Source: Escherichia coli | Lineage (GTDB): Bacteria; Pseudomonadota; Gammaproteobacteria; Enterobacterales; Enterobacteriaceae | Reading direction: 5' to 3' (one strand) | Assembly: GCF_024298765.1 (NCBI RefSeq) | Contig: NZ_CP101211.1 | Length of the DNA stretch: 64,000 nucleotides | In this document: piece by piece, positions 1 to 64,000 of the stretch | How the letters are laid out: the number at the start of each line of letters is the position of its first letter | How positions within the stretch are numbered: the first letter of the stretch is position 1 | Notes under the pieces: model-generated | What the model was told of the DNA's origin: nothing | Database searches by the model: none | The model's input: the letters and a program-made list of their open reading frames with translations, nothing else | Made by a program: the position numbers and the translations under genes

Positions 1-421
1 ACGGACCTTACTCATATTCACAACATAACGACAAAGTACAAAGCCCCGATGAAATTCGAGCAACGAGTAACATACATTCTGCTCAACTTTATCCATTATC
101 TGTGGGCAAGTCTGTTCACTAAGCAGAAGCCTTAGCGCTCTATCATTGGTAAGGCTGTAAAATGTCTGCAAAAGGCCCCATCGGTAAATTGTTGGGGCTT
201 TTTCTTTGCGTAGTTCTGATACGGTTTATCCTGTGGAGCATTATGGCCACCAGCCAGCTGGTGACTGGCCAACGCTTTGTATGACGTAGCCTACTCAGGG
301 CAGGCTATTTTAGAGGGACCGATTTTTATCCGGGCTAATTTAGAAAGAGATAATTTGAACTTAGGCGGGCTGACCACCAGCAGAGAGGTAAATCACTAGC
401 CGGTGATATTGACAGAAGTCG

Positions 422-784
422 TCAGGGGTTTAACGCCGGAATATTTTGCCAGGCCTCCTGCAAGGTCTGCAAGACTTCTACAAGTGATAGTGACGGCCAC
501 AGGACTGTTTCCGTCATTATCACTCCAGGTGGCTCGCACTCTACTGGTACCAGAATTAAAACAACACGAGTTCCTTTTACCTGGTAGGCAAGGTTTACTG
601 CCGGTTGGCGGTAGGAGGCCAGTACACCCTCACCATATTGAGCAGGGTTACTTGCCCAGTTCCGCACCATTGCATACACCTGAGGCATATACCGACTATC
701 CAGATCCCCTTTGGGCCGTCTGAACGGCACGATTTCTTCTGAGCGGTAGGTGGTCGTTGTTGTATTGGTTGTCATCTTTGTCAC
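422..784 (-). CDS. hypothetical protein (120 aa)
   Basis: ORF on the same strand as neighbouring genes; no recognisable motif. Confidence 0.3.
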   Translation of the reverse strand: MTKMTTNTTTTTYRSEEIVPFRRPKGDLDSRYMPQVYAMVRNWASNPAQYGEGVLASYRQPAVNLAYQVKGTRVVLILVPVECEPPGVIMTETVLWPSLSLVEVLQTLQEAWQNIPALNP

Positions 785-840
785 CTCCCCTGTTCGTCCA
801 TTTAGAGTTTTAAGCTGCTTTACACATCACACTCAACTGA

Positions 841-1125
841 TTATTTAAGCTGGTCATCGTCTCTGGCCAGCATAGCCCAACCATTCGACTGGTTTTCGCG
901 GGAGTAAGGATTCATTTCAAAATAACTATCTACCGCGTCGCTGTCCGCAACAGAACTGTTGTTAGCTCTCTTTGAACCCTGAACCACTACAGCATCAACC
1001 TCTGCGGCTTTCCCGTTGCGCTGTACCAGGATTTTAACCGTCTTGGGCTTACGTCTTGCGAGCAGTTTGTTGGCGATAAAAAGCACAACAATCCAGGCCA
1101 AAAGCACGTATAAAAATTTATTCAT
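841..1125 (-). CDS. small membrane protein (94 aa, N-terminal TM helix)
   Basis: hydrophobic N-terminus YVLLAWIVVLFIA followed by a basic patch; palindrome motif at 1289 lies ~165 bp upstream. Confidence 0.5.
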   Translation of the reverse strand: MNKFLYVLLAWIVVLFIANKLLARRKPKTVKILVQRNGKAAEVDAVVVQGSKRANNSSVADSDAVDSYFEMNPYSRENQSNGWAMLARDDDQLK

Positions 1126-1288
1126 AATGCCCTCCTTTGTATGTGATTATTATACCTGCTTCCATTGCAGGCCAAACAGGTTCGGTGTATGAAAAATAGA
1201 CTTCTCTCCGGCGTATAGCAATCTACTTACTGATCTGTTTTCGTATCAAACTGTATGGCATAACCGAGGGGCGTACGTGGTGAGTCAG

Positions 1289-1300
1289 AAAGTTACTTTT
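1289..1300. promoter_or_regulatory. AAAGTTACTTTT palindrome copy (candidate operator)
   Basis: exact palindromic core flanked by GG..CC; upstream of 841..1125. Confidence 0.5.
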
Positions 1301-1481
1301 CCGTAATAGTTAATTTCAGATCCTTCTTCCAGTTACGCTTCAGTATAAAACCGATACCCTCTAATTCAGCATCCTTCACGTTTAATACGCTTCACTTTAA
1401 GGCAGGGCTTTTCGGTTGATATGAATTCTTTTTCCGGTTGCTGGACATGGGTTTCATCCTGATAGTTAAAATTGCAGGCTA

Positions 1482-1784
1482 TCAGTCACCACCACCACCT
1501 CCTCCTCCTCCTCCTCCACCGCCACCATCACAACCACCAGCTATGCTATTTTCACCATTACAATCACCTCCGAGGGGGTTCAAATGGCTGCTCCCCTGTA
1601 GATGGTGTCCTTGCCAGATCGAACCCGAACCAGCGCCTCCTGAGCGTCTTTGCTTGCCCTGAGGCAATTGTGCAGGCTCACCAGCACCGGCGGTCCCAAA
1701 AATGTCCCGGGCAATTTTATAAAGAAGGTAAAAAGGTACGCCCAGCATCATAAAAAAGATTACTGAAAATATTACACGTTCCAT
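1482..1784 (-). CDS. small membrane protein with C-terminal poly-Gly tract
   Basis: N-terminal TM segment; C-terminus GGCDGGGGGGGGGGGGGGD encoded by a (GGN)n trinucleotide repeat at about 1485-1540. Confidence 0.4.
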   Translation of the reverse strand: MERVIFSVIFFMMLGVPFYLLYKIARDIFGTAGAGEPAQLPQGKQRRSGGAGSGSIWQGHHLQGSSHLNPLGGDCNGENSIAGGCDGGGGGGGGGGGGGD

Positions 1785-2216
1785 TGATGATCTCCTGTCT
1801 TGTGAGAGACCAGTTATATCAGGGTGATTCAGTATTTCCGTTTAGAAAAGAGTACTAATTTGGCCCTGTTCGATCTTAATTTGCCATCCGGGAAAAAGTC
1901 ATAGGGATAGGCCTGCCAGAGTCAATAACTTCCAGTGATCTGGAGGAGACCCCGGCTCTCTGAGCCCTCATGGATGGTACGGCTTTACCCCCTGTAAACA
2001 GATTCACGTTCCGCAGGACAAACATCGACTACTGACGTCTCATATTTGCTGACGCTAATCCGACGTCTCATTGCCGTCTGCTTGTTTTCTTTAAAGGGTG
2101 TATTAGACGAATATCAAATCGGAATGGTAGGGGATGTGTGGGCACCATGCCCGGCCCTCTTTGAGCATCTGAGAGATTGGAGACCTAGCCGGGTAAGATA
2201 GCTACTTTCTTACGGG

Positions 2217-2585
2217 TTACCCTTCAAATCCAAAGACGAAACGGACGCTGCCGTTCTCCACGTGGAGACGCTTTACTTCTTCGACAAATTCCTGGATCAC
2301 CTCTCCGGCGTTATCGGGTGGTATGGCTGACAAAATTTCTTCCGAAGTCAGCCATGAGTATGAATGTTCACCGAATAAATCATCATCTTCGGACGGTATA
2401 TCATCAGGTAATCCGCGTAATGCGTGGATAAAAACTGCTGATGTGCTCGCCCTTTCACGATCTACATCAAATCCGAGCCAGGCAAAGTGGAGATATGATC
2501 GGTCCCCTTTATAATTGCTTGATAAATTAATCCATTTACCAGGCTTTTCTTCCCTTTGAAATCGCCAGCAGATATCAACGCCCAT
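2217..2585 (-). CDS. hypothetical protein (122 aa)
   Basis: ORF in co-directional gene string; acidic, no recognised domain. Confidence 0.45.
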   Translation of the reverse strand: MGVDICWRFQREEKPGKWINLSSNYKGDRSYLHFAWLGFDVDRERASTSAVFIHALRGLPDDIPSEDDDLFGEHSYSWLTSEEILSAIPPDNAGEVIQEFVEEVKRLHVENGSVRFVFGFEG

Positions 2586-2749
2586 TAAGAAACTCCATTA
2601 CTATCGTTCGTATGAGATAACTATCATTTCAGAATACTATGACTTCTTCCCGTATAGAACTAATCGCTCACGCCAACTGGGCGAAGCCAACCGGTTCCGC
2701 CACTTCGCTCATTGGTTTTTAGGCGTAAGCACTGAAGCCAGTCTCCATG

Positions 2750-3292
2750 CTAACTGGCGAGCCTGCGAAAGTCAGACTCGTTGTTATAAAGCGGCATATC
2801 GTAAGCGGTGTCTGAAATGAACATGCGGATCTGCTCAAGCGTCATGCCACAATGAAAACGGTTTACGCTCACATTGGCCCGGGGGAAGTCAGCACAAAAC
2901 GCATTCAAAACATTTTCATGGACAATGCCAATGTTGATCAACGCAGCTGGCCCGTTGTCACGGAAGGATACGACACGGAATCCCCCATACCAGCCTGAAT
3001 GGGAGAAAAATGAAAATGCGCCGGATGCCAGACCATTAGACAGGTCATAGCGCAATTTCCCGCACAGAGACTGGCTGTCTTTGCTGTACACGCGATTAAT
3101 GAAAATACCGGGACCAACTTCTACCGGCTGCTTGTTGCTTGCTAAACACGGAAAGCCCACCAGCGAAACCTCCCTTTCTCCTGACCAGTTTACCTGATAC
3201 CCGGCAGTGAGAAAGTCCGTCAGTTCTACGCCAGAAAGAGCATTAATGGCCGCGATATCGGTAGTCAAAATATTTACGTTTTTCATATTCAT
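2750..3292 (-). CDS. hypothetical protein (180 aa)
   Basis: ORF in co-directional operon. Confidence 0.5.
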   Translation of the reverse strand: MNMKNVNILTTDIAAINALSGVELTDFLTAGYQVNWSGEREVSLVGFPCLASNKQPVEVGPGIFINRVYSKDSQSLCGKLRYDLSNGLASGAFSFFSHSGWYGGFRVVSFRDNGPAALINIGIVHENVLNAFCADFPRANVSVNRFHCGMTLEQIRMFISDTAYDMPLYNNESDFRRLAS

Positions 3293-3353
3293 CTCATCTT
3301 TATTCTAAAGTGCGTTTTTTGTCTATCAGCCCGAGGATTGAAAATTTGAATAT

Positions 3354-3791
3354 TTAATGTGACAGATAAATACCTGTCACTTTTTCAAAAACAGCCTGTA
3401 ATTGAATATCGAGAGAGTTCATTTTAAAATCCACCAGCTCAGCTTTATTATCGCAAACCAAATAAAAATAGGAGTCAAATGCGTCTGTATCTTCATCTTT
3501 AAAAATACGGAAGGAATTAATTTTATCATGCCCTTCAAATTCGGCATGAATACCATAGCGAACCGAGCCGTCATCGAACTGAACAACCCGTCGTACAGAA
3601 TTAATCCGGACGTACTGTTTTAAGGCCCTCGCGAAATCGGCATTTAACGCCAACGCTCGTAAGATTGAATCAGCGGTTTCATTCTGCTTTTTACGATCGT
3701 ATTCAAATATCCCACAGCCGGTGTTACGAAAGACCGGCTGAAGAGCATTAACCAGGTTGAAGGAATCCACGTTTCTGTCGTTTCTGTACAT
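3354..3791 (-). CDS. hypothetical protein (145 aa)
   Basis: ORF in co-directional operon. Confidence 0.5.
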   Translation of the reverse strand: MYRNDRNVDSFNLVNALQPVFRNTGCGIFEYDRKKQNETADSILRALALNADFARALKQYVRINSVRRVVQFDDGSVRYGIHAEFEGHDKINSFRIFKDEDTDAFDSYFYLVCDNKAELVDFKMNSLDIQLQAVFEKVTGIYLSH

Positions 3792-3835
3792 GAGATATCT
3801 CCTGCCCCTCCGCTATACGAAGGGGCTTGATAGGG

Positions 3836-4132
3836 TTACTGCCAGGCTGCGATCACTTCTTCGCACTGGAAATGAGATAAGCACTGCTGGAGTAGAAGAG
3901 CCAGCACCGCTGTGTTAGGGACGCGATTGTTACACCACGCGTTGAAAAGCAGCTGCCATGGACCGGCATAATACCCGGCCAGTTTCTTTTTTTGTTTAGC
4001 TGTACGGCAGCGGGAAATGGCCTGCTGATAAAGGCTTTCATTCTCATCACCAGCCCGTTTTTGCAGAGTGCGATAAATATACGAATAAAGACTGTCAGAA
4101 CAGTTTGAAGCGTACGCCAGTTGTTTTTTCAT
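3836..4132 (-). CDS. hypothetical protein (98 aa)
   Basis: ORF with AGGAGG RBS; preceded by the TTATTAGCC-N16-TATAAT promoter-like element. Confidence 0.5.
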   Translation of the reverse strand: MKKQLAYASNCSDSLYSYIYRTLQKRAGDENESLYQQAISRCRTAKQKKKLAGYYAGPWQLLFNAWCNNRVPNTAVLALLLQQCLSHFQCEEVIAAWQ

Positions 4133-4175
4133 AATACCTCCTGTTTAGAAGTATTATATGTAAACAGCCTCAGCG

Positions 4176-4187
4176 GCTAATAACCCG
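4176..4187 (-). promoter_or_regulatory. conserved promoter-proximal element (GGTTATTAGCC on coding strand) with TATAAT 16 bp downstream
   Basis: read on minus strand: GGTTATTAGCC gctgaggctgtttaca TATAAT, then AGGAGG and ATG of 3836..4132. Confidence 0.5.
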
Positions 4188-4252
4188 TAGCAATATAATT
4201 TGCATTTTTTCTATTTCTGAAGACGCTTTTTAAATTAATATTTACTGAGTTA

Positions 4253-4531
4253 TCACAACTTATTATTCTTCCCGTCTGCTGTTTTATTAATCCCCCAGTT
4301 AGTAATCACGCCAAGTCGGCGCAATTTTTCACGTTGTTCATAAATAAAAAAATCGCCAAGGCAGTCTTTTAAAACTTCACTATCCTGATATTTTATTTTT
4401 TGAAGCATCCTCGCAACTATGGCGCGTTTCAGGAATATGGCTGCATCAGACTCAAGCATTTGTGAGGACTGTCTGACGGTCTCCTGCATGTCGACGATAC
4501 TGCTGAGCTTTCGTCTGACCACGCTTAGCAT
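4253..4531 (-). CDS. hypothetical protein (92 aa)
   Basis: ORF in operon. Confidence 0.4.
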   Translation of the reverse strand: MLSVVRRKLSSIVDMQETVRQSSQMLESDAAIFLKRAIVARMLQKIKYQDSEVLKDCLGDFFIYEQREKLRRLGVITNWGINKTADGKNNKL

Positions 4532-4715
4532 AGTGTCCGGGAACCGCTTAGCGGCTGAATGTAACCCGCAACAACGTTACGCATTGTTTTACTCACTGCA
4601 ATTTTCCATTTAAGTCTGTTTGTTCCACCAGCTGCTAACATCAGCGTTATTCATCCTGAGGTTTCGCCCGCGATTGACAGATCAGAGGCAGCATGGATGA
4701 AATTGCCAGAGTAGA

Positions 4716-4997
4716 TCACTGCATACGCGAATAGTGGTTTGTATTCAGTTCTGCGTTTGCCTGCTTTTCCAGTGCTGTCATAACCCGGCGGAGCATCGCC
4801 AGAGCCTGAACAGGCGAGCTCCCAAACTGCACTTTCACTTCAGCCGTATCATGATCCTGAATCAGGTCGAGTATATTCACTTCGATCCCTGCCCCGTTTT
4901 CATCTTTTGCCGTGCACTGAATACTTACCCGGGTCACCGAATCCGTCAGGACTGGCAGTGGGTTAGTTTTGTCTACGTTGATAACAGCCTTCTTCAT
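4716..4997 (-). CDS. hypothetical protein (93 aa)
   Basis: ORF immediately downstream of ParB-like gene. Confidence 0.45.
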   Translation of the reverse strand: MKKAVINVDKTNPLPVLTDSVTRVSIQCTAKDENGAGIEVNILDLIQDHDTAEVKVQFGSSPVQALAMLRRVMTALEKQANAELNTNHYSRMQ

Positions 4998-5062
4998 TGC
5001 CCTGTTTCCCCTTGTCCTGAAAAAGTTACCGACCCGTCCGGATGGAGGGGTCGGTCAGAAAA

Positions 5063-6247
5063 TCATGACTGTCCCTTGTTCATCTTATCAGCATGCTTAC
5101 GCAGGTACTCTTTCAGGTCAGCATGAGCGTTGATGATATCGTTCATTTCATCATTGGTCAGAACAAGCGTGTAAGTATCAGTACTGACAGATTCACCTTC
5201 TTTAAGCTTGGCTTCTTCAGCAATACGTTCAAAAATCGGGATCGCGGTGTCTGCAATGACGGTCACAGTCTTTTTGTTCAGAACGCTGGACATGGAAGGT
5301 GCTTTACCTGCCGGGTTCTGTTTAGGAGCGCTGTCCTTTGGAGCTGGAGCCGGTTCCTGTACCGGTGGCGTATCCAGCGTCTCCGTATTGCTTTCATCGT
5401 TCAGTTGATCCGGTACCGGGGTGTTATCGGTAGTATCATCTGCCGGTTGCTCAGCACCGATGTTTTCCGGAGTCTGCGGATCTGCCATGCGCTCTTCTAC
5501 CTTGGCAGCTTTGACGAATTTCAGCGTGTTTTTCGTCGCCTTGCCATAGATGGAGATCGCTTTGTTGATGTTATCTACCGCATCCTCACCGCTGTACATA
5601 TACTCGTCCAGTGCAACGTACATGCTCACCTGATCGCTCACAAGCATGGTCTGTAGTTCAGAAGGCAGGTCCAGTACGCGAACCATCTGGCGAAGATGCT
5701 GCTCTGATTTACCACGTTTTTTTGCCAGTTCCGCAAAGGTCTTAGGCTCTTCTTTATCTTCAACCAGACGCTTAATTGAAAGCGCTTCAGCTACGACAGA
5801 CAGCGCCAGGTTGGAGTTGCCGGTCAGGGTGAAGAGTTCTGCTTTTGAAGCGCTACCGCGAAACTCTTCGCAGCGAATACGAGTAATGCGTTCACGCCCT
5901 TCTGCTTCCAGCTGGCGGTTTGCAATAGCGATGGAACGGATACGGCAAGCCCCCTGACGCAGTACAGGTACGCCATTAACCATCTGAACAACGATAGGCG
6001 TCACGCTGAACGGGTCTTCCATGTAGGCATCGGCCAGGCTGTTCAGGTGTTCCACAACGTGAGGCATTGAATAGTAGAGCTCGCCCATACCGGCCGTGCG
6101 GGTGTTAAAGCCTTCCTGCTCTACAACAACCGAAGGGTCAATGATAAGGCCGTTGCCTTTACGGGCACCGTTACCAGTGCGTTCCAGGTAACCACGAAGG
6201 CTGATTTCGTTGCTGTTGTTTTTTACTTCAGTTTCGATTGCGGACAT
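5063..6247 (-). CDS. ParB-like nuclease domain protein (394 aa)
   Basis: ParB/Srx-type N-terminal box (GVPVLRQGACRIRS, compare paralog VRQGHCRLK at 58095..59258); Pro/Asp-rich acidic linker; two palindrome copies upstream. Confidence 0.75.
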   Translation of the reverse strand: MSAIETEVKNNSNEISLRGYLERTGNGARKGNGLIIDPSVVVEQEGFNTRTAGMGELYYSMPHVVEHLNSLADAYMEDPFSVTPIVVQMVNGVPVLRQGACRIRSIAIANRQLEAEGRERITRIRCEEFRGSASKAELFTLTGNSNLALSVVAEALSIKRLVEDKEEPKTFAELAKKRGKSEQHLRQMVRVLDLPSELQTMLVSDQVSMYVALDEYMYSGEDAVDNINKAISIYGKATKNTLKFVKAAKVEERMADPQTPENIGAEQPADDTTDNTPVPDQLNDESNTETLDTPPVQEPAPAPKDSAPKQNPAGKAPSMSSVLNKKTVTVIADTAIPIFERIAEEAKLKEGESVSTDTYTLVLTNDEMNDIINAHADLKEYLRKHADKMNKGQS

Positions 6248-6315
6248 TTTTGTTCTCTTTTTTGGTTGGTTGTTTAACTGCGCTACAACACAACAATACC
6301 AGGTTCGACATTTTT

Positions 6316-6326
6316 CCTAATAGGTT
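6316..6326 (-). promoter_or_regulatory. CCTATTAGG element adjacent to palindrome, candidate -35 region for ParB-like gene
   Basis: variant of the GGTTATTAGCC element; 16 bp upstream of a TATTGT -10-like hexamer on the minus strand. Confidence 0.35.
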
Positions 6327-6335
6327 GCGGAGAAG

Positions 6336-6350
6336 AAAAAGTAACTTTTT
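6336..6350. promoter_or_regulatory. AAAAAGTAACTTTTT palindrome copy
   Basis: exact palindrome ~90 bp upstream of ParB-like start. Confidence 0.5.
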
Positions 6351-6462
6351 TTAAAAATTTTCCTGAGGCAATACTACTCGATCCGTCCGTTTTAAATCTT
6401 CACAACAGTGGGCCGTTTTTACGTTTAAGCAAAATAACTGGTTCAGAAGGTGACTCAGAGAG

Positions 6463-6475
6463 AAAAGTTACTTTT
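6463..6475. promoter_or_regulatory. AAAAGTTACTTTT palindrome copy
   Basis: second copy ~215 bp upstream of ParB-like start, with the extended form ...AGAAAAGTTACTTTTCCGG. Confidence 0.5.
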
Positions 6476-6662
6476 CCGGTTGTCTGGGCCAGTGATGGGA
6501 GAGTGGCAGGACAGGAATGGCTAAACCGGTGCGGGTCTCTTGTAAGTCGCAGGGGATTCAGGAGATATAGAGGTAAACTGGTACGTTCAGTTTTTGGATT
6601 GAGCCGGGCTTTTGGCCCGGGCTTAAGGAAGCAGAAATTTGAACGAACTGGCAGGTAATGCT

Positions 6663-6839
6663 TTATGCCGCCGACAGCTGGCCGTCAGTGCTTTGCTGTT
6701 CTGGTTTGACAGTTGGGGGATAACCGGCAGTTAGCCGCTGGCATTCCGCATCACAGAAAGCCCTGAGGTTGCTGAAGACGGACTCCATGAAATCAGCATG
6801 AGCATACGAGTCTACAGGACGTGTCTTGTTATCTTTCAT
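6663..6839 (-). CDS. hypothetical small protein
   Basis: ORF (MKDNKTRPVDSYAHADF...); weak support. Confidence 0.3.
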   Translation of the reverse strand: MKDNKTRPVDSYAHADFMESVFSNLRAFCDAECQRLTAGYPPTVKPEQQSTDGQLSAA

Positions 6840-7348
6840 CTTGTTCTCCTCAATCATTATTAAAACCAGCGGATTTAGTTTCTGGCGCTCCATCTGCTGA
6901 CCGGCTTTCCCAGAGAGCAGCGATGTGTCGGGTTCTTTTTCTCATTTTATCGTTTTCATCGGGCCCATCCGGGCGTATAAGAGACCGATTTGGCATGTTT
7001 AGGAAACGTACTGGCGTAATTAAAAGCTGAGGTTGGATTTGGAATAAAAGGATGCTTTTCCCGTTTGTCGGGTCTTTCGCCACCGCTGCACGATGATTCT
7101 GTCAGGCATTCTGCGCCCTCCCAGGCTGCACATCTGGAAACAAGCGTTGGGATGTTCCCTTCCCCTGCTCACCGTAGAAAGATCGGCAAGTCCCGACGGT
7201 CGTTCCGTACGAGCCGGGTCCAAATAATGAATAAATAAAACGCCGCTTCAATTGTATTGACAATAGAAGTCAGGAGGATCATAGTGTCATTCATGGTGCG
7301 GCTTTCGCACCACCGCCCCGGCGGTACCGGGCAGAACTGGAGTACCTC

Positions 7349-8293
7349 ATGAAACTTTCCCGTCAGACGACTTCTGATACTTCTGTTGATGGCCGTTCAC
7401 GCGCATATGCCTGGGGCCGTGTCCATTATTTCATTATCGAACATGCACCAATGGCTGAGCTGGTCGCTATTGACGAGCTGCTGGAAAAAGCTGGCTGGAG
7501 CAATGACGGCTGTCCGAACTATGAGAAAGATGACGAGTTTGGTAATGCTGGTTACAGCTGTGGTTACTGGATCGATATTGACAGCGTGGGAAGCTTCAAG
7601 GCTGACTACAAACGTCTTAAGGGGGAGATTAGTGCGCATATCGCCTCAAAGGCGGCAGAGGTGGAGATCCGCGTACTGGACTCGATGTCCGACAAAGAAT
7701 GTAAAGATGTTGCCTCGGTGGCATCTACTGTTCGCCGTGACTTACGTACGCAGTCCGAATCGCTTCATTCACTGCGTACAATCGTAACGGTTGATCATTA
7801 CAATCCCTATGTGACCACCAGCCGCCCGCTGAGCATTTCCGCCTGGACACTTATCCACGACTGTCTGAAAACAGGCACCATCAATGACGTCTGTTCACGG
7901 TTGAGTTCATTAATCCTGCACTCTGAAGCCGCGATTGCCCGTTGTAAGGGAAGCTCCGACTACTCTTCGGAACACGCTCAGCTATCGTTTTTTGCTGGTA
8001 ACGACTATGTCACCAGACGCACCCTTGTTGATGCAGCTCACGAAGAGGCTCTGCGAATGAACCGCCGCTTTGATGAACGCATTGCAATGAACGCGGATTC
8101 TGATGCCAGAAGGCTCCAGTGCGAATTCAACCTTAGCAACCATGTCGTACAGCGTAGGACCGTTGAATCTGCTCATATCCAGGCACTCAATGAAGACGTC
8201 ACCCGTTCACAGGCGGAACCACGCTGCCCTGGAAAGCTTCTTCTGAATATGACCAGTCATGAGGAAGTGCGGGACTCACTGAGCGCCTGTTAG
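7349..8293 (+). CDS. hypothetical protein (314 aa)
   Basis: first gene of a plus-strand four-gene block; TTGACA-like hexamer upstream. Confidence 0.5.
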   Translation: MKLSRQTTSDTSVDGRSRAYAWGRVHYFIIEHAPMAELVAIDELLEKAGWSNDGCPNYEKDDEFGNAGYSCGYWIDIDSVGSFKADYKRLKGEISAHIASKAAEVEIRVLDSMSDKECKDVASVASTVRRDLRTQSESLHSLRTIVTVDHYNPYVTTSRPLSISAWTLIHDCLKTGTINDVCSRLSSLILHSEAAIARCKGSSDYSSEHAQLSFFAGNDYVTRRTLVDAAHEEALRMNRRFDERIAMNADSDARRLQCEFNLSNHVVQRRTVESAHIQALNEDVTRSQAEPRCPGKLLLNMTSHEEVRDSLSAC

Positions 8294-8389
8294 TCCAGCG
8301 ACACCCCCTGCGGCTCTACTACCGGGCCGCAGTCTGCTCCTGCCCAGATGGTGCCAGTGGTGTAATGAATTTGTTTAATAAGGCTAAGT

Positions 8390-8992
8390 ATGATGAATAA
8401 AGAACAACTAATCGACAAACTGGAACGCGTGGTATGTGGTCAGTACTCCTACGAAATGCAGGAGCTTGCGTATTCGGCCCTCTGCTGCATTAAAGGCACC
8501 CCGGACGACTGCGCTAAGTTCCCTGTTACGCGTCCGCTGCCTGACACCTTAGTGGACGTATGGGACGAAATCGGGCAATACCTTGGCACAGGCAAAGCCA
8601 TTGAAACTCGCAGTTGCGGCGTTTCGCTTCTGCTTCATGGACACTGCTACGATTCAAATCATGTGCTTTACTGGCGCAATGCTGGCGCACTTCCAGCAGC
8701 TTGCGATACGCCACTGGCTGGTGGGTCTCGCAAACTGTTCACCTGCTCAGCCTGTGGAGTGGACGGTCTGGATGAACCACCTGAAACCAGTTGCCACTGC
8801 TGCACAGAGGGGGCCCACTGGGTTGAGAGCAGGCTCTTCACCTCCGGGCAGGCAGACCCTGAAGAATTTAGACCCGTGGCGGTCGTGAAAGAGTGTGCAG
8901 GCTCAACGCCGGATGATCGGCTCATCTGGAGTGTGATTGAACAGCTCAACGGCGAACTGGCGGAAGGCGATAAACTATTTAAGCGACGCTGA
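8390..8992 (+). CDS. Cys-rich hypothetical protein (200 aa)
   Basis: multiple CxxC/CC pairs (CSACG, CHCC); candidate metal-binding protein. Confidence 0.5.
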   Translation: MMNKEQLIDKLERVVCGQYSYEMQELAYSALCCIKGTPDDCAKFPVTRPLPDTLVDVWDEIGQYLGTGKAIETRSCGVSLLLHGHCYDSNHVLYWRNAGALPAACDTPLAGGSRKLFTCSACGVDGLDEPPETSCHCCTEGAHWVESRLFTSGQADPEEFRPVAVVKECAGSTPDDRLIWSVIEQLNGELAEGDKLFKRR

Positions 8993-9045
8993 CAGATCAC
9001 GGCAGCATTTATAACAGACGAACTCCAGAATAATTTAAAGCAACC

Positions 9046-9402
9046 ATGAACATGAAAAAGCCCAAAGCTGCATTACAGAATGCCATGAAAGAAGATGTGC
9101 CAGCTGTGACACAGATTCAGATGCGATCTACGGTTTCCAGAAAGGTTCGCTATGTAAAACAGGCAAATCGAGAGGGTCTGAAATTATCTGAGTGGATGTC
9201 GCGGCATCTCGACGCTGTCTGTGATACCGCAGATGAGATTCATAAAGGCAAACGCTCAACTCCGGTTGCGCCTGGGAAGATTCCCCCAGAGGTATACCAG
9301 GTGATATACGATCAGTGCGGCGGGTTCGTGGAGTGTGATGCTAATGCCCAGGTTATCTGGGAAGCCTGCCGTAATGCCATTCTTAACGGAGACAAAGGGT
9401 AA
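9046..9402 (+). CDS. putative ribbon-helix-helix DNA-binding protein (118 aa)
   Basis: N-terminal strand-helix pattern QMRSTVSRKVRYVKQANREGLKLSEWM; paralog of 35810..36067. Confidence 0.4.
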   Translation: MNMKKPKAALQNAMKEDVPAVTQIQMRSTVSRKVRYVKQANREGLKLSEWMSRHLDAVCDTADEIHKGKRSTPVAPGKIPPEVYQVIYDQCGGFVECDANAQVIWEACRNAILNGDKG

Positions 9403-9432
9403 ACGGCAGGTATCGCCTGTCATTTTACCCTT

Positions 9433-9651
9433 GTGAGGACAATACTGATGAACCATGAGAGCCGAACTGTATACCTGAACACGGCCATTGAGGCCCTGCT
9501 GAAAGCTGAGGCGGCTCTGAACGATCTGGCATTAGCCTATGAGCTTAAACCTGATGAAAAGGCAAGCGCATGCCATCCCAGAACCGGCACACTTTCCACT
9601 GCGTCCCAGGTAAAAAAACTCCGCCGTGTCCTTGAGAAGCAGAAGGTATGA
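9433..9651 (+). CDS. hypothetical protein (72 aa)
   Basis: ORF following 9046..9402. Confidence 0.35.
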   Translation: MRTILMNHESRTVYLNTAIEALLKAEAALNDLALAYELKPDEKASACHPRTGTLSTASQVKKLRRVLEKQKV

Positions 9652-9660
9652 AGGGCTGCA

Positions 9661-9963
9661 TCAGCCAGGCCCGGATATAAATACATGCTCTGCCAGGTGA
9701 GTACCACTGCCCGGTAGCCGAATGATAAGTTTTGATTTCACGGTTGCAATTTCTCCCTCTGGCATCACTGCTCCACGATGCACCCCGATCAGCTTAGCGT
9801 CTGAAAATGAAGATGCACCGGACCTGCATGAAGCGGAACGGTGCCCAGCTGAGTGTTTGTGGGCACAATGAACCGCAATTTCATGATGGGAATGAAAGAT
9901 GGCTGGTGGCCCGCTGATATGAACGCTTACCCTGCATAACGTTACTAACCACAATCTTTTCAC
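9661..9963 (-). CDS. hypothetical protein (100 aa)
   Basis: ORF downstream of hok terminator; weak. Confidence 0.25.
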   Translation of the reverse strand: MKRLWLVTLCRVSVHISGPPAIFHSHHEIAVHCAHKHSAGHRSASCRSGASSFSDAKLIGVHRGAVMPEGEIATVKSKLIIRLPGSGTHLAEHVFISGPG

Positions 9964-9964
9964 T

Positions 9965-10003
9965 AAAAGAAAAAAGGGTTCCTCCGCTTTAGAGGAACCC
10001 TTT
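9965..10003 (-). terminator. intrinsic terminator
   Basis: minus-strand stem AAGGGTTCCTC/GAGGAACCCTT followed by TTTTCTTTT. Confidence 0.55.
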
Positions 10004-10039
10004 CAAAAGGTGCCGATGGCATACTAATCCACACCCTGA

Positions 10040-10063
10040 AAAGAGGGGGGTTGCCCCCCTCTT
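10040..10063 (-). terminator. hairpin at hok 3' end (terminator or fold-back element)
   Basis: stem AGAGGGGGG-ttg-CCCCCCTCT just 3' of the hok stop codon. Confidence 0.45.
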
Positions 10064-10069
10064 TGTCAG

Positions 10070-10228
10070 CTACTTACCGGATTCGTAGGCCAGGATAGCA
10101 AATACCTCCCTTGTTCCGTCTTTCATCCGCAACTCGCAAAGCGAGTTTCGTGTGAGCCAGGTGAATATCAACAGCGTTAAACAAACTATTAATATGCACA
10201 AAACAATGGGTTGGTTCGGCATTTTCAT
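10070..10228 (-). CDS. hok: Hok-family membrane toxin (52 aa)
   Basis: [52 protein letters not shown] closely matches plasmid Hok ([26 protein letters not shown]). Confidence 0.85.
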
Positions 10229-10285
10229 GGCCTTCTTCTCCTTGCATTTAAGCAGGCAAGAGGCTACGCTGTGTGTGACTAGCAT
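10070..10285 (-). CDS. mok: Mok, in-frame N-terminally extended reading frame overlapping hok
   Basis: 71-aa frame with ...KEKKAMK junction as in MokC/Mok. Confidence 0.65.
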
Positions 10286-10326
10286 ACAGGGGCCTCGGGT
10301 TGTACTGACCCCAGAAAGTTGGACAG

Positions 10327-11178
10327 TTAAACACGAGGCATATAGGTCTGATTCCGATATTCAATTGGAGTCAGACCTTTTAATTTCAGGCTAATTCTTC
10401 TGCTGTTGTAGTATTCAATATATTCCGTAACAGCATCCTTCAGCTCGCTTATATTACTGAACTCATCAAGATAAAAACACTCCGACTTTAAGGTTCCAAA
10501 GAAACACTCCACCACAGCATTATCCAGACAATTGCCTTTTCTGGACATGCTTTGTTTAATACCATGTTCTTTAAGGATATTTTGATATCTTCTCATACGA
10601 TACTGCCATCCCTGGTCAGAGTGCAGAACAGGATGCTCGTGAGGATTAAGCTTTTTGAATGCCTGATCGAGCATATTCTCGACCATGTTCATCACTGGTC
10701 TTTCCGAAAGGCTGTAAGAAATAACTTCGTTGTTGAAGAGATCTATTACTGGAGACAAATACAGCTTGCGCCCATTGACTGCAAATTCAGTAACATCGGT
10801 AACCCACTTCTCGTTTGGCCGCGTAGCCTTGAAATCTCTTTGGAGAACATTGGGGGCGGTTTGCCCTACCTCTCCTCTGTAAGAGCGGTATCGCTTGACC
10901 TTAATCGCTGCCTTCAGTGAGAGGATTCCCATCAGGCGCTGAACAGCTTTATGGTTAATCTGTTTCCCTTCTCGATGAAGAGACAGCGTTACCCTACGGT
11001 ATCCGTATCGGCCTCTATTCTCATGATAAATCTCACCAATACGCTTTTTAACGTCCGCATACTTGTCAGGCTTGCTGAGAGCCTTTAGATGGTAATAAAA
11101 CGTACTGCGCGGTATCTCCGCAGCCCTGAGAAGCTCATCAAGAGGATAAAACTGCCTTAGCTCGTTGAGTACTTTCAC
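10327..11178 (-). CDS. insK: IS150 transposase OrfB (InsK)
   Basis: 283-aa IS3-family DDE transposase matching IS150 InsK. Confidence 0.95.
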
Positions 11179-11696
11179 TTTTTCGTGGGATGAGCTAAGG
11201 CTTTCAGCTTTTTTAGATACACAAGCCGCGTTTCAAGAAATCGAACTTGCCTTTCAAGATCCTCAATGCGTCGGTCTTTTGACAGCTCCAATGCTGATGC
11301 CGCTTTTTCTGGATCAACTGATATTGCAATGTTTCTTTTGGTGCCAATCTTGAGCGCGCGTAAACCAGCTTCTCCGCGCTCTTCATAAACCTTCAGCCAC
11401 CTGGCTACAGAACCACTACCAGCAAGCATAAAGTGAGCAGCAGCCTGATTAAGGGACATGTGCTGCTCGATCACCGCTTTCACGACCTTAATACGCAACT
11501 CAGGATCAGCACTAACACCTTTAGGTTTGGGAATTAAACCTTTTTCTCCATGTTTTTCATAGAGGGCAACCCATGTCCTGACCTGGGTTCGGGGGACACC
11601 AAAACGTGCCGAGATGATCCTGTAACCATCATCAGTAGTGAAGTAGTGATTCACGACTTCAAGGCGCTTTTCAAAAGGGTATTTTGGCTTTGACAT
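11175..11696 (-). CDS. insJ: IS150 OrfA (InsJ)
   Basis: 173 aa beginning MSKPKYPFEKRLEVVNHYF, matching IS150 InsJ. Confidence 0.95.
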   Translation of the reverse strand: MSKPKYPFEKRLEVVNHYFTTDDGYRIISARFGVPRTQVRTWVALYEKHGEKGLIPKPKGVSADPELRIKVVKAVIEQHMSLNQAAAHFMLAGSGSVARWLKVYEERGEAGLRALKIGTKRNIAISVDPEKAASALELSKDRRIEDLERQVRFLETRLVYLKKLKALAHPTKK

Positions 11697-11836
11697 ATCA
11701 GGGGCTATTCCATTTCATCGTCCAACAAAATGGGTGCAGTACAGGTTAATTGAAAAATTACTCGGGGCTTTCTGCTTTTACCACAGTCAAACAGTGTTAC
11801 CGCTGGCTGGGGCAAAAGCCTCCAGCACCAGCGTCA

Positions 11837-11863
11837 TTATATCACTCTGCCCTGATCAGCCAA
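11837..11863 (-). promoter_or_regulatory. putative sigma70 promoter (original hok promoter, now separated from hok by IS150)
   Basis: minus strand TTGGCT-N16-TATAAT. Confidence 0.35.
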
Positions 11864-12028
11864 ACACCCTGCCTGCATAAATCATTGATTTATAATTTAT
11901 TTGACATGAGTCACTTCCGGTTGTCGGAGACAGTCTTTTTACACTAAAGAAAAGGGTAACGGGCAGCTGCTTGGTCGGAACATACAGTGCAGTTCCTGCC
12001 CGTTTAATTTCCGGATGCAATGGTAGGA

Positions 12029-12634
12029 TCAGGAGGCACTGGTTCCGTTGATTAGGGAAAGCTTATGTGCCTGAATACGGCTGTATTCGAGATGGGATGG
12101 AATATTACAGATGCGCTCCAGTCGATCATGCAGCCTCGTGTAGGTCAGTCGATGAATACCGGACATTTCATCAAGTAGCCAGCGCTTGATGTAAGGGTTA
12201 CAGGAAAGCCGGGCAAGATCGTCGTCATCCACTTCGTCAAAGAACCAGTACTGCTCCATCGGGACTACCTGAAATATCCACGGCCGGGGATAGTCCCCTG
12301 TGACAACCAAAAACCATGCGAGAAAGCATAGACACAGCTCAACGATCATCAGCATCGAAAATTGCGAATAACTTAGACCAGGCACATAGGGTGAACTATC
12401 CGCAACATACCCCCTGAACAATTCCGCCACAAGGTAGCCCAATAGCGACAAGGCCAGCATCAGGGTCAGGATTAATCCCCCATTAAACGCTACCGAAGCC
12501 TTTTGAACCCGATCAGGTGCTGTCCGGCTGCGATAGTTGGTCACTACTCTTTCTACAAGTGCCCTTATGGCAGCCTGTTCTTTACTGACATCAGCTCCGG
12601 AAAAACCGGACGGGCTTTTATTTAATTCAGTCAT
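12029..12634 (-). CDS. membrane protein (201 aa)
   Basis: two long hydrophobic segments; acidic DDDD motif. Confidence 0.5.
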   Translation of the reverse strand: MTELNKSPSGFSGADVSKEQAAIRALVERVVTNYRSRTAPDRVQKASVAFNGGLILTLMLALSLLGYLVAELFRGYVADSSPYVPGLSYSQFSMLMIVELCLCFLAWFLVVTGDYPRPWIFQVVPMEQYWFFDEVDDDDLARLSCNPYIKRWLLDEMSGIHRLTYTRLHDRLERICNIPSHLEYSRIQAHKLSLINGTSAS

Positions 12635-12849
12635 ACCCCACTCCTGTTATGTGCTCTACTGAACAAACACGTAGATCATACAGAGCTCACGGACGCACTC
12701 CTGCCAGATAAAGGAGGGAATTTGGCTGTAAGACGGTTAGCCAACAGTTCAGGTTATGCGTGGGATCCGGCCAGTCAGAAAGGATTCCGTTATTAACAGG
12801 CAAGGTTAAAGGCAGATGGACGTTGAAATTGTGGATGCTAAAAGGGGTA

Positions 12850-13131
12850 TTACTCTTTTTCCTGCATAGCGGCTTTTTCAGCCCGGGTGGCCAGGCGAGC
12901 ATTTCCGAAAGGTTCACGGACAAGCAGGGGCTTCTCCTTCTTCCAGCCCCTGATAGCCGTTTCTCCAAAACGACGTGGTGCATTGCCGTTCCAGCGAGCA
13001 ATCACATGATTATCATGAATTTCTATAATGACAACGGGGTGGACAATGACCGTTGTAATGGTGGTATTTCCCATTTTGGTACGGGTTACAGACCAAACCT
13101 GCATCCCGGATTCCAGCTGGCTGATTTTCAT
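12850..13131 (-). CDS. hypothetical protein (93 aa)
   Basis: ORF with AAGGA RBS; competing overlapping frames are less protein-like. Confidence 0.35.
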   Translation of the reverse strand: MKISQLESGMQVWSVTRTKMGNTTITTVIVHPVVIIEIHDNHVIARWNGNAPRRFGETAIRGWKKEKPLLVREPFGNARLATRAEKAAMQEKE

Positions 13132-13505
13132 ATTATATCCTTAAGCCAACACGAACTGCGCCACAAAAATTAATGTGGCGCAATTTACCATAAACAATAA
13201 ACATCAGATACCCGTGAAGAGATTTCCCTTTATTTTAAAATTCTTCTGGAGAAAAAATGATATTTCCAGAAGAAGTCAGCGAAATTCAGAAACGGCCATC
13301 ACAATGGTGCTGCGCTGACGCTGGCGTTCTGCCTTGCGCTGCCTGCGGCGATAGATCTATTTTGCGCTGACGTAAGGGCAGTCCTCACGGGTATACCAGC
13401 AGCAGCCGCAAGGTTCGGGCCGGGGTTTTCCGGCAAGTCCAAATGGTTTCATCAAGTCACCTTTTTAATATTTTTAATGGCAAGATACTTCCCTAACACA
13501 TTGTT

Positions 13506-13817
13506 TTATCGCATATAACGCTGTTGCATAAACAGATACAGATAACCCTCAGGAGAAAACATGCAAAGGTTATCAGTGATAACCGCATCCAGATACCGAG
13601 TGTCAGTCTGTAAACGTTTTATCACCAGAAAATGTGCTGCCGCAGCCTTAATGCCAGAACTACCGTTTACAACATTATGTATACCCGCTTCGAATAACGA
13701 ACGAGCATGAATTACCTTTTCCCGGGCCGCTTCGATCTCCGCATTAATAACGCATTGCCGCGCCTGGATGACTGCCTCTCCGGTTAAATCGCGGAAATTC
13801 ATTAGAGATGTGATCAT
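13506..13817 (-). CDS. hypothetical protein (103 aa)
   Basis: ORF in minus-strand operon. Confidence 0.4.
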   Translation of the reverse strand: MITSLMNFRDLTGEAVIQARQCVINAEIEAAREKVIHARSLFEAGIHNVVNGSSGIKAAAAHFLVIKRLQTDTRYLDAVITDNLCMFSPEGYLYLFMQQRYMR

Positions 13818-14039
13818 GATTAACTCTCCAGATTATGTGGAATCATTATAACAACTGGCATCCCGCCACAAATAACCTGAGAAAAATTCTTTGAAATATT
13901 CCTATATATAAGGAATTACAGTCGGAAAAGAAACGATGAAATAGCGCCGACCGCTTAAAATCGATAAATTAAAATGGACGGCACTGGAATGAAAAACTGA
14001 AAGTAGTAAGACCGTAATTATCCTTCACGGATGTAAGCT

Positions 14040-14240
14040 TTATAAGAGGAGTACTGGCAAAGCTTTGCCAAGTACTTCGGCGGTTGTGTCTACGATTTTA
14101 CGGATGTCATCGATCTGCGAAGGCTTATTCAACACCACCGTAAAAAGCTCTCCTTCGTTATCAGCCTGCTCGCAGTTTCCGTATCGGCTCCCGTCGTACA
14201 GCTGCACAATACGTGACATAGAAGACTTTGTTTGTTTCAT
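14040..14240 (-). CDS. small protein, distant member of the PMTLNDLS paralog family
   Basis: weak similarity to 14280..14504. Confidence 0.35.
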   Translation of the reverse strand: MKQTKSSMSRIVQLYDGSRYGNCEQADNEGELFTVVLNKPSQIDDIRKIVDTTAEVLGKALPVLLL

Positions 14241-14279
14241 GGCTTTGCACCTGCTTTTAGGCAGTTTGGTTACTGGTTA

Positions 14280-14504
14280 TCAGAAGCTGGTTTCATGCGC
14301 TTCCGGCTGGGACACGAACTGGTATTTGACGCCGCCAGGCACACCTACTGCTTCGGCAATAGAGTCGCAAAGCCGCGATAAATCATTTAGTGTCATCGGA
14401 TATTCAATATCTACAGAATATAAAGCACCTGCATTTTCAGCATCTTCGATGTTTTTATACTGGGCACTAAATATAGCAATGGTCTGAATTTCGTGGTTAT
14501 GCAT
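14280..14504 (-). CDS. small conserved protein (PMTLNDLS...AVGxPGGxKY family)
   Basis: clear paralog of 20246..20485. Confidence 0.5.
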   Translation of the reverse strand: MHNHEIQTIAIFSAQYKNIEDAENAGALYSVDIEYPMTLNDLSRLCDSIAEAVGVPGGVKYQFVSQPEAHETSF

Positions 14505-14558
14505 GAACCGGTCCTTATTAAATTATAAAAGCCACCCGAGAGTGGCCTGAGTTGAAAC

Positions 14559-14762
14559 TTAAATCTGTGAAGTATTTTTGAGAGATTTTTTGCGATCCAG
14601 ATGCCGGGCAACAATGGTTCCGATAACAAGTAGCATGATGACCGCACTGAAGAAGGTGCTGTCAGGGACGCCCTGGAAAAAATCACTGAAACTGTAAACA
14701 ATAAAAATCAATGCGCAAAAATAGAAAACGATACGAACATAAGGGGTAAAAAACATTTTCAT
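14559..14762 (-). CDS. small membrane protein (67 aa, two TM segments)
   Basis: hydrophobic; first gene after palindrome at 14904. Confidence 0.4.
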   Translation of the reverse strand: MKMFFTPYVRIVFYFCALIFIVYSFSDFFQGVPDSTFFSAVIMLLVIGTIVARHLDRKKSLKNTSQI

Positions 14763-14903
14763 CGGTTGCCTTCCATTCAGGGAGAATTCTCAGTAATTAC
14801 ATCACACCTGAAGAGAAACTATTTTCGTATAAATGAGCATTTTCGACATATCAGAGGGGGGGTTTACTCATAAATGAGGTAGTAAGGGTCACACTTGAGG
14901 TGA

Positions 14904-14914
14904 AAGTTACTTTC
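14904..14914. promoter_or_regulatory. AAAGTTACTTT palindrome copy
   Basis: ...GTGAAAGTTACTTTCCTGG...; ~145 bp upstream of 14559..14762. Confidence 0.5.
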
Positions 14915-14941
14915 CTGGCTGCGAACGAACTATCTCAAATG

Positions 14942-15235
14942 TTAGAGGTGTGCGTTCGCCTTGAGAGCCTCATGCCCTGAGGAGCTCAACTTGAGCCGAT
15001 AGTATAAACCTGGCTCCAGATGGCTTGCTGGCTGGCATAACTCCACGAGGCCGAGCCGGAACAGGACCGGAGAGCTCCTGCACGTCACATCATCAGGATT
15101 CCCCATAAACGTACGCCGTTCTCTGGCCCGTCTGAAATTGCCAGAGATATCATAGACCGTGCCGGATGCCATCCGTCGTAACACGTAAATCTGTGCCATT
15201 GTAAGCTTCTGGGCGGAACTGCTTAAACCTGACAT
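14942..15235 (-). CDS. hypothetical protein (97 aa)
   Basis: ORF. Confidence 0.4.
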   Translation of the reverse strand: MSGLSSSAQKLTMAQIYVLRRMASGTVYDISGNFRRARERRTFMGNPDDVTCRSSPVLFRLGLVELCQPASHLEPGLYYRLKLSSSGHEALKANAHL

Positions 15236-15314
15236 ACCTTCCCCTCCTTATATAAAACAATCCGCCAGCAGCTCGACTGGCGGACAATGTTTGACTGGCA
15301 ACAGCAAGGACATA

Positions 15315-15806
15315 CTATTTAGTGACAAGTTTGATCTTGGTTTCACTCATTCGAAGTCGAAACTCCTGAAAACCCTGCTCTACCGCTAACTCCAGCCACT
15401 CAACGGGAATGGTATAGCTACAATCAGACCCACCCAAAGCGGCATCACAAGCGTAATCCCAGTCCTCATCCAGTTTTGGATTCATCCCCTGGGCGTAAGC
15501 CACAGTATCGCGGGATGCGGGAGAGCCCTCAAGCTCAGCATTAGTGATCAGGTATACACCATGACTGTGCGCGAGAAGCACTTTTGGCACCAGATGTGTG
15601 CTGGCAATTTTTGAGGATGAGGGAAAGAAAACCCTACCAGCTTTACGCGCCTCTTCTTCAGTCTGTCCCTCAGCGTTAAGGAGGGCTCCCCCCGGATAGC
15701 ATGCCGGGTCATAGATCTGATCTGCGGTGACCGAAAACGTTTTTGCGGTGCGAATTTCTTCGATCAGTTTATTAATATCCGCCATTTCAAATACGAGAGT
15801 GGTCAC
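15315..15806 (-). CDS. hypothetical protein (163 aa)
   Basis: ORF. Confidence 0.5.
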   Translation of the reverse strand: MTTLVFEMADINKLIEEIRTAKTFSVTADQIYDPACYPGGALLNAEGQTEEEARKAGRVFFPSSSKIASTHLVPKVLLAHSHGVYLITNAELEGSPASRDTVAYAQGMNPKLDEDWDYACDAALGGSDCSYTIPVEWLELAVEQGFQEFRLRMSETKIKLVTK

Positions 15807-16003
15807 AGGCTTACTCTCCCTCTTCAGTGGACAACATCAGATACTTTGTTGCCAGCAGAAGCTCTCCCACATCCTTGAGGGACAATTCAGCTTTGCCTTC
15901 TACGGCAAGCTGCAAGCGCTGTCGAATTGCATGAACAGAATCTGAAGATAAAGATGCCATTTTGCGCAAAACGGCATTAGCCTTTTCTGGTAATGACTCC
16001 AAC

Positions 16004-16507
16004 TTATTGATAGTGTTTTATGTTCAGATAATGCCCGATGACTTTGTCATGCAGCTCCACCGATTTTGAGAACGACAGCGACTTCCGTCCCAGCCTTGCC
16101 AGATGTTGTCTCAGATTCAGATTATGTCGCTCAATGCGCTGAGTGTAACGCTTGCTGATAACGTGCAGCTTTCCCTTCAGGCGTGATTCATACAGCGGCC
16201 AGCCATCCGTCATCCATACCACGACCTCAAAGGCCGACAGCAGGCTCAGAAGACGCTCCAGTGTGGCCAGAGTGCGTTCACCGAAAACGTGCGCCACAAC
16301 TGTCCTCCGTATCCTGTCATACGCGTAAAACAGCCAGCGCTGACGTGATTTAGCACCGACGTAGCCCCACTGTTCGTCCATTTCAGCGCAGACAATCACA
16401 TCACTGCCCGGTTGTATGCGCGAGGTTACCGACTGCGGCCTGAGTTTTTTAAATGGCGGAAAATCGTGTTGAGGCCAACGCCCATAATGCGGGCTGTTGC
16501 CCGGCAT
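16004..16507 (-). CDS. insB: IS1 InsB
   Basis: matches IS1 InsB. Confidence 0.9.
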
Positions 16508-16701
16508 CCAACGCCATTCATGGCCATATCAATGATTTTCTGGTGCGTACCGGGTTGAGAAGCGGTGTAAGTGAACTGCAGTTGCCATGTTTTACGGCAG
16601 TGAGAGCAGAGATAGCGCTGATGTCCGGCGGTGCTTTTGCCGTTACGCACCACCCCGTCAGTAGCTGAACAGGAGGGACAGCTGATAGAAACAGAAGCCA
16701 C
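16426..16701 (-). CDS. insA: IS1 InsA
   Basis: [30 protein letters not shown]... matches IS1 InsA. Confidence 0.9.
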
Positions 16702-16948
16702 TGGAGCACCTCAAAAACACCATCATACACTAAATCAGTAAGTTGGCAGCATCACCGCCTTTTCTACAGCAGGATACAGAATTTCTGAGTTGGTATTATC
16801 TTCGTCATTATCAAAGATAATTTCAGAATCCATATTGATGTTATCTTCAAGCCAGCTTGAAAGCACTTCAAGTAATGACATCACCTTTTCAATTTGCATA
16901 TCGCCTCCTCTGTTAATGTGAAACAAATATAACAAAGTGGCTTACCCG

Positions 16949-16963
16949 GCTAATAACCTGAGC
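16949..16963 (-). promoter_or_regulatory. GGTTATTAGCC promoter-proximal element with TATATT 16 bp downstream
   Basis: also forms one arm of a long hairpin (TAACCTGAGCAGAAAGTT / AACTTTTCTGCTCAGGTTA). Confidence 0.45.
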
Positions 16964-17414
16964 AGAAAGTTTTCGCACTTTGTTTGAAAACAACTTTTCT
17001 GCTCAGGTTAATGTTAAAGTCGCTGTGTAAAAGATAAAGGGCACTAAAGATGATTTAAGCATCAAACAGACTAAATCGGATTCCGTCTTTTATATCGCTT
17101 TTAAAATAGAATGAATGAAATATAAATTTAGCGTTTATGATTGAACGCTGTAGAGGTTGATTTATCCAGTGATATTCAGTTTGGGGCCTTAAAAAGGTTT
17201 TATTTTGGATTCGAATTACAAAGGGAGCACCGACATTTTTCTGGGGGCTCCCGCAGAGAAAAAGCGGTGAGGCTATGAAGACGAAGAGGAGGTATTCGAC
17301 GAAATACTGTATGGCCACAGGAGAGCTTCAGCACCCATATCCTGCCGTCTCGCTCGCCTGTAATGATTTCAACATGTACAACGTCATACCACGTAGTTGT
17401 ATTTCTCACTTTGT

Positions 17415-17735
17415 TTATGCTTCCTGACACCGTGTGAACGCAATCTTCGTCTGGATGCGTTCATAGATGGAAAACTGCCTTTCAATGGAACCGGCATTAG
17501 ACAGTAATTCATGAAGCTCAGCAGAGTCTGTATCGGGAACGATAGCTACAGAAACTCCATATCTCCGTCCAATTTTGATTAGGTGCGCAAGCTGTTCTTT
17601 TTCGGATTCTGTGAGCATTGCCAGATCTCTTCCGGACACCTGCTCTATAAACGAACCAAGGTTTTTGGGAAAAAAGGGTTCGGCATCAGAGTTATGTGCT
17701 GGGCGCGTCTGCGGCTTATCGAAGCTATTGGGCAT
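17415..17735 (-). CDS. hypothetical protein (106 aa)
   Basis: ORF ~150 bp downstream of palindrome at 17887. Confidence 0.45.
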   Translation of the reverse strand: MPNSFDKPQTRPAHNSDAEPFFPKNLGSFIEQVSGRDLAMLTESEKEQLAHLIKIGRRYGVSVAIVPDTDSAELHELLSNAGSIERQFSIYERIQTKIAFTRCQEA

Positions 17736-17886
17736 GAATAGAACCTATACAGTTAGAGAACTGGAGAATGGATAAAGACTCTATGAAAATCAGTTGTGCT
17801 ACACTCGAATGCTAATCAAGCTTTATGATGGCTTTAGTAGGGATGGCCGTCAACTTAAACCGATAAGAAGGGAGCCATTTATCGTT

Positions 17887-17897
17887 AAAGTAACTTT
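17887..17897. promoter_or_regulatory. AAAGTAACTTT palindrome copy
   Basis: ...GTTAAAGTAACTTTCCCGG... Confidence 0.5.
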
Positions 17898-17914
17898 CCC
17901 GGATGATGCTCTTT

Positions 17915-18142
17915 TTACGAAATAAGTTTCTCACACTCCTGTATAAGAGTCGCCCTGGAACGAGATCGACTGGCTTTGCTTAATGAAGAGCGTAGTTGAT
18001 GTTCATCAACCCCATCAGCGATAAACTGACCGATTTTTGTTTCAAGCCGCTGCATTGCCTCGTAAAGCTTGGCATCCGCATTATTTTTAAGAAACCTCAG
18101 TATATAATCAGCAATAATTTGGACGGGAGTGAACTTATACAT
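17915..18142 (-). CDS. hypothetical protein (75 aa)
   Basis: ORF. Confidence 0.35.
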   Translation of the reverse strand: MYKFTPVQIIADYILRFLKNNADAKLYEAMQRLETKIGQFIADGVDEHQLRSSLSKASRSRSRATLIQECEKLIS

Positions 18143-18369
18143 TATGTATCCTTAAGACGTTGTGTTAAATGATTCAAAAAAATTTATAACCAGACGTAAA
18201 TTATTATACATAAGTAAGCACTTTAGCTAACAAGCTGGAGGAGTGAATTTCGGTTAGCAACTATATTTTAGAAGCTGATTGCTGAATAGACAAAGCCCGG
18301 CTTACCGGGCATTCATTTAATTAGATGCTAGAAATCTGACCCGTCGTCTGACTTTTATTCCAGGCAGAG

Positions 18370-18981
18370 TTAGGAACTAATAATGATGGCCTGGTCAGTT
18401 TGAGGAAGCCGGTTTCCTCTGATAAATGCAGGGTGGTTTAAACGAGAAGAAGAAATGGTCATCGCCAGAAATGTCTCTTCACGCGAACGCAGAAATTCCC
18501 CCCATGAATAGGTTTCCCATACGTCGTGAGAAAGGTCGGATTCCTTTATGTACCGGGATTGCATTGTTGGCTCAAAATCGACAGGGGCTAAACTGTCATA
18601 GGATGGATGAACACGGTACCCCAATCCCTCCTCCGTCTGATGGTATGCATGTGCCAAAAGGACATCGTGGGAGACCAGGTCATAGTCGTTGTCCTGAACG
18701 AGCGTTTTTACGGTATGACTAATTTCCCCAAAGCCGTCTATTTCCCAGAGCGTTATCATTGTGAACTCAGCTAAAGTTCGTGGGCTCTTTACCAGAAAGC
18801 CATTTAATGCTCGTCGCCCCTTCAGCATGCCAACGTGGTAGGTCTTGTTGGGATAGGGTTTCATTGCCACCAGCGAATCAGCTTTAAGCTCAAGTGACAA
18901 TTCAGGGACAGACACGGACATGAGAGTACACTTGTTTTTCATATGGTGAAGAATACGTGGCACAAGATGCAGATACATCAT
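18370..18981 (-). CDS. hypothetical protein (203 aa)
   Basis: ORF. Confidence 0.5.
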   Translation of the reverse strand: MMYLHLVPRILHHMKNKCTLMSVSVPELSLELKADSLVAMKPYPNKTYHVGMLKGRRALNGFLVKSPRTLAEFTMITLWEIDGFGEISHTVKTLVQDNDYDLVSHDVLLAHAYHQTEEGLGYRVHPSYDSLAPVDFEPTMQSRYIKESDLSHDVWETYSWGEFLRSREETFLAMTISSSRLNHPAFIRGNRLPQTDQAIIISS

Positions 18982-19092
18982 TTTCTCCTTTTATGGATAT
19001 AACTGGCAGATCCTCAGCAGCATCAAAATAGTTAATAGACTTTTTTAATTGGTTAACCACTGTTGATTGACTTGTTTTATGTCTCTGAGAAA

Positions 19093-19659
19093 TTATTCGT
19101 TTTGTTTCTGTTCGTTATACTGCTCAAACCAGAAGACGACCGGTTTTACTACAATATGAAGCAAACCAAAACGTTCTGCGGTACGGAAATTCACGCTATA
19201 TGCGCGAGCCCGTTCAACCTGTTTGGTAATTTCATTTCTCATTCCTTCAACACTAAAAGCTCCTTTAAAAAGGTTGCAGGGAGCGCATGATGGAAATAAG
19301 TTTTCTATTGCATGCAGTTCAGGGTGCATAACCTTACCCGTACTTCGGGCAACATGAGTTACGCCGCTGCCGACCGGGGCTCTCACCAGTTCAAAGTCGC
19401 GTCGAACAGGCTCAACATGATCGGCATGCCACCCTTTTTCAGGAAGCTTGCAACCACAATAGGCACAACGCCCCCCAAATTTCATTCGCAGCTCAGCTCG
19501 CTGTATTTTAGAGATCTTATTTTTAGGTTTTGAGAACCTACCATCAGGTGATTCCGCTTTGGATAACTTTGCTGAGGGCTCAGGTAACTCAACTAAATTC
19601 CCGTTGATATTTATCACCTTGACCATATCATTTTCCGCCTTTACTAATCTCACGGGCAC
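19093..19659 (-). CDS. HNH endonuclease family protein (188 aa)
   Basis: CAYCGC...WHADHVEP...H...CAPCN arrangement typical of the HNH zinc-finger nuclease motif. Confidence 0.6.
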   Translation of the reverse strand: MPVRLVKAENDMVKVININGNLVELPEPSAKLSKAESPDGRFSKPKNKISKIQRAELRMKFGGRCAYCGCKLPEKGWHADHVEPVRRDFELVRAPVGSGVTHVARSTGKVMHPELHAIENLFPSCAPCNLFKGAFSVEGMRNEITKQVERARAYSVNFRTAERFGLLHIVVKPVVFWFEQYNEQKQNE

Positions 19660-19871
19660 AGGAGCTGGCTTAAGTAACCGCTGAAGTTAACAGCCACTGA
19701 CTGCCTCTACCCAGACCTTCTGTTTATACTCAATAGGCCACCCCTCTTTATCTGCCCGGATGACGCAATCATTTACCGTGGTGCGTGACCGGATACGAAC
19801 ATCAAGCGGAAGCGAATCGTTATCCACACGAGCCTGTGCCTCATTTAAAATGCGTAAAAACATCTCTTTGG

Positions 19872-20183
19872 TCATTCAGATACCCCCTCAACTTTGCGAA
19901 TTTTGATCAGATGAGGGCGATTCAGTTTACAAAGTTGTTCTGTCGCTTCATCAATCGAATTGAACCGATGAGCCTCTTCGATATTTAAAGTCCAGTATTT
20001 CGCTTTCCCTTCTCCCAGATCGGACTCAAAATAATTTCGCTTTACATCCATTTTTTTAGGCCTGCCATTTATCTTGACGACATTATGTCTGTCATCAAAA
20101 AGAAATTCGTCCCCCTCAAAAGTGATTAATACAAATGGCCCCTCAGGCTTGGAAGTCCGGGGACTTCCCATTTTCAAAGTCAT
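19872..20183 (-). CDS. hypothetical protein (103 aa)
   Basis: ORF. Confidence 0.4.
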   Translation of the reverse strand: MTLKMGSPRTSKPEGPFVLITFEGDEFLFDDRHNVVKINGRPKKMDVKRNYFESDLGEGKAKYWTLNIEEAHRFNSIDEATEQLCKLNRPHLIKIRKVEGVSE

Positions 20184-20245
20184 ACTTCAGCCTCTCGATA
20201 GAACTCATGAAACCTCAAATTAAAATGGACTCACACCACACTGAT

Positions 20246-20485
20246 TCAGTATTCCTCCTGAACCCCATTAGGCTCTGTTGTGATTTCATATTTAATACCG
20301 CCAGGTGCTCCCACAGCGTCCGCGACCGACTCACACAGCAGCGAGAGATCGTTGAGGGTCATTGGGTGTTCAATGTCCAGCGTGAAGAGTTTCCCGGCTT
20401 GCTTGGCGGCTGTCTTGTCAGCATGTTCAGCATTAAAAAGGTATACGGTGTGTTTTTCCTGAGCGGGGGTATTTTGATTTTGCAT
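20246..20485 (-). CDS. small conserved protein (PMTLNDLS...AVGxPGGxKY family)
   Basis: paralog of 14280..14504. Confidence 0.5.
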   Translation of the reverse strand: MQNQNTPAQEKHTVYLFNAEHADKTAAKQAGKLFTLDIEHPMTLNDLSLLCESVADAVGAPGGIKYEITTEPNGVQEEY

Positions 20486-20617
20486 TGATGATCCTTTTGT
20501 TTAGTTCCCCGATTCCGGGGGTGAGTGAATTAATTTAAATTTATATTTGTCTGGTTTAATTAGAACGTTTCCAGGCTATGCGTAAACAGGTAATGCAAAG
20601 GCTGTATCAACAGGATT

Positions 20618-20629
20618 AAAGTTACTTTT
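20618..20629. promoter_or_regulatory. AAAGTTACTTTT palindrome copy
   Basis: ~135 bp upstream of 20246..20485. Confidence 0.5.
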
Positions 20630-20734
20630 CTGGATGCAGCAACGCTTGGACATGATGTCCACATTACATCACGATCAAAGCTAAGTTTTTTTTGTATAAC
20701 CCCTTCATTTTCGTGTGTTTCGCGTTTCAGACGC

Positions 20735-23119
20735 TTATACGACCTGCCTGACCATCCTCATCAGAAGGCGGTTTAACAGTCCTTTCGCTGTCGGGCGATT
20801 GCTATCGACATAGTAAAAACCTGTTTTGGTCGTACCGTGAGCACTGCTCAGCACCCTCAGTTCCCAGATAACGTCACGGATAACGCCGCCATTTTCTGGC
20901 TTAAGGCATTCAGATAAATGGCGCATGAAACGAGCTCTTACGGCACGGTAATAGCGGAACTCCTCTGGCTGGTTAGTATTTTCTTTCACCCGGAGTCGCT
21001 GGTTACACAGAGTTAGAACTGCATCCATCATTCCCGCCTTCAGCTTCGCCTGGATCGCACCTTGTTGCTGTTCCCTCTCACCTTCGAGTAACGTTAAGAT
21101 TCTTTCTCCGAGTGCCGTCTTGTTGTGTACGTGCAACTGTACACAGGCAGCTACGCATGCCCAGAATCTGAACTTTTTTATCTGTCCACGCAATTTCCGG
21201 GCTACAACCTGACGGTATGCAGTATCGCTGAGTATTTTAAAACGCCGACTGGCAACCAGCTCTGGAAGCGACACTCTTTCGCCTATCCCCAGGCGGGAAA
21301 AGGTTTGTCCCCGTTGTGCGAGACGATGATAGACAGCGCCCTTCCCTTTTGAAATTCGGACCGCGCCATAACGAAGAAGATACTGAGCAGCAGTCGTTGG
21401 AGTAAACTCACCGTCAGCGATGCTCTGGCGTAACCCGTCGTATTCATGCCAGATAATCCAGGACGCCGTATCTTCTTCAACAGTCAGCTCATCCTCTTCC
21501 TCGAATGCCACGACGACAGAACTGCTCTCTCCGGTCTTTAGGCTACGTGAAGCCCTGGGGTCAGCCTGCCCGTCAAAATAGGTCATCAGCGGCAACGTAT
21601 CAGTCAGTCCATCATAAGCTGTACCGAACCGGCCTCCGGGCAGTTTCATCCAGAGTGGAGCTGGCATTGGTGTACGGGCCACAGGCAGCATGTCAGGCTC
21701 ATCCTCAAGAAGGTCCAGATCGGCCTCTTCCCAGACTCTGCGATAGATCTCAATTGCCCGAAACGGGCGAGGGTTGAAACAGTGCAACGACCAGAGGAAA
21801 TCAACGTGGATCACGTTTGCTTCATGTACAAGCCGAAATTGTGGCTCAGCCATACGACGGTTATAAGCCGTATCGTCCACCTCGCCGGAAAGTAGCTTTC
21901 TGCGATGCTTTGCCGCACGTCTGGCTTCAACATAATCAAGGCTGCAACAGACATGAAAAAGACGTTCAGTCAGGGACGAAGAAAAGATATTGGGTTGAAG
22001 ACGCACATACCCGCCTTCGAACACTTTACGACCGATATAATCCCGCAGGCTCCAGTCGTACTGGATCTTAGAAAGAAATCGCTGAAGACGACTTAGGCCT
22101 GCCTGATAACCATATTTCTCAGGGTCAGTGCGAAGGAGCGTTTCCATTGAATGGTCAACCCCTACGGCTGTGCAAAGCGAGCACCCATATCTAGCCCCAC
22201 AAGCTGAGGTTCGCGTGGGTTTCTCCGGCGACCAGATACACTCTCCGGTGGCGTCTTTATAAAGCGTTGCCAGGCTGAAGTTATCCGGCATAAAGCTTGG
22301 TAAAGGGAAGCGGGATTCGGAACCACAGGCCATTAGAAAAGACCAGATGTCCTGAGTGCGCCACTCCTTTACTGGATAGAGTTCACCACCGTGCTCAGTC
22401 AGGGTTACTTTCCTCGCCTGCCCTCCCATTTTGAGGATATTTCCGGCCCTTCGGGCACTTTCATCATCCCTGGAGCCCAGCATCAGGCATACCCTGCTTC
22501 GTACGGATGCCGGGGCGTTTTTTAGATAACGAGCTTTGGCCTTGCGCAGGGGGGCGATTTTGTAGTCGGTTGAGCACTGACGGGTTGAAGAATTAGTCCA
22601 GGTCGGAAGTCCACGTCCAGTCAGAATGCGGCCTACCCAGCTCTGCGTAAGAGACGGTTGGGCGACAAGGACTGTGACCGGTAGCTGGTGTTCAGCAATG
22701 AACATTCTAAGCTGGTTGAGAACCTGTGAAGCCTGATAGTGCATCTCAGGGTTTTCGATCAGCGTATCGGACATCTGAATGAAATGATGTTCGCTGATAT
22801 TTGTGCCGTTACGTACTGCCCTGATCAATGCCATCAGAAATAGGTGAAGAAGAGAATGGGAGTCTTTACCGCCACTGTATCCCACGCACATCGTCCATCC
22901 GTCCGTAATAGCCTGATAAATAGCAGATGTGGCTGACGTGACCAGAGAAGAAAGACTCACAGTCTCCTTTTCATCGGTATAGTTCAGATCGGCATCGGTT
23001 GTCAGGGTCTCCCAAACATCAGCCCATTTATCATGTTTCAAAATGGCAGCATTAGCCGCCTCAGGAAAAATAACTTCTGAGGGTAATTCAAGGAATGAGT
23101 CACTTTTTTCAATAAACAT
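20735..23119 (-). CDS. PAPS reductase-like PP-loop protein with long C-terminal extension (IbrA/DndC-like, 794 aa)
   Basis: PP-loop motif GYSGGKDS near N-terminus; size and architecture like IbrA-type PAPS-reductase/DUF3440 proteins. Confidence 0.7.
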   Translation of the reverse strand: MFIEKSDSFLELPSEVIFPEAANAAILKHDKWADVWETLTTDADLNYTDEKETVSLSSLVTSATSAIYQAITDGWTMCVGYSGGKDSHSLLHLFLMALIRAVRNGTNISEHHFIQMSDTLIENPEMHYQASQVLNQLRMFIAEHQLPVTVLVAQPSLTQSWVGRILTGRGLPTWTNSSTRQCSTDYKIAPLRKAKARYLKNAPASVRSRVCLMLGSRDDESARRAGNILKMGGQARKVTLTEHGGELYPVKEWRTQDIWSFLMACGSESRFPLPSFMPDNFSLATLYKDATGECIWSPEKPTRTSACGARYGCSLCTAVGVDHSMETLLRTDPEKYGYQAGLSRLQRFLSKIQYDWSLRDYIGRKVFEGGYVRLQPNIFSSSLTERLFHVCCSLDYVEARRAAKHRRKLLSGEVDDTAYNRRMAEPQFRLVHEANVIHVDFLWSLHCFNPRPFRAIEIYRRVWEEADLDLLEDEPDMLPVARTPMPAPLWMKLPGGRFGTAYDGLTDTLPLMTYFDGQADPRASRSLKTGESSSVVVAFEEEDELTVEEDTASWIIWHEYDGLRQSIADGEFTPTTAAQYLLRYGAVRISKGKGAVYHRLAQRGQTFSRLGIGERVSLPELVASRRFKILSDTAYRQVVARKLRGQIKKFRFWACVAACVQLHVHNKTALGERILTLLEGEREQQQGAIQAKLKAGMMDAVLTLCNQRLRVKENTNQPEEFRYYRAVRARFMRHLSECLKPENGGVIRDVIWELRVLSSAHGTTKTGFYYVDSNRPTAKGLLNRLLMRMVRQVV

Positions 23120-23291
23120 ATATTTTCCTGAACCACGGCATATGCTGCATCACTGATATTTTTATTAGAACTTTAAAATAACTACAGCGCAACCATTTAG
23201 CGAAATTATATTAAATCAAAATCACGCAAATTTAATTCTTAAATAGATTTAAAATAAAAACCCATTGTAATTTAATCTCCCAGCACAGCTA

Positions 23292-23741
23292 TTAGATATA
23301 GGTTGGTGGTGTAATAAAAGCCGTGACATTTGTTTTCAACTCAGACAGCGGAATTGAAGGAGTGTTAAGAGTCATGTCATCACCACAATGGCGTGGTAGA
23401 GCAGAAAGCTGAAATGAATCTTTCATCACCCTAATAACCGGGCATTCCGTACGTGCTGATGGCATTACTTCCCGCAGCATCGCTTCCTGCCTTGTGCTAT
23501 CGCTATGCTTATATTCATCCTGGTCTGTTATTTCTTGAATTTCATCTTCACCACAAAATGACCAGTTAGCGTCATAGAAGTAAAACTCAGTTAACTGAAG
23601 ATCGTTTTTTTTCACGTATGTCGCCAATTTGCGGATACGCTGTTCAAGCATTGTATCTATCCGTAAGGAAACACTTTGCGGAACATCACTTGCAAAGTCA
23701 TTGATGCAAACAACGGTAGATACTATGAATTTATTGGTCAT
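23292..23741 (-). CDS. hypothetical protein (149 aa)
   Basis: ORF directly upstream of the PAPS-reductase-like gene. Confidence 0.45.
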   Translation of the reverse strand: MTNKFIVSTVVCINDFASDVPQSVSLRIDTMLEQRIRKLATYVKKNDLQLTEFYFYDANWSFCGEDEIQEITDQDEYKHSDSTRQEAMLREVMPSARTECPVIRVMKDSFQLSALPRHCGDDMTLNTPSIPLSELKTNVTAFITPPTYI

Positions 23742-23792
23742 GGCAGGCTCCAGGCCACCGGGGGAACCGGTGGCTACGGTTATCAGGCAGGC

Positions 23793-24584
23793 TTATGCGC
23801 CGCAAAGGGTGTCAAGGGAAGGAAGAAGCTTGCTCAGCTTGTCGTAATCGAGCGGAGACAGTTCTGTAACGAGTTCGACCGAAAGACTGGTGTTGTCTTC
23901 TTCACTCAGAATATAGATTCCGTCTTCTGGCTCTTTTCCGGCACATGCCTTCAGTCGTCTGTTAACGACCTCCTGGGCTGAATCCGCTACGTCGCAGCTC
24001 AGGACATAGCTTGCCACATAGCTGCTCTCACCGTGGTAATGCGTCACTTTACACAGAGCATACTGGATACCGGCTTTGTGAGCCTCATTCATGAGACGAG
24101 AAAACTGACAGCCATCCTGGTAATAGTGGGTATCCTTTGTGACCAGAATAGTCATACCCCCAAATTCATCTGTCCGGCTTTTACTGCATGTAAATGCAGC
24201 AGTAATTGTTACCATTTCCGGGAGGTCGAATACCGACAGCACGGCAGTTGTGAGGCAAATTGCATGGTCAAGATCAATAGTCTCTCCATGAAAAACTGAC
24301 AGCCCACTGCTGTTAACTTCTGTTGCGAACGACAGTTCATAATTACAGTCTGGGCAGGATGGTTGCCCAAAGCTCGGCTCTGAAGGGTCATACTCAGGGT
24401 GGTTCTCAATAATACTGAGAATCAGCTTCTCAGTCAGAGAACAATCTGCCAGTGGCTTATCAAGCAAACGCTCACCTTCTGCAATTTCTGCTTCGGTAAC
24501 GAATGTGATTGCTTCTTGTGCCATTTTAGCCTGCTCCTGAGTGCAGGGAATAATAAACGACGCCAGAGTATAATTATCTGCCAC
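23793..24584 (-). CDS. hypothetical protein (263 aa)
   Basis: ORF; promoter-proximal element at 24651. Confidence 0.5.
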   Translation of the reverse strand: MADNYTLASFIIPCTQEQAKMAQEAITFVTEAEIAEGERLLDKPLADCSLTEKLILSIIENHPEYDPSEPSFGQPSCPDCNYELSFATEVNSSGLSVFHGETIDLDHAICLTTAVLSVFDLPEMVTITAAFTCSKSRTDEFGGMTILVTKDTHYYQDGCQFSRLMNEAHKAGIQYALCKVTHYHGESSYVASYVLSCDVADSAQEVVNRRLKACAGKEPEDGIYILSEEDNTSLSVELVTELSPLDYDKLSKLLPSLDTLCGA

Positions 24585-24650
24585 AGTTGACTCCTTGATT
24601 ATTTAATTAATGTATTTGATGAGAAGATCATAACAAACACACTACTACCA

Positions 24651-24666
24651 ACTAATAACCTGAAGT
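24651..24666 (-). promoter_or_regulatory. GGTTATTAGTT promoter-proximal element with TATGAT 17 bp downstream
   Basis: minus strand CTTCAGGTTATTAGTT-N17-TATGAT. Confidence 0.45.
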
Positions 24667-24754
24667 CGTTTTTTTAGAAAAAATATTAAGAAGAATATGA
24701 ACACCACCTCATCTTAAATTAATATTGTTCAGGATTAATATTCATTTTTGCAAA

Positions 24755-24780
24755 TAAAAACCGCCAGACGGCGGCTTTTA
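24755..24780. terminator. bidirectional intrinsic terminator
   Basis: stem CCGCC-agac-GGCGG flanked by A-run and T-run. Confidence 0.5.
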
Positions 24781-24810
24781 TAAAGAGGGAAATATCATTG
24801 GAAGCTGAAA

Positions 24811-25068
24811 TTACTTCACGGCAGGCCGACAAATTACGCGACTGCTGTGAGCTGAAGCGAAACTTGTAGAGGAAACTATAATCACCTTTTCTAAGTCGTC
24901 GGCACTGTCGGCAATATGATGCCGAAAAGCCTCCTCTGCATCACCAGGGGAATCGGCTTCGACCGGGTAGGCCTGATCATCATCATCAAACATAATGCGC
25001 CCGGAAATGAGATAAAGTCGGTTCAAATCTGGCGTCGCTGCGCTCGTGCTTCGTTCGTTCAGATTCAT
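24811..25068 (-). CDS. hypothetical acidic protein (85 aa)
   Basis: ORF. Confidence 0.4.
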   Translation of the reverse strand: MNLNERSTSAATPDLNRLYLISGRIMFDDDDQAYPVEADSPGDAEEAFRHHIADSADDLEKVIIVSSTSFASAHSSRVICRPAVK

Positions 25069-25133
25069 TTTTTCTCCGTCTGTTGCTCGTAAAAAGAATG
25101 ACGCCGGTTTAAAAGGCGTCGCCAGGGTTCAGG

Positions 25134-25460
25134 CTAAAACGCAGGGTTGCCATCGAGGAAGCTCATTGGCTGGCCAATAGCGGATGCCACCCTGAGAATT
25201 TCACCTGGTGTGGCATAGCGCAGCATTTCTGAGCGTCCAAATTTCTGATACTCATCTACTGACATCTTTCTCCACTCGGGGTGAGGATCTTTTCCGCACA
25301 GTGACCAGTTGCTTTCAGAGGAATCACGACGGAGAACGTACACATCAAGCGAGGCTGTAAGCCCGCTTCCATATCCCCGCTGCGCTACAATACGAACCTG
25401 AGAACCATCGTCGCGTTGCAACGTCTGGGTTAATTTCGTGATAGGATCCTGAGAATGCAT
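25134..25460 (-). CDS. hypothetical protein (108 aa)
   Basis: ORF; promoter-proximal element at 25511 and palindrome at 25666 upstream. Confidence 0.45.
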   Translation of the reverse strand: MHSQDPITKLTQTLQRDDGSQVRIVAQRGYGSGLTASLDVYVLRRDSSESNWSLCGKDPHPEWRKMSVDEYQKFGRSEMLRYATPGEILRVASAIGQPMSFLDGNPAF

Positions 25461-25510
25461 GCCATTTACCTCGTTTTTAAAAGAATTACCGTAAGTAAAT
25501 GATACCGAAT

Positions 25511-25524
25511 CGAGAATTCTGGCT
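25511..25524 (-). promoter_or_regulatory. CCTATTAGCC promoter-proximal element with TATCAT 16 bp downstream
   Basis: variant of the GGTTATTAGCC element. Confidence 0.4.
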
Positions 25525-25665
25525 AATAGGTCAGAAGAAAAAATATTGCATATTTTTGAAGTGTAGGATAATGATTAGAATAAAATGGCCTGAATAAATC
25601 GTTAGCTTTAACTCTGCTTATTTCAGAAAAACTCTGAATTAGTAGTGATGGAAAACGACGCGGTG

Positions 25666-25678
25666 AAAAGTAACTTTT
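25666..25678. promoter_or_regulatory. AAAAGTAACTTTT palindrome copy
   Basis: exact 13-bp palindrome. Confidence 0.5.
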
Positions 25679-26302
25679 ACACCGCAATTCAGAAAAAAGT
25701 TTCAGTTAGTCACATTACGAATAACCCGGCTTACTTTCGCATGTGCGTTCCCCTGCATGTTAAAGTAAAGCCCTCCGGGCAGACTCGTCGCCCACTTAAC
25801 GCCTCGCTCAGCCATACGCTTCGGTGTTTCCAGCCAACCACGAGGAATATTGCCCGGAACGTTACCGATAACCCGTCAAATGCATGCTGCTACCCGGATG
25901 CCGCCGGGAATATCGCATTTGGATTCAACAATATGCATGACCTCAGATAAAGCACCATGCCGCTGGACATGATCGCCAATGTGCAACTCGATAGGAGAAG
26001 CCATTTCTGAATCTGACTTCATATCTGTCCACCTTTAATTTAGAAACCGTCTAAATTACCAAATTAGTTAATCCAACAACATCTGTATCACAACCATCAA
26101 TTTGTTTTTGTTGGGTCTATATCGTAGAAACAAGTGAATAATGAATACACTCGTTAATACAGACAACCGGAAATGAATGACTACCTGATTATCTCAGCGG
26201 TATATGCTAAGCCGTTAATATTGCCATTCTCTGGTGGAACCACTGCTAAATGAATAAACCGTTTGTCGCTTCAAACCACTTTATCAAAACCGTTAACTTG
26301 CA

Positions 26303-27553
26303 TTAAGTCCGATACAGTTCGGCGAGCTCATCCAGCATGGGGTTACTCTTATATCCCGGTGCGGCCGTAAAAAGGTTTCGGGAAATCGCCAGCCACTCCA
26401 TGATTTTGTCCGTCGCCAGCCAACGTCTGCCAAGTCGCTCGGCTGCGATGGGGACTTTATGCAAGCCAGCGAAGGGATCTACAACAAGATCTCCCGGCTC
26501 TGTCAAAAACTCAATCAGAAACGCTGCAAGCCTGGTAGGAGACGTTGCACCGTGCAGCGGAAAACCGAGCTCGCGGGCAATGGAATGGCAAAATCTCGTA
26601 TCAGCGCAGCTATTGCCGTAAAACAAAGTATTCTTGGGGATCGTTCCTTCTGTTTTATTTCCAAAGGAACCGCTTTTAAGCTGGTACGCCCCATCACCAT
26701 AAAAGGTCGTGCGATTTTCACCGCCTGCTGCCTGCAATTTTAGATGCTGGTCTGAATGCGGTTGTAGTACACGTAAGTTGTTTGAACGAACCTTACTCGC
26801 ATCATTGGTAAACCACAGCACAGGCTCATACGATGAGCAGAGCTGCACCCGTTGCTTACATGCCCAGTGCGTTGGCGATGGGGGCTTACTGCGATTCACC
26901 CACTGAAGCCTGTCCATGAGCTCAAGCCCCAGCTTGTCACATAATGCCAGTGTCAGACGCTCCAGATACAGAGAACGTGAAGGCCTACCCCTATTAAAGC
27001 TATCTTGAGTGATATTCAATGCCACACTTGCGCCCGGTACAAGCTGTTTCACGATCGGTTCGAGGATACGCAGAAGCCAGTCAATATAAGCCTGCTCGCC
27101 ACGCCCCCCTCCGTGCCCGTAGTCTCTTGAATTTCGAAGGAGGTAAGGTGGCGAGGTCAGGCAAAGATGAATTTGCTCGGTGATATTGCTGAAGAAGGCA
27201 TAGGCGTTTCCAAAAACCGATGCCCCAAGAGAAGTTGAGAAACCGACAACACAGAGCTTTTCCCATGACTCATGCAGGTTTGTTTTCGTCTTAGAGGCGT
27301 ATCTCCAGACGCCCCGTTTTTCTGGAACGCGTTCGATGACCCCGGCCTGACGGAGAGTCTGCTGAAACCAGCGAACCTTATGTTTGACGCCGCTGGTTCT
27401 GGTTTTATCTGACCCAAATTCTTTCAGTTCGTGCAATTCGGCATCCGACATGCCAGTTTTACGCTGCACTTCGCGATAAAGCTCGTCGTTGGTCAACGGC
27501 GATTCGGAGGCAGCGTAGATATGCGCAATTAAGTCCGTATTAATCGTACTCAT
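26303..27553 (-). CDS. orphan DNA methyltransferase, N4/N6 beta-class (416 aa)
   Basis: TSPPY catalytic motif and C-terminal DPFAG...ATD SAM-binding motif; no adjacent restriction endonuclease recognised. Confidence 0.8.
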   Translation of the reverse strand: MSTINTDLIAHIYAASESPLTNDELYREVQRKTGMSDAELHELKEFGSDKTRTSGVKHKVRWFQQTLRQAGVIERVPEKRGVWRYASKTKTNLHESWEKLCVVGFSTSLGASVFGNAYAFFSNITEQIHLCLTSPPYLLRNSRDYGHGGGRGEQAYIDWLLRILEPIVKQLVPGASVALNITQDSFNRGRPSRSLYLERLTLALCDKLGLELMDRLQWVNRSKPPSPTHWACKQRVQLCSSYEPVLWFTNDASKVRSNNLRVLQPHSDQHLKLQAAGGENRTTFYGDGAYQLKSGSFGNKTEGTIPKNTLFYGNSCADTRFCHSIARELGFPLHGATSPTRLAAFLIEFLTEPGDLVVDPFAGLHKVPIAAERLGRRWLATDKIMEWLAISRNLFTAAPGYKSNPMLDELAELYRT

Positions 27554-27721
27554 CAGCCATCCTAATGGGGATACAGTTATTATATCGGCCTGATGGTTGG
27601 AAGTGAGATTACTAAATCAGACCGATCTGGTTTGTTGAAGACTTTGCCAAATCATGCAGCACAGCTGGGCTTGCACAGAGCGAGCCGGGCTCCTTTAGCG
27701 GAGACACCTTCGCAAGTTGGA

Positions 27722-28342
27722 TTAATCAGCCTCAAGATTCTGGAACTCAATGAGCTTTTGCTCACACTCCTCCCTGCCCCACGATCCCTGCCAGTCACAG
27801 ATGTCCCGGTACTTACTTTCCAGCTTATCCATCTGTGCGAGATTAGCTGTTGCGAAGTCTGTCCATATGTCATGCCAGCAAGCGTTGTACGTAACGCCAG
27901 CTGGTGGACAATACTCCATTGCATCAGCATTAATAATTTCAACGCGAAGATCGGTTGCAAACGAGGCTGCAACGAGGTTAATAACATCCTGTTCTTTTTC
28001 GATTACCGTGACATGGGTTACATCGTCTTTCTGAAGAATGGCGTGGAGCACCATACCAAGACCAAGACCATTAATGAGCACCCGCCCGGTGGCTCGCTCT
28101 ATAAAATCCTGGCAGGTTCGGATCTCCATCGGGGTATTGGACATCACCACATCCCAGCCGTTGGACAAGCGGCGATATCTACCGGGCGGGATAAACTCAT
28201 CTGTATTACCAGTACACTCGGCACGAAGGGCGAGGGTCAGCGCCTTATCTGTGGTAATTTCGAAAGTGTCCAGTTTCCAAGTTCCGGACTTGCCGTCTTT
28301 AACGGGTAAATCAGAAAAGCAGCTCTTCATCGAGGCAACCAA
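27722..28342 (-). CDS. hypothetical protein, possible Rossmann-fold methyltransferase-like (206 aa)
   Basis: VLINGLGLGMV resembles SAM-binding motif I; otherwise unassigned. Confidence 0.4.
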   Translation of the reverse strand: MVASMKSCFSDLPVKDGKSGTWKLDTFEITTDKALTLALRAECTGNTDEFIPPGRYRRLSNGWDVVMSNTPMEIRTCQDFIERATGRVLINGLGLGMVLHAILQKDDVTHVTVIEKEQDVINLVAASFATDLRVEIINADAMEYCPPAGVTYNACWHDIWTDFATANLAQMDKLESKYRDICDWQGSWGREECEQKLIEFQNLEAD

Positions 28343-28485
28343 AATTCCAGTAGTTTTGTTACGCTGAACCTACCACAAACCCGCTCTTAATGAAGGCATC
28401 AGGAGCGATAGCGATCTTTGAGGCATCGTTTAAAACAGCGGCATCCTGTAACAGACACCCGATATTTTTTTTAATGCCGCAGGTG

Positions 28486-28743
28486 TTAAAGGTAGCGTTG
28501 CAAAGTTGCAACATCTTCAGGGGCAACCTCCACGCAGCTCCTGACACTGTAGTGATTTTCGCCGTTGTAGTCATAAACCCCACCGTCTTCAAAACTCAGC
28601 TGTTCAACCTCGCCAGCACACTCGGAAATCAGTGCCGTCTGGCAAGCATTTTTCTCACAATCGCTGACGAGTATACGAACATAGCTTTTCTCATGGTCGC
28701 CGTTACGGTTCTGGATCTTTACGATAAAGTGTTTTTCAGACAT
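28486..28743 (-). CDS. hypothetical protein (85 aa)
   Basis: ORF with GGAGG RBS. Confidence 0.4.
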   Translation of the reverse strand: MSEKHFIVKIQNRNGDHEKSYVRILVSDCEKNACQTALISECAGEVEQLSFEDGGVYDYNGENHYSVRSCVEVAPEDVATLQRYL

Positions 28744-28807
28744 TTGTGCCTCCAGCTCAGGTTGAGGTTAATTTAGCGTTGCCCCGGTTCACCGGGGCAA
28801 GAATAAA

Positions 28808-29236
28808 TCAACCCTTAATGAAATTGTGCCCCCAGGTGTTAGGCTTAAATGCCTGCTCTTTGATATATGTTTTCATTACCTTGCAGGTTTTTTTCAGGGC
28901 TTTGGTATTGGCATCGGTTACTGGGATAAAATGGCGAGAATGACGGTTTTCCCGGTACTGCTTATCAGCGTTTGGGTCAATTGCTTCGCTTTGCAGGAGC
29001 CCTTCGTGCCTGCCAATTACTATTACGTAGTTCATTTCACCTGAAACACGATCCGTGAGTAATTGAAGGGAAATATCAGCTGCTCGCGTGGCCTGGCTTG
29101 CAGATATTTTTGCATGCAAGAAAGCCCCCTTTCTGAATTTGGCCGGAGTTAGCCCTGTAATATCCTCAACACTAAAATTAAGTGAGGAAAGAATTGAAAA
29201 TAAGTCGCAGCTAATGACTTCAGTATTATTAGGCAT
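28808..29236 (-). CDS. hypothetical protein (142 aa)
   Basis: ORF; inverted repeat operator-like element upstream. Confidence 0.45.
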   Translation of the reverse strand: MPNNTEVISCDLFSILSSLNFSVEDITGLTPAKFRKGAFLHAKISASQATRAADISLQLLTDRVSGEMNYVIVIGRHEGLLQSEAIDPNADKQYRENRHSRHFIPVTDANTKALKKTCKVMKTYIKEQAFKPNTWGHNFIKG

Positions 29237-29266
29237 TTTACCCGTCCCCGTCCATATTCATGATAC

Positions 29267-29295
29267 GGTAATGATACCAGGTCGATATCATTACC
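29267..29295. promoter_or_regulatory. inverted repeat GGTAATGATA-N9-TATCATTACC
   Basis: perfect 10-bp arms overlapping the putative promoter of 28808..29236. Confidence 0.4.
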
Positions 29296-29330
29296 TAATA
29301 ACTTGGTGAAAGAAAATCTGTAATTTTTAG

Positions 29331-29708
29331 TTAACTAAAATTAATAGTCTCAATACTGCTCAAGAATTCTTTTTTTACGTCCGGTGTAAAAGGTATACGT
29401 TCAATGTATTTATAAAGTGTCGCAAATGTTTTGGGTTCAATGTTTCGGGAGATAATGTCATCAATCGGATCTTCGAACATATTGATAAAGATATCGACAT
29501 GCTGCTCTCCGCTTTCTGATGCCTTTGAAAGAAGACTGACCACTTCAATGTAGCGATTATCCTGCTCTGCAATGAACAACCAGTGCCCTTCGTTAAAGGC
29601 GGGTGCAGCGCTGTAGCGTTTAACAACAATTTCTGAAAGATTATATCCTGCCTGATTCAGCAGATTATTAAAGTTGAGTTGAGTTGAAATCACGTCTAAC
29701 GTTTTCAT
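29331..29708 (-). CDS. hypothetical protein (125 aa)
   Basis: ORF with AAAGGAGG RBS. Confidence 0.45.
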   Translation of the reverse strand: MKTLDVISTQLNFNNLLNQAGYNLSEIVVKRYSAAPAFNEGHWLFIAEQDNRYIEVVSLLSKASESGEQHVDIFINMFEDPIDDIISRNIEPKTFATLYKYIERIPFTPDVKKEFLSSIETINFS

Positions 29709-29755
29709 AAAACCTCCTTTTCATCTGTACTTATTATACTGTTACCCAACCCCCA

Positions 29756-29770
29756 GCTAATAACCTCCCA
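29756..29770 (-). promoter_or_regulatory. GGTTATTAGCT promoter-proximal element with TATAAT downstream
   Basis: minus strand GGGAGGTTATTAGCT ... TATAAT ... AAAGGAGG ATG. Confidence 0.45.
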
Positions 29771-29877
29771 GCAAATTTTCAGAAAAAAAACACCGCCTTT
29801 TATTTAAGATTGAACACATCCTTTTTAAATACCAACAATGATTATGAAACCACAATGTAAGTGAAGCGCCATTATGG

Positions 29878-29890
29878 AAAAGTAACTTTT
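29878..29890. promoter_or_regulatory. AAAAGTAACTTTT palindrome copy
   Basis: exact palindrome ~170 bp upstream of 29331..29708. Confidence 0.5.
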
Positions 29891-30115
29891 GTGCAGCTCA
29901 TAAATTTTATTTATTAGTTACGTTCCTTTGTCTTGTGGTCGAAGTTCATCAGGCGAGGCCTAAGAAGAATATGTGTGGTTTCAGCCAATGCGGTGATCGG
30001 GCATTATAATTTGGTCGGGCTATTATACGTGGGTAAAGGTAGTGGTAGGGAGAGGATCAGGTTAAATTGCATTTTCCCGGTTGCCTTCCCTGGCCTACCG
30101 GTTTCAGGTCAGACG

Positions 30116-31297
30116 CTAAGACCAGCGGTAATACTTAAAGTAGTCCTCATTTACAGCCAAAAACTCCCTTAAACCGTTCATTAATCCCTTTTCAAACGCT
30201 GTAACGATAAACCGGTATCCGTCCAGTGTTTCAATGTAGTAGATCCCGCCCGGTGTTATTCCAACATGCAACACCTCGGCTGTCATCATAAACTGGCCTT
30301 CCGGAAAATCATGCGACAGGTATATAAAACCCGTCGTGGCCGGTGCGGGTGTGGCATTCACTAAGACACCGTTAAACTGCTGCCCGTGCCTCGCCGGTAC
30401 AAGCTCACTTCCCCTGGTTGACTTATCGAGCAGCCCCTTAACATCTTTTTGCTCTTTAGATGAGGTATAGCCCCGCACATCACTCCCATCACCTGGGCGA
30501 GAGCCGGTGCCGACATGTGCAAGACGACGGTAAGCGCTGCGCATATTGATGTGGCAGGATGCCCCGGCTCTACCCTGAAGCCTTACGCCAAAATCTTCGC
30601 AAAGTAATAAAATCTGACGTAGCTGGTGTTCATACACGGACGCAGAAAGTGAAAGGTTGAAACTGGAAAAGGTCAGTTCTAAAACCTTTTCCCGTTTGTC
30701 ATTGAAATGTGCTTCCAGCCTGATGATTGGCTTTTCCGACATTGCAAAAGCTTTGTCCGTTGCTCTGTACCGGCATTCATCTCCGAAACATTCTTCAACA
30801 ACGCTGGCTATAACCGTGTCGTGATCGCCATCTTCCGGAGCTGGCACAAAGATTTCAAATTGTGCCGGTGTCTCCGGCTCCAGCAGAACGGGATATAAAC
30901 GCGGAGAATTAAGCAATGCGCATTCAGAATTAATGAGCTTAACCCAGGCGCTTTTGTCGTCCGGATCCTTAAGCTGCTGTCCAAGGTTATCGCAAAAGTC
31001 TACTATCTGACGGGTATGCTCATCCGTGACTGCACAGATCAGGTTAAGACCATGCGTGGCCATACTCAATTCCCGGGTTCGGGACTGGGAATTGATCGAC
31101 CAGGGGTTAAGTGAAAGCGAAATAGGGCTTATGGAAGGGACGACCGTCTCATTCTGCAAATCTGTAAGCTGGCAGTTCGCAGTAGGCTTCGGGGAAAGGG
31201 TACTAAATATGTAACTTGCCTGTTGTTTAGTACTGGCCTGGATATAAAACATCGCGTCCATGCTTGTATCCCGGGATGAAATTGAAAATAGCTTCAT
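30116..31297 (-). CDS. hypothetical protein (393 aa) immediately downstream of HigB-like gene
   Basis: starts 9 bp after the higB-like stop; no HTH recognised. Confidence 0.5.
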   Translation of the reverse strand: MKLFSISSRDTSMDAMFYIQASTKQQASYIFSTLSPKPTANCQLTDLQNETVVPSISPISLSLNPWSINSQSRTRELSMATHGLNLICAVTDEHTRQIVDFCDNLGQQLKDPDDKSAWVKLINSECALLNSPRLYPVLLEPETPAQFEIFVPAPEDGDHDTVIASVVEECFGDECRYRATDKAFAMSEKPIIRLEAHFNDKREKVLELTFSSFNLSLSASVYEHQLRQILLLCEDFGVRLQGRAGASCHINMRSAYRRLAHVGTGSRPGDGSDVRGYTSSKEQKDVKGLLDKSTRGSELVPARHGQQFNGVLVNATPAPATTGFIYLSHDFPEGQFMMTAEVLHVGITPGGIYYIETLDGYRFIVTAFEKGLMNGLREFLAVNEDYFKYYRWS

Positions 31298-31305
31298 TTT
31301 TAACC

Positions 31306-31602
31306 TTAATGGATGAGCGATTTATAGTCATGTGCTGACAAATGGACATTATGTGCGCCATCATTCCATTCAAAGAATAATCGATACTTAGAGTTTACTC
31401 GAATGGAGGAATAACGGTTTGACGTCATTCTTAAGCGTTCATAACGCAAGCTGTTGGATAATAACTCCCGCTCACTCTGGACATTATCCAGCGTTTCGAG
31501 TCGACACAGAATCGCGTTAATAATTTCAGAAGGAATACCTGCCGTTGTTTTTCCATTACGGAAGAACTTTTCAAGCCGTCTGTCTTTAAATGAATGGATC
31601 AT
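31306..31602 (-). CDS. HigB-family (plasmid killer) toxin-like protein (98 aa)
   Basis: FKDRRLEKFF...IPSEI...SIRVNSKYRLFFEW.DG aligns with Rts1 HigB (FKDKWLEQFY...SIRVNKQYRLIFKW.DG). Confidence 0.7.
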   Translation of the reverse strand: MIHSFKDRRLEKFFRNGKTTAGIPSEIINAILCRLETLDNVQSERELLSNSLRYERLRMTSNRYSSIRVNSKYRLFFEWNDGAHNVHLSAHDYKSLIH

Positions 31603-31651
31603 AGTTCCTCCGTAATAATTGACCTTAAAATTAAATTAAAAGGGCTTTGAA

Positions 31652-32122
31652 TTAATGAATCCCTAAAATGCGGGCGGCGACTGCCAGCTGCTTATCACTT
31701 AACTGACGCTGGTGGGTTAAAGAAGACTTAAGGCTTTCCAGAAAATTATTACTGCTGGATTGCTGGGTGATTGCATCAACCATTTTTTGATGAGATCTGC
31801 ACCATGCATTGAACGCAGAGTTGTGGGCGTTTTCAGTCCTCAAACGCTCGTTTTGCAAGGATGCTGACACTTTGCGGGCAGCTTGAGCATTAATGCGGTA
31901 CAGCGCATTCAGCGTGTAAGCAGTGCGGGTCGTTTCGAGGCTGTAACCCGTGGCTTTACAAGCCATACAGCGACTTCTATAAAAATGCTTACGCTCTCCC
32001 CGACCATTGCATTTATCGCAAAGAATACGAAAAGTATATTCCGCAGTACCTTTTACAGAATCAACACAGCGGATTTTTGCGCTGGAGATTTCAATTCCAC
32101 TGCGATCATAATATTTGGTCAT
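31652..32122 (-). CDS. zinc-ribbon protein (156 aa)
   Basis: CDKC...CMAC cysteine pairs. Confidence 0.45.
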   Translation of the reverse strand: MTKYYDRSGIEISSAKIRCVDSVKGTAEYTFRILCDKCNGRGERKHFYRSRCMACKATGYSLETTRTAYTLNALYRINAQAARKVSASLQNERLRTENAHNSAFNAWCRSHQKMVDAITQQSSSNNFLESLKSSLTHQRQLSDKQLAVAARILGIH

Positions 32123-32174
32123 AATGTGATTCCTCCGGTTAGTTCTGGAGTAATCATGACAGAATGAATCTACT

Positions 32175-32189
32175 GGCTAATAACCTGAG
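32175..32189 (-). promoter_or_regulatory. GGTTATTAGCC promoter-proximal element
   Basis: minus strand CTCAGGTTATTAGCC ~60 bp upstream of 31652..32122 start. Confidence 0.45.
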
Positions 32190-32556
32190 AGTAAATATTT
32201 TAAAAAAACATTGAGAGAGGGTCTGCAAATTTATACACGAAGGATTCAAATATAATTTTGTTTAAAAAATTAAGAGCATTCTGAAGTAAAAGTGCATCAA
32301 AAAGCATTCATGGATAAATCATGTACTGGTGCCAGCCATTTAAACGCGGGCATTGTTCCGGAGTGATTAAACGGTTTAGCATCATAGATTAAAACCAAAA
32401 GGAAGGCGTCCTTCCCGTCTCGGGAATATTACTTTCCCGTTTGCAATTTAAGAGCCACTTAATGAGAAAGTAATAATTAAGTCATGCTCAACTCTACATA
32501 TTACATTGAGGATGGCGTAACAGGGTACGGCATACTACCGCACCCTTCTGAAGAGC

Positions 32557-34947
32557 TTATGTTTGAGGGAATTCTATAGCAAATGTGGCCGTGCCAGATT
32601 GACCACTTACAGCGGGAGTAACGGGATACGTGCGCTCTTCACCATTACCAAGATCCAGTGACAGCGATTTAGTTTCACCAGGCTGGACCGTAACTCCGGC
32701 AACCGTAACGCCGAACTGGGCATTTTTCTGAACAGTCAGGGTTCCGTTTAACTGTCCGGTAATGATAGAACCGTCCTGACGCCGCAACACACTGGTTCGG
32801 ATGATGGCCAGCGGCGTGTTGTCCGTTGCTTTCAGTGCTACGGCTGTGGCCAGCGTCTTGAGATTATCCAGCATAATCAGATTCGCAGGCTGGTAGGTAA
32901 AATTAAGCGTTTTAGTGGTCCGGTTACCTGATTCGTCAATAGCCAGTGCCTCCAGATGATACATCTGTCCCGATTCGTCAGTGTTGGGGAAGATTCTGGG
33001 GTATTCCGGAATAAAGACATCCTTGGATAACGGCGTGAATGCCAGGGTGACCTTTTCAGAGTTAGGTCCACCAGCGAGCTGAAGCGATGTCAGGGAAGCA
33101 TCCCCAGAGGCATCAGTAACGCTTATGCGAAGGTTCTCAAGCCCTTTAACCAGTTTTCCTTCTGCGTCTGCGCCATTAAAACTGAACGCGATAACCGGAA
33201 GCGTTGAGTCAATTTTCAGCGGTGCATTAAGCGTTTTGGTTCCGGTGTTTCCAACAAGATCCGTGGCAGAGACGCTAACCACCGTATAATCCCCGTCCGG
33301 TAGACCAGCGTATGAGAAGGTGGCGTTTTTGGTTTTATAATCGCTTTCACTGACGGTCACAGGCTTCAGCGTGAAAGGTTCCCCCCGGGCATTTTTAAGG
33401 GTGGCTTCGAAAACTTTGGTATCCCAGTAGCTGATGTTCCAGGCGTTGACGCGATCATTATCGGTGGCCGTCATAGTGATTGTCTTGGAGGCCTTGTTTA
33501 CCTGAGCGACATTAACCACCGGTGGGTTGTTATCCCAGATAACCGTAAAATTACCAGCAAGCGCATCGAATATGCTGTCACCATCTTTTCCCGAGTAAAG
33601 GTGCAGATACTCAAATCCTTTGTCACTGGTGTAGTTGAAGTTAACCGTCATCTCGCATGAACTTTGTCCGATAGGTATAGTGCAGAACCAGGCTGCATTT
33701 TTTACCGTTCTGAACTTTTGCACGTATGGTCGGGGTTCAGCGGTTACCTTTATGCGGCTAATGGTGGCGGTTTTAACGCTGATTGAGGCCTGAGTTAACC
33801 ACTCACTGGTATCACTCCGGTACATCTCTTTAGCCACTATCTTCGGGGCTATTTCCATCGCCGGGGCTGGAGTGAAGTTGAGGGAGTTATGATGAATTCG
33901 TCTTACTCCTCCTGCCAGAGTCTGGAATTCATGATAAGTATCCCCCACATTGGGATATATGTATTTGAAAGTATAAATATTATAAGTGCTATCGGACGTC
34001 TGGAAATTCGAGTCCGCCCAGCCATATTTGGAACCGTTAACAGCAGTAAAGTCACTTTTTTTCCTTAATACCCGTACGGAAATAGGGTTCTGGAAGACGG
34101 TCATGCCAGACTGATAAGTGACCCATGATCCGGTAGTGGCGTCCTGCACCTGGATGATATCGTCAGGCTTAACCCGATCAATTACGCTTCGGCGGCTTAG
34201 TTCGATCCTGTTTCCCGCTTTGTCATAAAGGTAGATCCCCACTTTATATTCAGAGCGGTTTTCCGGTGCCAGGGCATTGCTGCTTGCGTCGGCGACTTGA
34301 ACGGTTACGCTACCTTCCACTGTATTAATTTCCGCTGGCTTTTTACGCTCCACTCCAGCGGCATCGGTTATGAAATATTCAGCATTAGCAAGCCCGGAAC
34401 CTTTATCACTCAGTCCATTAAAGACCAGTGCCTGGACGCTGGCGTACTGCATACCGGCTGGTACTGAAGTGAAGATCGCTTCGCTGCCAAAGTTCCACCC
34501 GTTTCTCGTATAACTTATGGTACCCGTTGCCGGAGGCGTTCGGTCAATTGCAAGCGGGTAATCCTGCCGGGAGACCTCCTTCCCTTGCAAGTCGGTAATC
34601 ACCTCTCTGAGGGTGAAGCTATCTTCTCCCATCGCTGGTACGGTCAGAGTCTTGCCGTAATAATCAAAGCCTGTCGAAGATGTGGTACGGTCATCTACGG
34701 TAACCAGGCTGCTTTTCGTGCTCCAGATGAGGCTCCCGTCACTTTTCAGCAGACTGAGCGTAATATAACGGTCCAGACCGGAAATAACGGCAACGTCAAA
34801 GCTCGTTACCGGATTAATCCATACGGATGCAGGCGATACGGTCTTTTTAACGTTCAGGGTATCTTTAAAGCTGAATTCTGCGATTTCAGCGGAAGCTCCT
34901 GCGCTGAAACCTGCAAATGCAATAAGCAGGGCTAGTTTGATTTTCAT
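32557..34947 (-). CDS. secreted Ig-like repeat protein, paralog 1 (~796 aa)
   Basis: Sec signal peptide MKIKLALLIAFAGFSAGASA; repeated D-x-T-P-P domain starts; paralog of 40500..42920 and 48582..51038; start chosen at the internal Met with AGGAGA RBS. Confidence 0.7.
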   Translation of the reverse strand: MKIKLALLIAFAGFSAGASAEIAEFSFKDTLNVKKTVSPASVWINPVTSFDVAVISGLDRYITLSLLKSDGSLIWSTKSSLVTVDDRTTSSTGFDYYGKTLTVPAMGEDSFTLREVITDLQGKEVSRQDYPLAIDRTPPATGTISYTRNGWNFGSEAIFTSVPAGMQYASVQALVFNGLSDKGSGLANAEYFITDAAGVERKKPAEINTVEGSVTVQVADASSNALAPENRSEYKVGIYLYDKAGNRIELSRRSVIDRVKPDDIIQVQDATTGSWVTYQSGMTVFQNPISVRVLRKKSDFTAVNGSKYGWADSNFQTSDSTYNIYTFKYIYPNVGDTYHEFQTLAGGVRRIHHNSLNFTPAPAMEIAPKIVAKEMYRSDTSEWLTQASISVKTATISRIKVTAEPRPYVQKFRTVKNAAWFCTIPIGQSSCEMTVNFNYTSDKGFEYLHLYSGKDGDSIFDALAGNFTVIWDNNPPVVNVAQVNKASKTITMTATDNDRVNAWNISYWDTKVFEATLKNARGEPFTLKPVTVSESDYKTKNATFSYAGLPDGDYTVVSVSATDLVGNTGTKTLNAPLKIDSTLPVIAFSFNGADAEGKLVKGLENLRISVTDASGDASLTSLQLAGGPNSEKVTLAFTPLSKDVFIPEYPRIFPNTDESGQMYHLEALAIDESGNRTTKTLNFTYQPANLIMLDNLKTLATAVALKATDNTPLAIIRTSVLRRQDGSIITGQLNGTLTVQKNAQFGVTVAGVTVQPGETKSLSLDLGNGEERTYPVTPAVSGQSGTATFAIEFPQT

Positions 34948-35081
34948 GGGTTGTCTCCTGATCAGGTTCCCCATGATACTTTTTCAGTGTTCGAGATCTT
35001 TTCGGGAAAATAGCTAATTTTAATGTTTTTCTTTTCTGCCCGGCGGGACTTGTTTTGTTTACGTAAATGCAAAAATACAAG

Positions 35082-35095
35082 AAAAGTTACTTTTT
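35082..35095. promoter_or_regulatory. AAAAGTTACTTTTT palindrome copy followed by TGATAG
   Basis: ~110 bp upstream of paralog 1; extended match to the copy at 51259. Confidence 0.5.
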
Positions 35096-35350
35096 GATAG
35101 GGTTAAAATTAGGTTTTCCCAATTTCCAGAAGCAAGCGAAAGCAGAACTAGCTTAATAGCCATTAAAAACGCCATGCCTATTGATAAATAAAGCTCATTA
35201 CATTTAATGATTAGAGCATTTAAAACTGAATTAGCGAAAGAATTTCGGTTAGCTTTTTATTGCATGAGTGAAACAGTATTAATAATCCGGAGCCATCAGA
35301 ACGTACTCTAAAGACTCCGGTATACAGATATCTTGCCAGTAAAAATGGCC

Positions 35351-35602
35351 TTACTCCTCATCATCCCCCAGCGCTTTTTTGATGGCGCGGCGGCGGGCTG
35401 CATCACCTACACGATATCCGACTGAATATACGTCATTCAACCGGCGCAGAATAAGATTTATTTCCTCATCCTGAATGTAGGCAGGTAAACACAGAACTAC
35501 GTCGCCATCTTCATCATAGACTCGAACAACTTCCTTCTGCCCATCTCGCTCGCGAATAATCTGGACATGCTGAACCCTGGTGTAATCTGGGATTACGCTC
35601 AT
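35351..35602 (-). CDS. hypothetical protein (83 aa)
   Basis: ORF. Confidence 0.4.
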   Translation of the reverse strand: MSVIPDYTRVQHVQIIRERDGQKEVVRVYDEDGDVVLCLPAYIQDEEINLILRRLNDVYSVGYRVGDAARRRAIKKALGDDEE

Positions 35603-35809
35603 TTTAAATATCTCTCTTTAATTGTTGTTACCAGTTAGCTATAAGCCGGTTTATTCAGGTACTCAGTGTTCTGCACAGCAATCGCCTGTTCGTGGATCAT
35701 TAACACTGCTGGGCGGGCTTTAAGGCGCTTGCTGGTGAGAAAACGCTTCACTTCTTTAAGTTCGCTGCCAGCCGACAGCATATTGAAGACATGCTGTTTG
35801 AGACTGTTG

Positions 35810-36067
35810 TTATTTTTGGCCACTTGTTTCTCCATCATCTTTGTACATGGTTGTGTCGGGCTGGCCTGCCAGATCACACACGTTATCCATATGCTTTTGG
35901 ACCCAGTCTGTTAGACCCAGGCCTTCGGCCTTTGCCTGATTGACGTAACGCAGTTTCCGATCAGGGGTAACCCGCATCTGTAGTTGTGCCGTCGCTGGAA
36001 CCGCCTCTTTCAGGGCGTTAAGGCCCCTCTGATCACGGGCCTGATTTGATGGTTTACCGTTTGGCAT
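35810..36067 (-). CDS. putative ribbon-helix-helix DNA-binding protein (85 aa)
   Basis: paralog of 9046..9402 (QLQMRVTPDRKLRYVNQAKAEGLGLTDWV). Confidence 0.4.
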   Translation of the reverse strand: MPNGKPSNQARDQRGLNALKEAVPATAQLQMRVTPDRKLRYVNQAKAEGLGLTDWVQKHMDNVCDLAGQPDTTMYKDDGETSGQK

Positions 36068-36491
36068 CTGAGGTATCGCTCTCCCGGCGAGCGGTGGACG
36101 ACTCTAATTCTTTTGCGATTGCTTTATCTACGGCATCCAGCTGCATAGCAAACTTGATTTCAAGCGAACAGCGTAATGCCTTCAGGGCGCGTTCTTTGGT
36201 GCTGTATTGTGGTATGCCGTTCTGGCTACCATTCATGCCTCGCATGCGGCGGGAGGTTGCATCGACAACCTCTCCCTCTTCCCGTGTGCCGTGAACCGTA
36301 GTTCCGCTCCATGTCGGATAAACAGTGCCAGTGGCGGTGTTGAAGCTCCAGCCGTTTTGGTATTCCCCCGAGACCTCTGGTACGGGCATATCGCGTTCAA
36401 CGCTATAGTCAGACCAGCGTAAAGCGCGGTTTATTCTGGCCTGTGCCACCAGCTCATCATAGGCGGCTTGTTCTTTTTTATTCATCGCCAT
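36054..36491 (-). CDS. hypothetical protein (145 aa)
   Basis: ORF. Confidence 0.45.
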   Translation of the reverse strand: MAMNKKEQAAYDELVAQARINRALRWSDYSVERDMPVPEVSGEYQNGWSFNTATGTVYPTWSGTTVHGTREEGEVVDATSRRMRGMNGSQNGIPQYSTKERALKALRCSLEIKFAMQLDAVDKAIAKELESSTARRESDTSDAKR

Positions 36492-36594
36492 TTAGGGCAA
36501 TCTCCTTAAAGGGGAATTAGGTGTTATATCGGTACGTAAGTGCTTTTCAGGCCTAATCTCTGACAAGGCCTGATGTGCCAGACTGCCGTTGCAT

Positions 36595-37119
36595 TCACCG
36601 TTTTATGGCGGTTGACTGAGCCTCATTAAGAGCCGCAATTAGTTCAGGCGAAGTCGGCTCCAGATTTTTGGAAGCGTTCAGCAGCTCCTTAAGTGAAGAG
36701 ATTTCCTTTGGCTCTACCTGGTTTGCTTCAGGAGCCGTTTTTTGAACTTCATCCAGAGTACGCTGTGCACCGTTATCCAGCACCAGCACACCCCCAGCAC
36801 GAATTTCTGAAATGGTGCGCACCGTATACATCATTTTATCCCAGACACGGCTACCAACCTCGATCCCGGAATCAGCTACTTTTTTTTCATTATGCTTTTG
36901 AAAAATTTCTTCTAACCATGTGGTGAAGCGCTTTCCAAAAGTATTGGCGGCTAAAGAAGTGCAGGAATAAACCTGTTCGACCTGTTTTGTTCCATTTTTA
37001 TCAGTGAATGTAATGAGACCGATTCGTCCACTGTTAACAGTGTAAAAGCGAGGTTGAAAGCCAGCTTTGAGAAGGTTTTCAATAGCTGAAAAAAAATCTT
37101 TTTTGAGCATCGGTTTCAA
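36595..37119 (-). CDS. hypothetical protein (174 aa)
   Basis: ORF. Confidence 0.5.
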   Translation of the reverse strand: MKPMLKKDFFSAIENLLKAGFQPRFYTVNSGRIGLITFTDKNGTKQVEQVYSCTSLAANTFGKRFTTWLEEIFQKHNEKKVADSGIEVGSRVWDKMMYTVRTISEIRAGGVLVLDNGAQRTLDEVQKTAPEANQVEPKEISSLKELLNASKNLEPTSPELIAALNEAQSTAIKR

Positions 37120-37439
37120 GATGGTTTTCCTTTTATGCCCGGTGCCGCCGGGACGGTGGCATTAAATATACGCCATGTAAGTAAATTAATTTTTACCCAT
37201 TTGATTGTCAATACAAACAAAAAATAAACCATGTTTATTATTTTACCAGCGATGCTATTTTAAAGTCCGTCTAAAATAAAAAACCAAAAAGTTAAATTTG
37301 AAGCCATCCTTCCTAAATTCATTTCTTGCGCATATTAGCCCCTGCTTTAAGTATATAATTTTTGAAAAAGTTGTCTGGAGGTTATTAGCTCGTGCATCTG
37401 GATTGTTAATATAAAGCCAACACAGAAAAGGAAAACAAA

Positions 37440-38204
37440 ATGTATAAATTAGTATCTCCTCGTGAACTGACTGAGATTATTACCGGTTTACTGCTTAAAC
37501 CTGAACTCCTTGGTGAGCTGGACTCACCAGAAAAGCATCGGATGTTTATGGCAGATTTAGGCCGGGTGGTGGCAGAACATTGTGGAGGTCTGGTAAACAG
37601 CGTCGTCTTGCCAGGAGCTGAAGTTACAGTGCCGGATGGGTTACCGCTTAACGGCCAGCCAGTACGTTATCTCGGAATCAAAGAGAGCATCCCTCACCTC
37701 CTTGTAGAGCCTGATGCTTCCTTACCTTCGCTCGCTAAAAACGTCTGGATGTATGCAGATCCTGAAGGCTGGAAAGAACATTTTGGAGCTGAGGAAGACT
37801 GCCTTACTCATGAAATGATGCAGCTGTTCCGTAAAGGTATCCAGGCTCTTCAGAAGGAGCATGATACCCCTGAAATTAGCCTCACACTTCAGGACTGGCG
37901 CCTGGAGGAGGAAACACTGAGAGAAGAGGACAGTCAGGCCTATCAGGTCAGCGTTACCGGCCAACATAACATCCACTGTGAAGTTGTTAACAAGGAAGGT
38001 AACCCCTGTTTTGGTGTCATGTTCGAAATCGATCAGGGTGTGCCTGCCTTACACATCAACACCGGCGGGGATATGTTGCTCCACATTCATTGCGCCCATA
38101 ACGGACTCGTTCTGACCCCTGATGCAAGCGGTCAGCGATTTGAGAAGGCTCCCGTTGACCGCTTCGCTTATAACAGCCCATCCCTGCTGTTGTCTGCCGA
38201 CTAA
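37440..38204 (+). CDS. hypothetical protein (254 aa)
   Basis: first gene of plus-strand block. Confidence 0.5.
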   Translation: MYKLVSPRELTEIITGLLLKPELLGELDSPEKHRMFMADLGRVVAEHCGGLVNSVVLPGAEVTVPDGLPLNGQPVRYLGIKESIPHLLVEPDASLPSLAKNVWMYADPEGWKEHFGAEEDCLTHEMMQLFRKGIQALQKEHDTPEISLTLQDWRLEEETLREEDSQAYQVSVTGQHNIHCEVVNKEGNPCFGVMFEIDQGVPALHINTGGDMLLHIHCAHNGLVLTPDASGQRFEKAPVDRFAYNSPSLLLSAD

Positions 38205-38284
38205 CCAAGGCCAAATCTGAATTGTCCTGTTTAAGTAACCAACCCGCTGCCGCCAGGCGGGTAAATCCTCTTAATGGAGTTTTA

Positions 38285-39046
38285 ATGCAAATCTCAACTG
38301 AAGTTCTGAACGTCTTATCTCGCTGCCGTGCTGAAGGGAACTTTCTTTTCCTGGCCGACCAGCTCGACCGCAGCATTTATGTTAAGACAAACAAAGTGCT
38401 GGAAGCTGCCGGTGGCAAATGGAACCGAAAAGAGCAGGCACATATTTTTACGGCGGATGCAGCTGAGCGTATCGAGCAAATCATTCTGACAGGTTCGGTC
38501 GACATCCCACGTGATTTGTTCAATTTCTTCCCTACCCCTGAGAATTTAGTCACAGATATGGTTCTACGCGCTGAACCAGCTGCCGGGGAACGTGTTCTGG
38601 AGCCTGAGTTTGGTGATGGCCGCATTCTGAAAGCCTTAAAACTGGCGGCTCCGGATGCATTGATTACCGGGATCGAATTGAACGATGAGCGATTCCTTGC
38701 AGTGAAGAACGATAGTGTCCTTAGCACAGGGGCCGAGCTGGTGCATACCGACTTTCTTGGGTACCAGCCCGATGAAACTTTTGATGTTATCGTTATGAAT
38801 CCACCATTCCTTAAACGCTCTGACGTTAAACATGTCATGCATGCCATCGCAATGCTCGCTAAGCGAGGTCGCTTACAGGCCATTCTGTCAGCTGGGGTAT
38901 TGTTCCGGGAAGACACACTGACAAAAGCGCTCAGGGAGCGAGTCAAACAACTTGGCGGACAAATTTCGCCTCTTCCGGATGATACATTTAGGGAGTCCGG
39001 AACAAAGGTCAAAACAGCCCGCCTTGAAATTGATCTTCGCCGCTAA
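38285..39046 (+). CDS. orphan DNA methyltransferase (NPPF motif, likely N6-adenine)
   Basis: VIVMNPPF catalytic motif; start taken at the internal ATG with GGAG RBS. Confidence 0.7.
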   Translation: MQISTEVLNVLSRCRAEGNFLFLADQLDRSIYVKTNKVLEAAGGKWNRKEQAHIFTADAAERIEQIILTGSVDIPRDLFNFFPTPENLVTDMVLRAEPAAGERVLEPEFGDGRILKALKLAAPDALITGIELNDERFLAVKNDSVLSTGAELVHTDFLGYQPDETFDVIVMNPPFLKRSDVKHVMHAIAMLAKRGRLQAILSAGVLFREDTLTKALRERVKQLGGQISPLPDDTFRESGTKVKTARLEIDLRR

Positions 39047-39139
39047 CTGACAAGCAACCGGAAAGAAATCTTAATACGAGTAGCCGGTTAAAGTTACCTG
39101 ACCGGCTTAACTGACTAAATCAATAAAGAGTGAACAGAA

Positions 39140-39403
39140 ATGACGCATACTGCCGTTTCTCAGGCTAATAGTGCTTTGCAGCTACCCACGCTGGAGCATG
39201 TCTACGCACTTCTGAAAGCAAATTGTAAACCTGACCGCTTTGACGGGCGTGACGGCCCCGTGTGGGGCCAGGAATACTCGTGGAATCTGGCAAAAGATCG
39301 CTTACAGGATCTGGAGAAATACGGTAAGGCATATGTCTCCCGTCATGAAGACCGTATGGGGGAAGGATTTAGTTTTGGTCCTGACCTGTTAATTATTCGC
39401 TAA
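39140..39403 (+). CDS. hypothetical protein (87 aa)
   Basis: ORF. Confidence 0.4.
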   Translation: MTHTAVSQANSALQLPTLEHVYALLKANCKPDRFDGRDGPVWGQEYSWNLAKDRLQDLEKYGKAYVSRHEDRMGEGFSFGPDLLIIR

Positions 39404-39423
39404 CGCTCTTAAGGCCTGATGAT

Positions 39424-40035
39424 ATGGTAAGCACAACTGGAAAAAATATGTTTTCAAAGCCTATGACCACTTTCACACCAGAACGTATTGAACAAATTTT
39501 GGAATTTTCCGAGGGTAGTAACCCAAGCGAAGCAATGAGTCTTAGAGCTGACGAAGTTGCTGTACTGGCACGTATTGGAAAGGCAGTTATGTCGATTGCG
39601 CCTGTTTATCAGTGCGAGTTTTGCCACCATGACGCAACCGGGCAACTTCAGTGGCACTGGGAAGATGTGAACAAAGCTTTTTATGATAAATACGATCCAG
39701 ACAGACGCGGAAGACGTCGAATCCTCTATACCGCCCCGCCGATGCCTTTAGTTTCGGCTGACCTGCTTAACATGGCTTCATCTGCTATTGAAGACTTGCT
39801 CACTAACAAAGACAGAAGTGGTGCGGGAATGTGGAATGACATTCCAGAACAGCTACGACGCGCAGCAGAACTGGTAATGGATAATAGCCGGGCCGCTGAA
39901 ATAGAAGCGATGCTGATGCGTCTTTATGTAGAATGTGACACCGGTGAGCGCAGAGGCAACGGCAGTCAATCTGGCGTAGCAATGCCTTCGTGGCAAACCG
40001 TTGAAGAGGCACGTGTGTTGCTGGGGGTGAAATGA
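39424..40035 (+). CDS. hypothetical protein (203 aa)
   Basis: ORF. Confidence 0.5.
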   Translation: MVSTTGKNMFSKPMTTFTPERIEQILEFSEGSNPSEAMSLRADEVAVLARIGKAVMSIAPVYQCEFCHHDATGQLQWHWEDVNKAFYDKYDPDRRGRRRILYTAPPMPLVSADLLNMASSAIEDLLTNKDRSGAGMWNDIPEQLRRAAELVMDNSRAAEIEAMLMRLYVECDTGERRGNGSQSGVAMPSWQTVEEARVLLGVK

Positions 40036-40499
40036 TGCAGTTCTCGCCAGGGCAGTTTGTAATTCACAACAAGAAGCGCCTTGCGGAACGAAGGTAGACG
40101 TACTGACTGAGGTTCACTCCCCTCTCGACTGGTGGCGTAATACCGCCAGGTTTTGATTCATATATGCCGTCCGTTAACGCATTTATATCTGTCATACCTA
40201 ATTTATCCTGATTCTTTTTTACACAAAGTAAAAGCATCACTTAATGCGATATGTGGATGCCGATAGTTTCAGGCTAATGTTATAAGTTTTGCAATCGTTG
40301 CCAGTTTGGATACCACAGCAATGTCAGATGTAATTCCAAAAAGAAAGATTTACGTCCTGAACGCACAATAAGGTTTGTCGAAAGGCAAATTATAGATTTG
40401 TAATTTCGAGCACCATATGGAGAAGTTTTTTATACTTTTACGAACATAGTGACCTTTAGGAAAAGCTTAAAATAACACCAAACCTAAAGGGGAATAAGA

Positions 40500-42920
40500 A
40501 TGAAACATCTCGCTTTTATTACTGCTGTAGCCGGACTCGGTATGTCTGTTCAGGCCCCAGCTCAGATATATGAATCGGCCTTTAAGGACACGAACGGTAT
40601 TGAGATCCACGCCCCGTCTTCTCGTCTTATGCTTAATCCGGCATCACCGGTAACTTTGACACTTATTTCAGGTCTTGATCGTTTCGTTAATGTCAAAGTC
40701 ACGAAAGACACTGGAACTGTCATTCTTAATACTACGACTACACGGACGGGTGTATCAGACCGACTAACAGCTGCTGACGGTAGTGAGTTCTACGGCAAAA
40801 AAGTAACTTTGCCTGCTTTGGGTGAAGGCAAATTTGTCGTTCAGATAAACGTGTTAGATCTCAATCAGAAGCCTGTAGCGACCTATAACTATAACTGGCT
40901 AATTGATGTCACCCCTCCAGCGGCAAATGCTCTTACCGCTAATACTGGTTCTGGCTCTACCGCTGGTGACGTGTGGAAGCTTGGATTAGAGGCAACGGGG
41001 CAGTATGACTTCACCTCTTCGGGCGTAAGTGATGCAAATGGTATTGATAAGGGCCTAATATATATTTACAGGCAGGACGGTAGCCTCTACAGCACTACAC
41101 AGATGCAGTATGACGTATCCGGCCAAAAGATGTACCACACTTACTCTAAGAATTCAGTTAAGGGAACCGGAATACCAGACAGCAACCTGGATGAAGACTT
41201 TACTGCAAAAGTTGTTATCTTCGATAACGCAGGTAATAGCCGAACGCTGCCAACTCAAAAATTTCGCTACGACAACACGCTGGGTGAGATGACACTGTGG
41301 GCCGTTCATGATCCAAATACGTCTTCCAGCGTCGTACCCGGGGTTTCTAATTATCCGGCTTACAAAGCCGGTATGGTCGTTAACGAAAACCCTATTCGAT
41401 TAGTCTACCGGATCCCAAAATCTAACTACCGTGCTTATTCAGAAGGTGGGCTTCAGTTCATCAATCAATATTCCGCCCCCAAAGAGATAGCTGTAGACAG
41501 CACTTATGCTTATGTTGAAATGACTCTTCCCTATGGCTCAATTAATGGGGATATGGCTCGTATGGCGAACTTTGGCCAGTGGGGAGGGTATTATCCGTCA
41601 TACAGCCTCGTTCTAAACCCATCTGCAAACCAAACGCCTGCATTTGCGGGTACCTGGGTAGATTTCCTCGATGATAAGGGGAACTGGGTTAAGTGGAAGG
41701 ATTTTGAGAGTGTGGCTTCATCACGACTGCCAATTAAAATTTCCCGACTTCGTTTTAACGTTGAAGCCCGGCCCTTTGCACAGGAGATCGGCGGTAAGGC
41801 GACCTGCACCATTCCGGCAGGAAAAACCTCGTGTGAAGCGCCTGAGACGTTTGATATGGCCTTGGGTACCCAGGGCTACAATAGAATCCTTTACTTCGTT
41901 CGCAGCATCAGCAATCCCATTTTGCGGTCTGAGCAATGGATTATGACACGCTGGAACAATAAACAACTGCCGGTAATAAACTCGATATCATATGACGAGA
42001 CTAACAAGCAGCTGGATGTACTGGCGTCACTTGAAGGCGATGGTAACTGGTTCGACTCGGTCTCATTGAGGGAATTTTATCTTTCCGATAAGAACACCGG
42101 TACCCGGATGTCACCAACAGGCGTAATCAAATCTCGTATCTCAGGTAACTACACGATTGCTTATGATTTATCCCGTCAGTCTGAAGGAAAATACAACGTT
42201 GAGGTCAACATCAGGGACTTCTTCCAGAACCAGACCAATAAAACTTTCGGAGAAATTGCTCTGGATAACACTCCTCCGACAGTGGCCATAACATTCGACG
42301 GAAAGCCGGTAAAAGACGATACGGTAGTGTACGGCCTGGAGAACCTCAGGATCGCTCTGGCAGATAATCTGACAACCCCGAGGATAACCCGTCTTCAGCT
42401 CGTAGGTGGCCCCACAGCTGATAACGTTGAGCTTACGTGGTCACCGGCAGGCAAAGATACATACATGCCTGAGTATCCGAGGCTGTTCCCAAATTTCGAA
42501 CCATCTGAAAATTATTCAATTAGCGTAACAGTTGCCGATAGTCAGTCGAATACCAAAACCTATACTCAGAAGTTCAGTTATCTACCGAATAACCTTGTGC
42601 AGTTACATAATCTACGCACATTGTCGGTCAGTTCACCTCTCAAAACGACAGATGGCGTACCACTTGCGTACCTGTCCACTAACGTTCTGCGTAAGACAAA
42701 TGGAGAAATTGCTAAAGGGGTCCAGAACGCAACGCTGACTGTGCGGAAGGATGCAGCCTTCGGTATTAAATTTAATGGGGCACAGGCGGCTCCAGGCGAG
42801 TCAGTTGAGGTGCAAATAGATATGGGCCAGGGGGATAATCTTCTGTTACCCGTTTATCCTTCCGAAAATGGGAAAGTTGGCACCTCAGAATTCATGATTC
42901 AGATCGACGAGTTGAAGTAA
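40500..42920 (+). CDS. secreted Ig-like repeat protein, paralog 2 (806 aa)
   Basis: signal peptide MKHLAFITAVAGLGMSVQA; D-x-T-P-P domain starts; C-terminus ~55% identical to paralog 3 by eye. Confidence 0.7.
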   Translation: MKHLAFITAVAGLGMSVQAPAQIYESAFKDTNGIEIHAPSSRLMLNPASPVTLTLISGLDRFVNVKVTKDTGTVILNTTTTRTGVSDRLTAADGSEFYGKKVTLPALGEGKFVVQINVLDLNQKPVATYNYNWLIDVTPPAANALTANTGSGSTAGDVWKLGLEATGQYDFTSSGVSDANGIDKGLIYIYRQDGSLYSTTQMQYDVSGQKMYHTYSKNSVKGTGIPDSNLDEDFTAKVVIFDNAGNSRTLPTQKFRYDNTLGEMTLWAVHDPNTSSSVVPGVSNYPAYKAGMVVNENPIRLVYRIPKSNYRAYSEGGLQFINQYSAPKEIAVDSTYAYVEMTLPYGSINGDMARMANFGQWGGYYPSYSLVLNPSANQTPAFAGTWVDFLDDKGNWVKWKDFESVASSRLPIKISRLRFNVEARPFAQEIGGKATCTIPAGKTSCEAPETFDMALGTQGYNRILYFVRSISNPILRSEQWIMTRWNNKQLPVINSISYDETNKQLDVLASLEGDGNWFDSVSLREFYLSDKNTGTRMSPTGVIKSRISGNYTIAYDLSRQSEGKYNVEVNIRDFFQNQTNKTFGEIALDNTPPTVAITFDGKPVKDDTVVYGLENLRIALADNLTTPRITRLQLVGGPTADNVELTWSPAGKDTYMPEYPRLFPNFEPSENYSISVTVADSQSNTKTYTQKFSYLPNNLVQLHNLRTLSVSSPLKTTDGVPLAYLSTNVLRKTNGEIAKGVQNATLTVRKDAAFGIKFNGAQAAPGESVEVQIDMGQGDNLLLPVYPSENGKVGTSEFMIQIDELK

Positions 42921-43022
42921 CTACCCGGAGCCGACAGTAAAACTGACGGCTTCAATTTTACTGCCCTCCTCGACTCCGATCAGCCAGTACGTCTTCAGAG
43001 ATTCGCAAGGAAGAACCGAAAG

Positions 43023-43034
43023 AAAAGTTACTTT
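43023..43034. promoter_or_regulatory. AAAAGTTACTTT palindrome copy (not upstream of a minus-strand gene start)
   Basis: lies 3' of paralog 2 and next to the iteron-like array. Confidence 0.4.
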
Positions 43035-43074
43035 AATCGTACGTTTCCAGCGATGCTTTCAAAAGACAATGCAT

Positions 43075-43377
43075 ACTCGTTGATTACGACAATGGGAGTG
43101 AGTGTCGAACCCCTTGAGTAAGGATACTTGGTAAATATACAGCCCCGGGGATTCTCTTCCTTCAACCGGGGATGACAACGGGAGTGAGTCCGGCAACTCA
43201 CACCTGTTGTCACTTCTCTGACATATCGTCATACGAGCTTACTCAAGCGCATCCACAAAGATGGGATCGTTTTGAATCTAAACTGGTACTGGTTAGCCAG
43301 TCACTTGCATCTACTCCCCCGTCGATATTTAAGTGACAATTGTAGTGATCTGCAATACTGGTGTCTCAGAAACACTG
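43075..43377. repeat. iteron-like palindrome repeats (left part of array split by IS)
   Basis: units such as ATGACAACGGGAGTGAGT...ACTCACACCTGTTGTCAC. Confidence 0.6.
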
Positions 43378-43421
43378 TGTTGTGGTCAAGTTTTTTTGGA
43401 CACGCCGATCAGATGGTAGGG

Positions 43422-44662
<1,241 letters not shown>

Positions 44663-44680
44663 TTAAATTTGACCACAACA

Positions 44681-46312
44681 CTGACGACGGTAGAGACTCA
44701 ATACCCTAACCCCTGACAACAGAAGTGAGCTTAGAGGTGTTACGCTGCTGTCACCTAATGCTTGGGAATTGCCTGACTCACAACCATTGTCATCCGGAGC
44801 TACTGATTAACGTTGAACCGCTGGACTTTAATGACAGTGGTAGTGATGGATAGGCTCATTTCCATTGTCGTCATTTTATCGGACAAGCCTCTTCGTCCTA
44901 CAGGTTTAAGCTGACAATGGTAGTGATTGGATGATCTCACTACTGTTGTCACTCAGTTCTTTGAGCGGACCCTTCCCTCGGTTGGTCGGCATTAACAACG
45001 GTAGTGACTCGATTGGCTCACTGCCATTGTCATCGTGTAAATGACGTACCTTATCAGCTCAGCTGAAAGCAATGACAACGGTAGTGACTCTAATTGCTCA
45101 CTGCCATTGTCGTCGTGTCTATTGAGAGCCTTATCAGTGCACCTGAAAAGCAATGACAACGGTAGTGACTCTAATTGCTCACTGCCATTGTCGTCGTGTC
45201 TATTGAGAGCCTTATCAGTGCACCTGAAAAGCAATGACAACGGTAGTGATTCTAATGGCTCACTACCGTTGTCACCGTGTGTATTGAGAGGATGGTCCAC
45301 TTAACTGGACGTATATGACAATGGTAGTGACTTTAATAGCTCACTACCATTGTCGGTGTGTGAATTGAGAGGATGAGCAGCTCAGCTGTACGTCCATGAC
45401 AATGGTAATGACTTAATGAGCTCACTACCGTTGTCACCCTGTTAATTAAGAGGCTCATCTGCTCTTCTGGAAGGCTATGACAACGGAAGTGACTTGCTGG
45501 GCTCACTGCCATTGTCGCCGTATGAATTGAGAGGATCATCCGCTCTTCTGGATGGCAATGACAACGGTAATGACTTAATAGGCTCACTACCATTGTCACC
45601 CTGTGAATTGAGAGGATGATCTGCTTAACCAGACGGCCATGACAACGGTAGTGACTTTCTGGGCTCAATACCGTTGTCACCCTGTGAGTTAAGAGGTTGA
45701 CCCGCTCTACTGGACGGCCATGACAACGGTAGTCACTTTCTGGGCTCACTACCGTTGTCACCCTGTGAGTTAAGAGGTTGACCCGCTCTACTGGACGGCC
45801 ATGACAACGGTAGTCACTTTCTGGGCTCACTACCGTTGTCGCCATATAGAATGAGAGGAGCATCAGCTCAACTGAACGGCAATGACTACAGTAATGAGCT
45901 GGATGAAGCATAACCATTGACATCTGGCCCAACCGGAAGCCGTATTCGCCAATCCAATCGAGATTCACAATGGCCGTGACTCGCCGCATTAAGTTCCGGT
46001 GTCCTCCCAAAGCTGAACGCACACTCGGAGGACAATGACAATGCCAGTAAGGTACACATCATTACCATTGTCACTATAGCTACCAGAGAAGCCGGGATTT
46101 GAATGTCGATGGTAGTGAGTGGGTCAACTCACTGCCATTGTCACCCCGTTACGATATTTTCCGTTGGATGTACTGGCCAATGAAGTAAAGCGTAGAAACC
46201 GGGTGTTAACAGGTGACTCAGGAGAAAGCGTTGAATTTCGCAATCTCGATCTACATAGGGTGGTAGAGAACAATGACAACGGTAATGACTTTTGACTCAT
46301 TACCGTTGACGT
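44681..46312. repeat. tandem array of about 20 x 81-bp repeats, each with an inverted pair of iteron-like 15-mers (TGACAACGGTAGTGA / TCACTACCGTTGTCA)
   Basis: exact 81-bp periodicity visible (e.g. 45069, 45150, 45231); adjacent units identical or near-identical. Confidence 0.85.
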
Positions 46313-46385
46313 GAAAGAGCGGGCTGGGACTAACGAAAATCGAAGAAGTAATTTAGCACCCGGAGCCTAAACCGCCGGGTTAACT

Positions 46386-47474
46386 TTAGCTGGCGTTGCT
46401 GTTCTTTTTCTGGCTTCGAAGACTACGAATATAGCGCAGTTCTTCAGCGGTTAAATCATGGACGGTAAGAACATCATCGCCGTCAATCGGGTCAGCTGGT
46501 GGGCATAACTCACCTTCTAAAACAGAAGACCCTGAGTTCTCTTCTTCATCTTCAACCACTTCTAAAGGAGGCTGAGTATTGTTCAAATTCAGATCGGGAT
46601 CCCGCTTATGAATCTGGAAGTATACTTTTCCGTCTTTCTTAATTTCGGTGTACTTGAGGTATCCTATCGATGCCAACTCTTCAAGAGCCTTTCTCACGGT
46701 AGCATTCTGACTATTTGCTCGTGTTTTGAGGTTCAGACGATTTTTCAGCCGAGTAAGGGATATCGGTATAGGATTTGGCGGTAATGACTCTATGAACGTA
46801 TAGAGAGCCTGGGCGCTTTCCTTCTTGGCCAACTCCTTAATTGCCTTCAGCTGCATCAAAACCTTATGATCGTATTGATAGAGCTCGAAAATCTTAGGAT
46901 CAACCTGAAGGACAACCTGATCTGATTCCGGGTCTAACAGGGCAGACTGTACCAGATGCGTTGTATAGACTTTGGACGAGTTATTACTGGTGAACGACAA
47001 GGTAACGGATGCTAACCTGCGTAAGGAGGCGTCTATACGTTTTCTGGACGCTGTAGATGAGCGATAATTTTCAGGCGTACATAGCTTGAGGAATTCAGTG
47101 AATTTTAAGCTTATCGTGTCATTGTTAATCGGATGATTGGCATAGGTTCGAATGATGCCCATCCACGTCTTAAAATCTACTGACATATTAAGACGCTCAC
47201 CGACAATTGAAATATTGGTGAACCCCTCGCTCTCCATTAAAGAGAGCGTCTGTAACTCTTTCGTTGCGTCAAAGCCAACCGTTTTATATTCCCGATTTTG
47301 ACGCCCCACACTCTTTGGTGATGGGACGAACAGCCCGAGCCGCATCAAAGCAATAGACTGCACCGTACGGTTGCTGTTAGGACGCAAAATGATGTCTTTA
47401 CCTGATTCTTTCTCTCTAACAGAGAAAGCCCTGGTGACCAGGTCCTGCTGCTCAGTATCTTTCTCTTTAGTCAT
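46386..47474 (-). CDS. repA: RepFIB-family replication initiator RepA (362 aa)
   Basis: ESAQALYTFIESLP.P.PISL.RL..RLNLK and N-terminal NTVQ..ALMRLG.FVP match RepFIB/P1-type RepA; flanked by iterons. Confidence 0.85.
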   Translation of the reverse strand: MTKEKDTEQQDLVTRAFSVREKESGKDIILRPNSNRTVQSIALMRLGLFVPSPKSVGRQNREYKTVGFDATKELQTLSLMESEGFTNISIVGERLNMSVDFKTWMGIIRTYANHPINNDTISLKFTEFLKLCTPENYRSSTASRKRIDASLRRLASVTLSFTSNNSSKVYTTHLVQSALLDPESDQVVLQVDPKIFELYQYDHKVLMQLKAIKELAKKESAQALYTFIESLPPNPIPISLTRLKNRLNLKTRANSQNATVRKALEELASIGYLKYTEIKKDGKVYFQIHKRDPDLNLNNTQPPLEVVEDEEENSGSSVLEGELCPPADPIDGDDVLTVHDLTAEELRYIRSLRSQKKNSNAS

Positions 47475-47599
47475 AATAAGTTATCACTGAATGTGTAAAC
47501 AGATTGGTGAATAGTAAGCCCCAGCGAACTCTATGTCACTGGATGGATCATTGTGATGATCCATATCTGTGCATAAGTTCTACCTAAAAAAACGACTCC

Positions 47600-48250
47600 A
47601 CTCATTAAAACTTGGCAAAAACTCTTTGCATACAATGACCTGCAACTCTTATCAACAACGGATCAGATCAAGTTAAAAAGATCTAATGAAAAGTCACTAC
47701 TATTGTCGCTCTGATCACTACTGATGTCAAAAAACTCATTACCAACGTTATAATAATCACTACTAATGTCAAAATAATCACTACTGTTGTCACTGATCAC
47801 GTCTCAGGCCTTGTGCCGTCTGGCCTGGAGGCAGCGGGGATCTCTTTTGATCTATCAGGAACACTAAGGTACTAATTATTGGAACTACCTTGTGGAAAAT
47901 GGGGATAAATAAATGCTTAGTTCTTATACAGGTCTCAACTTGCCTCCCTGATAAAAACTGTCGTCAAAGCTAAATCACAGCCACAGGCATTTTCGGTGGA
48001 TAAATTTTTGAGAAATAGAAGCATACATGCAGACTCGTGTCGCAAGTAATTGAAAGTAATGATTTATTTAAATAATGCGAGTCACCTTACCTCACAGTGG
48101 AAGTTTAAGTCTAACCTCACTACCATTGTCACTTAAAATCATTACCAACGTCGAAATAGTCTCTACCATTGTCTTTTAAGTCACTCCCGTTGTCACTTAT
48201 GTCGCTACTGTTGTCAGTGACAATGCTCCAGCCCAGTAACCATGCGGCCT
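47600..48250. other. putative iteron-type replication origin
   Basis: two sets of ~5 direct iterons (TCACTACYRTTGTCA, ~21-23 bp spacing) at 47693-47800 and 48116-48228; GATC cluster at 47661-47690; AT-rich spacer. Confidence 0.6.
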
Positions 48251-48452
48251 ACAGCGTACCGGGATCTTCTTTGTACTCTCTGGCACCTTTGGGATCATTT
48301 ATTGGATCTACATGAGGGATAAAATCTTTTGACGATTTCGTAGTGCAGTTATACCAGCGACTTAGCAAGACAAAAGCTGCAATTTAGTGACGAGTTACTA
48401 GTCTGCCCAACAAGAGCAATGCAGAGAAGATATGTGGTGAAATGACCATGGT

Positions 48453-48486
48453 AGTGAGTCTAATCACTACCATGGTCCGCAGTAAG
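48453..48486. promoter_or_regulatory. perfect inverted repeat GACCATGGTAGTGA-N6-TCACTACCATGGTC (iteron-like palindrome)
   Basis: 14-bp arms; sequence related to iterons. Confidence 0.45.
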
Positions 48487-48581
48487 CGTTACTTACGCAA
48501 TGAACGTCGGACTGATTTGCAACAACATGGGCTACGGCGCATCAGAAGGCGGCCGTTGTGCTTCAGCAAAACAGCCCTGCT

Positions 48582-51038
48582 TTATTTTAATTCTTCAATG
48601 TTAATCATGAACTCAGATCTGCCAGTAAGGCCGGATACAGCAGGGAAAATAGGAAAGCTACGGCTGTCCCCGAGCCCCAAATCCAGTTGAAGCTCTTTGC
48701 TTTCACCTGGCATCGCAGAAACGCCATTTACAGTCACGCCGAATGCAGCGTCCTTACGGACAGTAAGCACTGCGTCCTGAAGCCCTGTAGCGATTGAACC
48801 ATCCTTTTTACGCAGCTGGCTGGCATACAGAACAGCCAGAGCAGTATTGTCAGATGTTTTGAGAGAAGCATTGACAGCTAAGGTTTTCAGATTCTCTAGC
48901 CTGACGAGATTGTTTGGAAGGTAGTTAAATTCGACTGAGCTTTCTTTAACGTTGTTCATCTCATCTTTGGCCTGAACTGTGAGAGTGTATGTTTCGCCTT
49001 CATTAAGAGACGGAAAGATCTTGGGATAATTAGGTGCATACAGGTTGTTTCCCAGATTCACCCAAGACAATTCCACCGCATCAGAAACAGGGCCACCGCG
49101 AAGAGTCATACGGCTTAAGGATGGTTTAGTTAGAGCATCGGTGAGCTGTATACGGACGTTCTCCAGCCCATATACTGTTACGTTTTTGCTGATCGGTTTT
49201 CCTTCGTAGCTAATACTTACAGATGGTGCTGTATTATCAACGACAACTGTTTGATAAGGGAGGTTACCGGTATTGTTGAATGTATCTTGGGCATTAATCA
49301 CCACGTTATAACTGCCTTCTGGTACCTCTTTCATGTTGAACTCATACGTGTAGTTCCCAGACGCCATATTTCTACCTGTTTGTTTGCCGGTTACGCTTAT
49401 TTCTGCGTTGTTACGGTTTTTATCTGACAACCAAACTCGATTTACATAAACATGGTCGAAATATGAACCATCTCCAGGTTGATTCACGTAAACCTGGAGA
49501 ATGTTGGTGGTTTCATTGTAATCAAATCCAGTGACGGAGGGACCCAGTGTATGCCAGGCTATATTCTCCCATATAGGGGCAAAGAAGGTTGCTTCGGTGG
49601 TTGACCTTACTTCATAGCCACTATGAAGATAACCGGTAGTGCCATTTATAATATCCTGGGGCAAAGAGACGGTACAGGTTGTTGAGCCAGCTGGAATACT
49701 GCATGTTGCTCCGCCAGTGATTTTTTGATCATATGGCCTGGCCTGTACATTGAATCGGATATTAGTAAGTTTTATAGGCATATCAGATGCCTTGAACAGG
49801 TTCCAGTTTACGCTGTTGAACCATGTTCCATCAGCCTTTTGTCGTTCTATGGGTGAACTTCCCCAAGCCGGACTCTTTACAGAGGCAGGATCCCAGTTGA
49901 GCCAGCTGGCATACTGACCAAGATCTCCTCCAGACCATTGATATGTATTCACAGGTCTATAGTAGTTTCCATCTAAGGCACCCTGTGGCAGCTTAACTTC
50001 CACGTAGACATAGGTGGCATCTTCGGAAAGGACCTGTACTCCGCCATAGTTATTGGTAATGCTCATGCCACCATTTCGATATGGCTTCCAGTTAGTTCTT
50101 GGGATACGTATAACCAACTTGTAGGGGTTTTCCAGCACTGTAAGGCCTCGTTTAAACGGGACGTATCCCGAAGAAATGCCGGGTACAACACTGGTGCTTA
50201 CACGTGAGTCATGAACTGCAAATGGCGTAAATTCTCCCATTTGATCGTCATATAAAAACCGCTGGGGAGGAATGTTAAGCGTATTTCCTGCCAGGTCCGT
50301 AACGATGAAATTGAAGGTGAATTCTTCATCAAGATCACTTGAGGGCATGCCAGCCTGGGTGTTCATATCTTTAATCCACGGATAGAACGCACGTTTATTG
50401 GCTGTGTCATAACTCAGGTTATTGTCGGAGACCACAGAACCATTACTTCGTTTAATGACAAGACGGATCTTGTCAATTCCACTAGCATCCTCAATACCGT
50501 CTGCAAATATAGAAAACTGGCCACTACCGCCTCGGCCCAACTCCCAAAGTGGCCCAGAAAGTACCATGTCGTAACCTGCGTTTTGACTCGGATAAATACT
50601 CTTATAGCGTGGAGGAGTTGTATCAACGATGAAATGATAAGTAGATGTGCTCACTACAGTCTGGCGAATATCCAGAGTTTCATTGACTACAGTAAAGGTC
50701 CCTTCTCCGAGCGCCGGTAGAACCATATCCTTTCCATAGTATTCTGTTCCATCGGCAGCAACGATACGATCTGCAACGCTCGTTTTGGTCGAGACGGAGG
50801 AATACATAACCTTTTTATCGCTGTCTCGTGTGACCGTCACTCGCTCGTACCGATCAAGACCCGATATCAAGTTCAGAGTCAAAACACCAGCGGGATTAAG
50901 ATATGTTTGTGTTGCAGGTTTGATATTCCGAACAGCCTTATTGGTATCTGTAAATGAGTAGCTAAATACCTGAGCATGTGCCGAAGATACAGTAGCAAGG
51001 GCAGTTGCAACCATGCAGCCAATTAGAGTTTTACGCAT
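48582..51038 (-). CDS. secreted Ig-like repeat protein, paralog 3 (818 aa)
   Basis: signal peptide MRKTLIGCMVATALATVSSAHA; D-x-T-P-P domain starts; two palindrome copies upstream. Confidence 0.7.
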   Translation of the reverse strand: MRKTLIGCMVATALATVSSAHAQVFSYSFTDTNKAVRNIKPATQTYLNPAGVLTLNLISGLDRYERVTVTRDSDKKVMYSSVSTKTSVADRIVAADGTEYYGKDMVLPALGEGTFTVVNETLDIRQTVVSTSTYHFIVDTTPPRYKSIYPSQNAGYDMVLSGPLWELGRGGSGQFSIFADGIEDASGIDKIRLVIKRSNGSVVSDNNLSYDTANKRAFYPWIKDMNTQAGMPSSDLDEEFTFNFIVTDLAGNTLNIPPQRFLYDDQMGEFTPFAVHDSRVSTSVVPGISSGYVPFKRGLTVLENPYKLVIRIPRTNWKPYRNGGMSITNNYGGVQVLSEDATYVYVEVKLPQGALDGNYYRPVNTYQWSGGDLGQYASWLNWDPASVKSPAWGSSPIERQKADGTWFNSVNWNLFKASDMPIKLTNIRFNVQARPYDQKITGGATCSIPAGSTTCTVSLPQDIINGTTGYLHSGYEVRSTTEATFFAPIWENIAWHTLGPSVTGFDYNETTNILQVYVNQPGDGSYFDHVYVNRVWLSDKNRNNAEISVTGKQTGRNMASGNYTYEFNMKEVPEGSYNVVINAQDTFNNTGNLPYQTVVVDNTAPSVSISYEGKPISKNVTVYGLENVRIQLTDALTKPSLSRMTLRGGPVSDAVELSWVNLGNNLYAPNYPKIFPSLNEGETYTLTVQAKDEMNNVKESSVEFNYLPNNLVRLENLKTLAVNASLKTSDNTALAVLYASQLRKKDGSIATGLQDAVLTVRKDAAFGVTVNGVSAMPGESKELQLDLGLGDSRSFPIFPAVSGLTGRSEFMINIEELK

Positions 51039-51193
51039 ATGATGCTCCGGGAATAGGTTATAGCCTTATTCTACGGATTCAGCCTACAAGGTCCGGTCGG
51101 ATAAAGTGATAATTTGCCTGTTAAAAGAGACATCAAGTGAGAAAGCAACCAACGTACAGAATGCAAAATGGCGGCAGTGCATCTGGATGACGC

Positions 51194-51207
51194 AAAAGTA
51201 ACTTTTT
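51194..51207. promoter_or_regulatory. AAAAGTAACTTTTT palindrome copy
   Basis: ~155 bp upstream of paralog 3. Confidence 0.5.
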
Positions 51208-51258
51208 GTATCCACTTTTTTGGATTTTAGCCTTCAAAATGAGTATTCAACCAATCAT

Positions 51259-51271
51259 AAAAGTAACTTTT
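51259..51271. promoter_or_regulatory. AAAAGTAACTTTT palindrome copy followed by TGATAG
   Basis: ~220 bp upstream of paralog 3. Confidence 0.5.
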
Positions 51272-51410
51272 GATAGACGCTGCTCCTTTATGTTTGCCAA
51301 TTGTGCTGATATGTTTGTAAATTCAAGGAAGCGAGATTTTAAAAGCATCTGTTGAGTCAAATTTATGTAAAATAACAGGGAAACCATCACTTCTAGGTTG
51401 AGGAAACCCA

Positions 51411-52037
51411 ATGTTATACATGCTCTTATGCTGTTTTCTGATGCTCAACAGTACATTCGTTATGTTCAGAGCAATGTCTGCAATAAGTAAAGGATCCGCT
51501 AAAGAAAACCGGTCTGAAATATCGCTGATAGTCCTAGCAACACTTGGAATCGCATCACCATTCATTGTCGCAATGATTACTATTAATGAAAGTATGACAT
51601 CTAAAACAGTAACAGATTTTTCTTTGGGTGCTCAGTGGTACGGAATGGTTTCAGCGGTAGCGCTAATGGGGTTATATGCTCGACGCGTTTGGAAAGAGAA
51701 GAAGTCCTTATTTACTGGCGCTTTCCTGGCCTCTTCCTTAATGGCCTTTATTTTTACTGACAGCCTTGTTTTCGTATCCCAGAAGGACACCGGCGTTCTG
51801 GCTACTTTCGTACTCGATAAAAACGCTGGAGATATTGATTGTAGTCGCCCGGCTATGATTGTCCATTACAGTAAAGGTGTTCCAACGGACTGGCGTTGCC
51901 CAACCAGTATCATGTTGATGGCGTATTCTTCATATCCTTTTTTACCCTGGCCTGAGTATAGCCATGGTACCAGCCAGTCTCTTACGGTTGTTATTGATAC
52001 ATTTATGGAAAACGCTGTTAATCTCAGCCAAAAATAA
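51411..52037 (+). CDS. integral membrane protein (208 aa)
   Basis: multiple hydrophobic segments; followed by terminator. Confidence 0.5.
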   Translation: MLYMLLCCFLMLNSTFVMFRAMSAISKGSAKENRSEISLIVLATLGIASPFIVAMITINESMTSKTVTDFSLGAQWYGMVSAVALMGLYARRVWKEKKSLFTGAFLASSLMAFIFTDSLVFVSQKDTGVLATFVLDKNAGDIDCSRPAMIVHYSKGVPTDWRCPTSIMLMAYSSYPFLPWPEYSHGTSQSLTVVIDTFMENAVNLSQK

Positions 52038-52043
52038 AAAATA

Positions 52044-52068
52044 AACCTCACTAGTGAGAGGTTTTATA
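52044..52068 (+). terminator. intrinsic terminator
   Basis: stem AACCTCACTAGTGAGAGGTT followed by TTAT. Confidence 0.5.
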
Positions 52069-52130
52069 AACCTGAGCCACCAATCTAATTAACTCTATAT
52101 TTTTGTTTTAGCTTTTTTAAAGATAGACTT

Positions 52131-53186
52131 GGCTTTGTTGAATAAATCGAACTTTTGCTGAGTTGAAGGATCAGATCACGCATCTTCCCGACAACGCAGA
52201 CCGTTCCGTGGCAAAGCAAAAGTTCAAAATCACCAACTGGCCCACCTACAATAAAGCCCTCATCAACCGTGGCTCCATAACTTTCTGGCTGGATGATGAA
52301 GCTATTCAGGCCTGGTATGAGTCGACAACGCCTTCATCACGGGGAAGACCTCAGCGCTATTCTGATCTCGCCATCACCACCGTTCTGGTCATTAAACGCG
52401 TGTTCAGGTTGACCCTGCGGGCTGCACAGGGTTTTATTGATTCCATTTTTACACTGATGAATGTTCCGTTGCGCTGCCCGGATTACACCAGTGTCAGCAA
52501 GCGCGCAAAGTCGGTTAATGTCAGTTTCAAAACGTTCACCCGGGGTGAAATCGCGCATCTGGTGATTGATTCCACCGGGCTGAAGGTCTTTGGTGAAGGC
52601 GAATGGAAAGTCAAAAAACACGGCAAAGAACGCCGTCGTATATGGCGAAAGTTGCATCTGGCAGTTGACAGCAACACACATGAAATCATCTGTGCAGACC
52701 TGTCGCTGAACAATGTGACGGACTCAGAAGCCTTCCCGGGCCTTATCCGGCAGACTCACAGAAAAATCAGGGCAGCCGCGGCAGACGGGGCTTACGATAC
52801 CCGGCTCTGTCACGATGAACTGCGCCGCAAAAAAATCAGCGCGCTTATTCCTCCCCGAAAAGGAGCAGGTTACTGGCCCGGTGAGTACGCAGACCGCAAC
52901 CGTGCCGTTGCTAATCAGCGGCTGAGCGGAAGCAATGCACGGTGGAAATGGACAACGGAATATAACCGTCGCTCGATAGCGGAAACGGCAATGTACAGAA
53001 TGAAGCAGTTGTTGGGAGATTCACTGACGCTGCGTGACTACGATGGTCAGGTAGCGGAAGCTATGGCCATGGTGCGTGCGTTGAACAGGATGACAAAGGC
53101 TGGGATGCCAGAAAGCGTGCGTATTGCCTGAAAATCCAGCCAGCTCCAGGGTCGTTCGCACGAAATCTTATTTATTCAACAAAGCC
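52131..53186 (+). mobile_element. IS903/IS102-like element (IS5 family), no target duplication detected
   Basis: 18-bp terminal repeats GGCTTTGTTGAATAAATC; flanking 9-mers GATAGACTT and CATCTCATC differ. Confidence 0.85.
52163..53131 (+). CDS. IS903-type transposase
   Basis: near-identical over long stretches to IS903/IS102 transposase as recalled. Confidence 0.9.
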   Translation: MKDQITHLPDNADRSVAKQKFKITNWPTYNKALINRGSITFWLDDEAIQAWYESTTPSSRGRPQRYSDLAITTVLVIKRVFRLTLRAAQGFIDSIFTLMNVPLRCPDYTSVSKRAKSVNVSFKTFTRGEIAHLVIDSTGLKVFGEGEWKVKKHGKERRRIWRKLHLAVDSNTHEIICADLSLNNVTDSEAFPGLIRQTHRKIRAAAADGAYDTRLCHDELRRKKISALIPPRKGAGYWPGEYADRNRAVANQRLSGSNARWKWTTEYNRRSIAETAMYRMKQLLGDSLTLRDYDGQVAEAMAMVRALNRMTKAGMPESVRIA

Positions 53187-53447
53187 CATCTCATCTTCTA
53201 ACACGCTTCGGTAAATGGTCTTGGCCGAGAGTGTGCCCGGTAACGAGTACTCAACATAATTGTTTGAAACTCTTACCGATTTAGGGATTTTACCACTGAG
53301 CTGGGTTTCATTCGTTGAAGGCATTACAGTTACTTTAATCACAGTTGCCGGTGACCAGAAATCCTGATAACGCACTTTATGAATTTTATCAGCTCTAAGG
53401 CCTAACGTAAGCGTGCAGTGAGAACCGTATTGACGAAGTGAAGCTGG

Positions 53448-54983
53448 TCAGGCAGGCAGAGTAACCCGCCACGGGAGCAGAGCACCCACCCGGTTCACAG
53501 GCCAGTCGGCGATGACATCAAGTACATGATGCAGATAGCGTTCCGGATCCACGCCGTTTAATTTGCACGTCCCGATAAGACTGTACAGTGACGCACCGCG
53601 CTCACCACCATGATCCGAGCCGAAGAACAGCCAGTTTTTTCTCCCCAGACTGACCAGTCGTAGGGCGTTTTCGGCAATGTTATTATCCACCTCCACCCAG
53701 CCATCTTCTGCATAGCGGGTCAGCGCCGGCCACTGGTTCAGCGCATACCCGAACGCCTTCGCCAGTTCTGAGTGCCTTGAGAGGGTTTTCTGTTTCTCCC
53801 GCAGCCACCCCTCCAGTGACGCCAGCAGCGGCAGCACTTTTTGGTGCCGGACTGCCTGCCGTTCCTCTGCTCTTTTACCTCTGAGCTCCGACTCGATGGC
53901 ATACAGCTCGCCGATCCGTTTCAGCGCCTCCTCCGTCAGGGCTGACGGGGTACGGACGTGAACATCGTGGATTTTTCGGCGGGCATGGGCCCAGCACGCG
54001 GCTTCCTTTATATGGCCGTCGCGGTAGAGCTCGTTGAACCCGGCGTAGGCATCAGCCTGCAGTACGCCACTGAAGCCTGCAAGATGGGTCTGAGGGTGGA
54101 TACCTTTTCTGTCCGGGCTGTAAGCGAACCACACTGCGGGGGCCAGCGCTGATCCGGCGTTGCGGTCGTCTCGAACGTACGTCCATAAGCGCCCGGTCTT
54201 CGTCTTCTTATTGCCTGGCAACAGCACCGGGACAGGCGTATCGTCAGCATGGAGTTTGCCGTCGGTCAGGACATAGTGCTGAAGGGCTTCATCCAGCGGT
54301 GCCAGCAGACGACAACACGCATCCACCCAGCCCGACAGTACAGAACGACTCAACACTACACCCTGGCGGGCATAGATCTCCGACTGGCGATACAGCGGTG
54401 TGTGCTCTGCATACTTTGAGGTCAGCACTCGGGCCAGCAGCCCCGGTCCGGCGATCCCCCGTTCGATGGGGCGCGAAGGAGCCGGGGCCTGAACGATGCG
54501 ATCGCACCGACGGCAGGCATGCTTTTCACGGACTGTCCGGATAACCCGGAAGGCGCTGCGCATCAGCTCCAGCTGTTCGGCGGCATCCTCACCCAGGTAA
54601 CTCAGCGAACCACCGCACTCCGGGCAACACGGCTCAGTCGGCAGCAGCCGCTTCTCATCCCGTGGGAGTGACTCAGGGAACGGTTTGCGGGTGCGGGTCT
54701 GACGCAGCGGGCGCTGCACTGCCGGGTCATCCACCCGGCCGGTCAGCGTATCGCTTTCCTGCTGCAGCAGGTTCAGGTCAGCTTCCATTTGCGCGATACG
54801 GCGGGATACCTTTTCGGAACGACTGCCGAAGTTCATCCGGCGCAGCTTATCCAGTTGCGCCTGCAGATGGTCTATTTCGCGTTCCCGGTTGCTCAGCTTT
54901 TCCTGCAGGGCGTGGATCAACGCTTCCTGTTCGGCCAGGCGCTGTTTCAGCAGAAGGATGTCGTCAGAAGAGGTGTCGTTCAT
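53448..54983 (-). CDS. IS66-family transposase TnpC
   Basis: 511 aa with zinc-finger CPECG...CRRC and leucine-zipper N-terminus typical of IS66 TnpC. Confidence 0.9.
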   Translation of the reverse strand: MNDTSSDDILLLKQRLAEQEALIHALQEKLSNREREIDHLQAQLDKLRRMNFGSRSEKVSRRIAQMEADLNLLQQESDTLTGRVDDPAVQRPLRQTRTRKPFPESLPRDEKRLLPTEPCCPECGGSLSYLGEDAAEQLELMRSAFRVIRTVREKHACRRCDRIVQAPAPSRPIERGIAGPGLLARVLTSKYAEHTPLYRQSEIYARQGVVLSRSVLSGWVDACCRLLAPLDEALQHYVLTDGKLHADDTPVPVLLPGNKKTKTGRLWTYVRDDRNAGSALAPAVWFAYSPDRKGIHPQTHLAGFSGVLQADAYAGFNELYRDGHIKEAACWAHARRKIHDVHVRTPSALTEEALKRIGELYAIESELRGKRAEERQAVRHQKVLPLLASLEGWLREKQKTLSRHSELAKAFGYALNQWPALTRYAEDGWVEVDNNIAENALRLVSLGRKNWLFFGSDHGGERGASLYSLIGTCKLNGVDPERYLHHVLDVIADWPVNRVGALLPWRVTLPA

Positions 54984-55032
54984 AAGCCTGTATTTTACCA
55001 GGCTTATTCTGCGACAACCAGGATAAAGAGCG

Positions 55033-55380
55033 CTACAACATGGTCAGGGATGTCAGTAACCGCTTTGGCTGTCGCCAGTCGATACCTTCCATCAGCATCG
55101 CCAGTTGCGCCGGCGTCAGGAACACTTTGCCATCGCGGGCTGAGGGCCAGGCGAAGCGACCACGTTCCAGTCGCTTTGTCAGCAGGCACAGACCATCGCC
55201 GGTGGACCAGAGCAGTTTTACCTGACTGCCGCTGCGTCCCCGGAAGATGAAGACGTGGCCGGACATCGGGTCATCTTTCAGCGCGGTCTGCACCTTTGCG
55301 GCGAGGCCATTGAAGCCGTTGCGCATATCGGTGATACCGGCAACCAGCCAGATTTTTGTGCCTGCGGGAAGATTTATCAT
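55033..55380 (-). CDS. IS66-family Orf2 (TnpB)
   Basis: 115 aa, typical IS66 Orf2. Confidence 0.85.
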   Translation of the reverse strand: MINLPAGTKIWLVAGITDMRNGFNGLAAKVQTALKDDPMSGHVFIFRGRSGSQVKLLWSTGDGLCLLTKRLERGRFAWPSARDGKVFLTPAQLAMLMEGIDWRQPKRLLTSLTML

Positions 55381-55760
55381 ACAGGCCCCCGCATCAGTTC
55401 GCGCAGGACAGTGCTCATGAGTTCAGCAGAGGGATGAGTCAGTGTTATTTCTCCTCCCCGACATTTTATGTGGCAGGTAGCGGGAGGAGAGCAGGATGGT
55501 AGTTCGAAGGTTGGGAGAGAAGAGCCCGCCTGAAGCTGCACGGGTATCAGGGCAGGAAGCGACGATGAGTTTTTTCGGGGCCGACAGACCCGCCCTTCAC
55601 GCTGCCAGAGCCTTATCCATTTAAAGAGCAGGTTATCATTGACGTCATGTTTCCGGGCCAGTGCGGCAATACTGCCTTCTTCTTCAAGAGCCAGCCTGAC
55701 CAGTTCCATTTTGAATTCAGGGGAATAGTGTTTCCGGGGAAGTCTTTCTTTAGCGCGCAT
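55377..55760 (-). CDS. IS66-family Orf1 (TnpA)
   Basis: 127 aa HTH protein overlapping Orf2 by 4 nt. Confidence 0.8.
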   Translation of the reverse strand: MRAKERLPRKHYSPEFKMELVRLALEEEGSIAALARKHDVNDNLLFKWIRLWQREGRVCRPRKNSSSLPALIPVQLQAGSSLPTFELPSCSPPATCHIKCRGGEITLTHPSAELMSTVLRELMRGPV

Positions 55761-56155
55761 GAGGTGTCCACCTGCAAAATAAGTGGGTGCTTAAGTTACA
55801 GGATCCTGGATTCGGGACCAGACGGTACTCAGACGACGCTTACGGCCTAACCACACATTTCCGGCGATAAGAACAATAAGCAATCCATAAACTGATCGTC
55901 GAATGTTACGCCTTTTAATCACAATGTCCCCCATCCCTCAAATATCATTCTAAATAACTGCACCAGGATATCATGAGCGTAATTAATAGAATTCTTCATA
56001 ACCGGGGTTTTCAGTTGAGTTTGCGGACTCTTTACTTTGCGGTTTCTCACCCTCTAGTTGAGTATCCCTGACAGGCTTGGATTTACCCATGCTCCTCTGA
56101 AAGGTATCCATAACAAACTCAATATCTTCTTCTGGCAGGCTGGTGGGTTGGTTGC

Positions 56156-57847
56156 TCATAGGACTTCCTCTTGTTGAATACGTTCGGCGTACAGGATGCG
56201 AACCGAAACGGTCGTGTTTTCAAACTCGTTCTCAAAAACGTCCATCCATTCCGTCCGGAATTCTTCCCCCAAAAGGTTATCGAGCCCCTGAAGAGATAAT
56301 GGAAGAACGGCTGCTAGAGATCCCCCGGCTGCGAGATGAGATGCAGCTGCCTGGAGATGCAGCCTGGCCCGGTTATCGGCAAAAGGTGGGTTCATCACGA
56401 CATAATCAAACTTCTTCTGTTGATTAGACTTAGACCATGTGAGGAAGTCAGCTTCTGTCGTATCGTATCCCTTAGCCCGGGAGATAAGGCAATTCAAAGT
56501 ATCAAGCTCGATGCCAGTAACGATCACACCGGCAGGGAATGATTTAAGCAAATCCGCATGGCCAATATTAGGCTCCAGGAGGGTATCCCCTTCCCCTGCA
56601 CCAAGCAGGGAAGATACATATTCGCTGATTCGGCAAGATGAAGGGTAAAACTGATGCGATACAATATCAGGCATCTCCCCTATCTGGCCGATGTAACGAA
56701 TAACCTCACACGGATCATAGGAAAATGTCACATCGTATTTTGTTACTGTTGCCCCTAAGAACCGAAGGGTGTCAGCGGCAACACTCGAAGATTTGCGTTC
56801 GGCGAGAGACCCTAAAGATGTCCAGCAACTCCATTTATTGTCCCCGTCATTTTTAAACATCAGTTCAGAAAGCTGCATCCGGGTATCAAAGTCGATGCAC
56901 TGCTTAAGTACAGGGAATGCCTCCAAAGATTTCTTGCTATGAGCCATACGGTCGGCAGGTAATGCCAGCGGTACGATAGCTGATAAAATATTGTTAAGCC
57001 GCTCGGCGATATCAGGGTGGACGTCAATATGCATTGATCCATTTTTGTAAACCCTGAAACGAATACTGTTGCCATCGATGCAGATCCATTTTCTGAACCC
57101 CTCATGTTCGACCAACGCCTCAACCAATGATTTGGTGTTATGGATCGCCTTCACCTGTTCGCCACGGAAGAATGCGCATATAACGCGGAGCTCGCTCAGC
57201 GGTGAAATGCCAGACTCTTTAAAATCCACCCTTAATTTCTGCCAGGGGTATTTAGACGGCTCGCAAACTCCGGTAGTGATCATGCGGGTGGAGAACCCAA
57301 AAGCTTTGTTTGTCTTGTGACTGCGGCTCAGAGACTGGAAGACGTCGTAAACCCTTTCTTTAATAAATTGATTGCGGTCATTAAGCAAAGCAACGACTGT
57401 GCCCACTACAGCGTCAGCTGTGAAATCAGGGATCACCTGAGGCGGCATAATATAACGGTCGGCCGTAAACTGCTTATCCCATTCGTTACGTTTGGCATCC
57501 GACATGATAGGCAAAACATCAGTGAGTGCCATAACGCGTTTCCAGTATTCTGATCTCAGAGCGTTTTCTGCGAACAAAGCATCCGCTTCTGAGATGCTGT
57601 GGTTGTAGCCTGAGAGATAAGAATAAAGTTTCTGGTGATTGTGGGTTTTGAACTGGACAGCCATGAGTTTCAACAAGCAGAGTTCATCATTATAGGACTC
57701 AACAAGATCCGCGATAATGCCGAGCTCTTTGCGCATATCTGGAAGAAATGTTTCAGGAGAGCTAACCACCAGGCTATGAGAGGTTGTTAAAGCCAGTACG
57801 CTGTGACCTGCATTATCGGGTTTAGCTTCAGAATCAAGAGATGACAT
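56156..57847 (-). CDS. orphan DNA methyltransferase with large N-terminal domain (563 aa, NPPF motif)
   Basis: C-terminal VVMNPPF catalytic motif; N-terminal ~400 aa unassigned. Confidence 0.65.
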   Translation of the reverse strand: MSSLDSEAKPDNAGHSVLALTTSHSLVVSSPETFLPDMRKELGIIADLVESYNDELCLLKLMAVQFKTHNHQKLYSYLSGYNHSISEADALFAENALRSEYWKRVMALTDVLPIMSDAKRNEWDKQFTADRYIMPPQVIPDFTADAVVGTVVALLNDRNQFIKERVYDVFQSLSRSHKTNKAFGFSTRMITTGVCEPSKYPWQKLRVDFKESGISPLSELRVICAFFRGEQVKAIHNTKSLVEALVEHEGFRKWICIDGNSIRFRVYKNGSMHIDVHPDIAERLNNILSAIVPLALPADRMAHSKKSLEAFPVLKQCIDFDTRMQLSELMFKNDGDNKWSCWTSLGSLAERKSSSVAADTLRFLGATVTKYDVTFSYDPCEVIRYIGQIGEMPDIVSHQFYPSSCRISEYVSSLLGAGEGDTLLEPNIGHADLLKSFPAGVIVTGIELDTLNCLISRAKGYDTTEADFLTWSKSNQQKKFDYVVMNPPFADNRARLHLQAAASHLAAGGSLAAVLPLSLQGLDNLLGEEFRTEWMDVFENEFENTTVSVRILYAERIQQEEVL

Positions 57848-57978
57848 TTTACCGGTCCTTTAGAAAAAACTTTTACCAGGATAGCAACGTCGCTCAGTAA
57901 CCTAATAGGTTCAGTGACACGAAAAAGTTTTTTATGTCTCTGAATAAAACTTAAAGATGTCAACTCATAGAAAGAAGC

Positions 57979-58005
57979 AAAAAAAAAGCCCCGCATAAAC
58001 GGGGC
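57979..58005 (-). terminator. intrinsic terminator downstream of ParB-like gene
   Basis: minus-strand stem GCCCCG-tttatg-CGGGGC followed by T9. Confidence 0.6.
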
Positions 58006-58094
58006 AAGAACGATACATGGAGGTTTAAAAAAGGCGGGCAAAAAGCCTGAATCCTTAATGACTCTGACAAAACCAGCACTTTGCCAAAAGTAAA

Positions 58095-59258
58095 TTATTC
58101 TGCGTCCGGCTGTGGGTCAGTATCCTGATCGGTCTCTTCCCCTGCCTTCTTAGCATTTTTTTTACGTGGGTATTTTGGCTTCTCACCATTAAGTTTTGCC
58201 TGACGATTCTCCGCACGGCGAAGCTGCTTGTTCTCTGATTCTGTGATCTCTTTTGAAAGATTTCTCAACATCTCCAGAGTACTGCGGTTCAACGTAATGT
58301 TGATTTCTTCGTCAGCACTTGAATCTGTCAGCTCCGGCAATTCAATATCCCCCAGTTTCTGTAATAAGCTGGTGGTGATGAGTTTGACGCCTTCTACGGC
58401 TTTTGTGGCAATAACCGGCGGAATCCGTGCTGGCTTGAAGTCTGAAGGTCTGACTCGTACCTGACCATGTTGGGTTTTTTTCACCGTGATGCCATTCGCA
58501 TCGGCCTGCTCAAGTTCTGCGATCATCTTCTTGATACGTGAAATTGCTTCTGTTTCGCCGAGCTCATCGATCAGTGAAAGCACGTTAACATACGAAATAG
58601 CGTCAGCATGAATCCATTTCTTGATAACAACAGAACAGGTTGTCAGGCGGATAAGAGAACTGATGGTCGTCGGGCTTTTATTTTCACGTTGAGCAATTCG
58701 TTCGAGTGACCAGCCAGCAAGAGAATGTAGGCGACGATAGGACTCGCCAAGCGCAACAGGAGAAAGCGCAAGACCACGGTTACCATCAATGGTCGCGAGC
58801 TCACAGCCAATTTCATCTTCTTTAATCTCAACGCAAAGGATTGTGATGTCATGATCTTCATCACATGCCATCATTGCGGCTTTTAAACGGCAGTGCCCCT
58901 GGCGAACAAAAGGTACCCCATCAATGACACGTACTCGGATAGGGTCTACATAGTCACCTCGAATGTAGGCATTCTTGATGTTGTAGATGTGTTCTTCAAC
59001 CTCAGGGAGCTTATAGTAATCGTCACCCATTCCCATTTCGCGGGAGTTGAAGCCTGGCGTGACCTGAATTACTGAAGGGTGGATAGCCCATGCTTTCTGG
59101 TCACTTACTTCAGTACAAAGTTCAGGGTTTGCATCACGGAACTGTTTAAGCCCAGTGACGTAACGGCCTGTGCCAGTAACTACTGAAAAGGCAACATGGG
59201 CCGTTTTAAAGACCTTGTCATTAGCTTGCTGTGTAGGTTCTGTCAGTAAAACACTCAT
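58095..59258 (-). CDS. ParB-like nuclease domain protein (387 aa)
   Basis: GVPFVRQGHCRLKAA ParB box; paralog of 5063..6247. Confidence 0.75.
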   Translation of the reverse strand: MSVLLTEPTQQANDKVFKTAHVAFSVVTGTGRYVTGLKQFRDANPELCTEVSDQKAWAIHPSVIQVTPGFNSREMGMGDDYYKLPEVEEHIYNIKNAYIRGDYVDPIRVRVIDGVPFVRQGHCRLKAAMMACDEDHDITILCVEIKEDEIGCELATIDGNRGLALSPVALGESYRRLHSLAGWSLERIAQRENKSPTTISSLIRLTTCSVVIKKWIHADAISYVNVLSLIDELGETEAISRIKKMIAELEQADANGITVKKTQHGQVRVRPSDFKPARIPPVIATKAVEGVKLITTSLLQKLGDIELPELTDSSADEEINITLNRSTLEMLRNLSKEITESENKQLRRAENRQAKLNGEKPKYPRKKNAKKAGEETDQDTDPQPDAE

Positions 59259-59334
59259 AGGGGCTCCGTTACATTTTTCTGCTTACTTTCTGCGTAGCGG
59301 GGATACTACCGAAAAAAAAATTCATAATTTTTCG

Positions 59335-59350
59335 CAAAAAAGGTACTTTT
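59335..59350. promoter_or_regulatory. degenerate palindrome variant AAAAAGGTACTTTTT
   Basis: one extra G relative to the core; ~80 bp upstream of ParB-like start. Confidence 0.3.
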
Positions 59351-59606
59351 TGAGCCTATTCTGATTTTTTACAAAAAAAGGTGGCTCCCCATTACTTGTG
59401 ATGGCATAAAAATCGCTTCATAAACAAATACATAAATCCAAAACATAAAGTTCAGGTATAAGTGAGGAAAAATCTTATAAATCCGAAATGCTGAAAGTCA
59501 AAACTGTGCGTCTTAAACAACTTTTTTTTGCTCCCTAAGTTATTAGTTAAAGCCCGTGGTTAGGTACGATACCAGCACCTAAATTTCTCTCTCAGGTATA
59601 GACACT

Positions 59607-60440
59607 TTGACTCGACATCTCAGACACATGCCGATAATCAAATGGGCTGGTGGAAAAACGAAACTGATGCCTTTCATCAGCCATCACTACCCACACGATC
59701 ATAGTTGCCGGTGGGTAGAACCCTTTATAGGCGGTGGTGCCGTTTTTCTGAACATGTTTGCACAAAATGCATTGCTTGCAGATAGCAATCCAGACTTGAT
59801 CAACCTATACAGGACTATTCAAAGACAGAAAACTAACTTTATAAATCAGGTCCAAAACTTGGCGGATAAAACCTTTGTCGAAAAGGACTACTATGAGATG
59901 AGGGACCGTTTCAACAAAACCTGTATTTCTGGTCAATCGCTTCAAAGAGCGGCTTTGTTTTACTCCCTGAATCGCCTGGGCTATAACGGTATGTGCCGCT
60001 ATAACTCAGAAAGAATCTATTCAGTGCCGTGGGGGAAACATACAGAACTGAAGCTTGACCTCAATAAAATAGACTACCTTTCATTTCGTCTTTCAGGTAT
60101 TGAACTGATCACCGCTGGTTTTGAGGAGACTCTGGCCGCAACCGGTGAAGGAGATCAGATTTACTGTGATCCGCCATATGACAAAACAAGCAAAACTAGT
60201 TTTGTCAGTTACGATGGTAAACCGTTCAGCCAAAGCGACCACGTGCTGTTAGCAAATATGCTCGTTGACGCTCACAGAAAAGGCGCTGCTGTTGCGATAT
60301 CAAATAGCCTGACATCATTCACTTTGGGCCTCTATGAAGAGCGTGGATTCGTCATACACAGACTCAGCGCTTACCGATCCGTAGGAAGTAAGCCGAATAC
60401 ACGGAAAACGGAAACAGAAATACTGGCCGTGCTGAAATAG
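59607..60440 (+). CDS. Dam-family N6-adenine DNA methyltransferase (orphan)
   Basis: IKWAGGK N-terminal motif, EPF.GGGAVFLN, NRLGYNGMCRYN and DPPY catalytic motif as in E. coli Dam; true start may be the ATG at 59628. Confidence 0.85.
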   Translation: MTRHLRHMPIIKWAGGKTKLMPFISHHYPHDHSCRWVEPFIGGGAVFLNMFAQNALLADSNPDLINLYRTIQRQKTNFINQVQNLADKTFVEKDYYEMRDRFNKTCISGQSLQRAALFYSLNRLGYNGMCRYNSERIYSVPWGKHTELKLDLNKIDYLSFRLSGIELITAGFEETLAATGEGDQIYCDPPYDKTSKTSFVSYDGKPFSQSDHVLLANMLVDAHRKGAAVAISNSLTSFTLGLYEERGFVIHRLSAYRSVGSKPNTRKTETEILAVLK

Positions 60441-60448
60441 AGTAAATT

Positions 60449-61114
60449 CTAATCAACTGGGCTAATCCATTCCTCAAAAGTTAATACCTCAGGGTAAGTT
60501 CGTTGAACATAAGGTATAAACTGAAGCTCTTCTATTCTCCGGTCGCCCCTCTTTCCTTCGCAAATAAATGAAATGAGTCCTTGCTGAGAAAGGCCAGTAA
60601 GGACGCTCATAAGTCTTATATTTAGACTTTTAAGCTGTAAGTCGTTATTAATGTCCTCCACTTTATGAGAGCTCTGGCCTGAACGTTTAAGATACTCGTA
60701 AACCATGAAATTCGAATTTCGTCGTTTTAACAATTTTTCGGTTATGCATTCCTGAATGAAGTCGCCAAGAGCATCTAAAAGCGGACTGAGAACTACCGGG
60801 AAAGTTAATGTGTAACTTTGAGAAGTTTTAGACAAAGTGAATGAGTTTAGAAAGCTAAAGTTTAGTCTCTTTTTTGAATATGGAACATAAGCGACAAGAG
60901 TAGTCGACATAACAGTAAGTAAAGCTTCAAGATGGTTCACTGTTATTAAAGTGGCTTTATCTGTATTTCTAAGATTATGGAAATCAATAAACGCTACTCT
61001 TGAACGGCTAAGCCAATCTTGTACTTTAATGTCGATAGAAAATTGCGAGATATGATTTGAACATTCATTTTGGGTGATAGGGCATGCAGACGAAAGATGG
61101 TTATGGATTATCAT
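60449..61114 (-). CDS. hypothetical protein (start placed at internal Met so that the palindrome is upstream)
   Basis: long ORF 60449..61306; upstream palindrome at 61202 suggests the shorter start; start uncertain. Confidence 0.35.
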   Translation of the reverse strand: MIIHNHLSSACPITQNECSNHISQFSIDIKVQDWLSRSRVAFIDFHNLRNTDKATLITVNHLEALLTVMSTTLVAYVPYSKKRLNFSFLNSFTLSKTSQSYTLTFPVVLSPLLDALGDFIQECITEKLLKRRNSNFMVYEYLKRSGQSSHKVEDINNDLQLKSLNIRLMSVLTGLSQQGLISFICEGKRGDRRIEELQFIPYVQRTYPEVLTFEEWISPVD

Positions 61115-61201
61115 GCATAGCACAAAAAAAGGAAAACGGCAGGCTGTGGGGCATTGAAAACCGGTTAAAGAAAGCTTAGACGTTTCATATGCGCTTACCG
61201 G

Positions 61202-61214
61202 AAAAGTAACTTTT
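61202..61214. promoter_or_regulatory. AAAAGTAACTTTT palindrome copy
   Basis: CCGGAAAAGTAACTTTTC. Confidence 0.45.
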
Positions 61215-61537
61215 CTTAACGTTGGCTTTGACGATGTTCTTGCATTTTTACAAATGAAACCGAGACCCAGATCATTGTGCATTTTAAAGTCCATCTCCAT
61301 CATCACCTTTTAGCCTTAACTGTATGGTATTGGTATACAAAAAATTAAAATTATAATTAATAAGATTATCATTTTTTTACAATAGAAAAGGTTCTGATAG
61401 AGGAGAATTTAAATGTAAAAGATTTATACTCGCAGATCTTTATGAGGGATAAAACCCATTGCGTAAGCAACAATATTACGTGAGTGAGTCCTAACGACAG
61501 TTAAAGTCTTGGCTCTATATTTAAGCAGCAAAAACAT

Positions 61538-62254
61538 TTAACTGTCTTGGAGTTTATTTAACTTAAAAACTGTTATTGCAGCATAATTTTTCGAATCAAA
61601 TTCATAGAATTTTCTGACTTTTCCAGTCAAATGATAACGTTCACCCAATAAAATGTGATCCTGTTTATCGGCCGTTAAAGCGATCCCGTCATTTCTAACT
61701 TTACCAGTAAATGTAAAAAAATAACTCCCTTTACTTTTTGCGTACGCGGCCCTGACTTCAGTAAATGTTAGTTCAATGCTTATGACCTGGCCGATATTGT
61801 AGCTATGTTTTAAAATTTCTTGTTCATTTTCCGGAGTTTCAGACAACATCACATCAAAAGTTGTAAAGAAACAATCCAGCTGGCGTTCTGTCAAGAAACG
61901 GTTATTGTCTAATTGCGCCAATATACTATTAGAAAACTTAGTGTTAGCCTTTTTTGCTTTCTCAATAAGGACGTGGTTTCTGGATTTCCATGCTTCGAGT
62001 GTTGGGTTAACACGCAGTTCCGGAATGTTATCGAGAAAGGTAATTGGCTCTAGTGCCACTAATTTTTCAATAATGGGTCCAACTGTTTGTACCCCATGAC
62101 ACTTTTCACATAAATCAGCCCCTTTGTGGCCTGTGCCCGCACATTCGTTACATTCTCTTTCGATAGGTGCATAATAATTTCCATCTCCGTTAAGTGATAC
62201 ATTCACTGAGGCTGGTACCATATGACCATCAAGAGTAAAGAAAAGAGATTTCAT
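61538..62254 (-). CDS. zinc-ribbon protein (238 aa)
   Basis: CNECAGTGHKGADLCEKCHG (CxxC...CxxC). Confidence 0.5.
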   Translation of the reverse strand: MKSLFFTLDGHMVPASVNVSLNGDGNYYAPIERECNECAGTGHKGADLCEKCHGVQTVGPIIEKLVALEPITFLDNIPELRVNPTLEAWKSRNHVLIEKAKKANTKFSNSILAQLDNNRFLTERQLDCFFTTFDVMLSETPENEQEILKHSYNIGQVISIELTFTEVRAAYAKSKGSYFFTFTGKVRNDGIALTADKQDHILLGERYHLTGKVRKFYEFDSKNYAAITVFKLNKLQDS

Positions 62255-62451
62255 TTTCGAAACACCTCCAAACGTGCCTCTACGATTGCTACAGCTTCTT
62301 TCACAGTTTTTTCATAGTGGTCATGCCCTTCAGGAAATTGATCAAAACGTTTACCGTGTTCTAACTCTTCCATGTTGCGTTTAAGGACTTCATGAGTTAG
62401 AAGCAAATCACTATAATTATCGATAAGAGTCAGCTTTATAGGTTTAATCAC
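62251..62451 (-). CDS. hypothetical protein (66 aa)
   Basis: ORF overlapping the downstream gene by 4 nt. Confidence 0.35.
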   Translation of the reverse strand: MIKPIKLTLIDNYSDLLLTHEVLKRNMEELEHGKRFDQFPEGHDHYEKTVKEAVAIVEARLEVFRK

Positions 62452-62468
62452 TCAACTAATCCTCGTTT

Positions 62469-63524
62469 TTAATATTCCTTAAGGAGATCTCGAATTTCCA
62501 GAAGCTCTTCTAATTTTGGTTTAGAAACAATGATTGCTGTATTTTCGTCGTTAAGTAAAGACAATAAAATATTTAGCTTTTCATCATTCAAGATTATTTG
62601 AACACCATCATTGGAAAATATTACATTATTACTATTAACATTTTTGAACAAGTGTGCACTATCTCTACCAAATTTTAGTTCTGTTTGAGTATTCGTTATA
62701 GATTCCGTATGTGTACTTTCCACAAGCTCAAGAAATTCAGATTTTAGCCGTTCTGTTTTCTTATGCGAGAGGCGCTTAATACCCAAAGTCTTACGAGTGA
62801 CTGCCGAATTTTTCTTTTCTGGTCCGCCTTTATTTAAGGTGTCTGGTCCTGCTCCAGCTGCATTGTGTTCAGGTATGCCTACAATTTTGCTCGTTGTAGT
62901 CTCAATATTCTTAACGCCAGGTAAGAAACCTTCTATATGTTTTAAAACCATTTTGTGATCGTTGGAATATTTTAACATTATTTCAATGGCGAGCGTTTTT
63001 TTGATTAGATTTAGGCTAATCAAATGTTGAAGCTCTAATGGCATATCAAGGATTTTTAGCATATTACGAATTGCGGTAGTTGATCGTTGATATCGCATTG
63101 CTAGTTCTTCAACCGAATACCCGAGACTAACAGCATGAGCTAATGCATGAGCTTGCCCAACCGGATTTAGCCCATTGCTTCTGTTACCATCGAGGTTCTC
63201 AAGGTATTCTTCAATTTCGTTTTTATAATCGATTAGGATAACAGATAATTTTGGAATATTAGCACCTTCAGAAATTGCTAATTTTAAGCCATGAAAACGA
63301 GTATGACCTTGACGAACTAAATATTTACCTTTTCTTTTTACGACCTTGATCATATCAACCTGCCTTCCTTCCTTAAAGGCTTGTTTGATTGACACAATCA
63401 TCGACTTGACAGGTTCTTGTTCGTAACACAAATCTCCGATTACCGCCTCTCGGGGATTAAATCCCTTTTCAATTTCAACTAGATTAGTATCCACTTCAAT
63501 GACTGTATGTTTGCTGTTGTTCAT
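62469..63524 (-). CDS. ParB-like nuclease domain protein (351 aa)
   Basis: GFNPRE and YLVRQGHTRFHG ParB-box signatures. Confidence 0.75.
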   Translation of the reverse strand: MNNSKHTVIEVDTNLVEIEKGFNPREAVIGDLCYEQEPVKSMIVSIKQAFKEGRQVDMIKVVKRKGKYLVRQGHTRFHGLKLAISEGANIPKLSVILIDYKNEIEEYLENLDGNRSNGLNPVGQAHALAHAVSLGYSVEELAMRYQRSTTAIRNMLKILDMPLELQHLISLNLIKKTLAIEIMLKYSNDHKMVLKHIEGFLPGVKNIETTTSKIVGIPEHNAAGAGPDTLNKGGPEKKNSAVTRKTLGIKRLSHKKTERLKSEFLELVESTHTESITNTQTELKFGRDSAHLFKNVNSNNVIFSNDGVQIILNDEKLNILLSLLNDENTAIIVSKPKLEELLEIRDLLKEY

Positions 63525-63729
63525 ATCTTCCTCCTGTTTACTACATGATACATGAACCTCAAATTTGCCAAATAGGGCTGATACATCTAAAAGGTAAACT
63601 CAAAAAATTTGCTTAATAAAATTAAAATAAAAACTGTCTTGAATAAAACAATGATAGTAGACCCTCGTTCATTTCCGTTTGCGATCTGTAGATATTGTTA
63701 AAGGAGCGCTATTCCTTGTTTTATATGGA

Positions 63730-63960
63730 CTTATCATTGTTTTCAACAGGATAGATCAATTCTTTAGATCACTAAAGATCAATAGAGTTCAAGTAAAGAT
63801 CACGGCATCTTTAACTCATTGATTATAGTGACTTTATGAAAGGATCCGGCATTCGGATGCATGCGAAAAGCATTTGAATGAATAAGGAAGGCATTTACTG
63901 GAATGCTTATGGCATTTAGGTTAATGCGTAAAAAGCATTTGCAAGAATATGTTATAAACA
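63730..63960. repeat. GATC-rich (AGATCA x4) and GCATTT-repeat region
   Basis: four AGATCA within ~60 bp, then five GCATTT in ~90 bp; upstream of ParB-like gene. Confidence 0.4.
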
Positions 63961-64000
63961 GTTTGCCAAATGAAAATCTTATCACCGACGAGTTAAGTTA

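Follow-up and report, generated by a model that had tools for sequence, protein, structure and literature searches.

Box promoters in the IncHI2 window

The window analyzed here, a stretch of 64,000 nucleotides from Escherichia coli, is backbone of an IncHI2 plasmid (a large resistance plasmid), and contains 13 strong copies and two weaker variants of a short promoter-proximal box, on both strands and out to 63.5 kb (Table 1). The box is also found elsewhere on the plasmid, giving about 17 promoters per plasmid. The genes that it precedes, which share one orientation, encode orphan methyltransferases, ParB-like proteins, and Hok and HigB-like toxins; three ParB-HTH paralogs are encoded nearby. 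Eight copies had been cited in a first-pass annotation, and all are present, on the minus strand; seven of the eight coordinates are correct, but the copy given at 25511 is about 10 bp off (CCTATTAGCC is located at 25521-25530). Each copy is followed by a -10-like hexamer, as that annotation had also described; the hexamer (TATAAT, TATATT, TATGAT, TATCAT, TATTGT or CATGAT) lies 16 bp past the third base after TTATTAG (17 bp at 24651), with a Shine-Dalgarno sequence and start codon downstream. The extent of the set was underestimated, however: additional copies are found at 13875, 18233, and 57908 (minus strand) and at 37382 and 59540 (plus strand), with weaker variants at 1179 and 63575 (both minus strand).

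Table 1. Box promoters identified in the window (intervals run from the box to the predicted +1).
Interval	Strand	Box and -10	Downstream gene or operon	Orthologous sites and remarks
1142..1183	-	CCGAACCTGTTTGGCC then TATAAT (weak variant)	94-aa gene 841-1125	R27 97302, keeps AACCTATTTGG and -10; composite score 18.3
4146..4187	-	GGGTTATTAGCC-N16-TATAAT	98-aa gene 3836-4132	R27 94688 and R478 214569; box kept, flanks differ
6286..6327	-	AACCTATTAGGA-N16-TGGTATTGT	394-aa ParB-HTH gene 5063-6247	R27 92256; palindrome AAAAGTAACTTTT 20 bp upstream
13838..13879	-	CAGGTTATTTGTG-N16-TGTTATAAT (variant)	103-aa gene 13506-13817	R27 89136
16919..16960	-	CTCAGGTTATTAGCCG-N15-TATATT (consensus)	DUF957/DUF3085 operon	R27 84156; first gene interrupted by IS1 in the window (~16000-16770)
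18196..18237	-	CAGCTTGTTAGCT-N16-TATAAT (variant)	75-aa gene 17915-18142	R478 230552, conserved
24620..24662	-	TTCAGGTTATTAGTTG then TGTTATGAT	263-aa gene 23793-24584	R27 68129
25492..25533	-	TGACCTATTAGCCA-N15-TATCAT	108-aa gene 25134-25460	R27 67257
29264..29305	-	CCAAGTTATTAGGTA-N15-TGGTATCAT	142-aa gene 28808-29236	
29726..29767	-	GGGAGGTTATTAGCTG-N15-TATAAT	125-aa gene 29331-29708	
32146..32187	-	CTCAGGTTATTAGCCA-N15-TGTCATGAT (top-scoring)	156-aa zinc-ribbon protein 31652-32122, HigB-like toxin 31306-31602, 393-aa protein	R27 64750, identical box
37378..37419	+	TGGAGGTTATTAGCTC-N15-TGTTAATAT	254-aa gene 37440-38204 and next methyltransferase	R27 63082
57871..57912	-	CTGAACCTATTAGGTT-N15-TGCTATCCT	DUF4942 gene 56156-57847	R27 46546
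59536..59577	+	CCTAAGTTATTAGTTA-N15-TACGAT	Dam-family methyltransferase gene 59607-60440	
63538..63579	-	AGCCCTATTTGGCA-N15-TATCAT (probable variant; -10 at 63550-63545)	351-aa ParB-HTH gene 62469-63524	R27 40840

The pattern YTATTAG-N18-20-TAnnnT was observed 10 times, compared with a mean of 0.7 and a maximum of 5 in 200 dinucleotide shuffles; similarly, with at most two mismatches allowed, there were 27 occurrences of GGTTATTAGCC where 15 were expected, and every shuffle gave fewer than 27. Of the seven GGTTATTAG 9-mers in the window, six are arranged as in a promoter. The exact 14-mer TCAGGTTATTAGCC is present in about 120 unrelated genomic loci (1 Mb): among these, a strong -10 (score of at least 6.6) at the correct spacing from it was found only in the two IncHI2 contigs, and the best -10 score beside it outside the IncHI2 contigs was 5.3.

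Anatomy of the box and its promoters

Oriented with transcription, the box has the 11-bp consensus 5′-cARSYTATTWG-3′ at -41..-31, with a W-rich, UP-like tract at -62..-47 upstream, and TG at -15/-14, TAtaaT, and C-1/A+1 downstream of the spacer. In the information profile of 28 sites, box positions T-36, T-34, T-33, and G-31 are invariant, as are A-11 and T-7; T-15 is found in 19 sites, G-14 in 21, and A at +1 (preceded by C or T) in 24. Direct reading of the variant at 63538..63579 shows that it retains the four invariant box bases and the exact spacing. The -10 lies 16 bp from C-29 in 12 of the 13 strong copies, the promoter at 24620..24662 being the only one with a 17-bp spacer. Read from sequence, these are sigma-70 promoters of extended -10 anatomy with a conserved predicted start site.

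The element had been described as near-palindromic, which did not hold up: a true palindrome is ruled out, the box being asymmetric with symmetry confined to the inner TA-T-TA. Complementarity of the two halves (35 sites) is 0.8 at ±1 and ±2 and 0.2-0.4 farther out, and the information content is heavily one-sided.

Conservation that reaches -41 and an invariant G at hexamer position 4 both fail to fit TTGACA, and a TTGACA/TATAAT consensus scan of 23-38 kb recovered none of the seven box promoters there; the box looks like no sigma-70 -35 hexamer. The box could nevertheless be a lineage-specific flavour of strong sigma-70 promoter that needs no dedicated factor, spread via duplication of a promoter cassette or kept through RNA polymerase preference, as the remaining promoter parts are all ordinary sigma-70 features and TTAGCC (-34..-29) matches TTGACA at three of six bases. 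However, T-36 and G-31 are not positions read by sigma-70 region 4, and the paralogous promoters have nothing in common beyond the box, the -10, and the A/T tract, which argues against a copied cassette.

Conservation among IncHI plasmids

The box is retained at orthologous promoters in R478, R27 (IncHI1), and pKPC_CAV1374, with diverged flanks: the window and R27 share 0.9-1.0 identity over the box core and 0.89 over the -10, versus 0.41 farther upstream. These identities amount to a phylogenetic footprint of the box between IncHI2 and IncHI1. This footprint, together with the extended -10 anatomy and the misses of the consensus scan, agrees with the earlier proposal of a shared promoter class with a conserved non-consensus -35. 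An IncHI5 plasmid from the same hosts has a homologous gene block but a different conserved promoter motif, from which we infer that the factor would be plasmid-specific. That a sister lineage in the same hosts has another motif, and that the box stays constant between IncHI1 and IncHI2 while spacers and flanks drift, also speak against promoters without a dedicated factor, which we consider unlikely. We infer instead that the box is recognized by a DNA-binding protein of the plasmid rather than serving as a sigma-70 -35 hexamer; the first-pass annotation had suggested a regulator site overlapping -35, and a regulator probably does bind at the box.

The different IncHI5 motif in the same hosts also counts against the box being an MqsA-type antitoxin palindrome or a site of host Lrp, ArcA, or Fis. 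The MqsA consensus palindrome is ACCT-N3-AGGT, and the sites at 57908 (AACCTATTAGGTT) and 6323 (AACCTATTAGGA) favor such a reading; but most copies have GGTTATTAGCC, the right half is barely conserved, and 55 window proteins yielded no MqsA-like HTH protein. We know of no host regulator consensus that fits the invariant T-T-T-G pattern, and regard this whole class of explanation as very improbable.

Candidate regulators were sought among IncHI proteins, and none was tied to the box. One conceivable candidate is the plasmid's distant Tus homolog, which would have been co-opted to control transcription globally: a Pfam Ter domain protein (E = 2.9e-19) is encoded on R478 and R27, both plasmids lack a canonical Ter site, and the homolog's operon is preceded in each by a weak box promoter (R478 54741 and R27 164633). 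Tus is a monomeric, asymmetric DNA binder, and the box is asymmetric, with a length similar to the Ter core; there is a precedent in E. coli, where Tus acts through TerB to repress the tus promoter. The argument is wholly circumstantial, though: the box resembles the Ter core no better than chance, phmmer did not match the homolog to solved Tus at E <= 0.001, and the homolog may bind other, unrecognised terminator sites, so that we hold this to be quite unlikely.

Genes behind the box and their expression

The methyltransferase, ParB-like and toxin genes behind the box are the content typical of early-expressed leading-region islands (PMC11541004), which leans toward a repressor. In the R27 microarray, R0064-66 and R0107-09 are at background in both the wild type and the htdA mutant, at 25 and 37 °C (PMC7366339); these correspond to the operons downstream of two top-ranking boxes, by a mapping of R-numbers to genes that counts from anchors and is possibly off by one in places. 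Across the box-driven R27 genes, expression is heterogeneous (R0104 at ∼2200, R0113 at ∼2600, others silent), and many are up 3-15 fold in the htdA mutant, like most plasmid genes (PMC7366339).

We tentatively favor, at a rough probability of 0.45, a repressor over a weak -35, which would give a burst of expression as the plasmid enters a new cell. The promoters are predicted to be active unaided because they have UP-like tracts, the TG extension, and near-consensus -10 hexamers; the repressor would occupy the weak -35 surrogate TTAGCC and shut down these intrinsically strong promoters. When the plasmid enters a cell without repressor the whole set would fire as a burst, then be damped after the plasmid had become established. 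The silence of the two R27 operons with top-ranking boxes leans toward this reading, whereas the heterogeneous expression of box-driven genes counts against it, and the asymmetry and strict orientation and spacing to the -10 are what one would sooner expect of a class II or -35-substituting activator than of a repressor that binds as a dimer.

The main rival is an activator, also plasmid-encoded, that replaces -35 recognition (class II, sigma-appropriating like the T4 MotA system, or AcaCD/SetCD-like) and without which the operons would be off. The asymmetric box with its fixed orientation and near-constant distance to the -10 fits such a protein, as does the absence of a usable -35 in the consensus scan; the A/T tract just upstream could seat alpha-CTD beside it, and the operons silent in steady-state R27 cells fit a missing activator too. 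However, promoters that combine a TG-extended, near-consensus -10 with UP-like tracts usually do not need one, promoters with weaker boxes are among the better expressed in R27, and dependence on a plasmid-made activator is ill-suited to genes needed at once in a naive recipient. The known IncHI activators TrhR/TrhY, moreover, work on tra promoters, which carry no box. We see an activator as possible but less probable than a repressor. Since the tra promoters lack the box, the box circuit is predicted to be separate from the transfer circuit.

Comparison with known systems

In the KorA/KorB/KorC regulon of IncP plasmids (RK2/RP4), likewise, many promoters across a large conjugative plasmid have a short conserved sequence at a constant position, which links maintenance and establishment operons to regulators that the plasmid encodes, as proposed for the box; KorB-like ParB-family proteins are also encoded nearby in the IncHI2 window. 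The Kor operators, however, are true palindromes bound by dimers, and their sequences are unrelated to the asymmetric box. A separate 13-bp palindrome on IncHI plasmids is closer in format to the KorB operator than the box is.

In the IncN/IncW leading region (pKM101 CUP, with ArdK/KorA-type repressors), repeated promoter elements similarly precede anti-restriction and establishment genes of single orientation. Zygotic induction there is a burst on entry followed by repression, and the same logic would be expected for the box. CUP repeats are several hundred bp long, whereas IncHI box promoters have only about 11 bp and generic promoter features in common; and the IncN/IncW genes are leading region, while the IncHI block is only a candidate leading region.

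Among activators, AcaCD (IncC) and SetCD (SXT/R391), of related MOBH/MPF-F elements, also use one motif over -35 at a constant spacing to the -10, in more than 10 promoters, many of whose target genes are of uncharacterised function. Their boxes govern transfer genes, in contrast to the box-free tra promoters here; the motif sequences are unrelated, and none of the IncHI proteins scanned showed an FlhDC-like domain. In T4 middle promoters, the asymmetric MotA box (9-11 bp) stands in for -35 at a set spacing from an excellent -10 that is often TG-extended, as in the IncHI promoters. The MotA box is centered at about -30 and the IncHI box at about -36, one system being phage and the other plasmid, and we detected no homolog of either MotA or AsiA.

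The 17-bp C1 operators of phage P1 are also asymmetric, are scattered over many promoters of a large replicon, and are bound by a monomer. The operator contains CTAATAA, which is also in the reverse complement of the box, but its orientation relative to transcription is opposite and its flanks differ; the likeness may serve as a lead only.

Because the box occupies the -35 place of about 15 promoters and is kept in IncHI1 plasmids, it marks what reads as a co-regulated set of mostly uncharacterised, non-transfer, "establishment-type" backbone operons in both IncHI1 and IncHI2. The searchable literature yielded no account of the motif; the box regulon would be a plasmid global regulon, which is a known kind, and the motif itself appears to be new.

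Promoters Sharing an 11-bp Box

We identified 13 strong and two weaker copies, in the window, of an oriented 11-bp element (cARSYTATTWG, hereafter the box) that recurs in promoters at positions -41 to -31 from the predicted start point. The eight copies reported in the first-pass annotation are all present, on the minus strand, and their coordinates hold for all but one (25511, which is about 10 bp out). Searching for the core YTATTAG with a -10-like hexamer brought in more copies, including two on the plus strand; a position matrix recovered variants whose core is TTGTTAG or TTATTTG, and direct reading gave one more. The fixed distance to the -10 claimed for these copies stands once they are aligned: the hexamer begins 16 bp past the third base after TTATTAG in 12 of 13 copies, and 17 bp past it in the other. 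The proposed shared promoter class is likewise borne out, since the 13-15 sites occupy the same promoter position in many operons and are kept at orthologous genes of R478 (the IncHI2 reference) and R27 (IncHI1-type).

The composite pattern occurs 10 times in the window, against 0.7 expected and a maximum of 5 in 200 dinucleotide shuffles, and strong sites have composite scores of 21-31, versus 12-20 for the top match per shuffled window. The exact 14-mer TCAGGTTATTAGCC is found at about 120 unrelated genomic loci, of which two, both in IncHI2 contigs, have a correctly spaced strong -10 (score at least 6.6); the top -10 score at the other loci is 5.3. The matches of this genome-wide scan are mostly due to chance, and its value is that of a negative control only. 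Two further box-like cores were seen in the window (Table): GCATATTAGCC, 50 bp upstream of the box at 37382 and followed by TATAAT after 13 bp, and an inverted TTATTAGG overlapping the start codon of gene 28808-29236. Such extra cores adjoining true box promoters may be chance occurrences or secondary sites.

We aligned 28 sites (13 from the window and 15 from R27), taking as +1 the conserved A found 7 nt past the hexamer. A W-rich tract at -62 to -47 closes with a T run, like a distal UP subsite; the box follows as c-A-R-S-Y-T-A-T-T-W-G, with T-36, T-34, T-33, and G-31 invariant; and there is a weak preference for C-C-A at -30 to -28. The information content of the spacer and flanks is about 0 bits per column. 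Of the 28 sites, 19 have T-15 and 21 have G-14 (TGn in 8 of the 13 window sites), the -10 is TAtaaT (A-11 and T-7 in all 28, T-12 in 25), and C/T-1 is followed by A+1, 7 nt past the hexamer, in 24. No -35 resembling TTGACA (a minimum of 4 matching bases out of 6, at 16-18 bp in front of the -10) was found, the best surrogate being TTAGCC with 3 of 6 matches; and a scan of 23-38 kb for TTGACA-N16-18-TATAAT picked up none of the seven box promoters there, in agreement with the earlier claim that the -35 position is non-consensus. Judged from these aligned columns, the predicted design is a sigma-70 extended -10 promoter whose start point is defined and whose -35 hexamer is replaced by a foreign sequence.

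We consider it probable (about 80%) that the box is a binding site for a regulatory protein and defines a regulon. That it is instead a flavour of promoter working without any dedicated factor is quite improbable: its invariant positions differ from those that sigma-70 reads, which argues against such an explanation.

Comparison with Known Operators and Repeats

The box had been described as near-palindromic, which the alignment contradicts: complementarity is 0.8 at ±1 and ±2 only, and falls to 0.17-0.43 at ±3 to ±12, the information being in the left and central part. Lacking two-fold symmetry, the box does not fit a palindromic operator for a dimeric repressor (KorA/KorB/KorC or MqsA type); three copies do contain ACCT...AGGT variants similar to the MqsA-type palindrome, but the family does not, and the motif is asymmetric overall. 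We also rejected a dispersed repeat or promoter cassette. Copies of the IncN CUP repeats share hundreds of bp of homology, unlike copies of the box: beyond the box, the -10, and the A/T tract, paralogous promoters have nothing in common, so the box is not a CUP-like dispersed repeat.

The transfer operons (AC, F, H/R, AN, and Z) of R27 and R478 have no box in their promoter regions, where the best scores are at most 10.3, with no partnered -10; thus the box is not the route by which TrhR/TrhY and HtdA control transfer. A TrhR/TrhY or HtdA site is ruled out by these box-free tra promoters together with the silence of the best-box operons in an htdA mutant (see below). Among the 68 IncHI proteins scanned with Pfam, there was no FlhC/FlhD domain that would point to an activator of the AcaCD/SetCD type. 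Similarity between the box and the Ter core (GTTGTAAC context) is no better than chance, and neither R478 nor R27 has a site within three mismatches of GTATGTTGTAACTAAAG.

The box belongs in kind with the known plasmid global regulons, from which it differs in its asymmetry and its unusual placement as a -35 surrogate. No description emerged from full-text literature searches covering the box, its reverse complement, and IncHI regulation or transcriptomes, a provisional result, as most subscription journals lay outside the search; an apparent match to the motif consisted of Legionella primers only.

Gene Content of the Block and Its Box Operons

Over a 9-kb part, the window matches many IncHI2 plasmids from Escherichia, Salmonella, Enterobacter, and Klebsiella at 100% identity, and it is collinear with the comparison plasmid pG17-1 except for one IS1. 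The complete sequences of R478 and R27 also served as references. It begins at the end of the relaxase (Tra1) operon, continues with a block of about 37 kb containing some 50 small genes, almost all on the minus strand and almost all annotated as hypothetical, and goes on to genes for Ig-like proteins, the RepHI2 replicon, and further backbone genes that form a second group. The small-gene layout hinted at a phage origin, which we rejected: phage records matched the IS1 only, and the window is an IncHI2 plasmid.

Box promoters precede a Dam-family methyltransferase gene, a DUF4942 gene, an operon that comes before an MTS-type methyltransferase, and another that is followed by an N6/N4 methyltransferase and a PHROG "methyltransferase". 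They are also found at a DUF957/DUF3085 pair, at two of three genes for ParB-HTH paralogs, and at an operon encoding a 156-aa zinc-ribbon protein, a HigB-like toxin, and a 393-aa protein. The other box-driven genes have no recognizable domains. The three ParB-HTH paralogs are encoded besides the true plasmid ParB and may be KorB-like regulators; the gene for the 387-aa paralog has no box itself and sits between two box promoters. The gene for the HigB-like (RelE-family) toxin is preceded, not followed, by that of the 156-aa protein, an unusual partner order; the latter protein has a DnaJ-type CxxCxGxG zinc ribbon, no recognizable HTH, and no relatives in viral contigs, and a second protein with a DnaJ-type zinc finger is encoded elsewhere in the window.

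Blocks in which orphan methyltransferase, toxin-antitoxin, and ParB-like genes all point one way are typical of leading-region anti-defence islands (PMC11541004). The block in the window would suit a leading region in its gene content and single orientation; a 10-kb relaxase operon stands between the block and the oriT region.

The IS1 copy (94-95% identity to the IS1 of P1 and others) is inside the DUF957 gene, about 130 bp downstream of the gene start, and splits a consensus box promoter from the remaining DUF957/DUF3085 operon; this insertion is absent from pG17-1 and R478. Directly upstream of a hok-family toxin gene are two overlapping minus-strand ORFs (283 and 173 aa), at a position that corresponds to a RefSeq IS150-family transposase in pG17-1.

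Coordinates of features in the window and in related plasmids
Feature	Sequence	Position
13-bp palindrome	window	1288, 6337, 6463, 20617, 25666, 29878, 34047, 35082, 40799, 43023, 51194, 51259, 59338, 61202
ParB-HTH paralog, 394 aa	window	5063-6247(-)
ParB-HTH paralog, 387 aa	window	58095-59258(-)
ParB-HTH paralog, 351 aa	window	62469-63524(-)
Two overlapping ORFs at the IS150-family transposase position of pG17-1	window	10327-11696(-)
IS1	window	~16000-16770
Box promoter split off by IS1	window	16919-16960(-)
Inverted TTATTAGG	window	29220-29236
156-aa protein and HigB-like toxin genes	window	31306-32122(-)
156-aa protein gene	window	31652-32122
Box-like core GCATATTAGCC	window	37325-37372(+)
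DUF4942 promoter	window	57871-57912
Second DnaJ-type zinc-finger protein	window	61538-62254
Tus homolog	R478	55875-56855 (5875-6855 of fetched sequence L003)
Tus homolog	R27	12022-12981 of fetched sequence L011
Weak box-type promoter, Tus-homolog operon	R478	54741
Weak box-type promoter, Tus-homolog operon	R27	164633
AGGGGCTTGAT-N17-TGTATCCTGGTTT promoters	p11219-IMP (fetched sequence L012)	about 6520-6560, 8450-8490, 13715-13755, 19930-19970

Box Promoters in Other IncHI Plasmids

With the same matrix, R478 and R27 each yield about 17 sites. Almost all of these lie immediately in front of genes paired as reciprocal best hits, whose proteins are 45-75% identical. Over nine orthologous promoter pairs of the window and R27, identity is 0.9-1.0 in the box core and 0.89 in the -10 hexamer, compared with 0.53 in the spacer and 0.41 further upstream. 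A third lineage, represented by pKPC_CAV1374 (typed IncHI1A), has seven box sites within the 41 kb examined.

The IncHI5 plasmid p11219-IMP contains a homologous gene block, including DUF4942, DUF957, DUF6012, and the ParB-like gene (at 35% identity), from which the box is absent; in its place, several promoters have AGGGGCTTGAT-N17-TGTATCCTGGTTT in common (Table). The TATCCTGG portion of this IncHI5 motif is also present at the DUF4942 promoter of IncHI1 and IncHI2. Because the IncHI5 block has a promoter motif of its own, part of which recurs at that DUF4942 promoter, the comparison suggests that pairs of regulator and site may be lineage-specific. Box-bearing and IncHI5 plasmids share the same hosts, and so the reader of the box is more likely to be plasmid-encoded than a host factor.

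A Separate 13-bp Palindrome

A second repeated element, unrelated to the box, is the perfect 13-bp palindrome AAAAGT(A/T)ACTTTT, often GAAAAGTWACTTTTC, with 14 copies in the window at up to one mismatch versus 0.22 expected. Exact copies number 25 in R478 and 26 in R27, rising to about 50 in each plasmid when one mismatch is allowed. The element is distributed plasmid-wide: the oriT/H-R intergenic region contains it, as does the promoter of the 387-aa ParB-like gene, and it also precedes trhA and the Ig-like genes. It is probably the first of the conserved elements in the first-pass annotation. The palindrome AAAAGTWACTTTT lies within 400 bp upstream of only about 5 of the 17 box promoters, and is therefore a system separate from the box. 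It has a 6-1-6 format, as in KorB operators, and looks like a putative operator for a dimeric protein; it could be a site for TrhR/TrhY/HtdA or for a ParB paralog. No description of it was found in the searchable literature.

Expression of Box Operons in R27

The only pertinent expression data found were R27 microarrays of the wild type and an htdA mutant at 25 and 37°C (PMC7366339), in which R-numbers were mapped to genes by counting from labelled anchors (IS10, tetC, corA, hok, traH, and H-operon genes), a mapping that is possibly one off around R0061-63. By this counted mapping, R0064-66, which have the best box (the 156-aa protein, HigB-like toxin, and 393-aa protein), and R0107-09, with another strong box, are at background in all four conditions, and genes with weaker or variant boxes are expressed (R0104 at about 2200, R0113 at about 2600, and R0098 at about 1200). 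The 387-aa ParB-HTH gene, R0042 by the same counting, is among the highest-expressed genes of R27. In the htdA mutant at 25°C, many box genes rise 3-15 fold, along with most plasmid genes (PMC7366339). HtdA is therefore not the box repressor, and the data show that strong-box promoters can be fully silent in established cells. Overall, the relation between expression and box strength in R27 is heterogeneous, with uncertain gene numbering, and is compatible with either repression or a missing activator.

Candidate Regulators and Mode of Action

We lean towards repression at the box, at slightly less than even odds. Having a UP-like tract, a TG extension, and a near-consensus -10, box promoters would be intrinsically strong without a -35, and a protein on -41 to -31 would block sigma region 4 and alpha-CTD. 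The gene content would suit a programme that fires at once in a naive recipient and is later shut off. Such a burst on entry followed by shut-off is the logic of the Kor and ArdK regulons. Activation, a somewhat unlikely alternative, is favored by the asymmetry of the box and its strict orientation and spacing, which are hallmarks of MotA-box, MarA-type, and AcaCD/SetCD-type promoters.

Candidate regulators were the three ParB-HTH paralogs, the 156-aa zinc-ribbon protein, and a Tus-like protein, none of which could be linked to the box; when about 70 plasmid proteins were compared with NCBIfam, Pfam, PHROGs, and PDB sequences, the only domains returned were ParB-HTH, Mrr_N, and Ter. Tus is a monomer that binds asymmetric sites, and a Tus homolog is a possible candidate for a monomeric reader of the box. 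The homolog (Pfam Ter, E = 2.9e-19) is encoded by both R478 and R27, neither of which has a canonical Ter site, and its operon has a weak box-type promoter upstream in both plasmids (Table); we name this distant relative of Tus as a candidate regulator speculatively.

As a doubtful but specific proposal, the IncHI plasmids would have a second, hitherto unnoticed global circuit, apart from TrhR/TrhY-HtdA, in which a monomeric plasmid protein reads a box that replaces the -35 and switches about 17 establishment and anti-defence operons at entry, by a device of -35 substitution or occlusion that would be new for conjugative plasmids.

Implications for IncHI Plasmids

IncHI1 and IncHI2 plasmids are vehicles for the spread of multidrug resistance in typhoid Salmonella, and in Enterobacteriaceae they harbor mcr-1/mcr-9 along with many other resistance genes. 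Over half of their backbone is made up of genes without known function. One conserved box joins about 15-17 operons of these largely uncharacterized genes into one regulon, including four or five orphan DNA methyltransferases, ParB-like proteins, and a HigB-like toxin, and regulation in IncHI plasmids thus extends beyond the known TrhR/TrhY-HtdA and H-NS/Hha circuits. The box offers an experimental handle for fishing out the regulator, for probing a possible early establishment or anti-defence programme, and for seeking ways to block plasmid establishment.

Follow-up and report, generated by a model that had tools for sequence, protein, structure and literature searches.

What do three ParB-like proteins do on a plasmid when none of their genes has a parA neighbour? 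The question is raised by a 64,000-nucleotide stretch of Escherichia coli DNA (contig NZ_CP101211.1; hereafter the window), which belongs to the backbone of an IncHI2 resistance plasmid of 278 kb and carries three open reading frames, A, B, and C, all on the minus strand and just where an earlier note on this DNA had placed them (Table 1). BLASTP bears out the paralogy proposed there: A and B are 32% identical over 224 aa (E = 6e-27), B and C 30% over 174 aa (E = 9e-22), and A and C 26% over 179 aa (E = 6e-10). The three are thus true paralogs at 26–32% identity, and an HMM built from them detected no further copy, whether in the window or elsewhere on the plasmid. They had been said to differ greatly outside one motif, which is overstated: the N-terminal domain, HTH, and C-terminal module are homologous in all three, and the differences are confined to an acidic/proline-rich linker and an N-terminal extension. 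Three copies were fairly called notable, though orphan ParBs are by now recognised as frequent on mobile elements (PMC12704722). All three belong to the conserved plasmid backbone; the segment from B to C occurs in 1117 plasmid records and A in 984, in each case at an identity of at least 95%, and all are kept in both IncHI1 and IncHI2 plasmids, with A and B kept also in more distant H-type plasmids (MOBH relaxase, F-type mating-pair). Orphan methyltransferases, HNH endonucleases, and a DndC-like protein are also encoded in the region, where gene orientation is uniform.

The plasmid's own partition genes lie elsewhere. Its ParA/ParB and ParM are encoded 16–22 kb past the right end of the window, with a 249-bp repeat array adjoining ParA/ParB; the IncHI ParB beside this ParA and array is the partition ParB of the plasmid, and A, B, and C are not. 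That ParB (R0019 in plasmid R27) was not picked up by the HMM of the three paralogs. No ParA-type Walker-A reading frame is present anywhere in the window, the ParA-binding motif [LFI]G[KR]G[LFI] was not found in A, B, or C, and no clustered centromere-like array adjoins any of the three genes. With no parA neighbour and no ParA-binding motif, and with ParAB and a repeat array present elsewhere on the plasmid, a classical partition function is unlikely for A, B, and C, as the earlier note had supposed. Expression of A and B tracks conjugation conditions, unlike that of parAB, which is constitutive (PMC7366339).

Membership of the ParB superfamily is nonetheless clear. Each of the three matches Pfam HTH_ParB (E = 1.5e-5 to 1.7e-4) and phrog_1033, 'ParB-like partition protein' (E = 1e-21 to 3e-28), through which the family extends to phages; scores against TIGR00180 are 29–34 bits, below its cut-off of 58.45 bits. 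A profile of the family matches solved structures of ParB/Spo0J (E = 3e-21) and also Noc and KorB, and 11 of 148 family members match the Pfam KorB domain. An AlphaFold model of B (pLDDT 90, pTM 0.79) gave ParB-CDP, Noc, and KorB as its top Foldseek matches, the best TM-score being to the KorB-KorA co-crystal 8qa9 (TMt 0.58). In A, a ParB-type N-terminal domain is followed by a ParB HTH, a Pro/Glu-rich linker, and the conserved C-terminal module. All three proteins therefore have the complete DNA-binding ParB/Noc/KorB architecture (N-terminal domain, HTH, and C-terminal domain), the helical C-terminal module that they share probably dimerises, and they are anciently diverged members of a single uncharacterised ParB/Noc/KorB subfamily. 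The 'nuclease-domain' label attached to them earlier is not supported, as none of the 148 family members matches Pfam ParB_N at E<=1e-3 and no sign of nuclease activity was found.

The nucleotide pocket is reduced to minimal motifs, namely GFNxR, GxxR (GHCR, GACR, or GHTR), and DGN in place of ENLQR. A motif VRQGxxRxxA had been read as an arginine-rich ParB box; it does align with Box II (VRQGHCRLKA in B, LRQGACRIRS in A, VRQGHTRFHG in C), but it is not arginine-rich, since two of the three charged residues are replaced. Of GERRxRA in ParB Box II, just the glycine and the last arginine (GxxR) are retained, E having become H or A and R having become C or T. GHCR is the family consensus and its His-Cys pair is conserved family-wide, the His being missing from A and the Cys from C. 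With E and R of GERR and N of ENLQR replaced, clamp-and-slide behaviour is doubtful for these proteins. The recognition helix of A keeps the ParB-type pattern S..H..R.

Of the DNA elements proposed earlier as binding sites, the 81-bp array is better read as an iteron-type array of RepHI2, because the core from which it is built, CACTACC[AG]TTGTC, also lies beside repHI2. The suggestion that palindromes be considered was more fruitful. A single 13-bp palindrome, AAAAGTWACTTTT, has 15 exact cores in the window where 0.08 would be expected, and an over-represented, plasmid-wide palindrome of this kind is new here. The whole plasmid carries 50 copies, all in the backbone, mostly intergenic, and none in the resistance region. 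Among the 14 copies counted in the annotated stretch that corresponds to the window, 11 are intergenic and three are inside genes, although intergenic DNA makes up only 26% of the sequence (P = 6e-5). Enrichment is seen also in IncHI1, in a Klebsiella H-type plasmid (84 copies), and in a Photorhabdus plasmid; near family members from a Pseudomonas-like contig and from phages, which are not H-type plasmids, no scattered palindrome was found. Copies lie mostly 80–220 bp upstream of operon starts, including those of tra operons, the oriT region, Ig-like genes, A, and B.

Table 1. Positions, within the window, of the paralogs, their neighbours, and copies of the palindrome
Feature	Position	Strand	Remarks
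Paralog A	5063..6247	-	394 aa; ortholog R27 R0153; Box II GACR
Paralog B	58095..59258	-	387 aa; ortholog R27 R0042; Box II GHCR; 55-aa N-terminal extension
Paralog C	62469..63524	-	351 aa; ortholog R27 R0037; Box II GHTR; no N-terminal extension
DUF4942 protein gene	56156..57847	-	directly downstream of B; phrog_6263 'DNA methyltransferase', E 1.6e-112
Dam-family methyltransferase gene	59607..60440	+	divergent from B
C-RepHIA rep intergenic region	63525..64000		AAATGC iteron-like repeats and GATC cluster conserved with R27
Palindrome copy GAAAGTTACTTTT	1288..1300		intergenic; ~160 bp upstream of minus-strand ORF 841-1125
Palindrome AAAAGTAACTTTT	6337..6349		90 bp upstream of A start codon
Palindrome AAAAGTTACTTTT	6463..6475		216 bp upstream of A start codon
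Core palindrome AAAGTTACTTT	14903..14913		intergenic
Core palindrome AAAGTAACTTT	17887..17897		intergenic
Palindrome copy	20617..20629		intergenic; just 3' of DndC-like gene, upstream of next minus-strand gene
Palindrome copy	25666..25678		~206 bp upstream of minus-strand gene 25134-25460
Palindrome copy	29878..29890		~170 bp upstream of minus-strand gene 29331-29708
Core palindrome AAAGTCACTTT	34048..34058		within Ig-like gene 32557-34974
Palindrome copy	35082..35094		~108 bp upstream of Ig-like gene 32557-34974
Palindrome copy, 1 mismatch	40799..40811		within Ig-like gene 40500-42920
Palindrome copy, 1 mismatch	43023..43035		just downstream of Ig-like gene 40500-42920
Palindrome copy	51194..51206		156 bp upstream of Ig-like gene 48582-51038
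Palindrome copy	51259..51271		221 bp upstream of Ig-like gene 48582-51038
Variant palindrome AAAAGGTACTTTT	59338..59350		80 bp upstream of B start codon; divergent dam/B promoter region
Palindrome copy	61202..61214		within annotated 5' end of gene 60449-61306

We give a probability of roughly one in two to the reading that A, B, and C are orphan, site-specific DNA binders of the KorB/BisD/Noc type, with a role in gene regulation or DNA organisation rather than in partition. Each would sit as a dimer on specific sites in plasmid DNA and, once bound, would act as do KorB of RK2, BisD of ICEclc, and Noc; gene silencing or regulation would be the best guess among the roles that the earlier note had listed. 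Linking them to AAAAGTWACTTTT, the best candidate for a binding site, is a more tentative step. The palindrome, dispersed over the backbone, would be the site of A and/or B, and the copies upstream of their genes would bring about autoregulation. All five A-like genes examined have at least two copies upstream (one of them mismatched in L024, six in Klebsiella), and all seven B-like genes examined have at least one (imperfect in IncHI2), down to 35% protein identity; the upstream palindrome thus persists in A-like and B-like genes whose proteins are only 35–50% identical. This position does not by itself discriminate, because the motif precedes most backbone operons. Its spacing to promoter elements is not fixed, as would suit a factor that, like KorB, can act from differing distances (PMC11790492). 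Against the link, the recognition helices differ among A, B, and C and vary within each orthogroup while the 13-mer stays invariant.

The target of C is probably a different, replicon-linked one, as C lies at the RepHIA origin and some H-type plasmids have the palindrome but no C. C is divergent from the RepHIA replicon, with the origin and rep gene upstream of it, and it adjoins the origin in IncHI2 and R27 alike. The AAATGC repeats and GATC cluster conserved with R27 suggest that the intergenic region is the putative replicon origin, and no copy of the 13-mer occurs in it.

The main rival binder of the palindrome is TrhR/TrhY. Under this somewhat unlikely alternative, A, B, and C would be ordinary members of the HtdA/TrhR/TrhY regulon that bind other sites or act non-specifically, and another factor, most likely TrhR/TrhY, would read the palindrome. 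TrhR/TrhY or HtdA could be that binder, since the four TrhR/TrhY-dependent operons (F, H, AC, and Z) all carry the motif 150–250 bp upstream; TrhY has a C-terminal CxxC...CxxC zinc ribbon, and the promoter-bound factor of ICEclc is BisC, not the ParB-like BisD (PMC12409273). In R27, mutation of htdA derepresses 139 of 181 expressed genes, among them R0153 (the A ortholog, 15.6-fold) and R0042 (the B ortholog, 3.35-fold), the latter also one of the most highly expressed genes (PMC7366339). The parAB genes lack the palindrome and are HtdA-independent (for HtdA, PMC7366339). Against this alternative, no DNA-binding domain or FlhC/FlhD match was detected in TrhR or TrhY (Pfam, NCBIfam, and PDB sequences). 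The 13-mer itself, a short, near-invariant, perfect palindrome at variable promoter distance and sometimes intragenic, resembles parS, OB, or NBS sites more closely than activator boxes, and no other repeated long palindrome that might be a separate loading site for A, B, or C is conserved between plasmids.

A function directed at DNA modification is improbable. On this account, modelled on phage ParB-like activators of thymine dioxygenases, the paralogs would target or activate DNA-modification enzymes, in the case of B the neighbouring Dam and DUF4942 proteins. The DUF4942 protein is methyltransferase-like, judging from its phrog match, and the dam/B/DUF4942 synteny is kept in IncHI2, R27, and four contigs with B-like genes (B-like proteins were scored in two of these, L020 at 46% and L021 at 39% identity to B). 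Orphan methyltransferases abound in the region, which also encodes the DndC-like protein, one phage member of the family is encoded two genes downstream from a cytosine methyltransferase gene, and there is precedent for ParB-dependent DNA-modifying enzymes (PMC13229309). The synteny is missing, however, from the Klebsiella and Photorhabdus plasmids, where B-like genes lie among tra and Ig-like genes. Moreover, B is neither fused to nor in an operon with dam, which is divergent, neither A, whose upstream neighbour is a divergent DUF5417 gene, nor C lies next to a methyltransferase gene, and the HTH that A, B, and C keep is missing from the phage activators.

Partition-adaptor and nuclease roles are less likely. 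Accessory centromere binding, for example by C for RepHIA, through a ParA in trans or origin handcuffing and with a part in partition or incompatibility, is very improbable: C adjoins the RepHIA origin (and, in two distant plasmids, comes after an uncharacterised gene of ~520 aa), annotators of R27 labelled R0042 and R0153 'partition protein', and an N-terminal SLRxxL peptide is kept in A and the wider family, but the missing ParA partner, ParA-binding motif, and centromere-like array, the two partition modules that the plasmid already has, and the conjugation-linked expression of A and B all speak against it. That the paralogs are ParB/Srx-fold nucleases or anti-defence effectors is the least probable reading, for although the region resembles an anti-restriction/early-gene island in its gene content and orientation and a His-Cys pair is conserved in the pocket, PADLOC gave no match and nothing else supported the defence role raised earlier, ParB_N/nuclease domains in Pfam were not matched, the HTH and C-terminal architecture is complete and typical of DNA-binding ParBs, and the pair is broken in both A and C.

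Set beside canonical ParB proteins of ParABS systems, the IncHI ParB included, A, B, and C share superfamily and domain order but lack the parA neighbour, the LG(R/K)GL motif, GERR, and the adjacent centromere array, and fall below the TIGR00180 cut-off. The operator of KorB is TTTAGCSGCTAAA, a 6-1-6 palindrome, and the IncHI palindrome has the same format. KorB, from the IncP-1 plasmid RK2, is likewise a plasmid ParB-family protein with an N-terminal domain, HTH, and C-terminal domain, and has 12 dispersed 13-bp palindromic operators at variable promoter distance; its CTP binding and its clamp-lock partner KorA have been shown experimentally, and it doubles as the partition ParB, carrying a ParA-binding motif and working with IncC/ParA (PMC11790492). 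A, B, and C differ in having no ParA, a GHCR-type Box II, three paralogs, and a palindrome that is a candidate site.

BisD, another orphan of the ParB-like type, is encoded by the conjugative element ICEclc and controls transfer genes over long distances in a manner that depends on the GxxR arginine and on a second factor at promoters (PMC12409273); the requirement of IncHI tra operons for TrhR/TrhY parallels that second factor. Peculiar to BisD are its C-terminal activator domain, only two 23-bp bisS loading sites, and the binding and hydrolysis of CTP (PMC12409273), whereas the C-terminal module of A, B, and C is a different one, and they were not found to have paired long loading sites. Noc of Bacillus subtilis is an orphan ParB paralog without a ParA and with many palindromes scattered over its replicon, as is proposed here, and its structures rank near the top in fold and sequence comparisons with the family; it differs in its canonical GERR and ENLQR, N-terminal membrane-targeting helix, chromosomal location, and control of cell division. 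Phage thymine dioxygenase activators (PMC13229309) and orphan proteins of the ParB-CTPase fold (PMC12704722) are, like A, B, and C, orphan ParB-fold proteins of mobile elements; their roles lie outside partition, as those of A, B, and C probably do, and the residues of the pocket may not be needed or may serve to bind other NTPs. Unlike A, B, and C, which keep the ParB HTH, the phage activators have no DNA-binding domain.

The IncHI2 backbone examined here does contain three paralogs of the ParB type, as had been proposed from the sequence: A, B and C are intact minus-strand ORFs that match one another in BLASTP searches (A/B 32% identity, E 6e-27; B/C 30%, E 9e-22; A/C 26%, E 6e-10), and each gives a weak yet significant match to Pfam HTH_ParB. 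Pfam ParB_N (PF02195) is matched by none of the three, nor by any of the 148 members in the profile of their close relatives (referred to here as the family) at E<=1e-3, and the scores against TIGR00180 (29.5, 32.5 and 33.6 bits for A, B and C, respectively) lie below its cut-off of 58.45. All three are matched by phrog_1033, a "ParB-like partition protein" (E 1e-21 to 3e-28), and the 148-member profile retrieves Spo0J/ParB (E 3e-21), Noc and KorB from the PDB over the N-terminal domain and helix-turn-helix (HTH). Neither the window nor the plasmid as a whole yielded a fourth copy to an HMM built from A, B and C, which also did not detect the plasmid's own ParB; a fourth paralog or hidden ParB domain in the DndC-like, methyltransferase and DUF4942 proteins was ruled out in the same way. 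RefSeq names all three products "hypothetical protein", and elsewhere NCBI calls the cluster "DNA-binding protein". They constitute an uncharacterized member group within an already known class, the orphan ParB-fold proteins, which a recent survey (PMC12704722) describes as common and tied to mobile elements.

Coordinates of the features discussed (positions are those of the window unless a handle is given: L003, a stretch of the annotated IncHI2 reference plasmid NZ_CP037959.1; L007, the stretch with trhY and trhR; L018, IncHI1 plasmid R27; L019, IncC plasmid NZ_KX786648.1; L026 and L027, two distant H-type plasmids)
Feature	Position	Strand	Remark
A	5063-6247	minus	intact ORF
B	58095-59258	minus	intact ORF
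C	62469-63524	minus	intact ORF
DndC/PAPS-reductase-like protein, 794 aa	20735-23119		PADLOC DndC, E 4e-38
Orphan methyltransferases	26303-27553, 59607-60440
DUF4942 protein	56156-57847
Ig-like-domain protein genes	32557-34974, 40500-42920, 48582-51038		~800 aa each
81-bp tandem array	44995-45897		11 copies; noted together with 47714-47792, 48158-48216
Core CACTACC[AG]TTGTC	44913-45840, 48118		13 copies, in or beside the 81-bp array and at 48118
21-bp iteron-type repeats	flanks of repHI2 (46386-47474)		both sides of repHI2
C-rep (RepHIA) intergenic region	63525-64000; L018:40356-40889		iteron-like AAATGC repeats and GATC cluster
249-bp tandem array	L003:12124-15594		~13 copies; outside the window, directly upstream of parA-parB
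TrhY	L007:20937-21449		C-terminal CEKC...CPRC
TrhR	L007:21451-22251
~520-aa gene preceding C-like gene	L026:4310-5881, L027:4373-5917		same strand as C-like gene
IncC palindrome (A)CTTTCACATGTGAAAG(T)	L019: 8651, 9730, 13313, 13772, 19087, 22423, 33467, 36882

A confident AlphaFold model was obtained for B (pLDDT 90, pTM 0.79), and the best Foldseek matches to it were ParB-CDP, Noc and the KorB-KorA complex (E 4e-7 to 1e-4 over ~200 residues). A, B and C have the architecture of ParB, Noc and KorB, namely an N-terminal ParB fold, a ParB HTH and a C-terminal helical domain. Because they also have in common a C-terminal module, in which a basic KVTxK-like stretch and a helix are followed by a "YTLTL" strand and another helix, they are homologous from end to end save for a variable acidic/proline-rich linker. 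The motif described previously as arginine-rich in each of them does align with ParB Box II, although only its GxxR survives: A has GACR, B has GHCR and C has GHTR against the canonical GERRxRA, and GHCR conforms to the family consensus of R[DQE]GH[CH]R. In place of Box III (ENLQR) they have DGNR or TGNS, and an invariant GFNxR occupies the place of the NPxQPR of canonical ParBs. The GxxR arginine is thus present in all three, as R102 of A, R124 of B and R74 of C when counted along each translation, and other residues of the CTP pocket are substituted; nucleotide specificity is described in the published survey as not predictable from sequence or AlphaFold3 (PMC12704722). Ahead of the ParB-like domain, A (residues 15-21) and the relatives P0059, P0065 and P0066 carry a peptide, (N)SLR(A/G)(L/Y)L, that is conserved in many non-IncHI family members and absent from C; by analogy, it might be an interaction peptide comparable to, yet distinct from, the ParA-binding motif.

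The absence of a cognate ParA, on which the earlier note had based its view that these are not classical partition proteins, was borne out: only spurious Walker-like strings and no Walker-A/ParA ORF were found in the window, where DUF5417, dam and rep stand in place of parA, and a regular-expression search of A, B and C did not find the ParA-binding motif [LFI]G[KR]G[LFI], as it is defined in PMC12704722. Measured against canonical partition ParBs, A, B and C agree in fold and architecture and fail every other test. The plasmid's own ParA/ParB and ParM belong to the Tra2 region and are encoded 16-22 kb beyond the window on its right-hand side, where a 249-bp tandem array, within which the PLSDB gene table lists no gene, is probably the centromere of the real ParA/ParB system. 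The R27 genes labeled "partition protein", R0042 (the ortholog of B) and R0153 (the ortholog of A), are not partition ParBs, and this holds even if the link to the palindrome discussed below fails; R0037 is the R27 ortholog of C. The other half of the earlier interpretation, which attributed nuclease or anti-defense roles to such proteins, did not find support. PF02195 matched none of the 148 family members at E<=1e-3, an HTH and a C-terminal domain are present, unlike in the ParB-like nuclease/sulfiredoxin type, and PADLOC, which covers known anti-phage defense, returned no match for A, B or C.

The three genes lie in different settings. A is situated beside the Tra1 relaxase operon in a long run of small genes of the same orientation that includes orphan methyltransferases, HNH endonucleases, hok and the DndC-like protein, which has no Dnd partners and is conserved in IncHI1; this protein and the several orphan methyltransferases suggest an island devoted to DNA modification or anti-restriction. 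B and dam are transcribed divergently, and B is followed by the methyltransferase-like DUF4942 gene, a synteny kept in R27 and on four further contigs with B-like genes and not in the Klebsiella or Photorhabdus plasmids. C adjoins the RepHIA origin, which is probably the region between C and rep, since IncHI2 and R27 share both the AAATGC repeats and the GATC cluster of that region. Two distant H-type plasmids have, ahead of the C-like gene, a ~520-aa gene that gave no family match and occupies the place of the RepHIA replicon of IncHI1/IncHI2. The 81-bp tandem array, previously offered as a candidate ParB binding site, was rejected as such: its unit is an inverted pair of a core that recurs across repHI2, and 21-bp iteron-type repeats surround that gene, so that the array appears to belong to the RepHI2 replicon and to be of the iteron type, for copy control or incompatibility.

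The suggestion that palindromes are candidate sites fared better. An operator search found two copies of AAAAGT(A/T)ACTTTT upstream of A, and the 13-mer AAAAGTWACTTTT is the sole strongly enriched palindrome: where 0.08 copies of its 11-bp core AAAGTNACTTT would be expected in the window, there are 15, a number that no shuffle attained. There are 50 copies in the 278-kb plasmid, with the resistance region (93-187 kb) free of them save for two in backbone islands. In the annotated reference stretch equivalent to the window (L001 and L002), 11 of 14 copies are intergenic, compared with 26% intergenic DNA (P = 6e-5), and they typically precede the first gene of an operon by 80-220 bp, with no fixed distance to promoter-like elements and no conservation beyond the 13 bp. 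Copies are found at the Tra2 AC operon, the trhZ/parM divergent region, trhF and the oriT/mobI-trhR region, as well as at A (two), B (one, imperfect) and all three Ig-like genes of the window, which, because the palindrome is upstream or nearby, appear to be in the same regulon as the tra operons.

The motif is likewise enriched in IncHI1, where 41 kb hold 11 copies, and in plasmids of Photorhabdus and Klebsiella. The Klebsiella plasmid, of the H type, has 84 copies in 213 kb; six of them fall within the 870 bp ahead of its A-like gene, and two precede its B-like gene. It precedes every additional A-like gene fetched (45-50% identity), B-like genes on four more contigs (39-46% identity where scored) and the ~520-aa gene of the two distant H-type plasmids. 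Since the Klebsiella plasmid keeps the motif and lacks a C-like gene, the motif does not depend on C. No palindrome with arms of at least 8 bp, of the kind that serves as a parS- or bisS-like loading site, was both repeated and conserved between plasmids, and paralog-specific candidates upstream of B (TTTTTCGCAAAAA) and C (ATTTGCCAAAT) were set aside as short and limited to two copies, the latter also not being conserved in R27. No description of the palindrome was found in the literature searched, and a Pseudomonas-like contig with a family member, outside the H-type plasmids, showed no enriched palindrome. Scattered over IncC plasmid NZ_KX786648.1 is another perfect palindrome, (A)CTTTCACATGTGAAAG(T), which is parS-like with its center expanded by 2 bp; most copies lie between genes, and one copy is just upstream of parA and another before the operon with the related orphan, WP_000268394, that IncC plasmids carry apart from their ParA/KorB-domain ParB. 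Since IncC has this ParA-partnered protein as well, and the binder would be either of the two, its palindrome is ambiguous as a test of the family.

As the protein that recognizes the 13-mer, the IncHI master activators TrhR/TrhY, or HtdA, have a reasonable claim, somewhat short of even odds; binding by A and/or B is slightly less probable, and a smaller share is left for some other factor. All four of the TrhR/TrhY-activated operons have the motif (4/4), its distribution agrees with the HtdA regulon, and the recognition helices of A and B are variable while the motif is invariant. Against this, Pfam, NCBIfam and PDB sequence searches gave no match for TrhR or TrhY, recognized no DNA-binding domain in either and lent no support to a likeness to FlhC/FlhD; TrhY does end in a zinc-ribbon-like CxxC...CxxC. 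Binding by A and/or B, proposed here from sequence, is a possibility to be held tentatively. No other ParB-type HTH protein of the plasmid lacks a known site, and the A-like genes examined always have at least two upstream copies. Sites of the ParB family (parS, OB, NBS, bisS) are typically short near-invariant palindromes, and the 13-mer shares the 6-1-6 format of the KorB operator. The variable spacing to promoters would also be in keeping with KorB and BisD, which tolerate it (PMC11790492; PMC12409273). The copies upstream of A and B are in themselves unspecific because the motif precedes most operons, and covariation cannot single out a binder because the motif is invariant across all compared homologs, from IncHI2 down to those at 35% identity.

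The only paper found in a literature search on R0042, R0153 and the motif sequence was an R27 transcriptome study, with no functional study of the genes. In its microarray data, expression of R0042 is very high, with 6132 units at 25 C and 2278 units at 37 C. R0153 shows induction at 25 C, and a mutation in htdA derepresses it 15.6-fold and has this effect on 139 of 181 expressed genes in all (PMC7366339). Roughly three quarters of the expressed genes of R27 are co-regulated via HtdA/TrhR/TrhY by a DNA-level mechanism, for which three orphan ParB-type proteins and one palindrome provide a testable hypothesis.

The palindrome network is the most interesting part of the finding. We consider it unlikely, with a probability of about 0.3, that IncHI-type plasmids run a KorB/BisD-like network with one or two orphan ParB-like proteins at AAAAGTWACTTTT and a third paralog for the RepHIA origin. 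Under such a scheme, which would include lineages of clinical importance (IncHI1, IncHI2 and pNDM-MAR-like plasmids of Klebsiella), one or two of these proteins, with their non-canonical GHCR nucleotide pocket, would load at the 50-84 copies of the palindrome. They would give the plasmid-wide HtdA/TrhR/TrhY regulon the DNA-binding layer that is missing from it and so link transfer with Ig-like surface proteins and early genes, and the third paralog would be specialized for the RepHIA origin. IncHI plasmids are carriers in the spread of multidrug resistance, such as mcr-1, ESBLs and typhoid MDR. If the link to A and B fails, the palindrome still wants a binder.

Many IncHI2/IncHI2A plasmids from Salmonella, E. 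coli and Enterobacter match the right-hand 7 kb of the window at 100% identity, and each of them encodes a MOBH relaxase together with F-type mating-pair machinery. A itself was found at >=95% identity in 984 plasmid records, at ~65% identity in IncHI1 and at ~35% identity in Klebsiella MOBH/MPF_F plasmids. Among 5.8 billion protein clusters, a word-indexed search assigned ~80 to the close family, those with names belonging to Enterobacterales, and an exhaustive profile search gave 325 representatives at E<=1e-30 and 34,053 at E<=1e-3, where the family merges into the ParB superfamily. Phage members lie among early genes, as in lambdoid phage Mulock, between cII and O. With its GHCR Box II and its escape from Pfam ParB_N, this diverged subfamily joins a growing set of non-partition ParB-fold switches.

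Among known systems, BisD has an extra C-terminal activator domain and few long loading sites, whereas the C-terminal module of A, B and C is treated here as the family's own. KorB works both with a ParA (IncC) and with a KorA-like protein that locks the clamp, whereas A, B and C have no ParA partner. KorB-type regulators have numerous palindromic operators dispersed near the promoters of their plasmid, their own included; the IncHI2 plasmid has dispersed palindromes, 50 in number, enriched between genes and present upstream of A and B, for which A and/or B are candidate binders. In logic, KorB, BisD and Noc are the closest to A, B and C, which differ from them in the residues of the nucleotide pocket and in being three paralogs.

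Follow-up and report, generated by a model that had tools for sequence, protein, structure and literature searches.

Two small proteins encoded in the backbone of an Escherichia coli IncHI2 plasmid, p1 (9046..9402, + strand) and p2 (35810..36067, - strand), are paralogs for which both sequence comparison and structure prediction support a ribbon-helix-helix (RHH) fold, and each is encoded in a small operon that starts with the same promoter-leader module. We give a probability of roughly 0.55 to the reading that they are dimeric RHH repressors acting on the promoters of their own operons through an inverted repeat at the -35 element. We infer that dimers of p1 and p2 would bind this repeat, a candidate operator that straddles the -35 hexamer (core TTGT-ATTG-ACAA), and that the bound proteins would repress the promoter of the small operon encoding each. 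Their most probable effect is to shut down their own cassettes, with no control over the plasmid region as a whole. The window, that is, the whole stretch of 64,000 nucleotides that was analyzed, is IncHI2 plasmid backbone, with the MOBH relaxase region on one side and repHI2 on the other. IncHI2 plasmids are important vehicles of resistance genes such as mcr-1, and to our knowledge most of the backbone that separates their transfer region from their replication region lacks annotation. A fold and a testable candidate target can now be given for two of its conserved "hypothetical" proteins.

Both p1 and p2 are genuine genes with ATG starts, and each is the third gene of its operon. In p1 (118 aa) the RHH domain occupies about residues 18-62 and is followed by a conserved 55-aa C-terminal extension, while p2 (85 aa) carries it at about residues 22-67 with a short tail behind. 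BLASTP aligned the two proteins without gaps at 30/51 identities (59%, E 1e-21), and the aligned core agrees with the pattern given in the sequence-only reading, whose claim of paralogy was thereby confirmed. No further family copy was found in the window by tblastn with both proteins as queries, and in the complete IncHI2 plasmid pAPEC-O1-R (241 kb) the family HMM found two and no more. In RefSeq records p1 is WP_001056296.1; NCBI proteins with 99% identity to p2 exist, and the p2 family comprises 230 clusters (50% identity) at E<=1e-3. At least one plasmid record that is otherwise identical does not list p2 among its genes. The proteins' own Pfam, NCBIfam, and PHROGs scans gave weak matches, to the LmbU C-terminus (E 0.002-0.009), phrog_5117 (E 0.004), and the NikA-like family discussed below. 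A literature search covering IncHI2 in combination with RHH, the p1 accession, and the motif strings returned nothing relevant.

The RHH fold proposed from sequence is supported by the family profile, the Pfam matches of the relatives, the AlphaFold2 (AF2) model of p2, and the Foldseek search, which all agree. A profile of 87 family sequences matched the N-terminal RHH domain in the AcrIF25 crystal structure (8jdh) at E 3.6e-10, and a profile of 7 sequences matched the same domain at E 6.7e-5. These PDB profile matches span AcrIF25 residues 3-47 only, and the Cas7f-binding C-terminal domain of AcrIF25 was not found in p1 or p2. Among the 87 relatives, 39 matched Pfam NikA-like (PF21983; best E 5.9e-8), and other Pfam families matched by several members included the RHH-type TacA1, HicB, RHH_10, and DUF6290; RelB, an antitoxin family, was matched as well. 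In the AF2 model of p2 (pLDDT 82.7 overall, above 90 in the core), an extended unpaired segment (20-34) is followed by two helices (35-47 and 52-67); this is a monomer model, in which DSSP assigned no strand to the extended segment. Nearly all Foldseek matches of this model in the PDB were RHH structures (AcrIF25 N-terminal domain, NikA, Arc, CopG, PutA, FitA), with target-normalized TM scores of up to 0.91. The strand sequences, TQIQMRST in p1 and AQLQMRVT in p2, show alternating polar and hydrophobic residues with a basic residue, and the strand Arg is conserved in at least 90% of the 87 relatives. The strand-helix-helix arrangement over about 45 residues, the homology to a solved member, and this strand pattern place both proteins in the RHH (MetJ/Arc) superfamily. 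The full-length model of p1, built from a 6-sequence alignment, had a pLDDT of 61, drew the strand as a helix, showed a low-confidence C-terminal region, and was unfit for a fold search. Two relatives (P0041 and P0022) carry three or four tandem RHH domains in a single chain, as expected for a domain that acts as dimers or tetramers.

The p1 operon (+ strand) starts at the inverted repeat CTTCAATTGT-ATTG-ACAATAGAAG (7246..7269), the candidate RHH operator, which lies over the -35 hexamer TTGACA (7257-7262) and is followed by the -10 hexamer CATAGT (7280-7285). A promoter scan scored this sigma-70-like promoter 10/12. The 5' leader (7294..7333) consists of hairpin 1 (7294-7312) and a GC box with hairpin 2 (CCCGG-CGGTA-CCGGG, 7317-7331), and the Shine-Dalgarno sequence GGAG (7339-7342) and the ATG start at 7349 lie just 3' of it. 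The first gene (7349..8293) codes for a DUF5417 protein of 314 aa, and the second (8390..8992) for a 200-aa protein with no family match; p1 is followed by a fourth gene (9448..9651) for a 67-aa protein, phrog_19934, to which no function is assigned there.

The p2 operon (- strand) has an equivalent layout. An imperfect inverted repeat (37198..37224) surrounds TTGTATTGACAAT (37204-37216), spans the -35 hexamer (37211-37206), and is again the candidate operator. This promoter was missed by a simple promoter scan, its -10 matching at 3/6 positions only. In the 5' leader (37136..37175), hairpin 1 differs in sequence from that of the p1 operon with its pairing retained, and the GC box again forms hairpin 2 (CCCGG-CGGCA-CCGGG, 37152-37138). 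The first gene (36595..37119, TTG start) codes for a 174-aa protein of a family beginning MKPMLKK, homologs of which are the first gene behind the same module in an IncHI1B plasmid (L004), a phage-like contig (L005), and P1-like phage-plasmids. The second (36054..36491) codes for a 145-aa protein, phrog_28248, also with no function assigned there, and overlaps the start of p2 by 14 nt. The p2 stop is overlapped by 29 nt by a gene for a 67-aa protein (35635..35838), homologs of which come after the RHH gene in L012, L016, and L017, and a small gene of 83 aa (35351..35602) is the last of the cassette. In Pfam and PHROGs scans, the operon genes around p1 and p2 matched no family of known or anti-defense function. 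Each operon would represent a portable cassette composed of a repeat-bearing promoter, a 5' leader with two hairpins, a handful of small genes, and an RHH gene, and such a cassette appears to be common to IncHI1B plasmids, P1-like phage-plasmids, and phage contigs.

Several features of the -35 repeat suggest that it is the site read by the RHH proteins. The 13-mer core TTGTATTGACAAT occurs at equivalent positions in both RHH operon promoters, over the -35, so that, as looked for in an Aca autoregulator, inverted repeats span the core promoter of both operons. Within the window, the shared module of -35 repeat, hairpin leader, and GC box starts these two operons only. Its 22-nt GC box has 2 matches there against 0 expected, and two true boxes are present in pAPEC-O1-R, the same as the number of RHH genes. 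A point against this reading is that pAPEC-O1-R carries TTGTATTGGCAA at the p1 promoter. The predicted DNA-reading triad Q-x-Q-x-R, which we take to be in register with Arc Q9-N11-R13, is identical in p1 and p2. Since the two proteins share this triad and the two promoters share the 13-bp core, each protein would be expected to act on the promoter of the other as well. Strand and core also vary together in enterobacterial modules, in three strand classes that are phylogenetically non-independent: Q-Q-R strands pair with the TTGT-A-TTGACAA core (both IncHI2 modules, IncHI1B, more than 10 P1-like loci, and L021), H-containing strands with TTGT-G-TTGAC (L005, L007, L013, L186), and the M-R-R strand with CTTGTGRCCACAAG (L016, L017). 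The outer arms of the repeat vary among loci yet remain symmetric, and in L013 the RHH gene lies directly behind a repeat-bearing promoter. The core has an asymmetric center (ATTG) and contains the consensus -35, so its conservation may partly reflect promoter strength. In modules of GC-rich phages, the RHH strand is nearly constant (ALIHLRVP) and the repeats in the promoter spacer are all different. The spacer repeat is probably read there by a small HTH protein encoded beside the RHH gene, and the RHH domain may have another task. The HTH proteins beside these group-2 RHH genes had no match among PDB sequences, which should include Aca1 (7VJM), and therefore the Aca1 RNA motif known from the literature is not obviously applicable to them.

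The sequence-only reading had proposed p1 and p2 as candidate regulators of the island and plausible binders of its recurrent palindromic or promoter-proximal motifs. The palindrome AAAGTWACTTT is far commoner than expected (14 sites in the window where 0.06 would be expected, and 42 in pAPEC-O1-R), it lies immediately upstream of -35-like sequences near many backbone promoters, and as an 11-bp palindrome with a one-base center it could, by its size, be contacted by a single RHH dimer. However, plasmid R27 has 42 copies where 0.09 are expected, and the family HMM found no RHH-family gene in it at E<=10, so an RHH protein is not the required binder. Among the first 64 loci fetched, mostly by way of the RHH gene or leader, the motif was also missing from each of the 61 outside IncHI plasmids, and these include P1-like loci with the identical Q-Q-R strand. 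In addition, p2 has been lost from about 470 IncHI2 plasmids, pQT6365 being an example of a plasmid without it, and the presence of the motif in the Tra and partition regions points to a factor of the IncHI backbone. We therefore see hardly any chance that p1 and p2 are global regulators acting on this palindrome. The tempting link between the two is wrong, and a different binder is implied for the plasmid-wide motif. The promoter-proximal part of the proposal fared better: the -35 repeat tracks the RHH operons and a regulatory role is plausible, whereas the island-wide scope falls with the palindrome, which does not require the RHH family. A second site to be weighed against the -35 repeat is the GC box, which might be the target of the RHH proteins either as a DNA roadblock at about +25 to +45 or as an RNA hairpin or pseudoknot controlling translation or transcript fate. 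The box accompanies the RHH gene in all groups, including the AcrIF25 loci with variable promoter repeats, and two Aca families bind DNA plus a 5' UTR hairpin. It contains two CCGG-type subsites with about one helical turn between them, and its changes are strictly symmetric (0 wobble pairs in 130 cells), which is as compatible with a symmetric protein bound to DNA as with RNA pairing. On the other hand, the box is nearly invariant while the DNA-reading residues differ by group (QQR, HHR, MRR, LHR). R27 keeps the box before the start of a DUF5417-like gene although it lacks an RHH-family gene, the box of the IncHI1B plasmid L004 follows a AAAGTTACTTT-type promoter, and L013 and L186 have the repeat promoter and RHH gene without the box. 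Hairpin 1, which is free to vary in sequence and contains G-U pairs, makes the leader resemble a general RNA element of the first gene. We thus regard the GC box as an unlikely target in place of the -35 repeat.

Two further readings place the RHH domain in a different kind of protein. As in AcrIF25, it might serve as the dimerization or adaptor module of anti-defense effectors, p1's C-terminal domain being the effector and p2 a truncated form or decoy. Relatives fuse the RHH domain to several different C-terminal domains (AcrIF25 homologs, a 144-aa type, and others), the 55 C-terminal residues of p1 are about 60% identical across IncHI2 and IncHI1B, and Tad2-like and Lar genes lie near the RHH gene in related loci. 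Nevertheless, most family members are 55-90 aa long and have no second domain, the strand keeps the alternating pattern and invariant Arg typical of DNA-reading ribbons, and the C-terminal region of p1, modeled with low confidence, had no significant family match in the Pfam, NCBIfam, and PHROGs scans; an effector role is accordingly rather improbable. The other reading, in which p1 and p2 are RHH antitoxins of type II toxin-antitoxin systems or relaxosome accessory proteins of the NikA/MobC type, appears very improbable. It draws on the TacA1, HicB, and RelB antitoxin families matched by relatives, and on a p2-like gene located immediately upstream of pdcB-lpa-pacAB on a P1-like plasmid, a position that we take to be that of phd/doc in P1. 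But the downstream partner of the RHH gene is not conserved, none of its variable neighbors matches a toxin family, and neither does the sole recurrent partner, a protein of 57-67 aa; the HigB-like toxin gene in the window (31306..31602) is 4 kb off in a separate operon. As for the relaxosome, NikA-like (PF21983) is the best Pfam match of the family, with a weak match for p2 itself (E 0.019) and stronger ones in relatives, and the structures matched by fold include the NMR structure of NikA. However, p2 reaches 15.5 bits against a gathering score of 27 bits and p1 has no match, the relaxase and mobI (upstream of the window start) lie about 15 kb from p1 and 42 kb from p2 with no adjacent oriT, and most relatives are in phage contigs without a relaxase.

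Autoregulation through the -35 repeat also agrees with the distribution of the module. To avoid ascertainment bias, its association with the RHH gene was assessed in 46 IMG/VR loci retrieved by the GC-box pattern alone. About 30 of these were judged by reading to be real modules, and in 26 of the roughly 30 an RHH-family gene follows on the same strand at a distance of 126-1832 nt; of the four modules that lack one, three have less than 650 nt of remaining sequence. The negative control consisted of 118 chance matches in GC-rich genomes such as those of Actinobacteria, from genome contigs scanned with the box pattern, and no RHH gene was found at any of them. At least two real modules were among the matches listed in that scan, both IncHI2-like. 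The p1 leader region had no Rfam match at E<=10. The idea that the hairpins are single-strand DNA promoters of the leading region was set aside by inference, since one operon lies on each strand and phages whose genomes enter the cell double-stranded carry this module too.

Full-length AcrIF25 homologs were found downstream of the same leader GC box (E 1.6e-41), and a 148-aa protein (L040) aligns to AcrIF25 over its full length. In GC-rich phages, the leader and the RHH domain thus appear joined to an anti-CRISPR protein, suggesting a role that resembles that of an Aca autoregulator, in which the RHH protein would limit a burst of early accessory or anti-defense gene expression. A known acr or anti-defense gene in the same operon is present in these AcrIF25-homolog loci and absent from the window. 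The promoter-leader-RHH cassette circulates among plasmids, phage-plasmids, and phages. As a tentative extension, it is possible that RHH gene, repeat promoter, and GC-box leader (perhaps pseudoknotted) form one portable cassette for early accessory or anti-defense expression, moving among conjugative IncHI plasmids, P1-like phage-plasmids, and GC-rich phages, in the last of which it would drive AcrIF25. The leader would then be an undescribed structured RNA, and the IncHI2 cargo (DUF5417, the MKPMLKK family, and the C-terminal domain of p1) might be new anti-defense or establishment factors. If the cassettes do carry such genes, the RHH proteins would determine when, and how strongly, these are expressed once transfer has taken place.

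The comparison with known systems ties p1 and p2 to the sole solved member of the family, the N-terminal domain of AcrIF25 (8jdh/8jdi), with 32-36% identity and an rmsd of 0.6-0.8 Å over 33-38 aligned columns. They differ from AcrIF25 in that p2 has a single domain, the C-terminal extension of p1 is unrelated to the Cas7-binding domain, and the strand residues are QQR instead of LHR. The RHH domain of AcrIF25 has been reported to be dispensable for anti-CRISPR activity and was proposed to be a built-in regulator, and the RHH protein Aca14 was shown experimentally to repress its own and a neighboring operon through promoter inverted repeats (bioRxiv 10.64898/2026.07.27.740549). By description, Aca14 is similar to p1 and p2 as a small RHH protein at the end of an accessory or anti-defense operon of a mobile element, with a repeat that overlaps a core hexamer. 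In contrast, its repeat is AT-rich and lies over the -10, no RNA motif was found for Aca14, and the operons in the window contain no known acr gene. The "AcrIF25" from Acinetobacter on bioRxiv is a different protein with an HTH domain, a naming collision, and was not used. Arc and Mnt of phage P22 and CopG and omega of plasmids share the fold, Arc and CopG being among the Foldseek matches, and the predicted operator of p1 and p2 likewise overlaps the core promoter. The strand pattern Q-x-Q-x-R-x-x-P is presumably in register with Q-F-N-L-R-W-P of Arc. Sequence homology to these proteins is undetectable at the family level, and p1 and p2 differ from them by a conserved N-terminal arm (NAxKE/GNxNAxK) and a longer helix 2 that ends in VCD.

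The two small proteins at 9046..9402 (plus strand, 118 aa; p1, RefSeq WP_001056296.1) and 35810..36067 (minus strand, 85 aa; p2), which the sequence-only reading had described as paralogs, are both open reading frames as described, and they align without gaps over 51 residues with 59% identity (E 1e-21). No third copy was found in the window by tblastn, and the complete 241-kb plasmid pAPEC-O1-R contains exactly two family copies according to the family HMM. For an identical plasmid, the PLSDB gene table lists an overlapping 67-aa ORF (window 35635-35838, minus strand) in place of p2; near-identical p2 proteins are present in NCBI. Because homologs of the 67-aa ORF come after the ribbon-helix-helix (RHH) gene in three related loci (L012, L016, and L017), p2 and this ORF are probably both real genes forming a recurrent pair.

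An RHH-like fold had been proposed for the two proteins, with structure prediction named as the check, and the sequence and structure evidence agree with it. Direct searches with p1 and p2 gave a single weak Pfam match (NikA-like, E 0.019, p2 only) and a weak NCBIfam match to the LmbU C-terminus. A 7-sequence core profile matched the AcrIF25 N-terminal domain in PDB (E 6.7e-5), and an exhaustive profile search collected 230 clusters at E<=1e-3, mostly 55-90 aa in length. An alignment of 87 sequences drawn from these clusters matched AcrIF25 residues 3-47 at E 3.6e-10; 39 of the 87 relatives matched Pfam NikA-like, and fewer matched TacA1, HicB, RHH_10, DUF6290, MobC_2, RelB, or RHH_1. The AlphaFold2 model of p2 (mean pLDDT 82.7; core blocks 96-98) shows one extended, unpaired segment and, after it, two helices. 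Its Foldseek matches in PDB were nearly all of one kind, namely AcrIF25 chains (rmsd 0.6-0.8 A), NikA, ORF56, Arc, CopG, PutA, FitA, TacA, and AtaR, with weak E-values, as expected for a domain of only 45 residues. Taken together, these results support the RHH assignment. The N-terminal domain of AcrIF25 is reported to be an RHH domain unneeded for anti-CRISPR activity, and the authors of that preprint speculated that it acts as a built-in regulator (bioRxiv 10.64898/2026.07.27.740549). The name AcrIF25 covers two proteins: the Cas7-stripping protein with this domain (PDB 8jdh/8jdi), and a different one from Acinetobacter (PDB 8X24) with an HTH N-terminal domain. Two relatives, P0022 (228 aa) and P0041 (259 aa), carry four and three tandem copies of the RHH domain in one chain, respectively, and such chains are possibly covalently linked dimers of dimers.

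Both genes are third in short operons. The p1 operon (plus strand) begins with the gene for a DUF5417 protein (7349..8293), followed by those for a 200-aa protein, for p1, and for a protein of 67 aa. The p2 operon (minus strand) has a 174-aa protein in first position (37119..36595) and a 145-aa protein in second, and then p2, the overlapping 67-aa ORF, and an 83-aa protein; the first 14 nt of p2 lie within the gene upstream, and the 67-aa gene overlaps p2 by 29 nt. The two upstream regions have two islands in common and are dissimilar elsewhere. One island is the 13-mer TTGTATTGACAAT, which includes a perfect TTGACA and forms the center of an inverted repeat straddling the -35 element; the repeat reads CTTCAATTGT-ATTG-ACAATAGAAG at the p1 promoter and is imperfect at the p2 promoter. 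The other, the 22-nt box CACCGNCCCGGCGGNACCGGGC, matches at 2 sites where chance predicts 0. The box carries CCCGG-N5-CCGGG, the hairpin-2 sequence, and lies in the 5' leader (7294-7333, plus strand, for p1; 37136-37175, minus strand, for p2). Upstream of it in the leader, after the putative start (CATGG), comes hairpin 1. The sequence of hairpin 1 differs between the two operons and its pairing is kept.

The leader consensus, a sequence-free hairpin followed by CCGC-CCYRG-CGKNN-CYRGG-CA, is also present in L004, L005, L007, L008, L012, L015-L018, and about 30 IMG/VR loci. Hairpin 1 scored as more stable than shuffled sequences in 32 of the 36 distinct leaders (mean z -2.6), and in some it contains G-U pairs. 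Hairpin 2 was paired in 130/130 cells, with no single-sided changes and with two-sided changes at two positions (C-G to U-A in 7 sequences, G-C to A-U in 1), counts that stand on few independent events and on a box partly fixed by the retrieval pattern. The CCG directly 5' of hairpin 2 is able to pair with the CGG of its loop, with one double change (C-G to A-U in L004), a topology suggesting that an H-type pseudoknot is possible. Downstream of the leader, GC-rich phages have UCCUGAUAGGAG, a stretch that might pair across the Shine-Dalgarno sequence. Rfam gave no match for the p1 leader region, the one leader searched.

The module of repeat-bearing promoter and leader is portable and closely associated with RHH-family genes. 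It was found in an IncHI1B plasmid carrying a short RHH gene, a p1-like gene, and DUF5417 in one gene string, in a phage-like contig also encoding DUF5417 and Tad2-like genes, in a contig encoding Lar and a giant SNF2 helicase, and in P1-like phage-plasmids. IMG/VR was searched with the box pattern alone, as a guard against ascertainment bias, and reading the flanks of the 46 loci separated about 30 real modules from 16 chance matches within GC-rich coding sequence. An RHH-family gene lies 126-1832 nt downstream on the same strand in 26 of these modules; of the 4 without one, 3 have less than 650 nt of sequence left. Among the matches listed in a control genome-wide box scan, at least two were real modules, both IncHI2-like and both (2/2) with an RHH gene, compared with 0/118 chance matches. 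One subset of modules, from GC-rich phages and located upstream of terminase genes, encodes either full-length AcrIF25 homologs (E 1.6e-41 over the whole protein) or the same RHH domain fused to different C-terminal domains.

Regarding the target, the sequence-only reading had offered recurrent palindromic or promoter-proximal motifs, and only the latter were retained. AAAGTWACTTT (11 bp) occurs at 14 sites in the window (1289, 6338, 6464, 14903, 17887, 20618, 25667, 29879, 35083, 40800, 43024, 51195, 51260, and 61203) against 0.06 expected, usually followed by YYCNGGNTGC and beside -35-like sequences, and 42 copies lie in pAPEC-O1-R, transfer and partition regions included. R27 also has 42 copies (0.09 expected) with no RHH-family gene at HMM E<=10. 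Of the first 64 loci fetched, 61 are non-IncHI, and none of these has the motif. These counts argue strongly against binding by p1 or p2, and the palindrome looks like a backbone-wide IncHI promoter element not bound by the RHH family.

In enterobacterial modules, the predicted DNA-facing strand residues covary with the repeat core. Q-Q-R pairs with TTGT-A-TTGACAA (both IncHI2 operons, IncHI1B, more than 10 P1-like loci, and L021), His-containing strands with TTGT-G-TTGAC (L005, L007, L013, and L186), and M-R-R with CTTGTGRCCACAAG (L016 and L017); the outer arms vary from locus to locus with symmetry kept. Two loci, L013 and L186, combine the repeat-bearing promoter with an RHH gene and lack the box. 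The box is nearly invariant across groups with differing strands, and R27, which lacks the RHH gene, keeps one (92036-92052, minus strand) behind a AAAGTTACTTT-type promoter and before the start of a DUF5417-like gene. We therefore favor the -35 repeat over the box as the candidate operator, and regard the leader as an RNA element belonging to the cassette. AcrIF25-type modules are the main caveat: their strand stays constant (ALIHLRVP), yet no two of their promoter-spacer repeats are alike. There the repeat is probably read by the adjacent HTH protein, a small protein that comes next in most GC-rich-phage modules, and the RHH domain may serve another role.

The regulatory idea was thus kept and the island-wide scope dropped: p1 and p2 are most likely autorepressors of two portable cassettes, and each protein would repress the promoter of its own cassette. 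An antitoxin role is unlikely because no toxin-like neighbor gene is conserved, and a relaxosome role is unlikely because the relaxase is distant and relatives occur in phage contexts. The RHH part of p1 is possibly a purely structural, dimerizing part of an effector; the 55-residue C-terminal extension of p1 is conserved but gave no confident model. About 470 IncHI2 plasmids have only a p1-type match. One of them, pQT6365 (L065 5440-6020, corresponding to window ~35050-37230), has lost most of the p2 operon through a deletion of ~1.9 kb; what remains is the promoter, leader, and 40-odd initial codons of gene 1, joined to sequence just upstream of an 805-aa Ig-like gene. p2 is therefore dispensable. 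If the autorepressor model is true, p1 should control the orphan p2-type promoter in plasmids without p2. The two proteins belong to the already known class of RHH autoregulators of mobile elements, where the AcrIF25 N-terminal domain is their closest relative and Aca14 would be an analog in proposed role. Of greater interest as a lead is the conserved promoter-leader-RHH cassette, which is shared with a locus encoding an anti-CRISPR.

The window is an IncHI2 conjugative plasmid backbone. Many IncHI2A/MOBH plasmids of 220-290 kb, from E. coli, Salmonella, Klebsiella, and Enterobacter, match the ~3 kb surrounding p1 at 100% identity, and annotated records place a MobH relaxase, TraD, and an S49 peptidase immediately upstream of the window start. 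Most genes between the relaxase region and repHI2 (46386..47474, minus strand) are labeled hypothetical protein. Adjoining repHI2 are about 12 tandem 81-bp repeats (44984-45931), each with the inverted repeat TGACAACGGTAGTGA...TCACTACCGTTGTCA, and related 21-bp repeats lie at 47669-48221; both are probably iterons or partition sites. A HigB/RelE-like toxin gene (31306-31602, minus strand; Pfam E 5e-18), with no obvious antitoxin, is flanked by genes for a 156-aa protein (weak DnaJ zinc-finger-like match) and a 393-aa flavin reductase family protein. Compared with p2104-46, the window has about 2.2 kb extra between p1 (9402) and 30000, for which ORFs 10327..11178 and 11175..11696 (minus strand) are candidates.

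Follow-up and report, generated by a model that had tools for sequence, protein, structure and literature searches.

The closest described relatives of the locus analysed here are the hok/sok (parB) module of plasmid R1 and flm of plasmid F, in which a promoter, tac, ucb (the anti-SD box), the sokT hairpin, the mok Shine-Dalgarno (SD) sequence, mok, hok, dcb, fbi and a terminator follow one another in a fixed order. In R1, the mok SD is GAGG, at G105/A106 of the mRNA (PMC9841398), and the target of sok spans mRNA nucleotides 65-131 (PMC3562002). Several chromosomal hok loci are disrupted by insertion sequences (IS): in Escherichia coli K-12, IS186 lies downstream of hok at hokC (gef) and hokE, and IS150 lies within the hokA locus. 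During evolution and in mutation-accumulation lines of E. coli B, IS150 has hot spots at trg/mokB and mokC/nhaA (PMC5289635, PMC5419217, PMC4301190), the first of which was named as a hot spot by the authors (PMC5289635), and similar IS150 insertions have arisen in other evolution experiments. Both IS disruption of hok and the IS150 hot spot are already known; what is new here is a widespread natural example.

We analysed a stretch of 64,000 nucleotides from E. coli (GCF_024298765.1, NZ_CP101211.1), referred to below as the window, in which a mok/hok gene pair lies next to a copy of IS150 (Table 1). The original prediction assigned this pair to an accessory element, which can now be refined to an IncHI2 conjugative plasmid. 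Some IS differences aside, the window is collinear with the IncHI2 plasmid 803-DB-mcr, and most of it matches that plasmid at 99.9-100% identity. Read in the sense of hok, the hok/sok features all lie on the minus strand of the plasmid backbone. We consider it likely that this is an IncHI2 hok/sok post-segregational killing locus broken by a single IS150 insertion at a recurrent landing site in the hok leader and, as part of the same explanation, that IS150 is present through target preference rather than through anything special about the plasmid. The event is ordinary and probably disabling, a known kind of IS disruption and no new system.

Table 1. Positions of hok/sok and IS150 features, counted from the first nucleotide of the window
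Feature	Position	Strand	Remarks
hok mRNA terminator hairpin and U-run	9965..10004	-	hairpin at 10004..9972, then T-run; terminator scan and mRNA fold
fbi element UCGGCACC	10009..10016	-	partner of tac in the fold of the restored mRNA
G6-CAAC-C6 hairpin	10046..10059	-	just 3' of hok; intact in the window
mok ORF	10070..10285	-	71 codons, intact; hok in frame, hok ATG at 10228
Retained sok promoter TTGCAT-17-TACGCT	10242-10270	+	homology to the F/R1 sok promoter region
Retained 5' part of Sok, ~23-30 nt	~10271/10278 to 10300	+	complementary to mok AUG and SD
mok SD region CGAGG	10293..10297	-	adjoins IS150 downstream; anti-SD partner now gone
Target duplication, copy beside mok	10298..10300		GGT on the plus strand, ACC in the hok sense
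IS150	10301..11743	-	1443 bp; transcribed in the direction of hok
insK	11178..10327	-	intact; OrfB scores 348 bits on NCBIfam IS3 transposase model NF033516
Terminator-like hairpin in IS150 right end	10344..10387	+	15-bp stem (hairpin 10344-10378), then T-run TTTTAATTT; scan and chimeric RNA fold
insJ	11696..11175	-	intact, within IS150
Target duplication, copy on leader side	11744-11746	-	GGT on the plus strand; last 3 nt of the displaced leader
Displaced 5' leader, +1 to +86	11744..11829	-	RF01794 positions 1-~84, F flm alignment, mRNA and Sok folds
Original hok promoter TTGGCT-16-TATAAT, TG extension	11836..11863	-	promoter scan, 10/12 matches; points into IS150 left end

The toxin side of the locus is intact, as had been predicted. 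The mok frame contains hok in frame and extends it, and the 52-residue Hok protein aligns from end to end with model NF007279 (residues 1-52 of 52; 122.8 bits, cut-off 73). The mok frame has an SD of its own, GAGG, upstream of its ATG, an arrangement that would couple its translation to that of hok. Both of the hairpins proposed for the 3' end of the transcript are present, the second followed by a run of T.

The boundaries proposed for IS150 agree to the nucleotide with what we find: exactly 1443 bp with GGT on either side, separated from the mok ATG by exactly 15 nt (10286-10300). The size of about 1.44 kb, the imperfect terminal repeats starting TGTACTG, the 3-bp duplication and the overlapping insJ and insK frames identify the element as IS150 of the IS3 family. 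Of its 1443 positions, 17 differ from the K-12 IS150, and in RefSeq an identical copy is labelled as an IS150 family transposase. The left inverted repeat faces the hok promoter and the right one adjoins the mok SD. In coordinates of the hok mRNA the insertion point is +86/+87, in ...UUAACC^CGAGGCC..., directly 5' of the mok SD, so that the IS lies near the hok frame but outside it and parts hok from its regulatory elements. On the far side of the element, about 1.5 kb from mok/hok, a promoter scan recovered the TTGGCT-N16-TATAAT promoter that had been suggested as the original hok promoter. It ends 6-7 nt before the start of the Rfam hok-leader model and is conserved in the empty allele.

When IS150 and one copy of GGT were deleted, the resulting 1155 bp were 100% identical to uninterrupted IncHI2 alleles, such as that of pAPEC-O1-R. 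Because of this identity, the two flanks were once one locus and not a chance pairing, which bears out the earlier view of the region as a broken hok locus. The Rfam sok model RF01794, which follows the orientation of hok, starts at mRNA +1 and stops at the hok AUG. Its gathering score is 59, which the empty allele exceeds with 81.1 bits. In the window, model positions 1 to ~84 match at 11830..11747 (46.7 bits) and positions ~85-157 at 10297..10226 (34.4 bits). Neither half reaches the gathering score, because IS150 splits the locus, and no contiguous leader is left. An Rfam scan at the gathering threshold found no match anywhere in the 64-kb window, and a second hok/sok copy that might supply Sok in trans was rejected within the window on this basis.

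The restored allele has the same elements in the same order as R1 hok/sok and F flm. It is 77% identical to F flm over the whole module, including all named elements, and in the alignment the cut falls after the anti-SD box and before the mok SD. In the predicted minimum-free-energy fold of the restored mRNA (419 nt), nucleotides 1-8 (GGUGCUGG, tac) pair with nucleotides 368-375 (UCGGCACC, fbi) and ucb pairs with the mok SD, an architecture that is also that of the R1 hok mRNA (PMC9841398). Both pairings are found within an mRNA of about 0.4 kb in the restored allele but not in the window, where 1443 bp lie between the partners. The likeness to R1 and F extends to Hok, which belongs to the same NCBIfam family, and to the tac/fbi pairing, which shows compensating base changes. 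There are also differences. Here mok and hok share one reading frame, as they do at chromosomal mokC, whereas by our own reading of the flm alignment the mok of F is in another frame, and the -10 element of the sok promoter is weaker by consensus than in R1 and F.

What IS150 separates can be read from these comparisons. The displaced leader holds tac (GGUGCUGG), the early hairpins, ucb (AAAGCCCCG) and most of the sokT stem-loop, and its opposite strand holds the Sok stem-loop and U-rich 3' end. The hok promoter, tac, ucb and the Sok stem-loop with its terminator are now about 1.45 kb away, and the hok side has kept the mok SD, mok/hok, dcb, fbi, the terminators and the sok promoter with ~23-30 nt of Sok. 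The converse arrangement, with sok and the full leader intact on the hok side, was not seen; the split of RF01794 and the F flm alignment agree on this. The proposal that hok has been uncoupled from both its promoter and sok is correct for the hok promoter and for the Sok stem-loop and terminator, all of which are displaced, and has to be amended for the sok promoter and the first ~23-30 nt of Sok, which stay beside mok. There is thus no complete sok gene: its promoter and beginning lie at 10242-10300 and the rest from 11744 onward. The exact Sok start and promoter are presumably those given in Table 1, which we assigned by homology and from the R1 sequence. Native Sok is predicted to begin with a short unpaired 5' tail, to form a long hairpin and to end in a U-rich tail; IS150 cuts the hairpin.

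With this anatomy, the normal hok mRNA of ~0.4 kb, with its tac/fbi closure and 3'-processing switch, should no longer be able to form, and production of native Sok would be impossible after the split. Since neither RNA could be made, the locus would no longer be a regulated killer module and would persist as a tolerated relic. From the arrangement of the sequence we infer that regulated killing has been lost. Against inactivation stand the hok frame, the mok SD and the mok AUG, all of which are fully intact.

The parallel drawn earlier with the silencing of K-12 hok genes by IS elements proved closer than claimed. In K-12 hokA, as in the window, IS150 stands between the promoter and sokA on one side and mokA/hokA on the other, and one of its boundaries lies at most 1 nt from the homologous position, immediately 5' of the mok SD. 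The hokA copy is inverted and has no target duplication, whereas the window copy is co-oriented with hok and has a clean duplication. In hokA a 38-bp deletion has also taken both the SD and the ATG of mok, along with part of the sok promoter region, whereas in the window mok is intact. The IS186 insertions at K-12 hokC and hokE resemble a second insertion found in sister IncHI2 plasmids, in which the G6CAACC6 hairpin 3' of hok is occupied by IS421 (IS186-like, 1337 bp), which parts fbi from the gene; the equivalent insertion at gef has been described (PMC3562002). This IS421-type insertion is absent from the window, where the target hairpin is intact. Sister-plasmid loci have also received an ISNCY element at the hok start codon and an IS481-family element between the IS and hok.

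Insertions at the same place recur independently in other plasmids. The Enterobacter IncHI2 plasmid p3804_mcr carries ISKpn8, with 81 mismatches to the window IS, and has the ACC duplication seen in the window. An IncF plasmid with an R1-type hok carries an IS150 identical to the K-12 copy at the junction ACCACCA^CGAGGCA, a Klebsiella pneumoniae IncF plasmid carries ISKpn8 at AACCCA^CGAGGCC, and a K. variicola plasmid retains only a right-end remnant of the IS at the homologous place. Throughout this set the position is homologous, the right end of the IS lies beside the mok SD and the orientation is that of the window. In an ST131 IncF plasmid, IS150 is inserted at hok mRNA +6 (GGCGCT^TGAGGC). 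Orientation was identical in all six of the plasmid insertions examined.

The chromosomal record is equally specific. In the E. coli B mutation-accumulation lines, hok loci account for 14 of 45 IS150 insertion entries by our own count (hokB 10, hokC 3 and hokD 1; PMC5289635 dataset S2). At hokC, an insertion at 16972-16974 on REL606 (ACC^CGAGGCC) matches the window in its site, its ACC/GGT duplication and its co-orientation. Seventeen nucleotides upstream, where the sokT hairpin has its other base, the insertions form a second cluster, which is always in the opposite orientation. If the site used in the window is called A and the upstream one B, the association of site with orientation is perfect at hokB and hokC (7/7 and 5/5), the hokB part depending on an inferred mapping: the trg/mokB coordinates are those of the inverted REL4536 genome, not directly readable on REL606, and the 17-nt spacing of the sites together with the reversed gene order fits sites A and B of the hokB leader. 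The strand signs (+/-) of the dataset were read by what we take to be the breseq convention.

Because mutation-accumulation lines are under little selection, this pattern points to target preference. Recognition by IS150 may be based on the palindrome. Local alignments of both IS ends with four hok leaders, compared with shuffled controls, gave only short and inconsistent matches (p ~0.01-0.08 over 16 tests), and we make no claim that the leader mimics the ends of IS150. The hot-spot loci of laboratory E. coli B are chromosomal, whereas the window contains a natural insertion in a plasmid hok gene that has become fixed in a widespread resistance-plasmid lineage. Since site and orientation recur at nucleotide level in plasmids, in chromosomes and in unselected lines, IS-inactivated hok genes can be attributed largely to the target preference of IS150, together with that of IS186/IS421.

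The interrupted allele is far more common than the empty one. In PLSDB, 518 plasmids cover at least 80% of an interrupted 2.6-kb query and 70 have the empty site. A 90-nt query spanning the IS/hok junction gave 547 records with a best match of at least 99% identity, a number that may include half-length matches. Taken together, there are ~520-550 sequenced carriers of the junction against ~70 plasmids with the empty site. The IS150 copy shows 0 mismatches among the window, pSTM6-275 and 803-DB-mcr, which would fit one ancestral insertion that spread with an E. coli/Salmonella IncHI2 lineage.

The abundance of the insertion might instead be adaptive, the silencing of hok benefiting plasmid or host, with target bias and hitch-hiking playing no part; we regard this as unlikely. 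The excess of interrupted over empty alleles among sequenced plasmids, about 7:1, is in its favour, as is the increase of mokB IS150 insertions in selected long-term lines too. Yet site, duplication and orientation recur in mutation-accumulation lines, where selection is minimal, and the plasmids checked all have an identical copy of the IS, so that the excess can reflect clonal spread of one resistance-plasmid lineage combined with biased sampling.

A more general idea, which we put forward tentatively and think doubtful, is that hok-family leaders carry conserved, orientation-specific landing sites for IS150/ISKpn8 flanking the sokT palindrome, with IS150 acting as a safe 'off switch'. Site A may lie just 5' of the mok SD and receive an IS co-oriented with hok, and site B may lie just 3' of the anti-SD box and receive an anti-oriented IS, the left end of the IS possibly pointing toward the palindrome in both cases. 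In killing-proficient plasmids, it may be that only the co-oriented outcome at site A, or an insertion in tac, survives. In the site-A outcome the hok promoter would be lost, and the sok promoter, the 5' tail of Sok and a borrowed IS150 terminator could together make a chimeric antitoxin covering mok. If true, hok modules across IncHI2, IncF and chromosomal loci would have a built-in off switch.

That the module has been rewired and is still live seems improbable to us. Under this explanation mok/hok would be transcribed by read-through from the hok promoter or an IS150 promoter and silenced by a chimeric antisense RNA of ~110 nt, comprising the 5' tail of Sok and then the right end of IS150 and stopping at the internal hairpin of the IS. 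IS150 is co-oriented with hok and a terminator scan found no sense-strand terminator-like site between the hok promoter and mok, either across IS150 or after it, so a long read-through mok/hok transcript is possible; such a transcript could have tac and fbi at its 5' and 3' ends, respectively, and the mok SD and AUG on it would be intact. On the other strand, the sok promoter is intact and could still direct a chimeric antisense RNA covering the mok SD and AUG. As the IS150 hairpin faces inward, it could act here as a terminator for antisense transcripts from the sok promoter. The chimeric RNA is predicted to start with a 5' tail of 14 unpaired nucleotides and to continue with a hairpin and a 15-bp terminator stem that leads into Us, and the title of Thisted et al. 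(1994) states that Sok works via a single-stranded 5' leader. The orientation shared by the six plasmid insertions is also in favour of this explanation. However, the mok side has lost the anti-SD box and the normal setting of tac. For killing, the toxin mRNA must be stable and the antitoxin unstable, and we see no sign that the chimeric pair keeps this asymmetry. Sister plasmids have acquired further IS elements that remove fbi or hok, as expected of a dead locus, and target preference explains the shared orientation equally well, the unselected lines following the same orientation rule.

Activation of hok, with mok/hok expressed constitutively from a promoter, outward or hybrid, at the element's right end, is extremely improbable even though the right ends of IS3-family elements can supply an outward -35 element and only 15 nt lie between the IS and the mok ATG: the promoter scan found no site at the IS/mok junction and inspection by hand nothing usable, in that no hexamer at the -35 position agrees with the consensus at more than 2 of 6 positions and the sole -10-like hexamer (TATGCT) overlaps the mok ATG, from where a transcript would lack the mok SD and AUG, and unrestrained Hok would be lethal, yet the junction is present in more than 500 sequenced plasmids.

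Inactivation of an IncHI2 hok/sok locus by IS150, the reading we prefer, matters for the biology of these plasmids. The IncHI2 lineage comprises major resistance plasmids that carry mcr-1, oqxAB and CTX-M, and most of its sequenced members hold a split, probably dead hok/sok, which leaves fewer candidate systems to account for plasmid stability. The most useful by-product of the analysis is the set of nucleotide-level, orientation-specific IS150/ISKpn8 landing sites in plasmid and chromosomal hok leaders, and the recurrent hok site provides a defined sequence on which target choice by IS150 can be studied.

Our literature search found no paper on an IS150 insertion in the IncHI2 hok locus. IncHI2 typing papers used PCR with R1-type hok-sok primers and scored plasmids carrying IncHI2 only as negative, and other literature that joins IncHI2 and hok concerns hipAB. 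The IncHI2 hok homologue is annotated only as an isolated 'Hok family toxin' next to an IS150 transposase.

In many sister IncHI2 plasmids, the hok locus carries not only IS150 but also IS421, an IS186-like element of 1337 bp that is present, for example, in pSTM6-275. IS421 sits in a G6-CAAC-C6 hairpin directly 3' of hok, with a 13-bp overlap or duplication at the site, and in those plasmids it cuts off the 3' fbi element and the terminator from hok. This arrangement resembles that of K-12 hokC, where IS186 likewise parts fbi and the terminator from the toxin gene. The window contains the hairpin, and IS421 is absent from it.

Additional IS elements were also found in hok loci already struck by ISKpn8. 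On the Enterobacter IncHI2 plasmid p3804_mcr, an ISNCY element starts exactly at the hok start codon, and on the Klebsiella pneumoniae IncF plasmid pKlebA1, ISKpn8 and hok have an IS481-family element between them. This accumulation suggests either that the locus was already dead or that it is a general magnet for IS elements.

Among the 5425 complete Escherichia coli genomes with a match to the chromosomal hokA query, 2825 had at least 80% of the query covered in one place; in the remainder, the locus seems to lie in two separate pieces, as it does in K-12. The K-12 hokA locus carries IS150 together with a 38-bp deletion that removes the mok Shine-Dalgarno sequence (SD) and ATG, and there is no target duplication. 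In mutation-accumulation lines of E. coli B, IS150 insertions also occur at hokD and at ldr, a type I toxin locus (chaA/ldrC) (PMC5289635, dataset S2). The same dataset lists further repeated IS150 sites at yfcC (2334207, twice), ynjI (910345, twice), rhaS and cycA, and there are therefore several sharp IS150 hot spots.

Within the window, the mok SD region CGAGGC (10292-10297) has an inverted-repeat partner, CACGAGGC, in the right end of IS150. Folding predicts that a hairpin would sequester the mok SD, or its complement, in both a putative read-through RNA and a putative chimeric antisense RNA. The inverted repeat may be a coincidence.

Features of the window and of related hok loci
Feature	Location	Strand	Remark
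CACGAGGC	window 10331-10338		insK C-terminal codons, IS150 right end
G6-CAAC-C6 hairpin	window 10046-10059		IS421 target
IS421	pSTM6-275 (L001) about 5255-6600		insertion
ISNCY element	p3804_mcr (L009) 2245-2400		at hok start codon
IS481-family element	pKlebA1 (L012) 1845-3010		
93-aa hypothetical ORF	L001 2170-2451 = window about 12850-13131	minus	upstream of hok locus
IS1, 768 bp	window 15989-16756		InsA/InsB ORFs; missing from 803-DB-mcr
1.9-kb segment	window 35060-36978		unaligned to 803-DB-mcr backbone
IS3-family element, ~1.3 kb	window 43378-44676		OrfA 121 aa, OrfB 292 aa; missing from 803-DB-mcr
4.4-kb segment	window 51443-55837		unaligned to 803-DB-mcr backbone

In PLSDB, the 93-aa ORF bears the label 'Brucella suis mprF, defensin resistance', assigned by RGI with an identity of 100%; this looks like a database artefact because the protein is so small. 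The IS1, the IS3-family element and the two unaligned segments set the window apart from the collinear IncHI2 plasmid 803-DB-mcr. The 1.9-kb segment contains no transposase and encodes only hypothetical proteins. The matches flanking IS1 overlap by 9 bp, fitting a target duplication.
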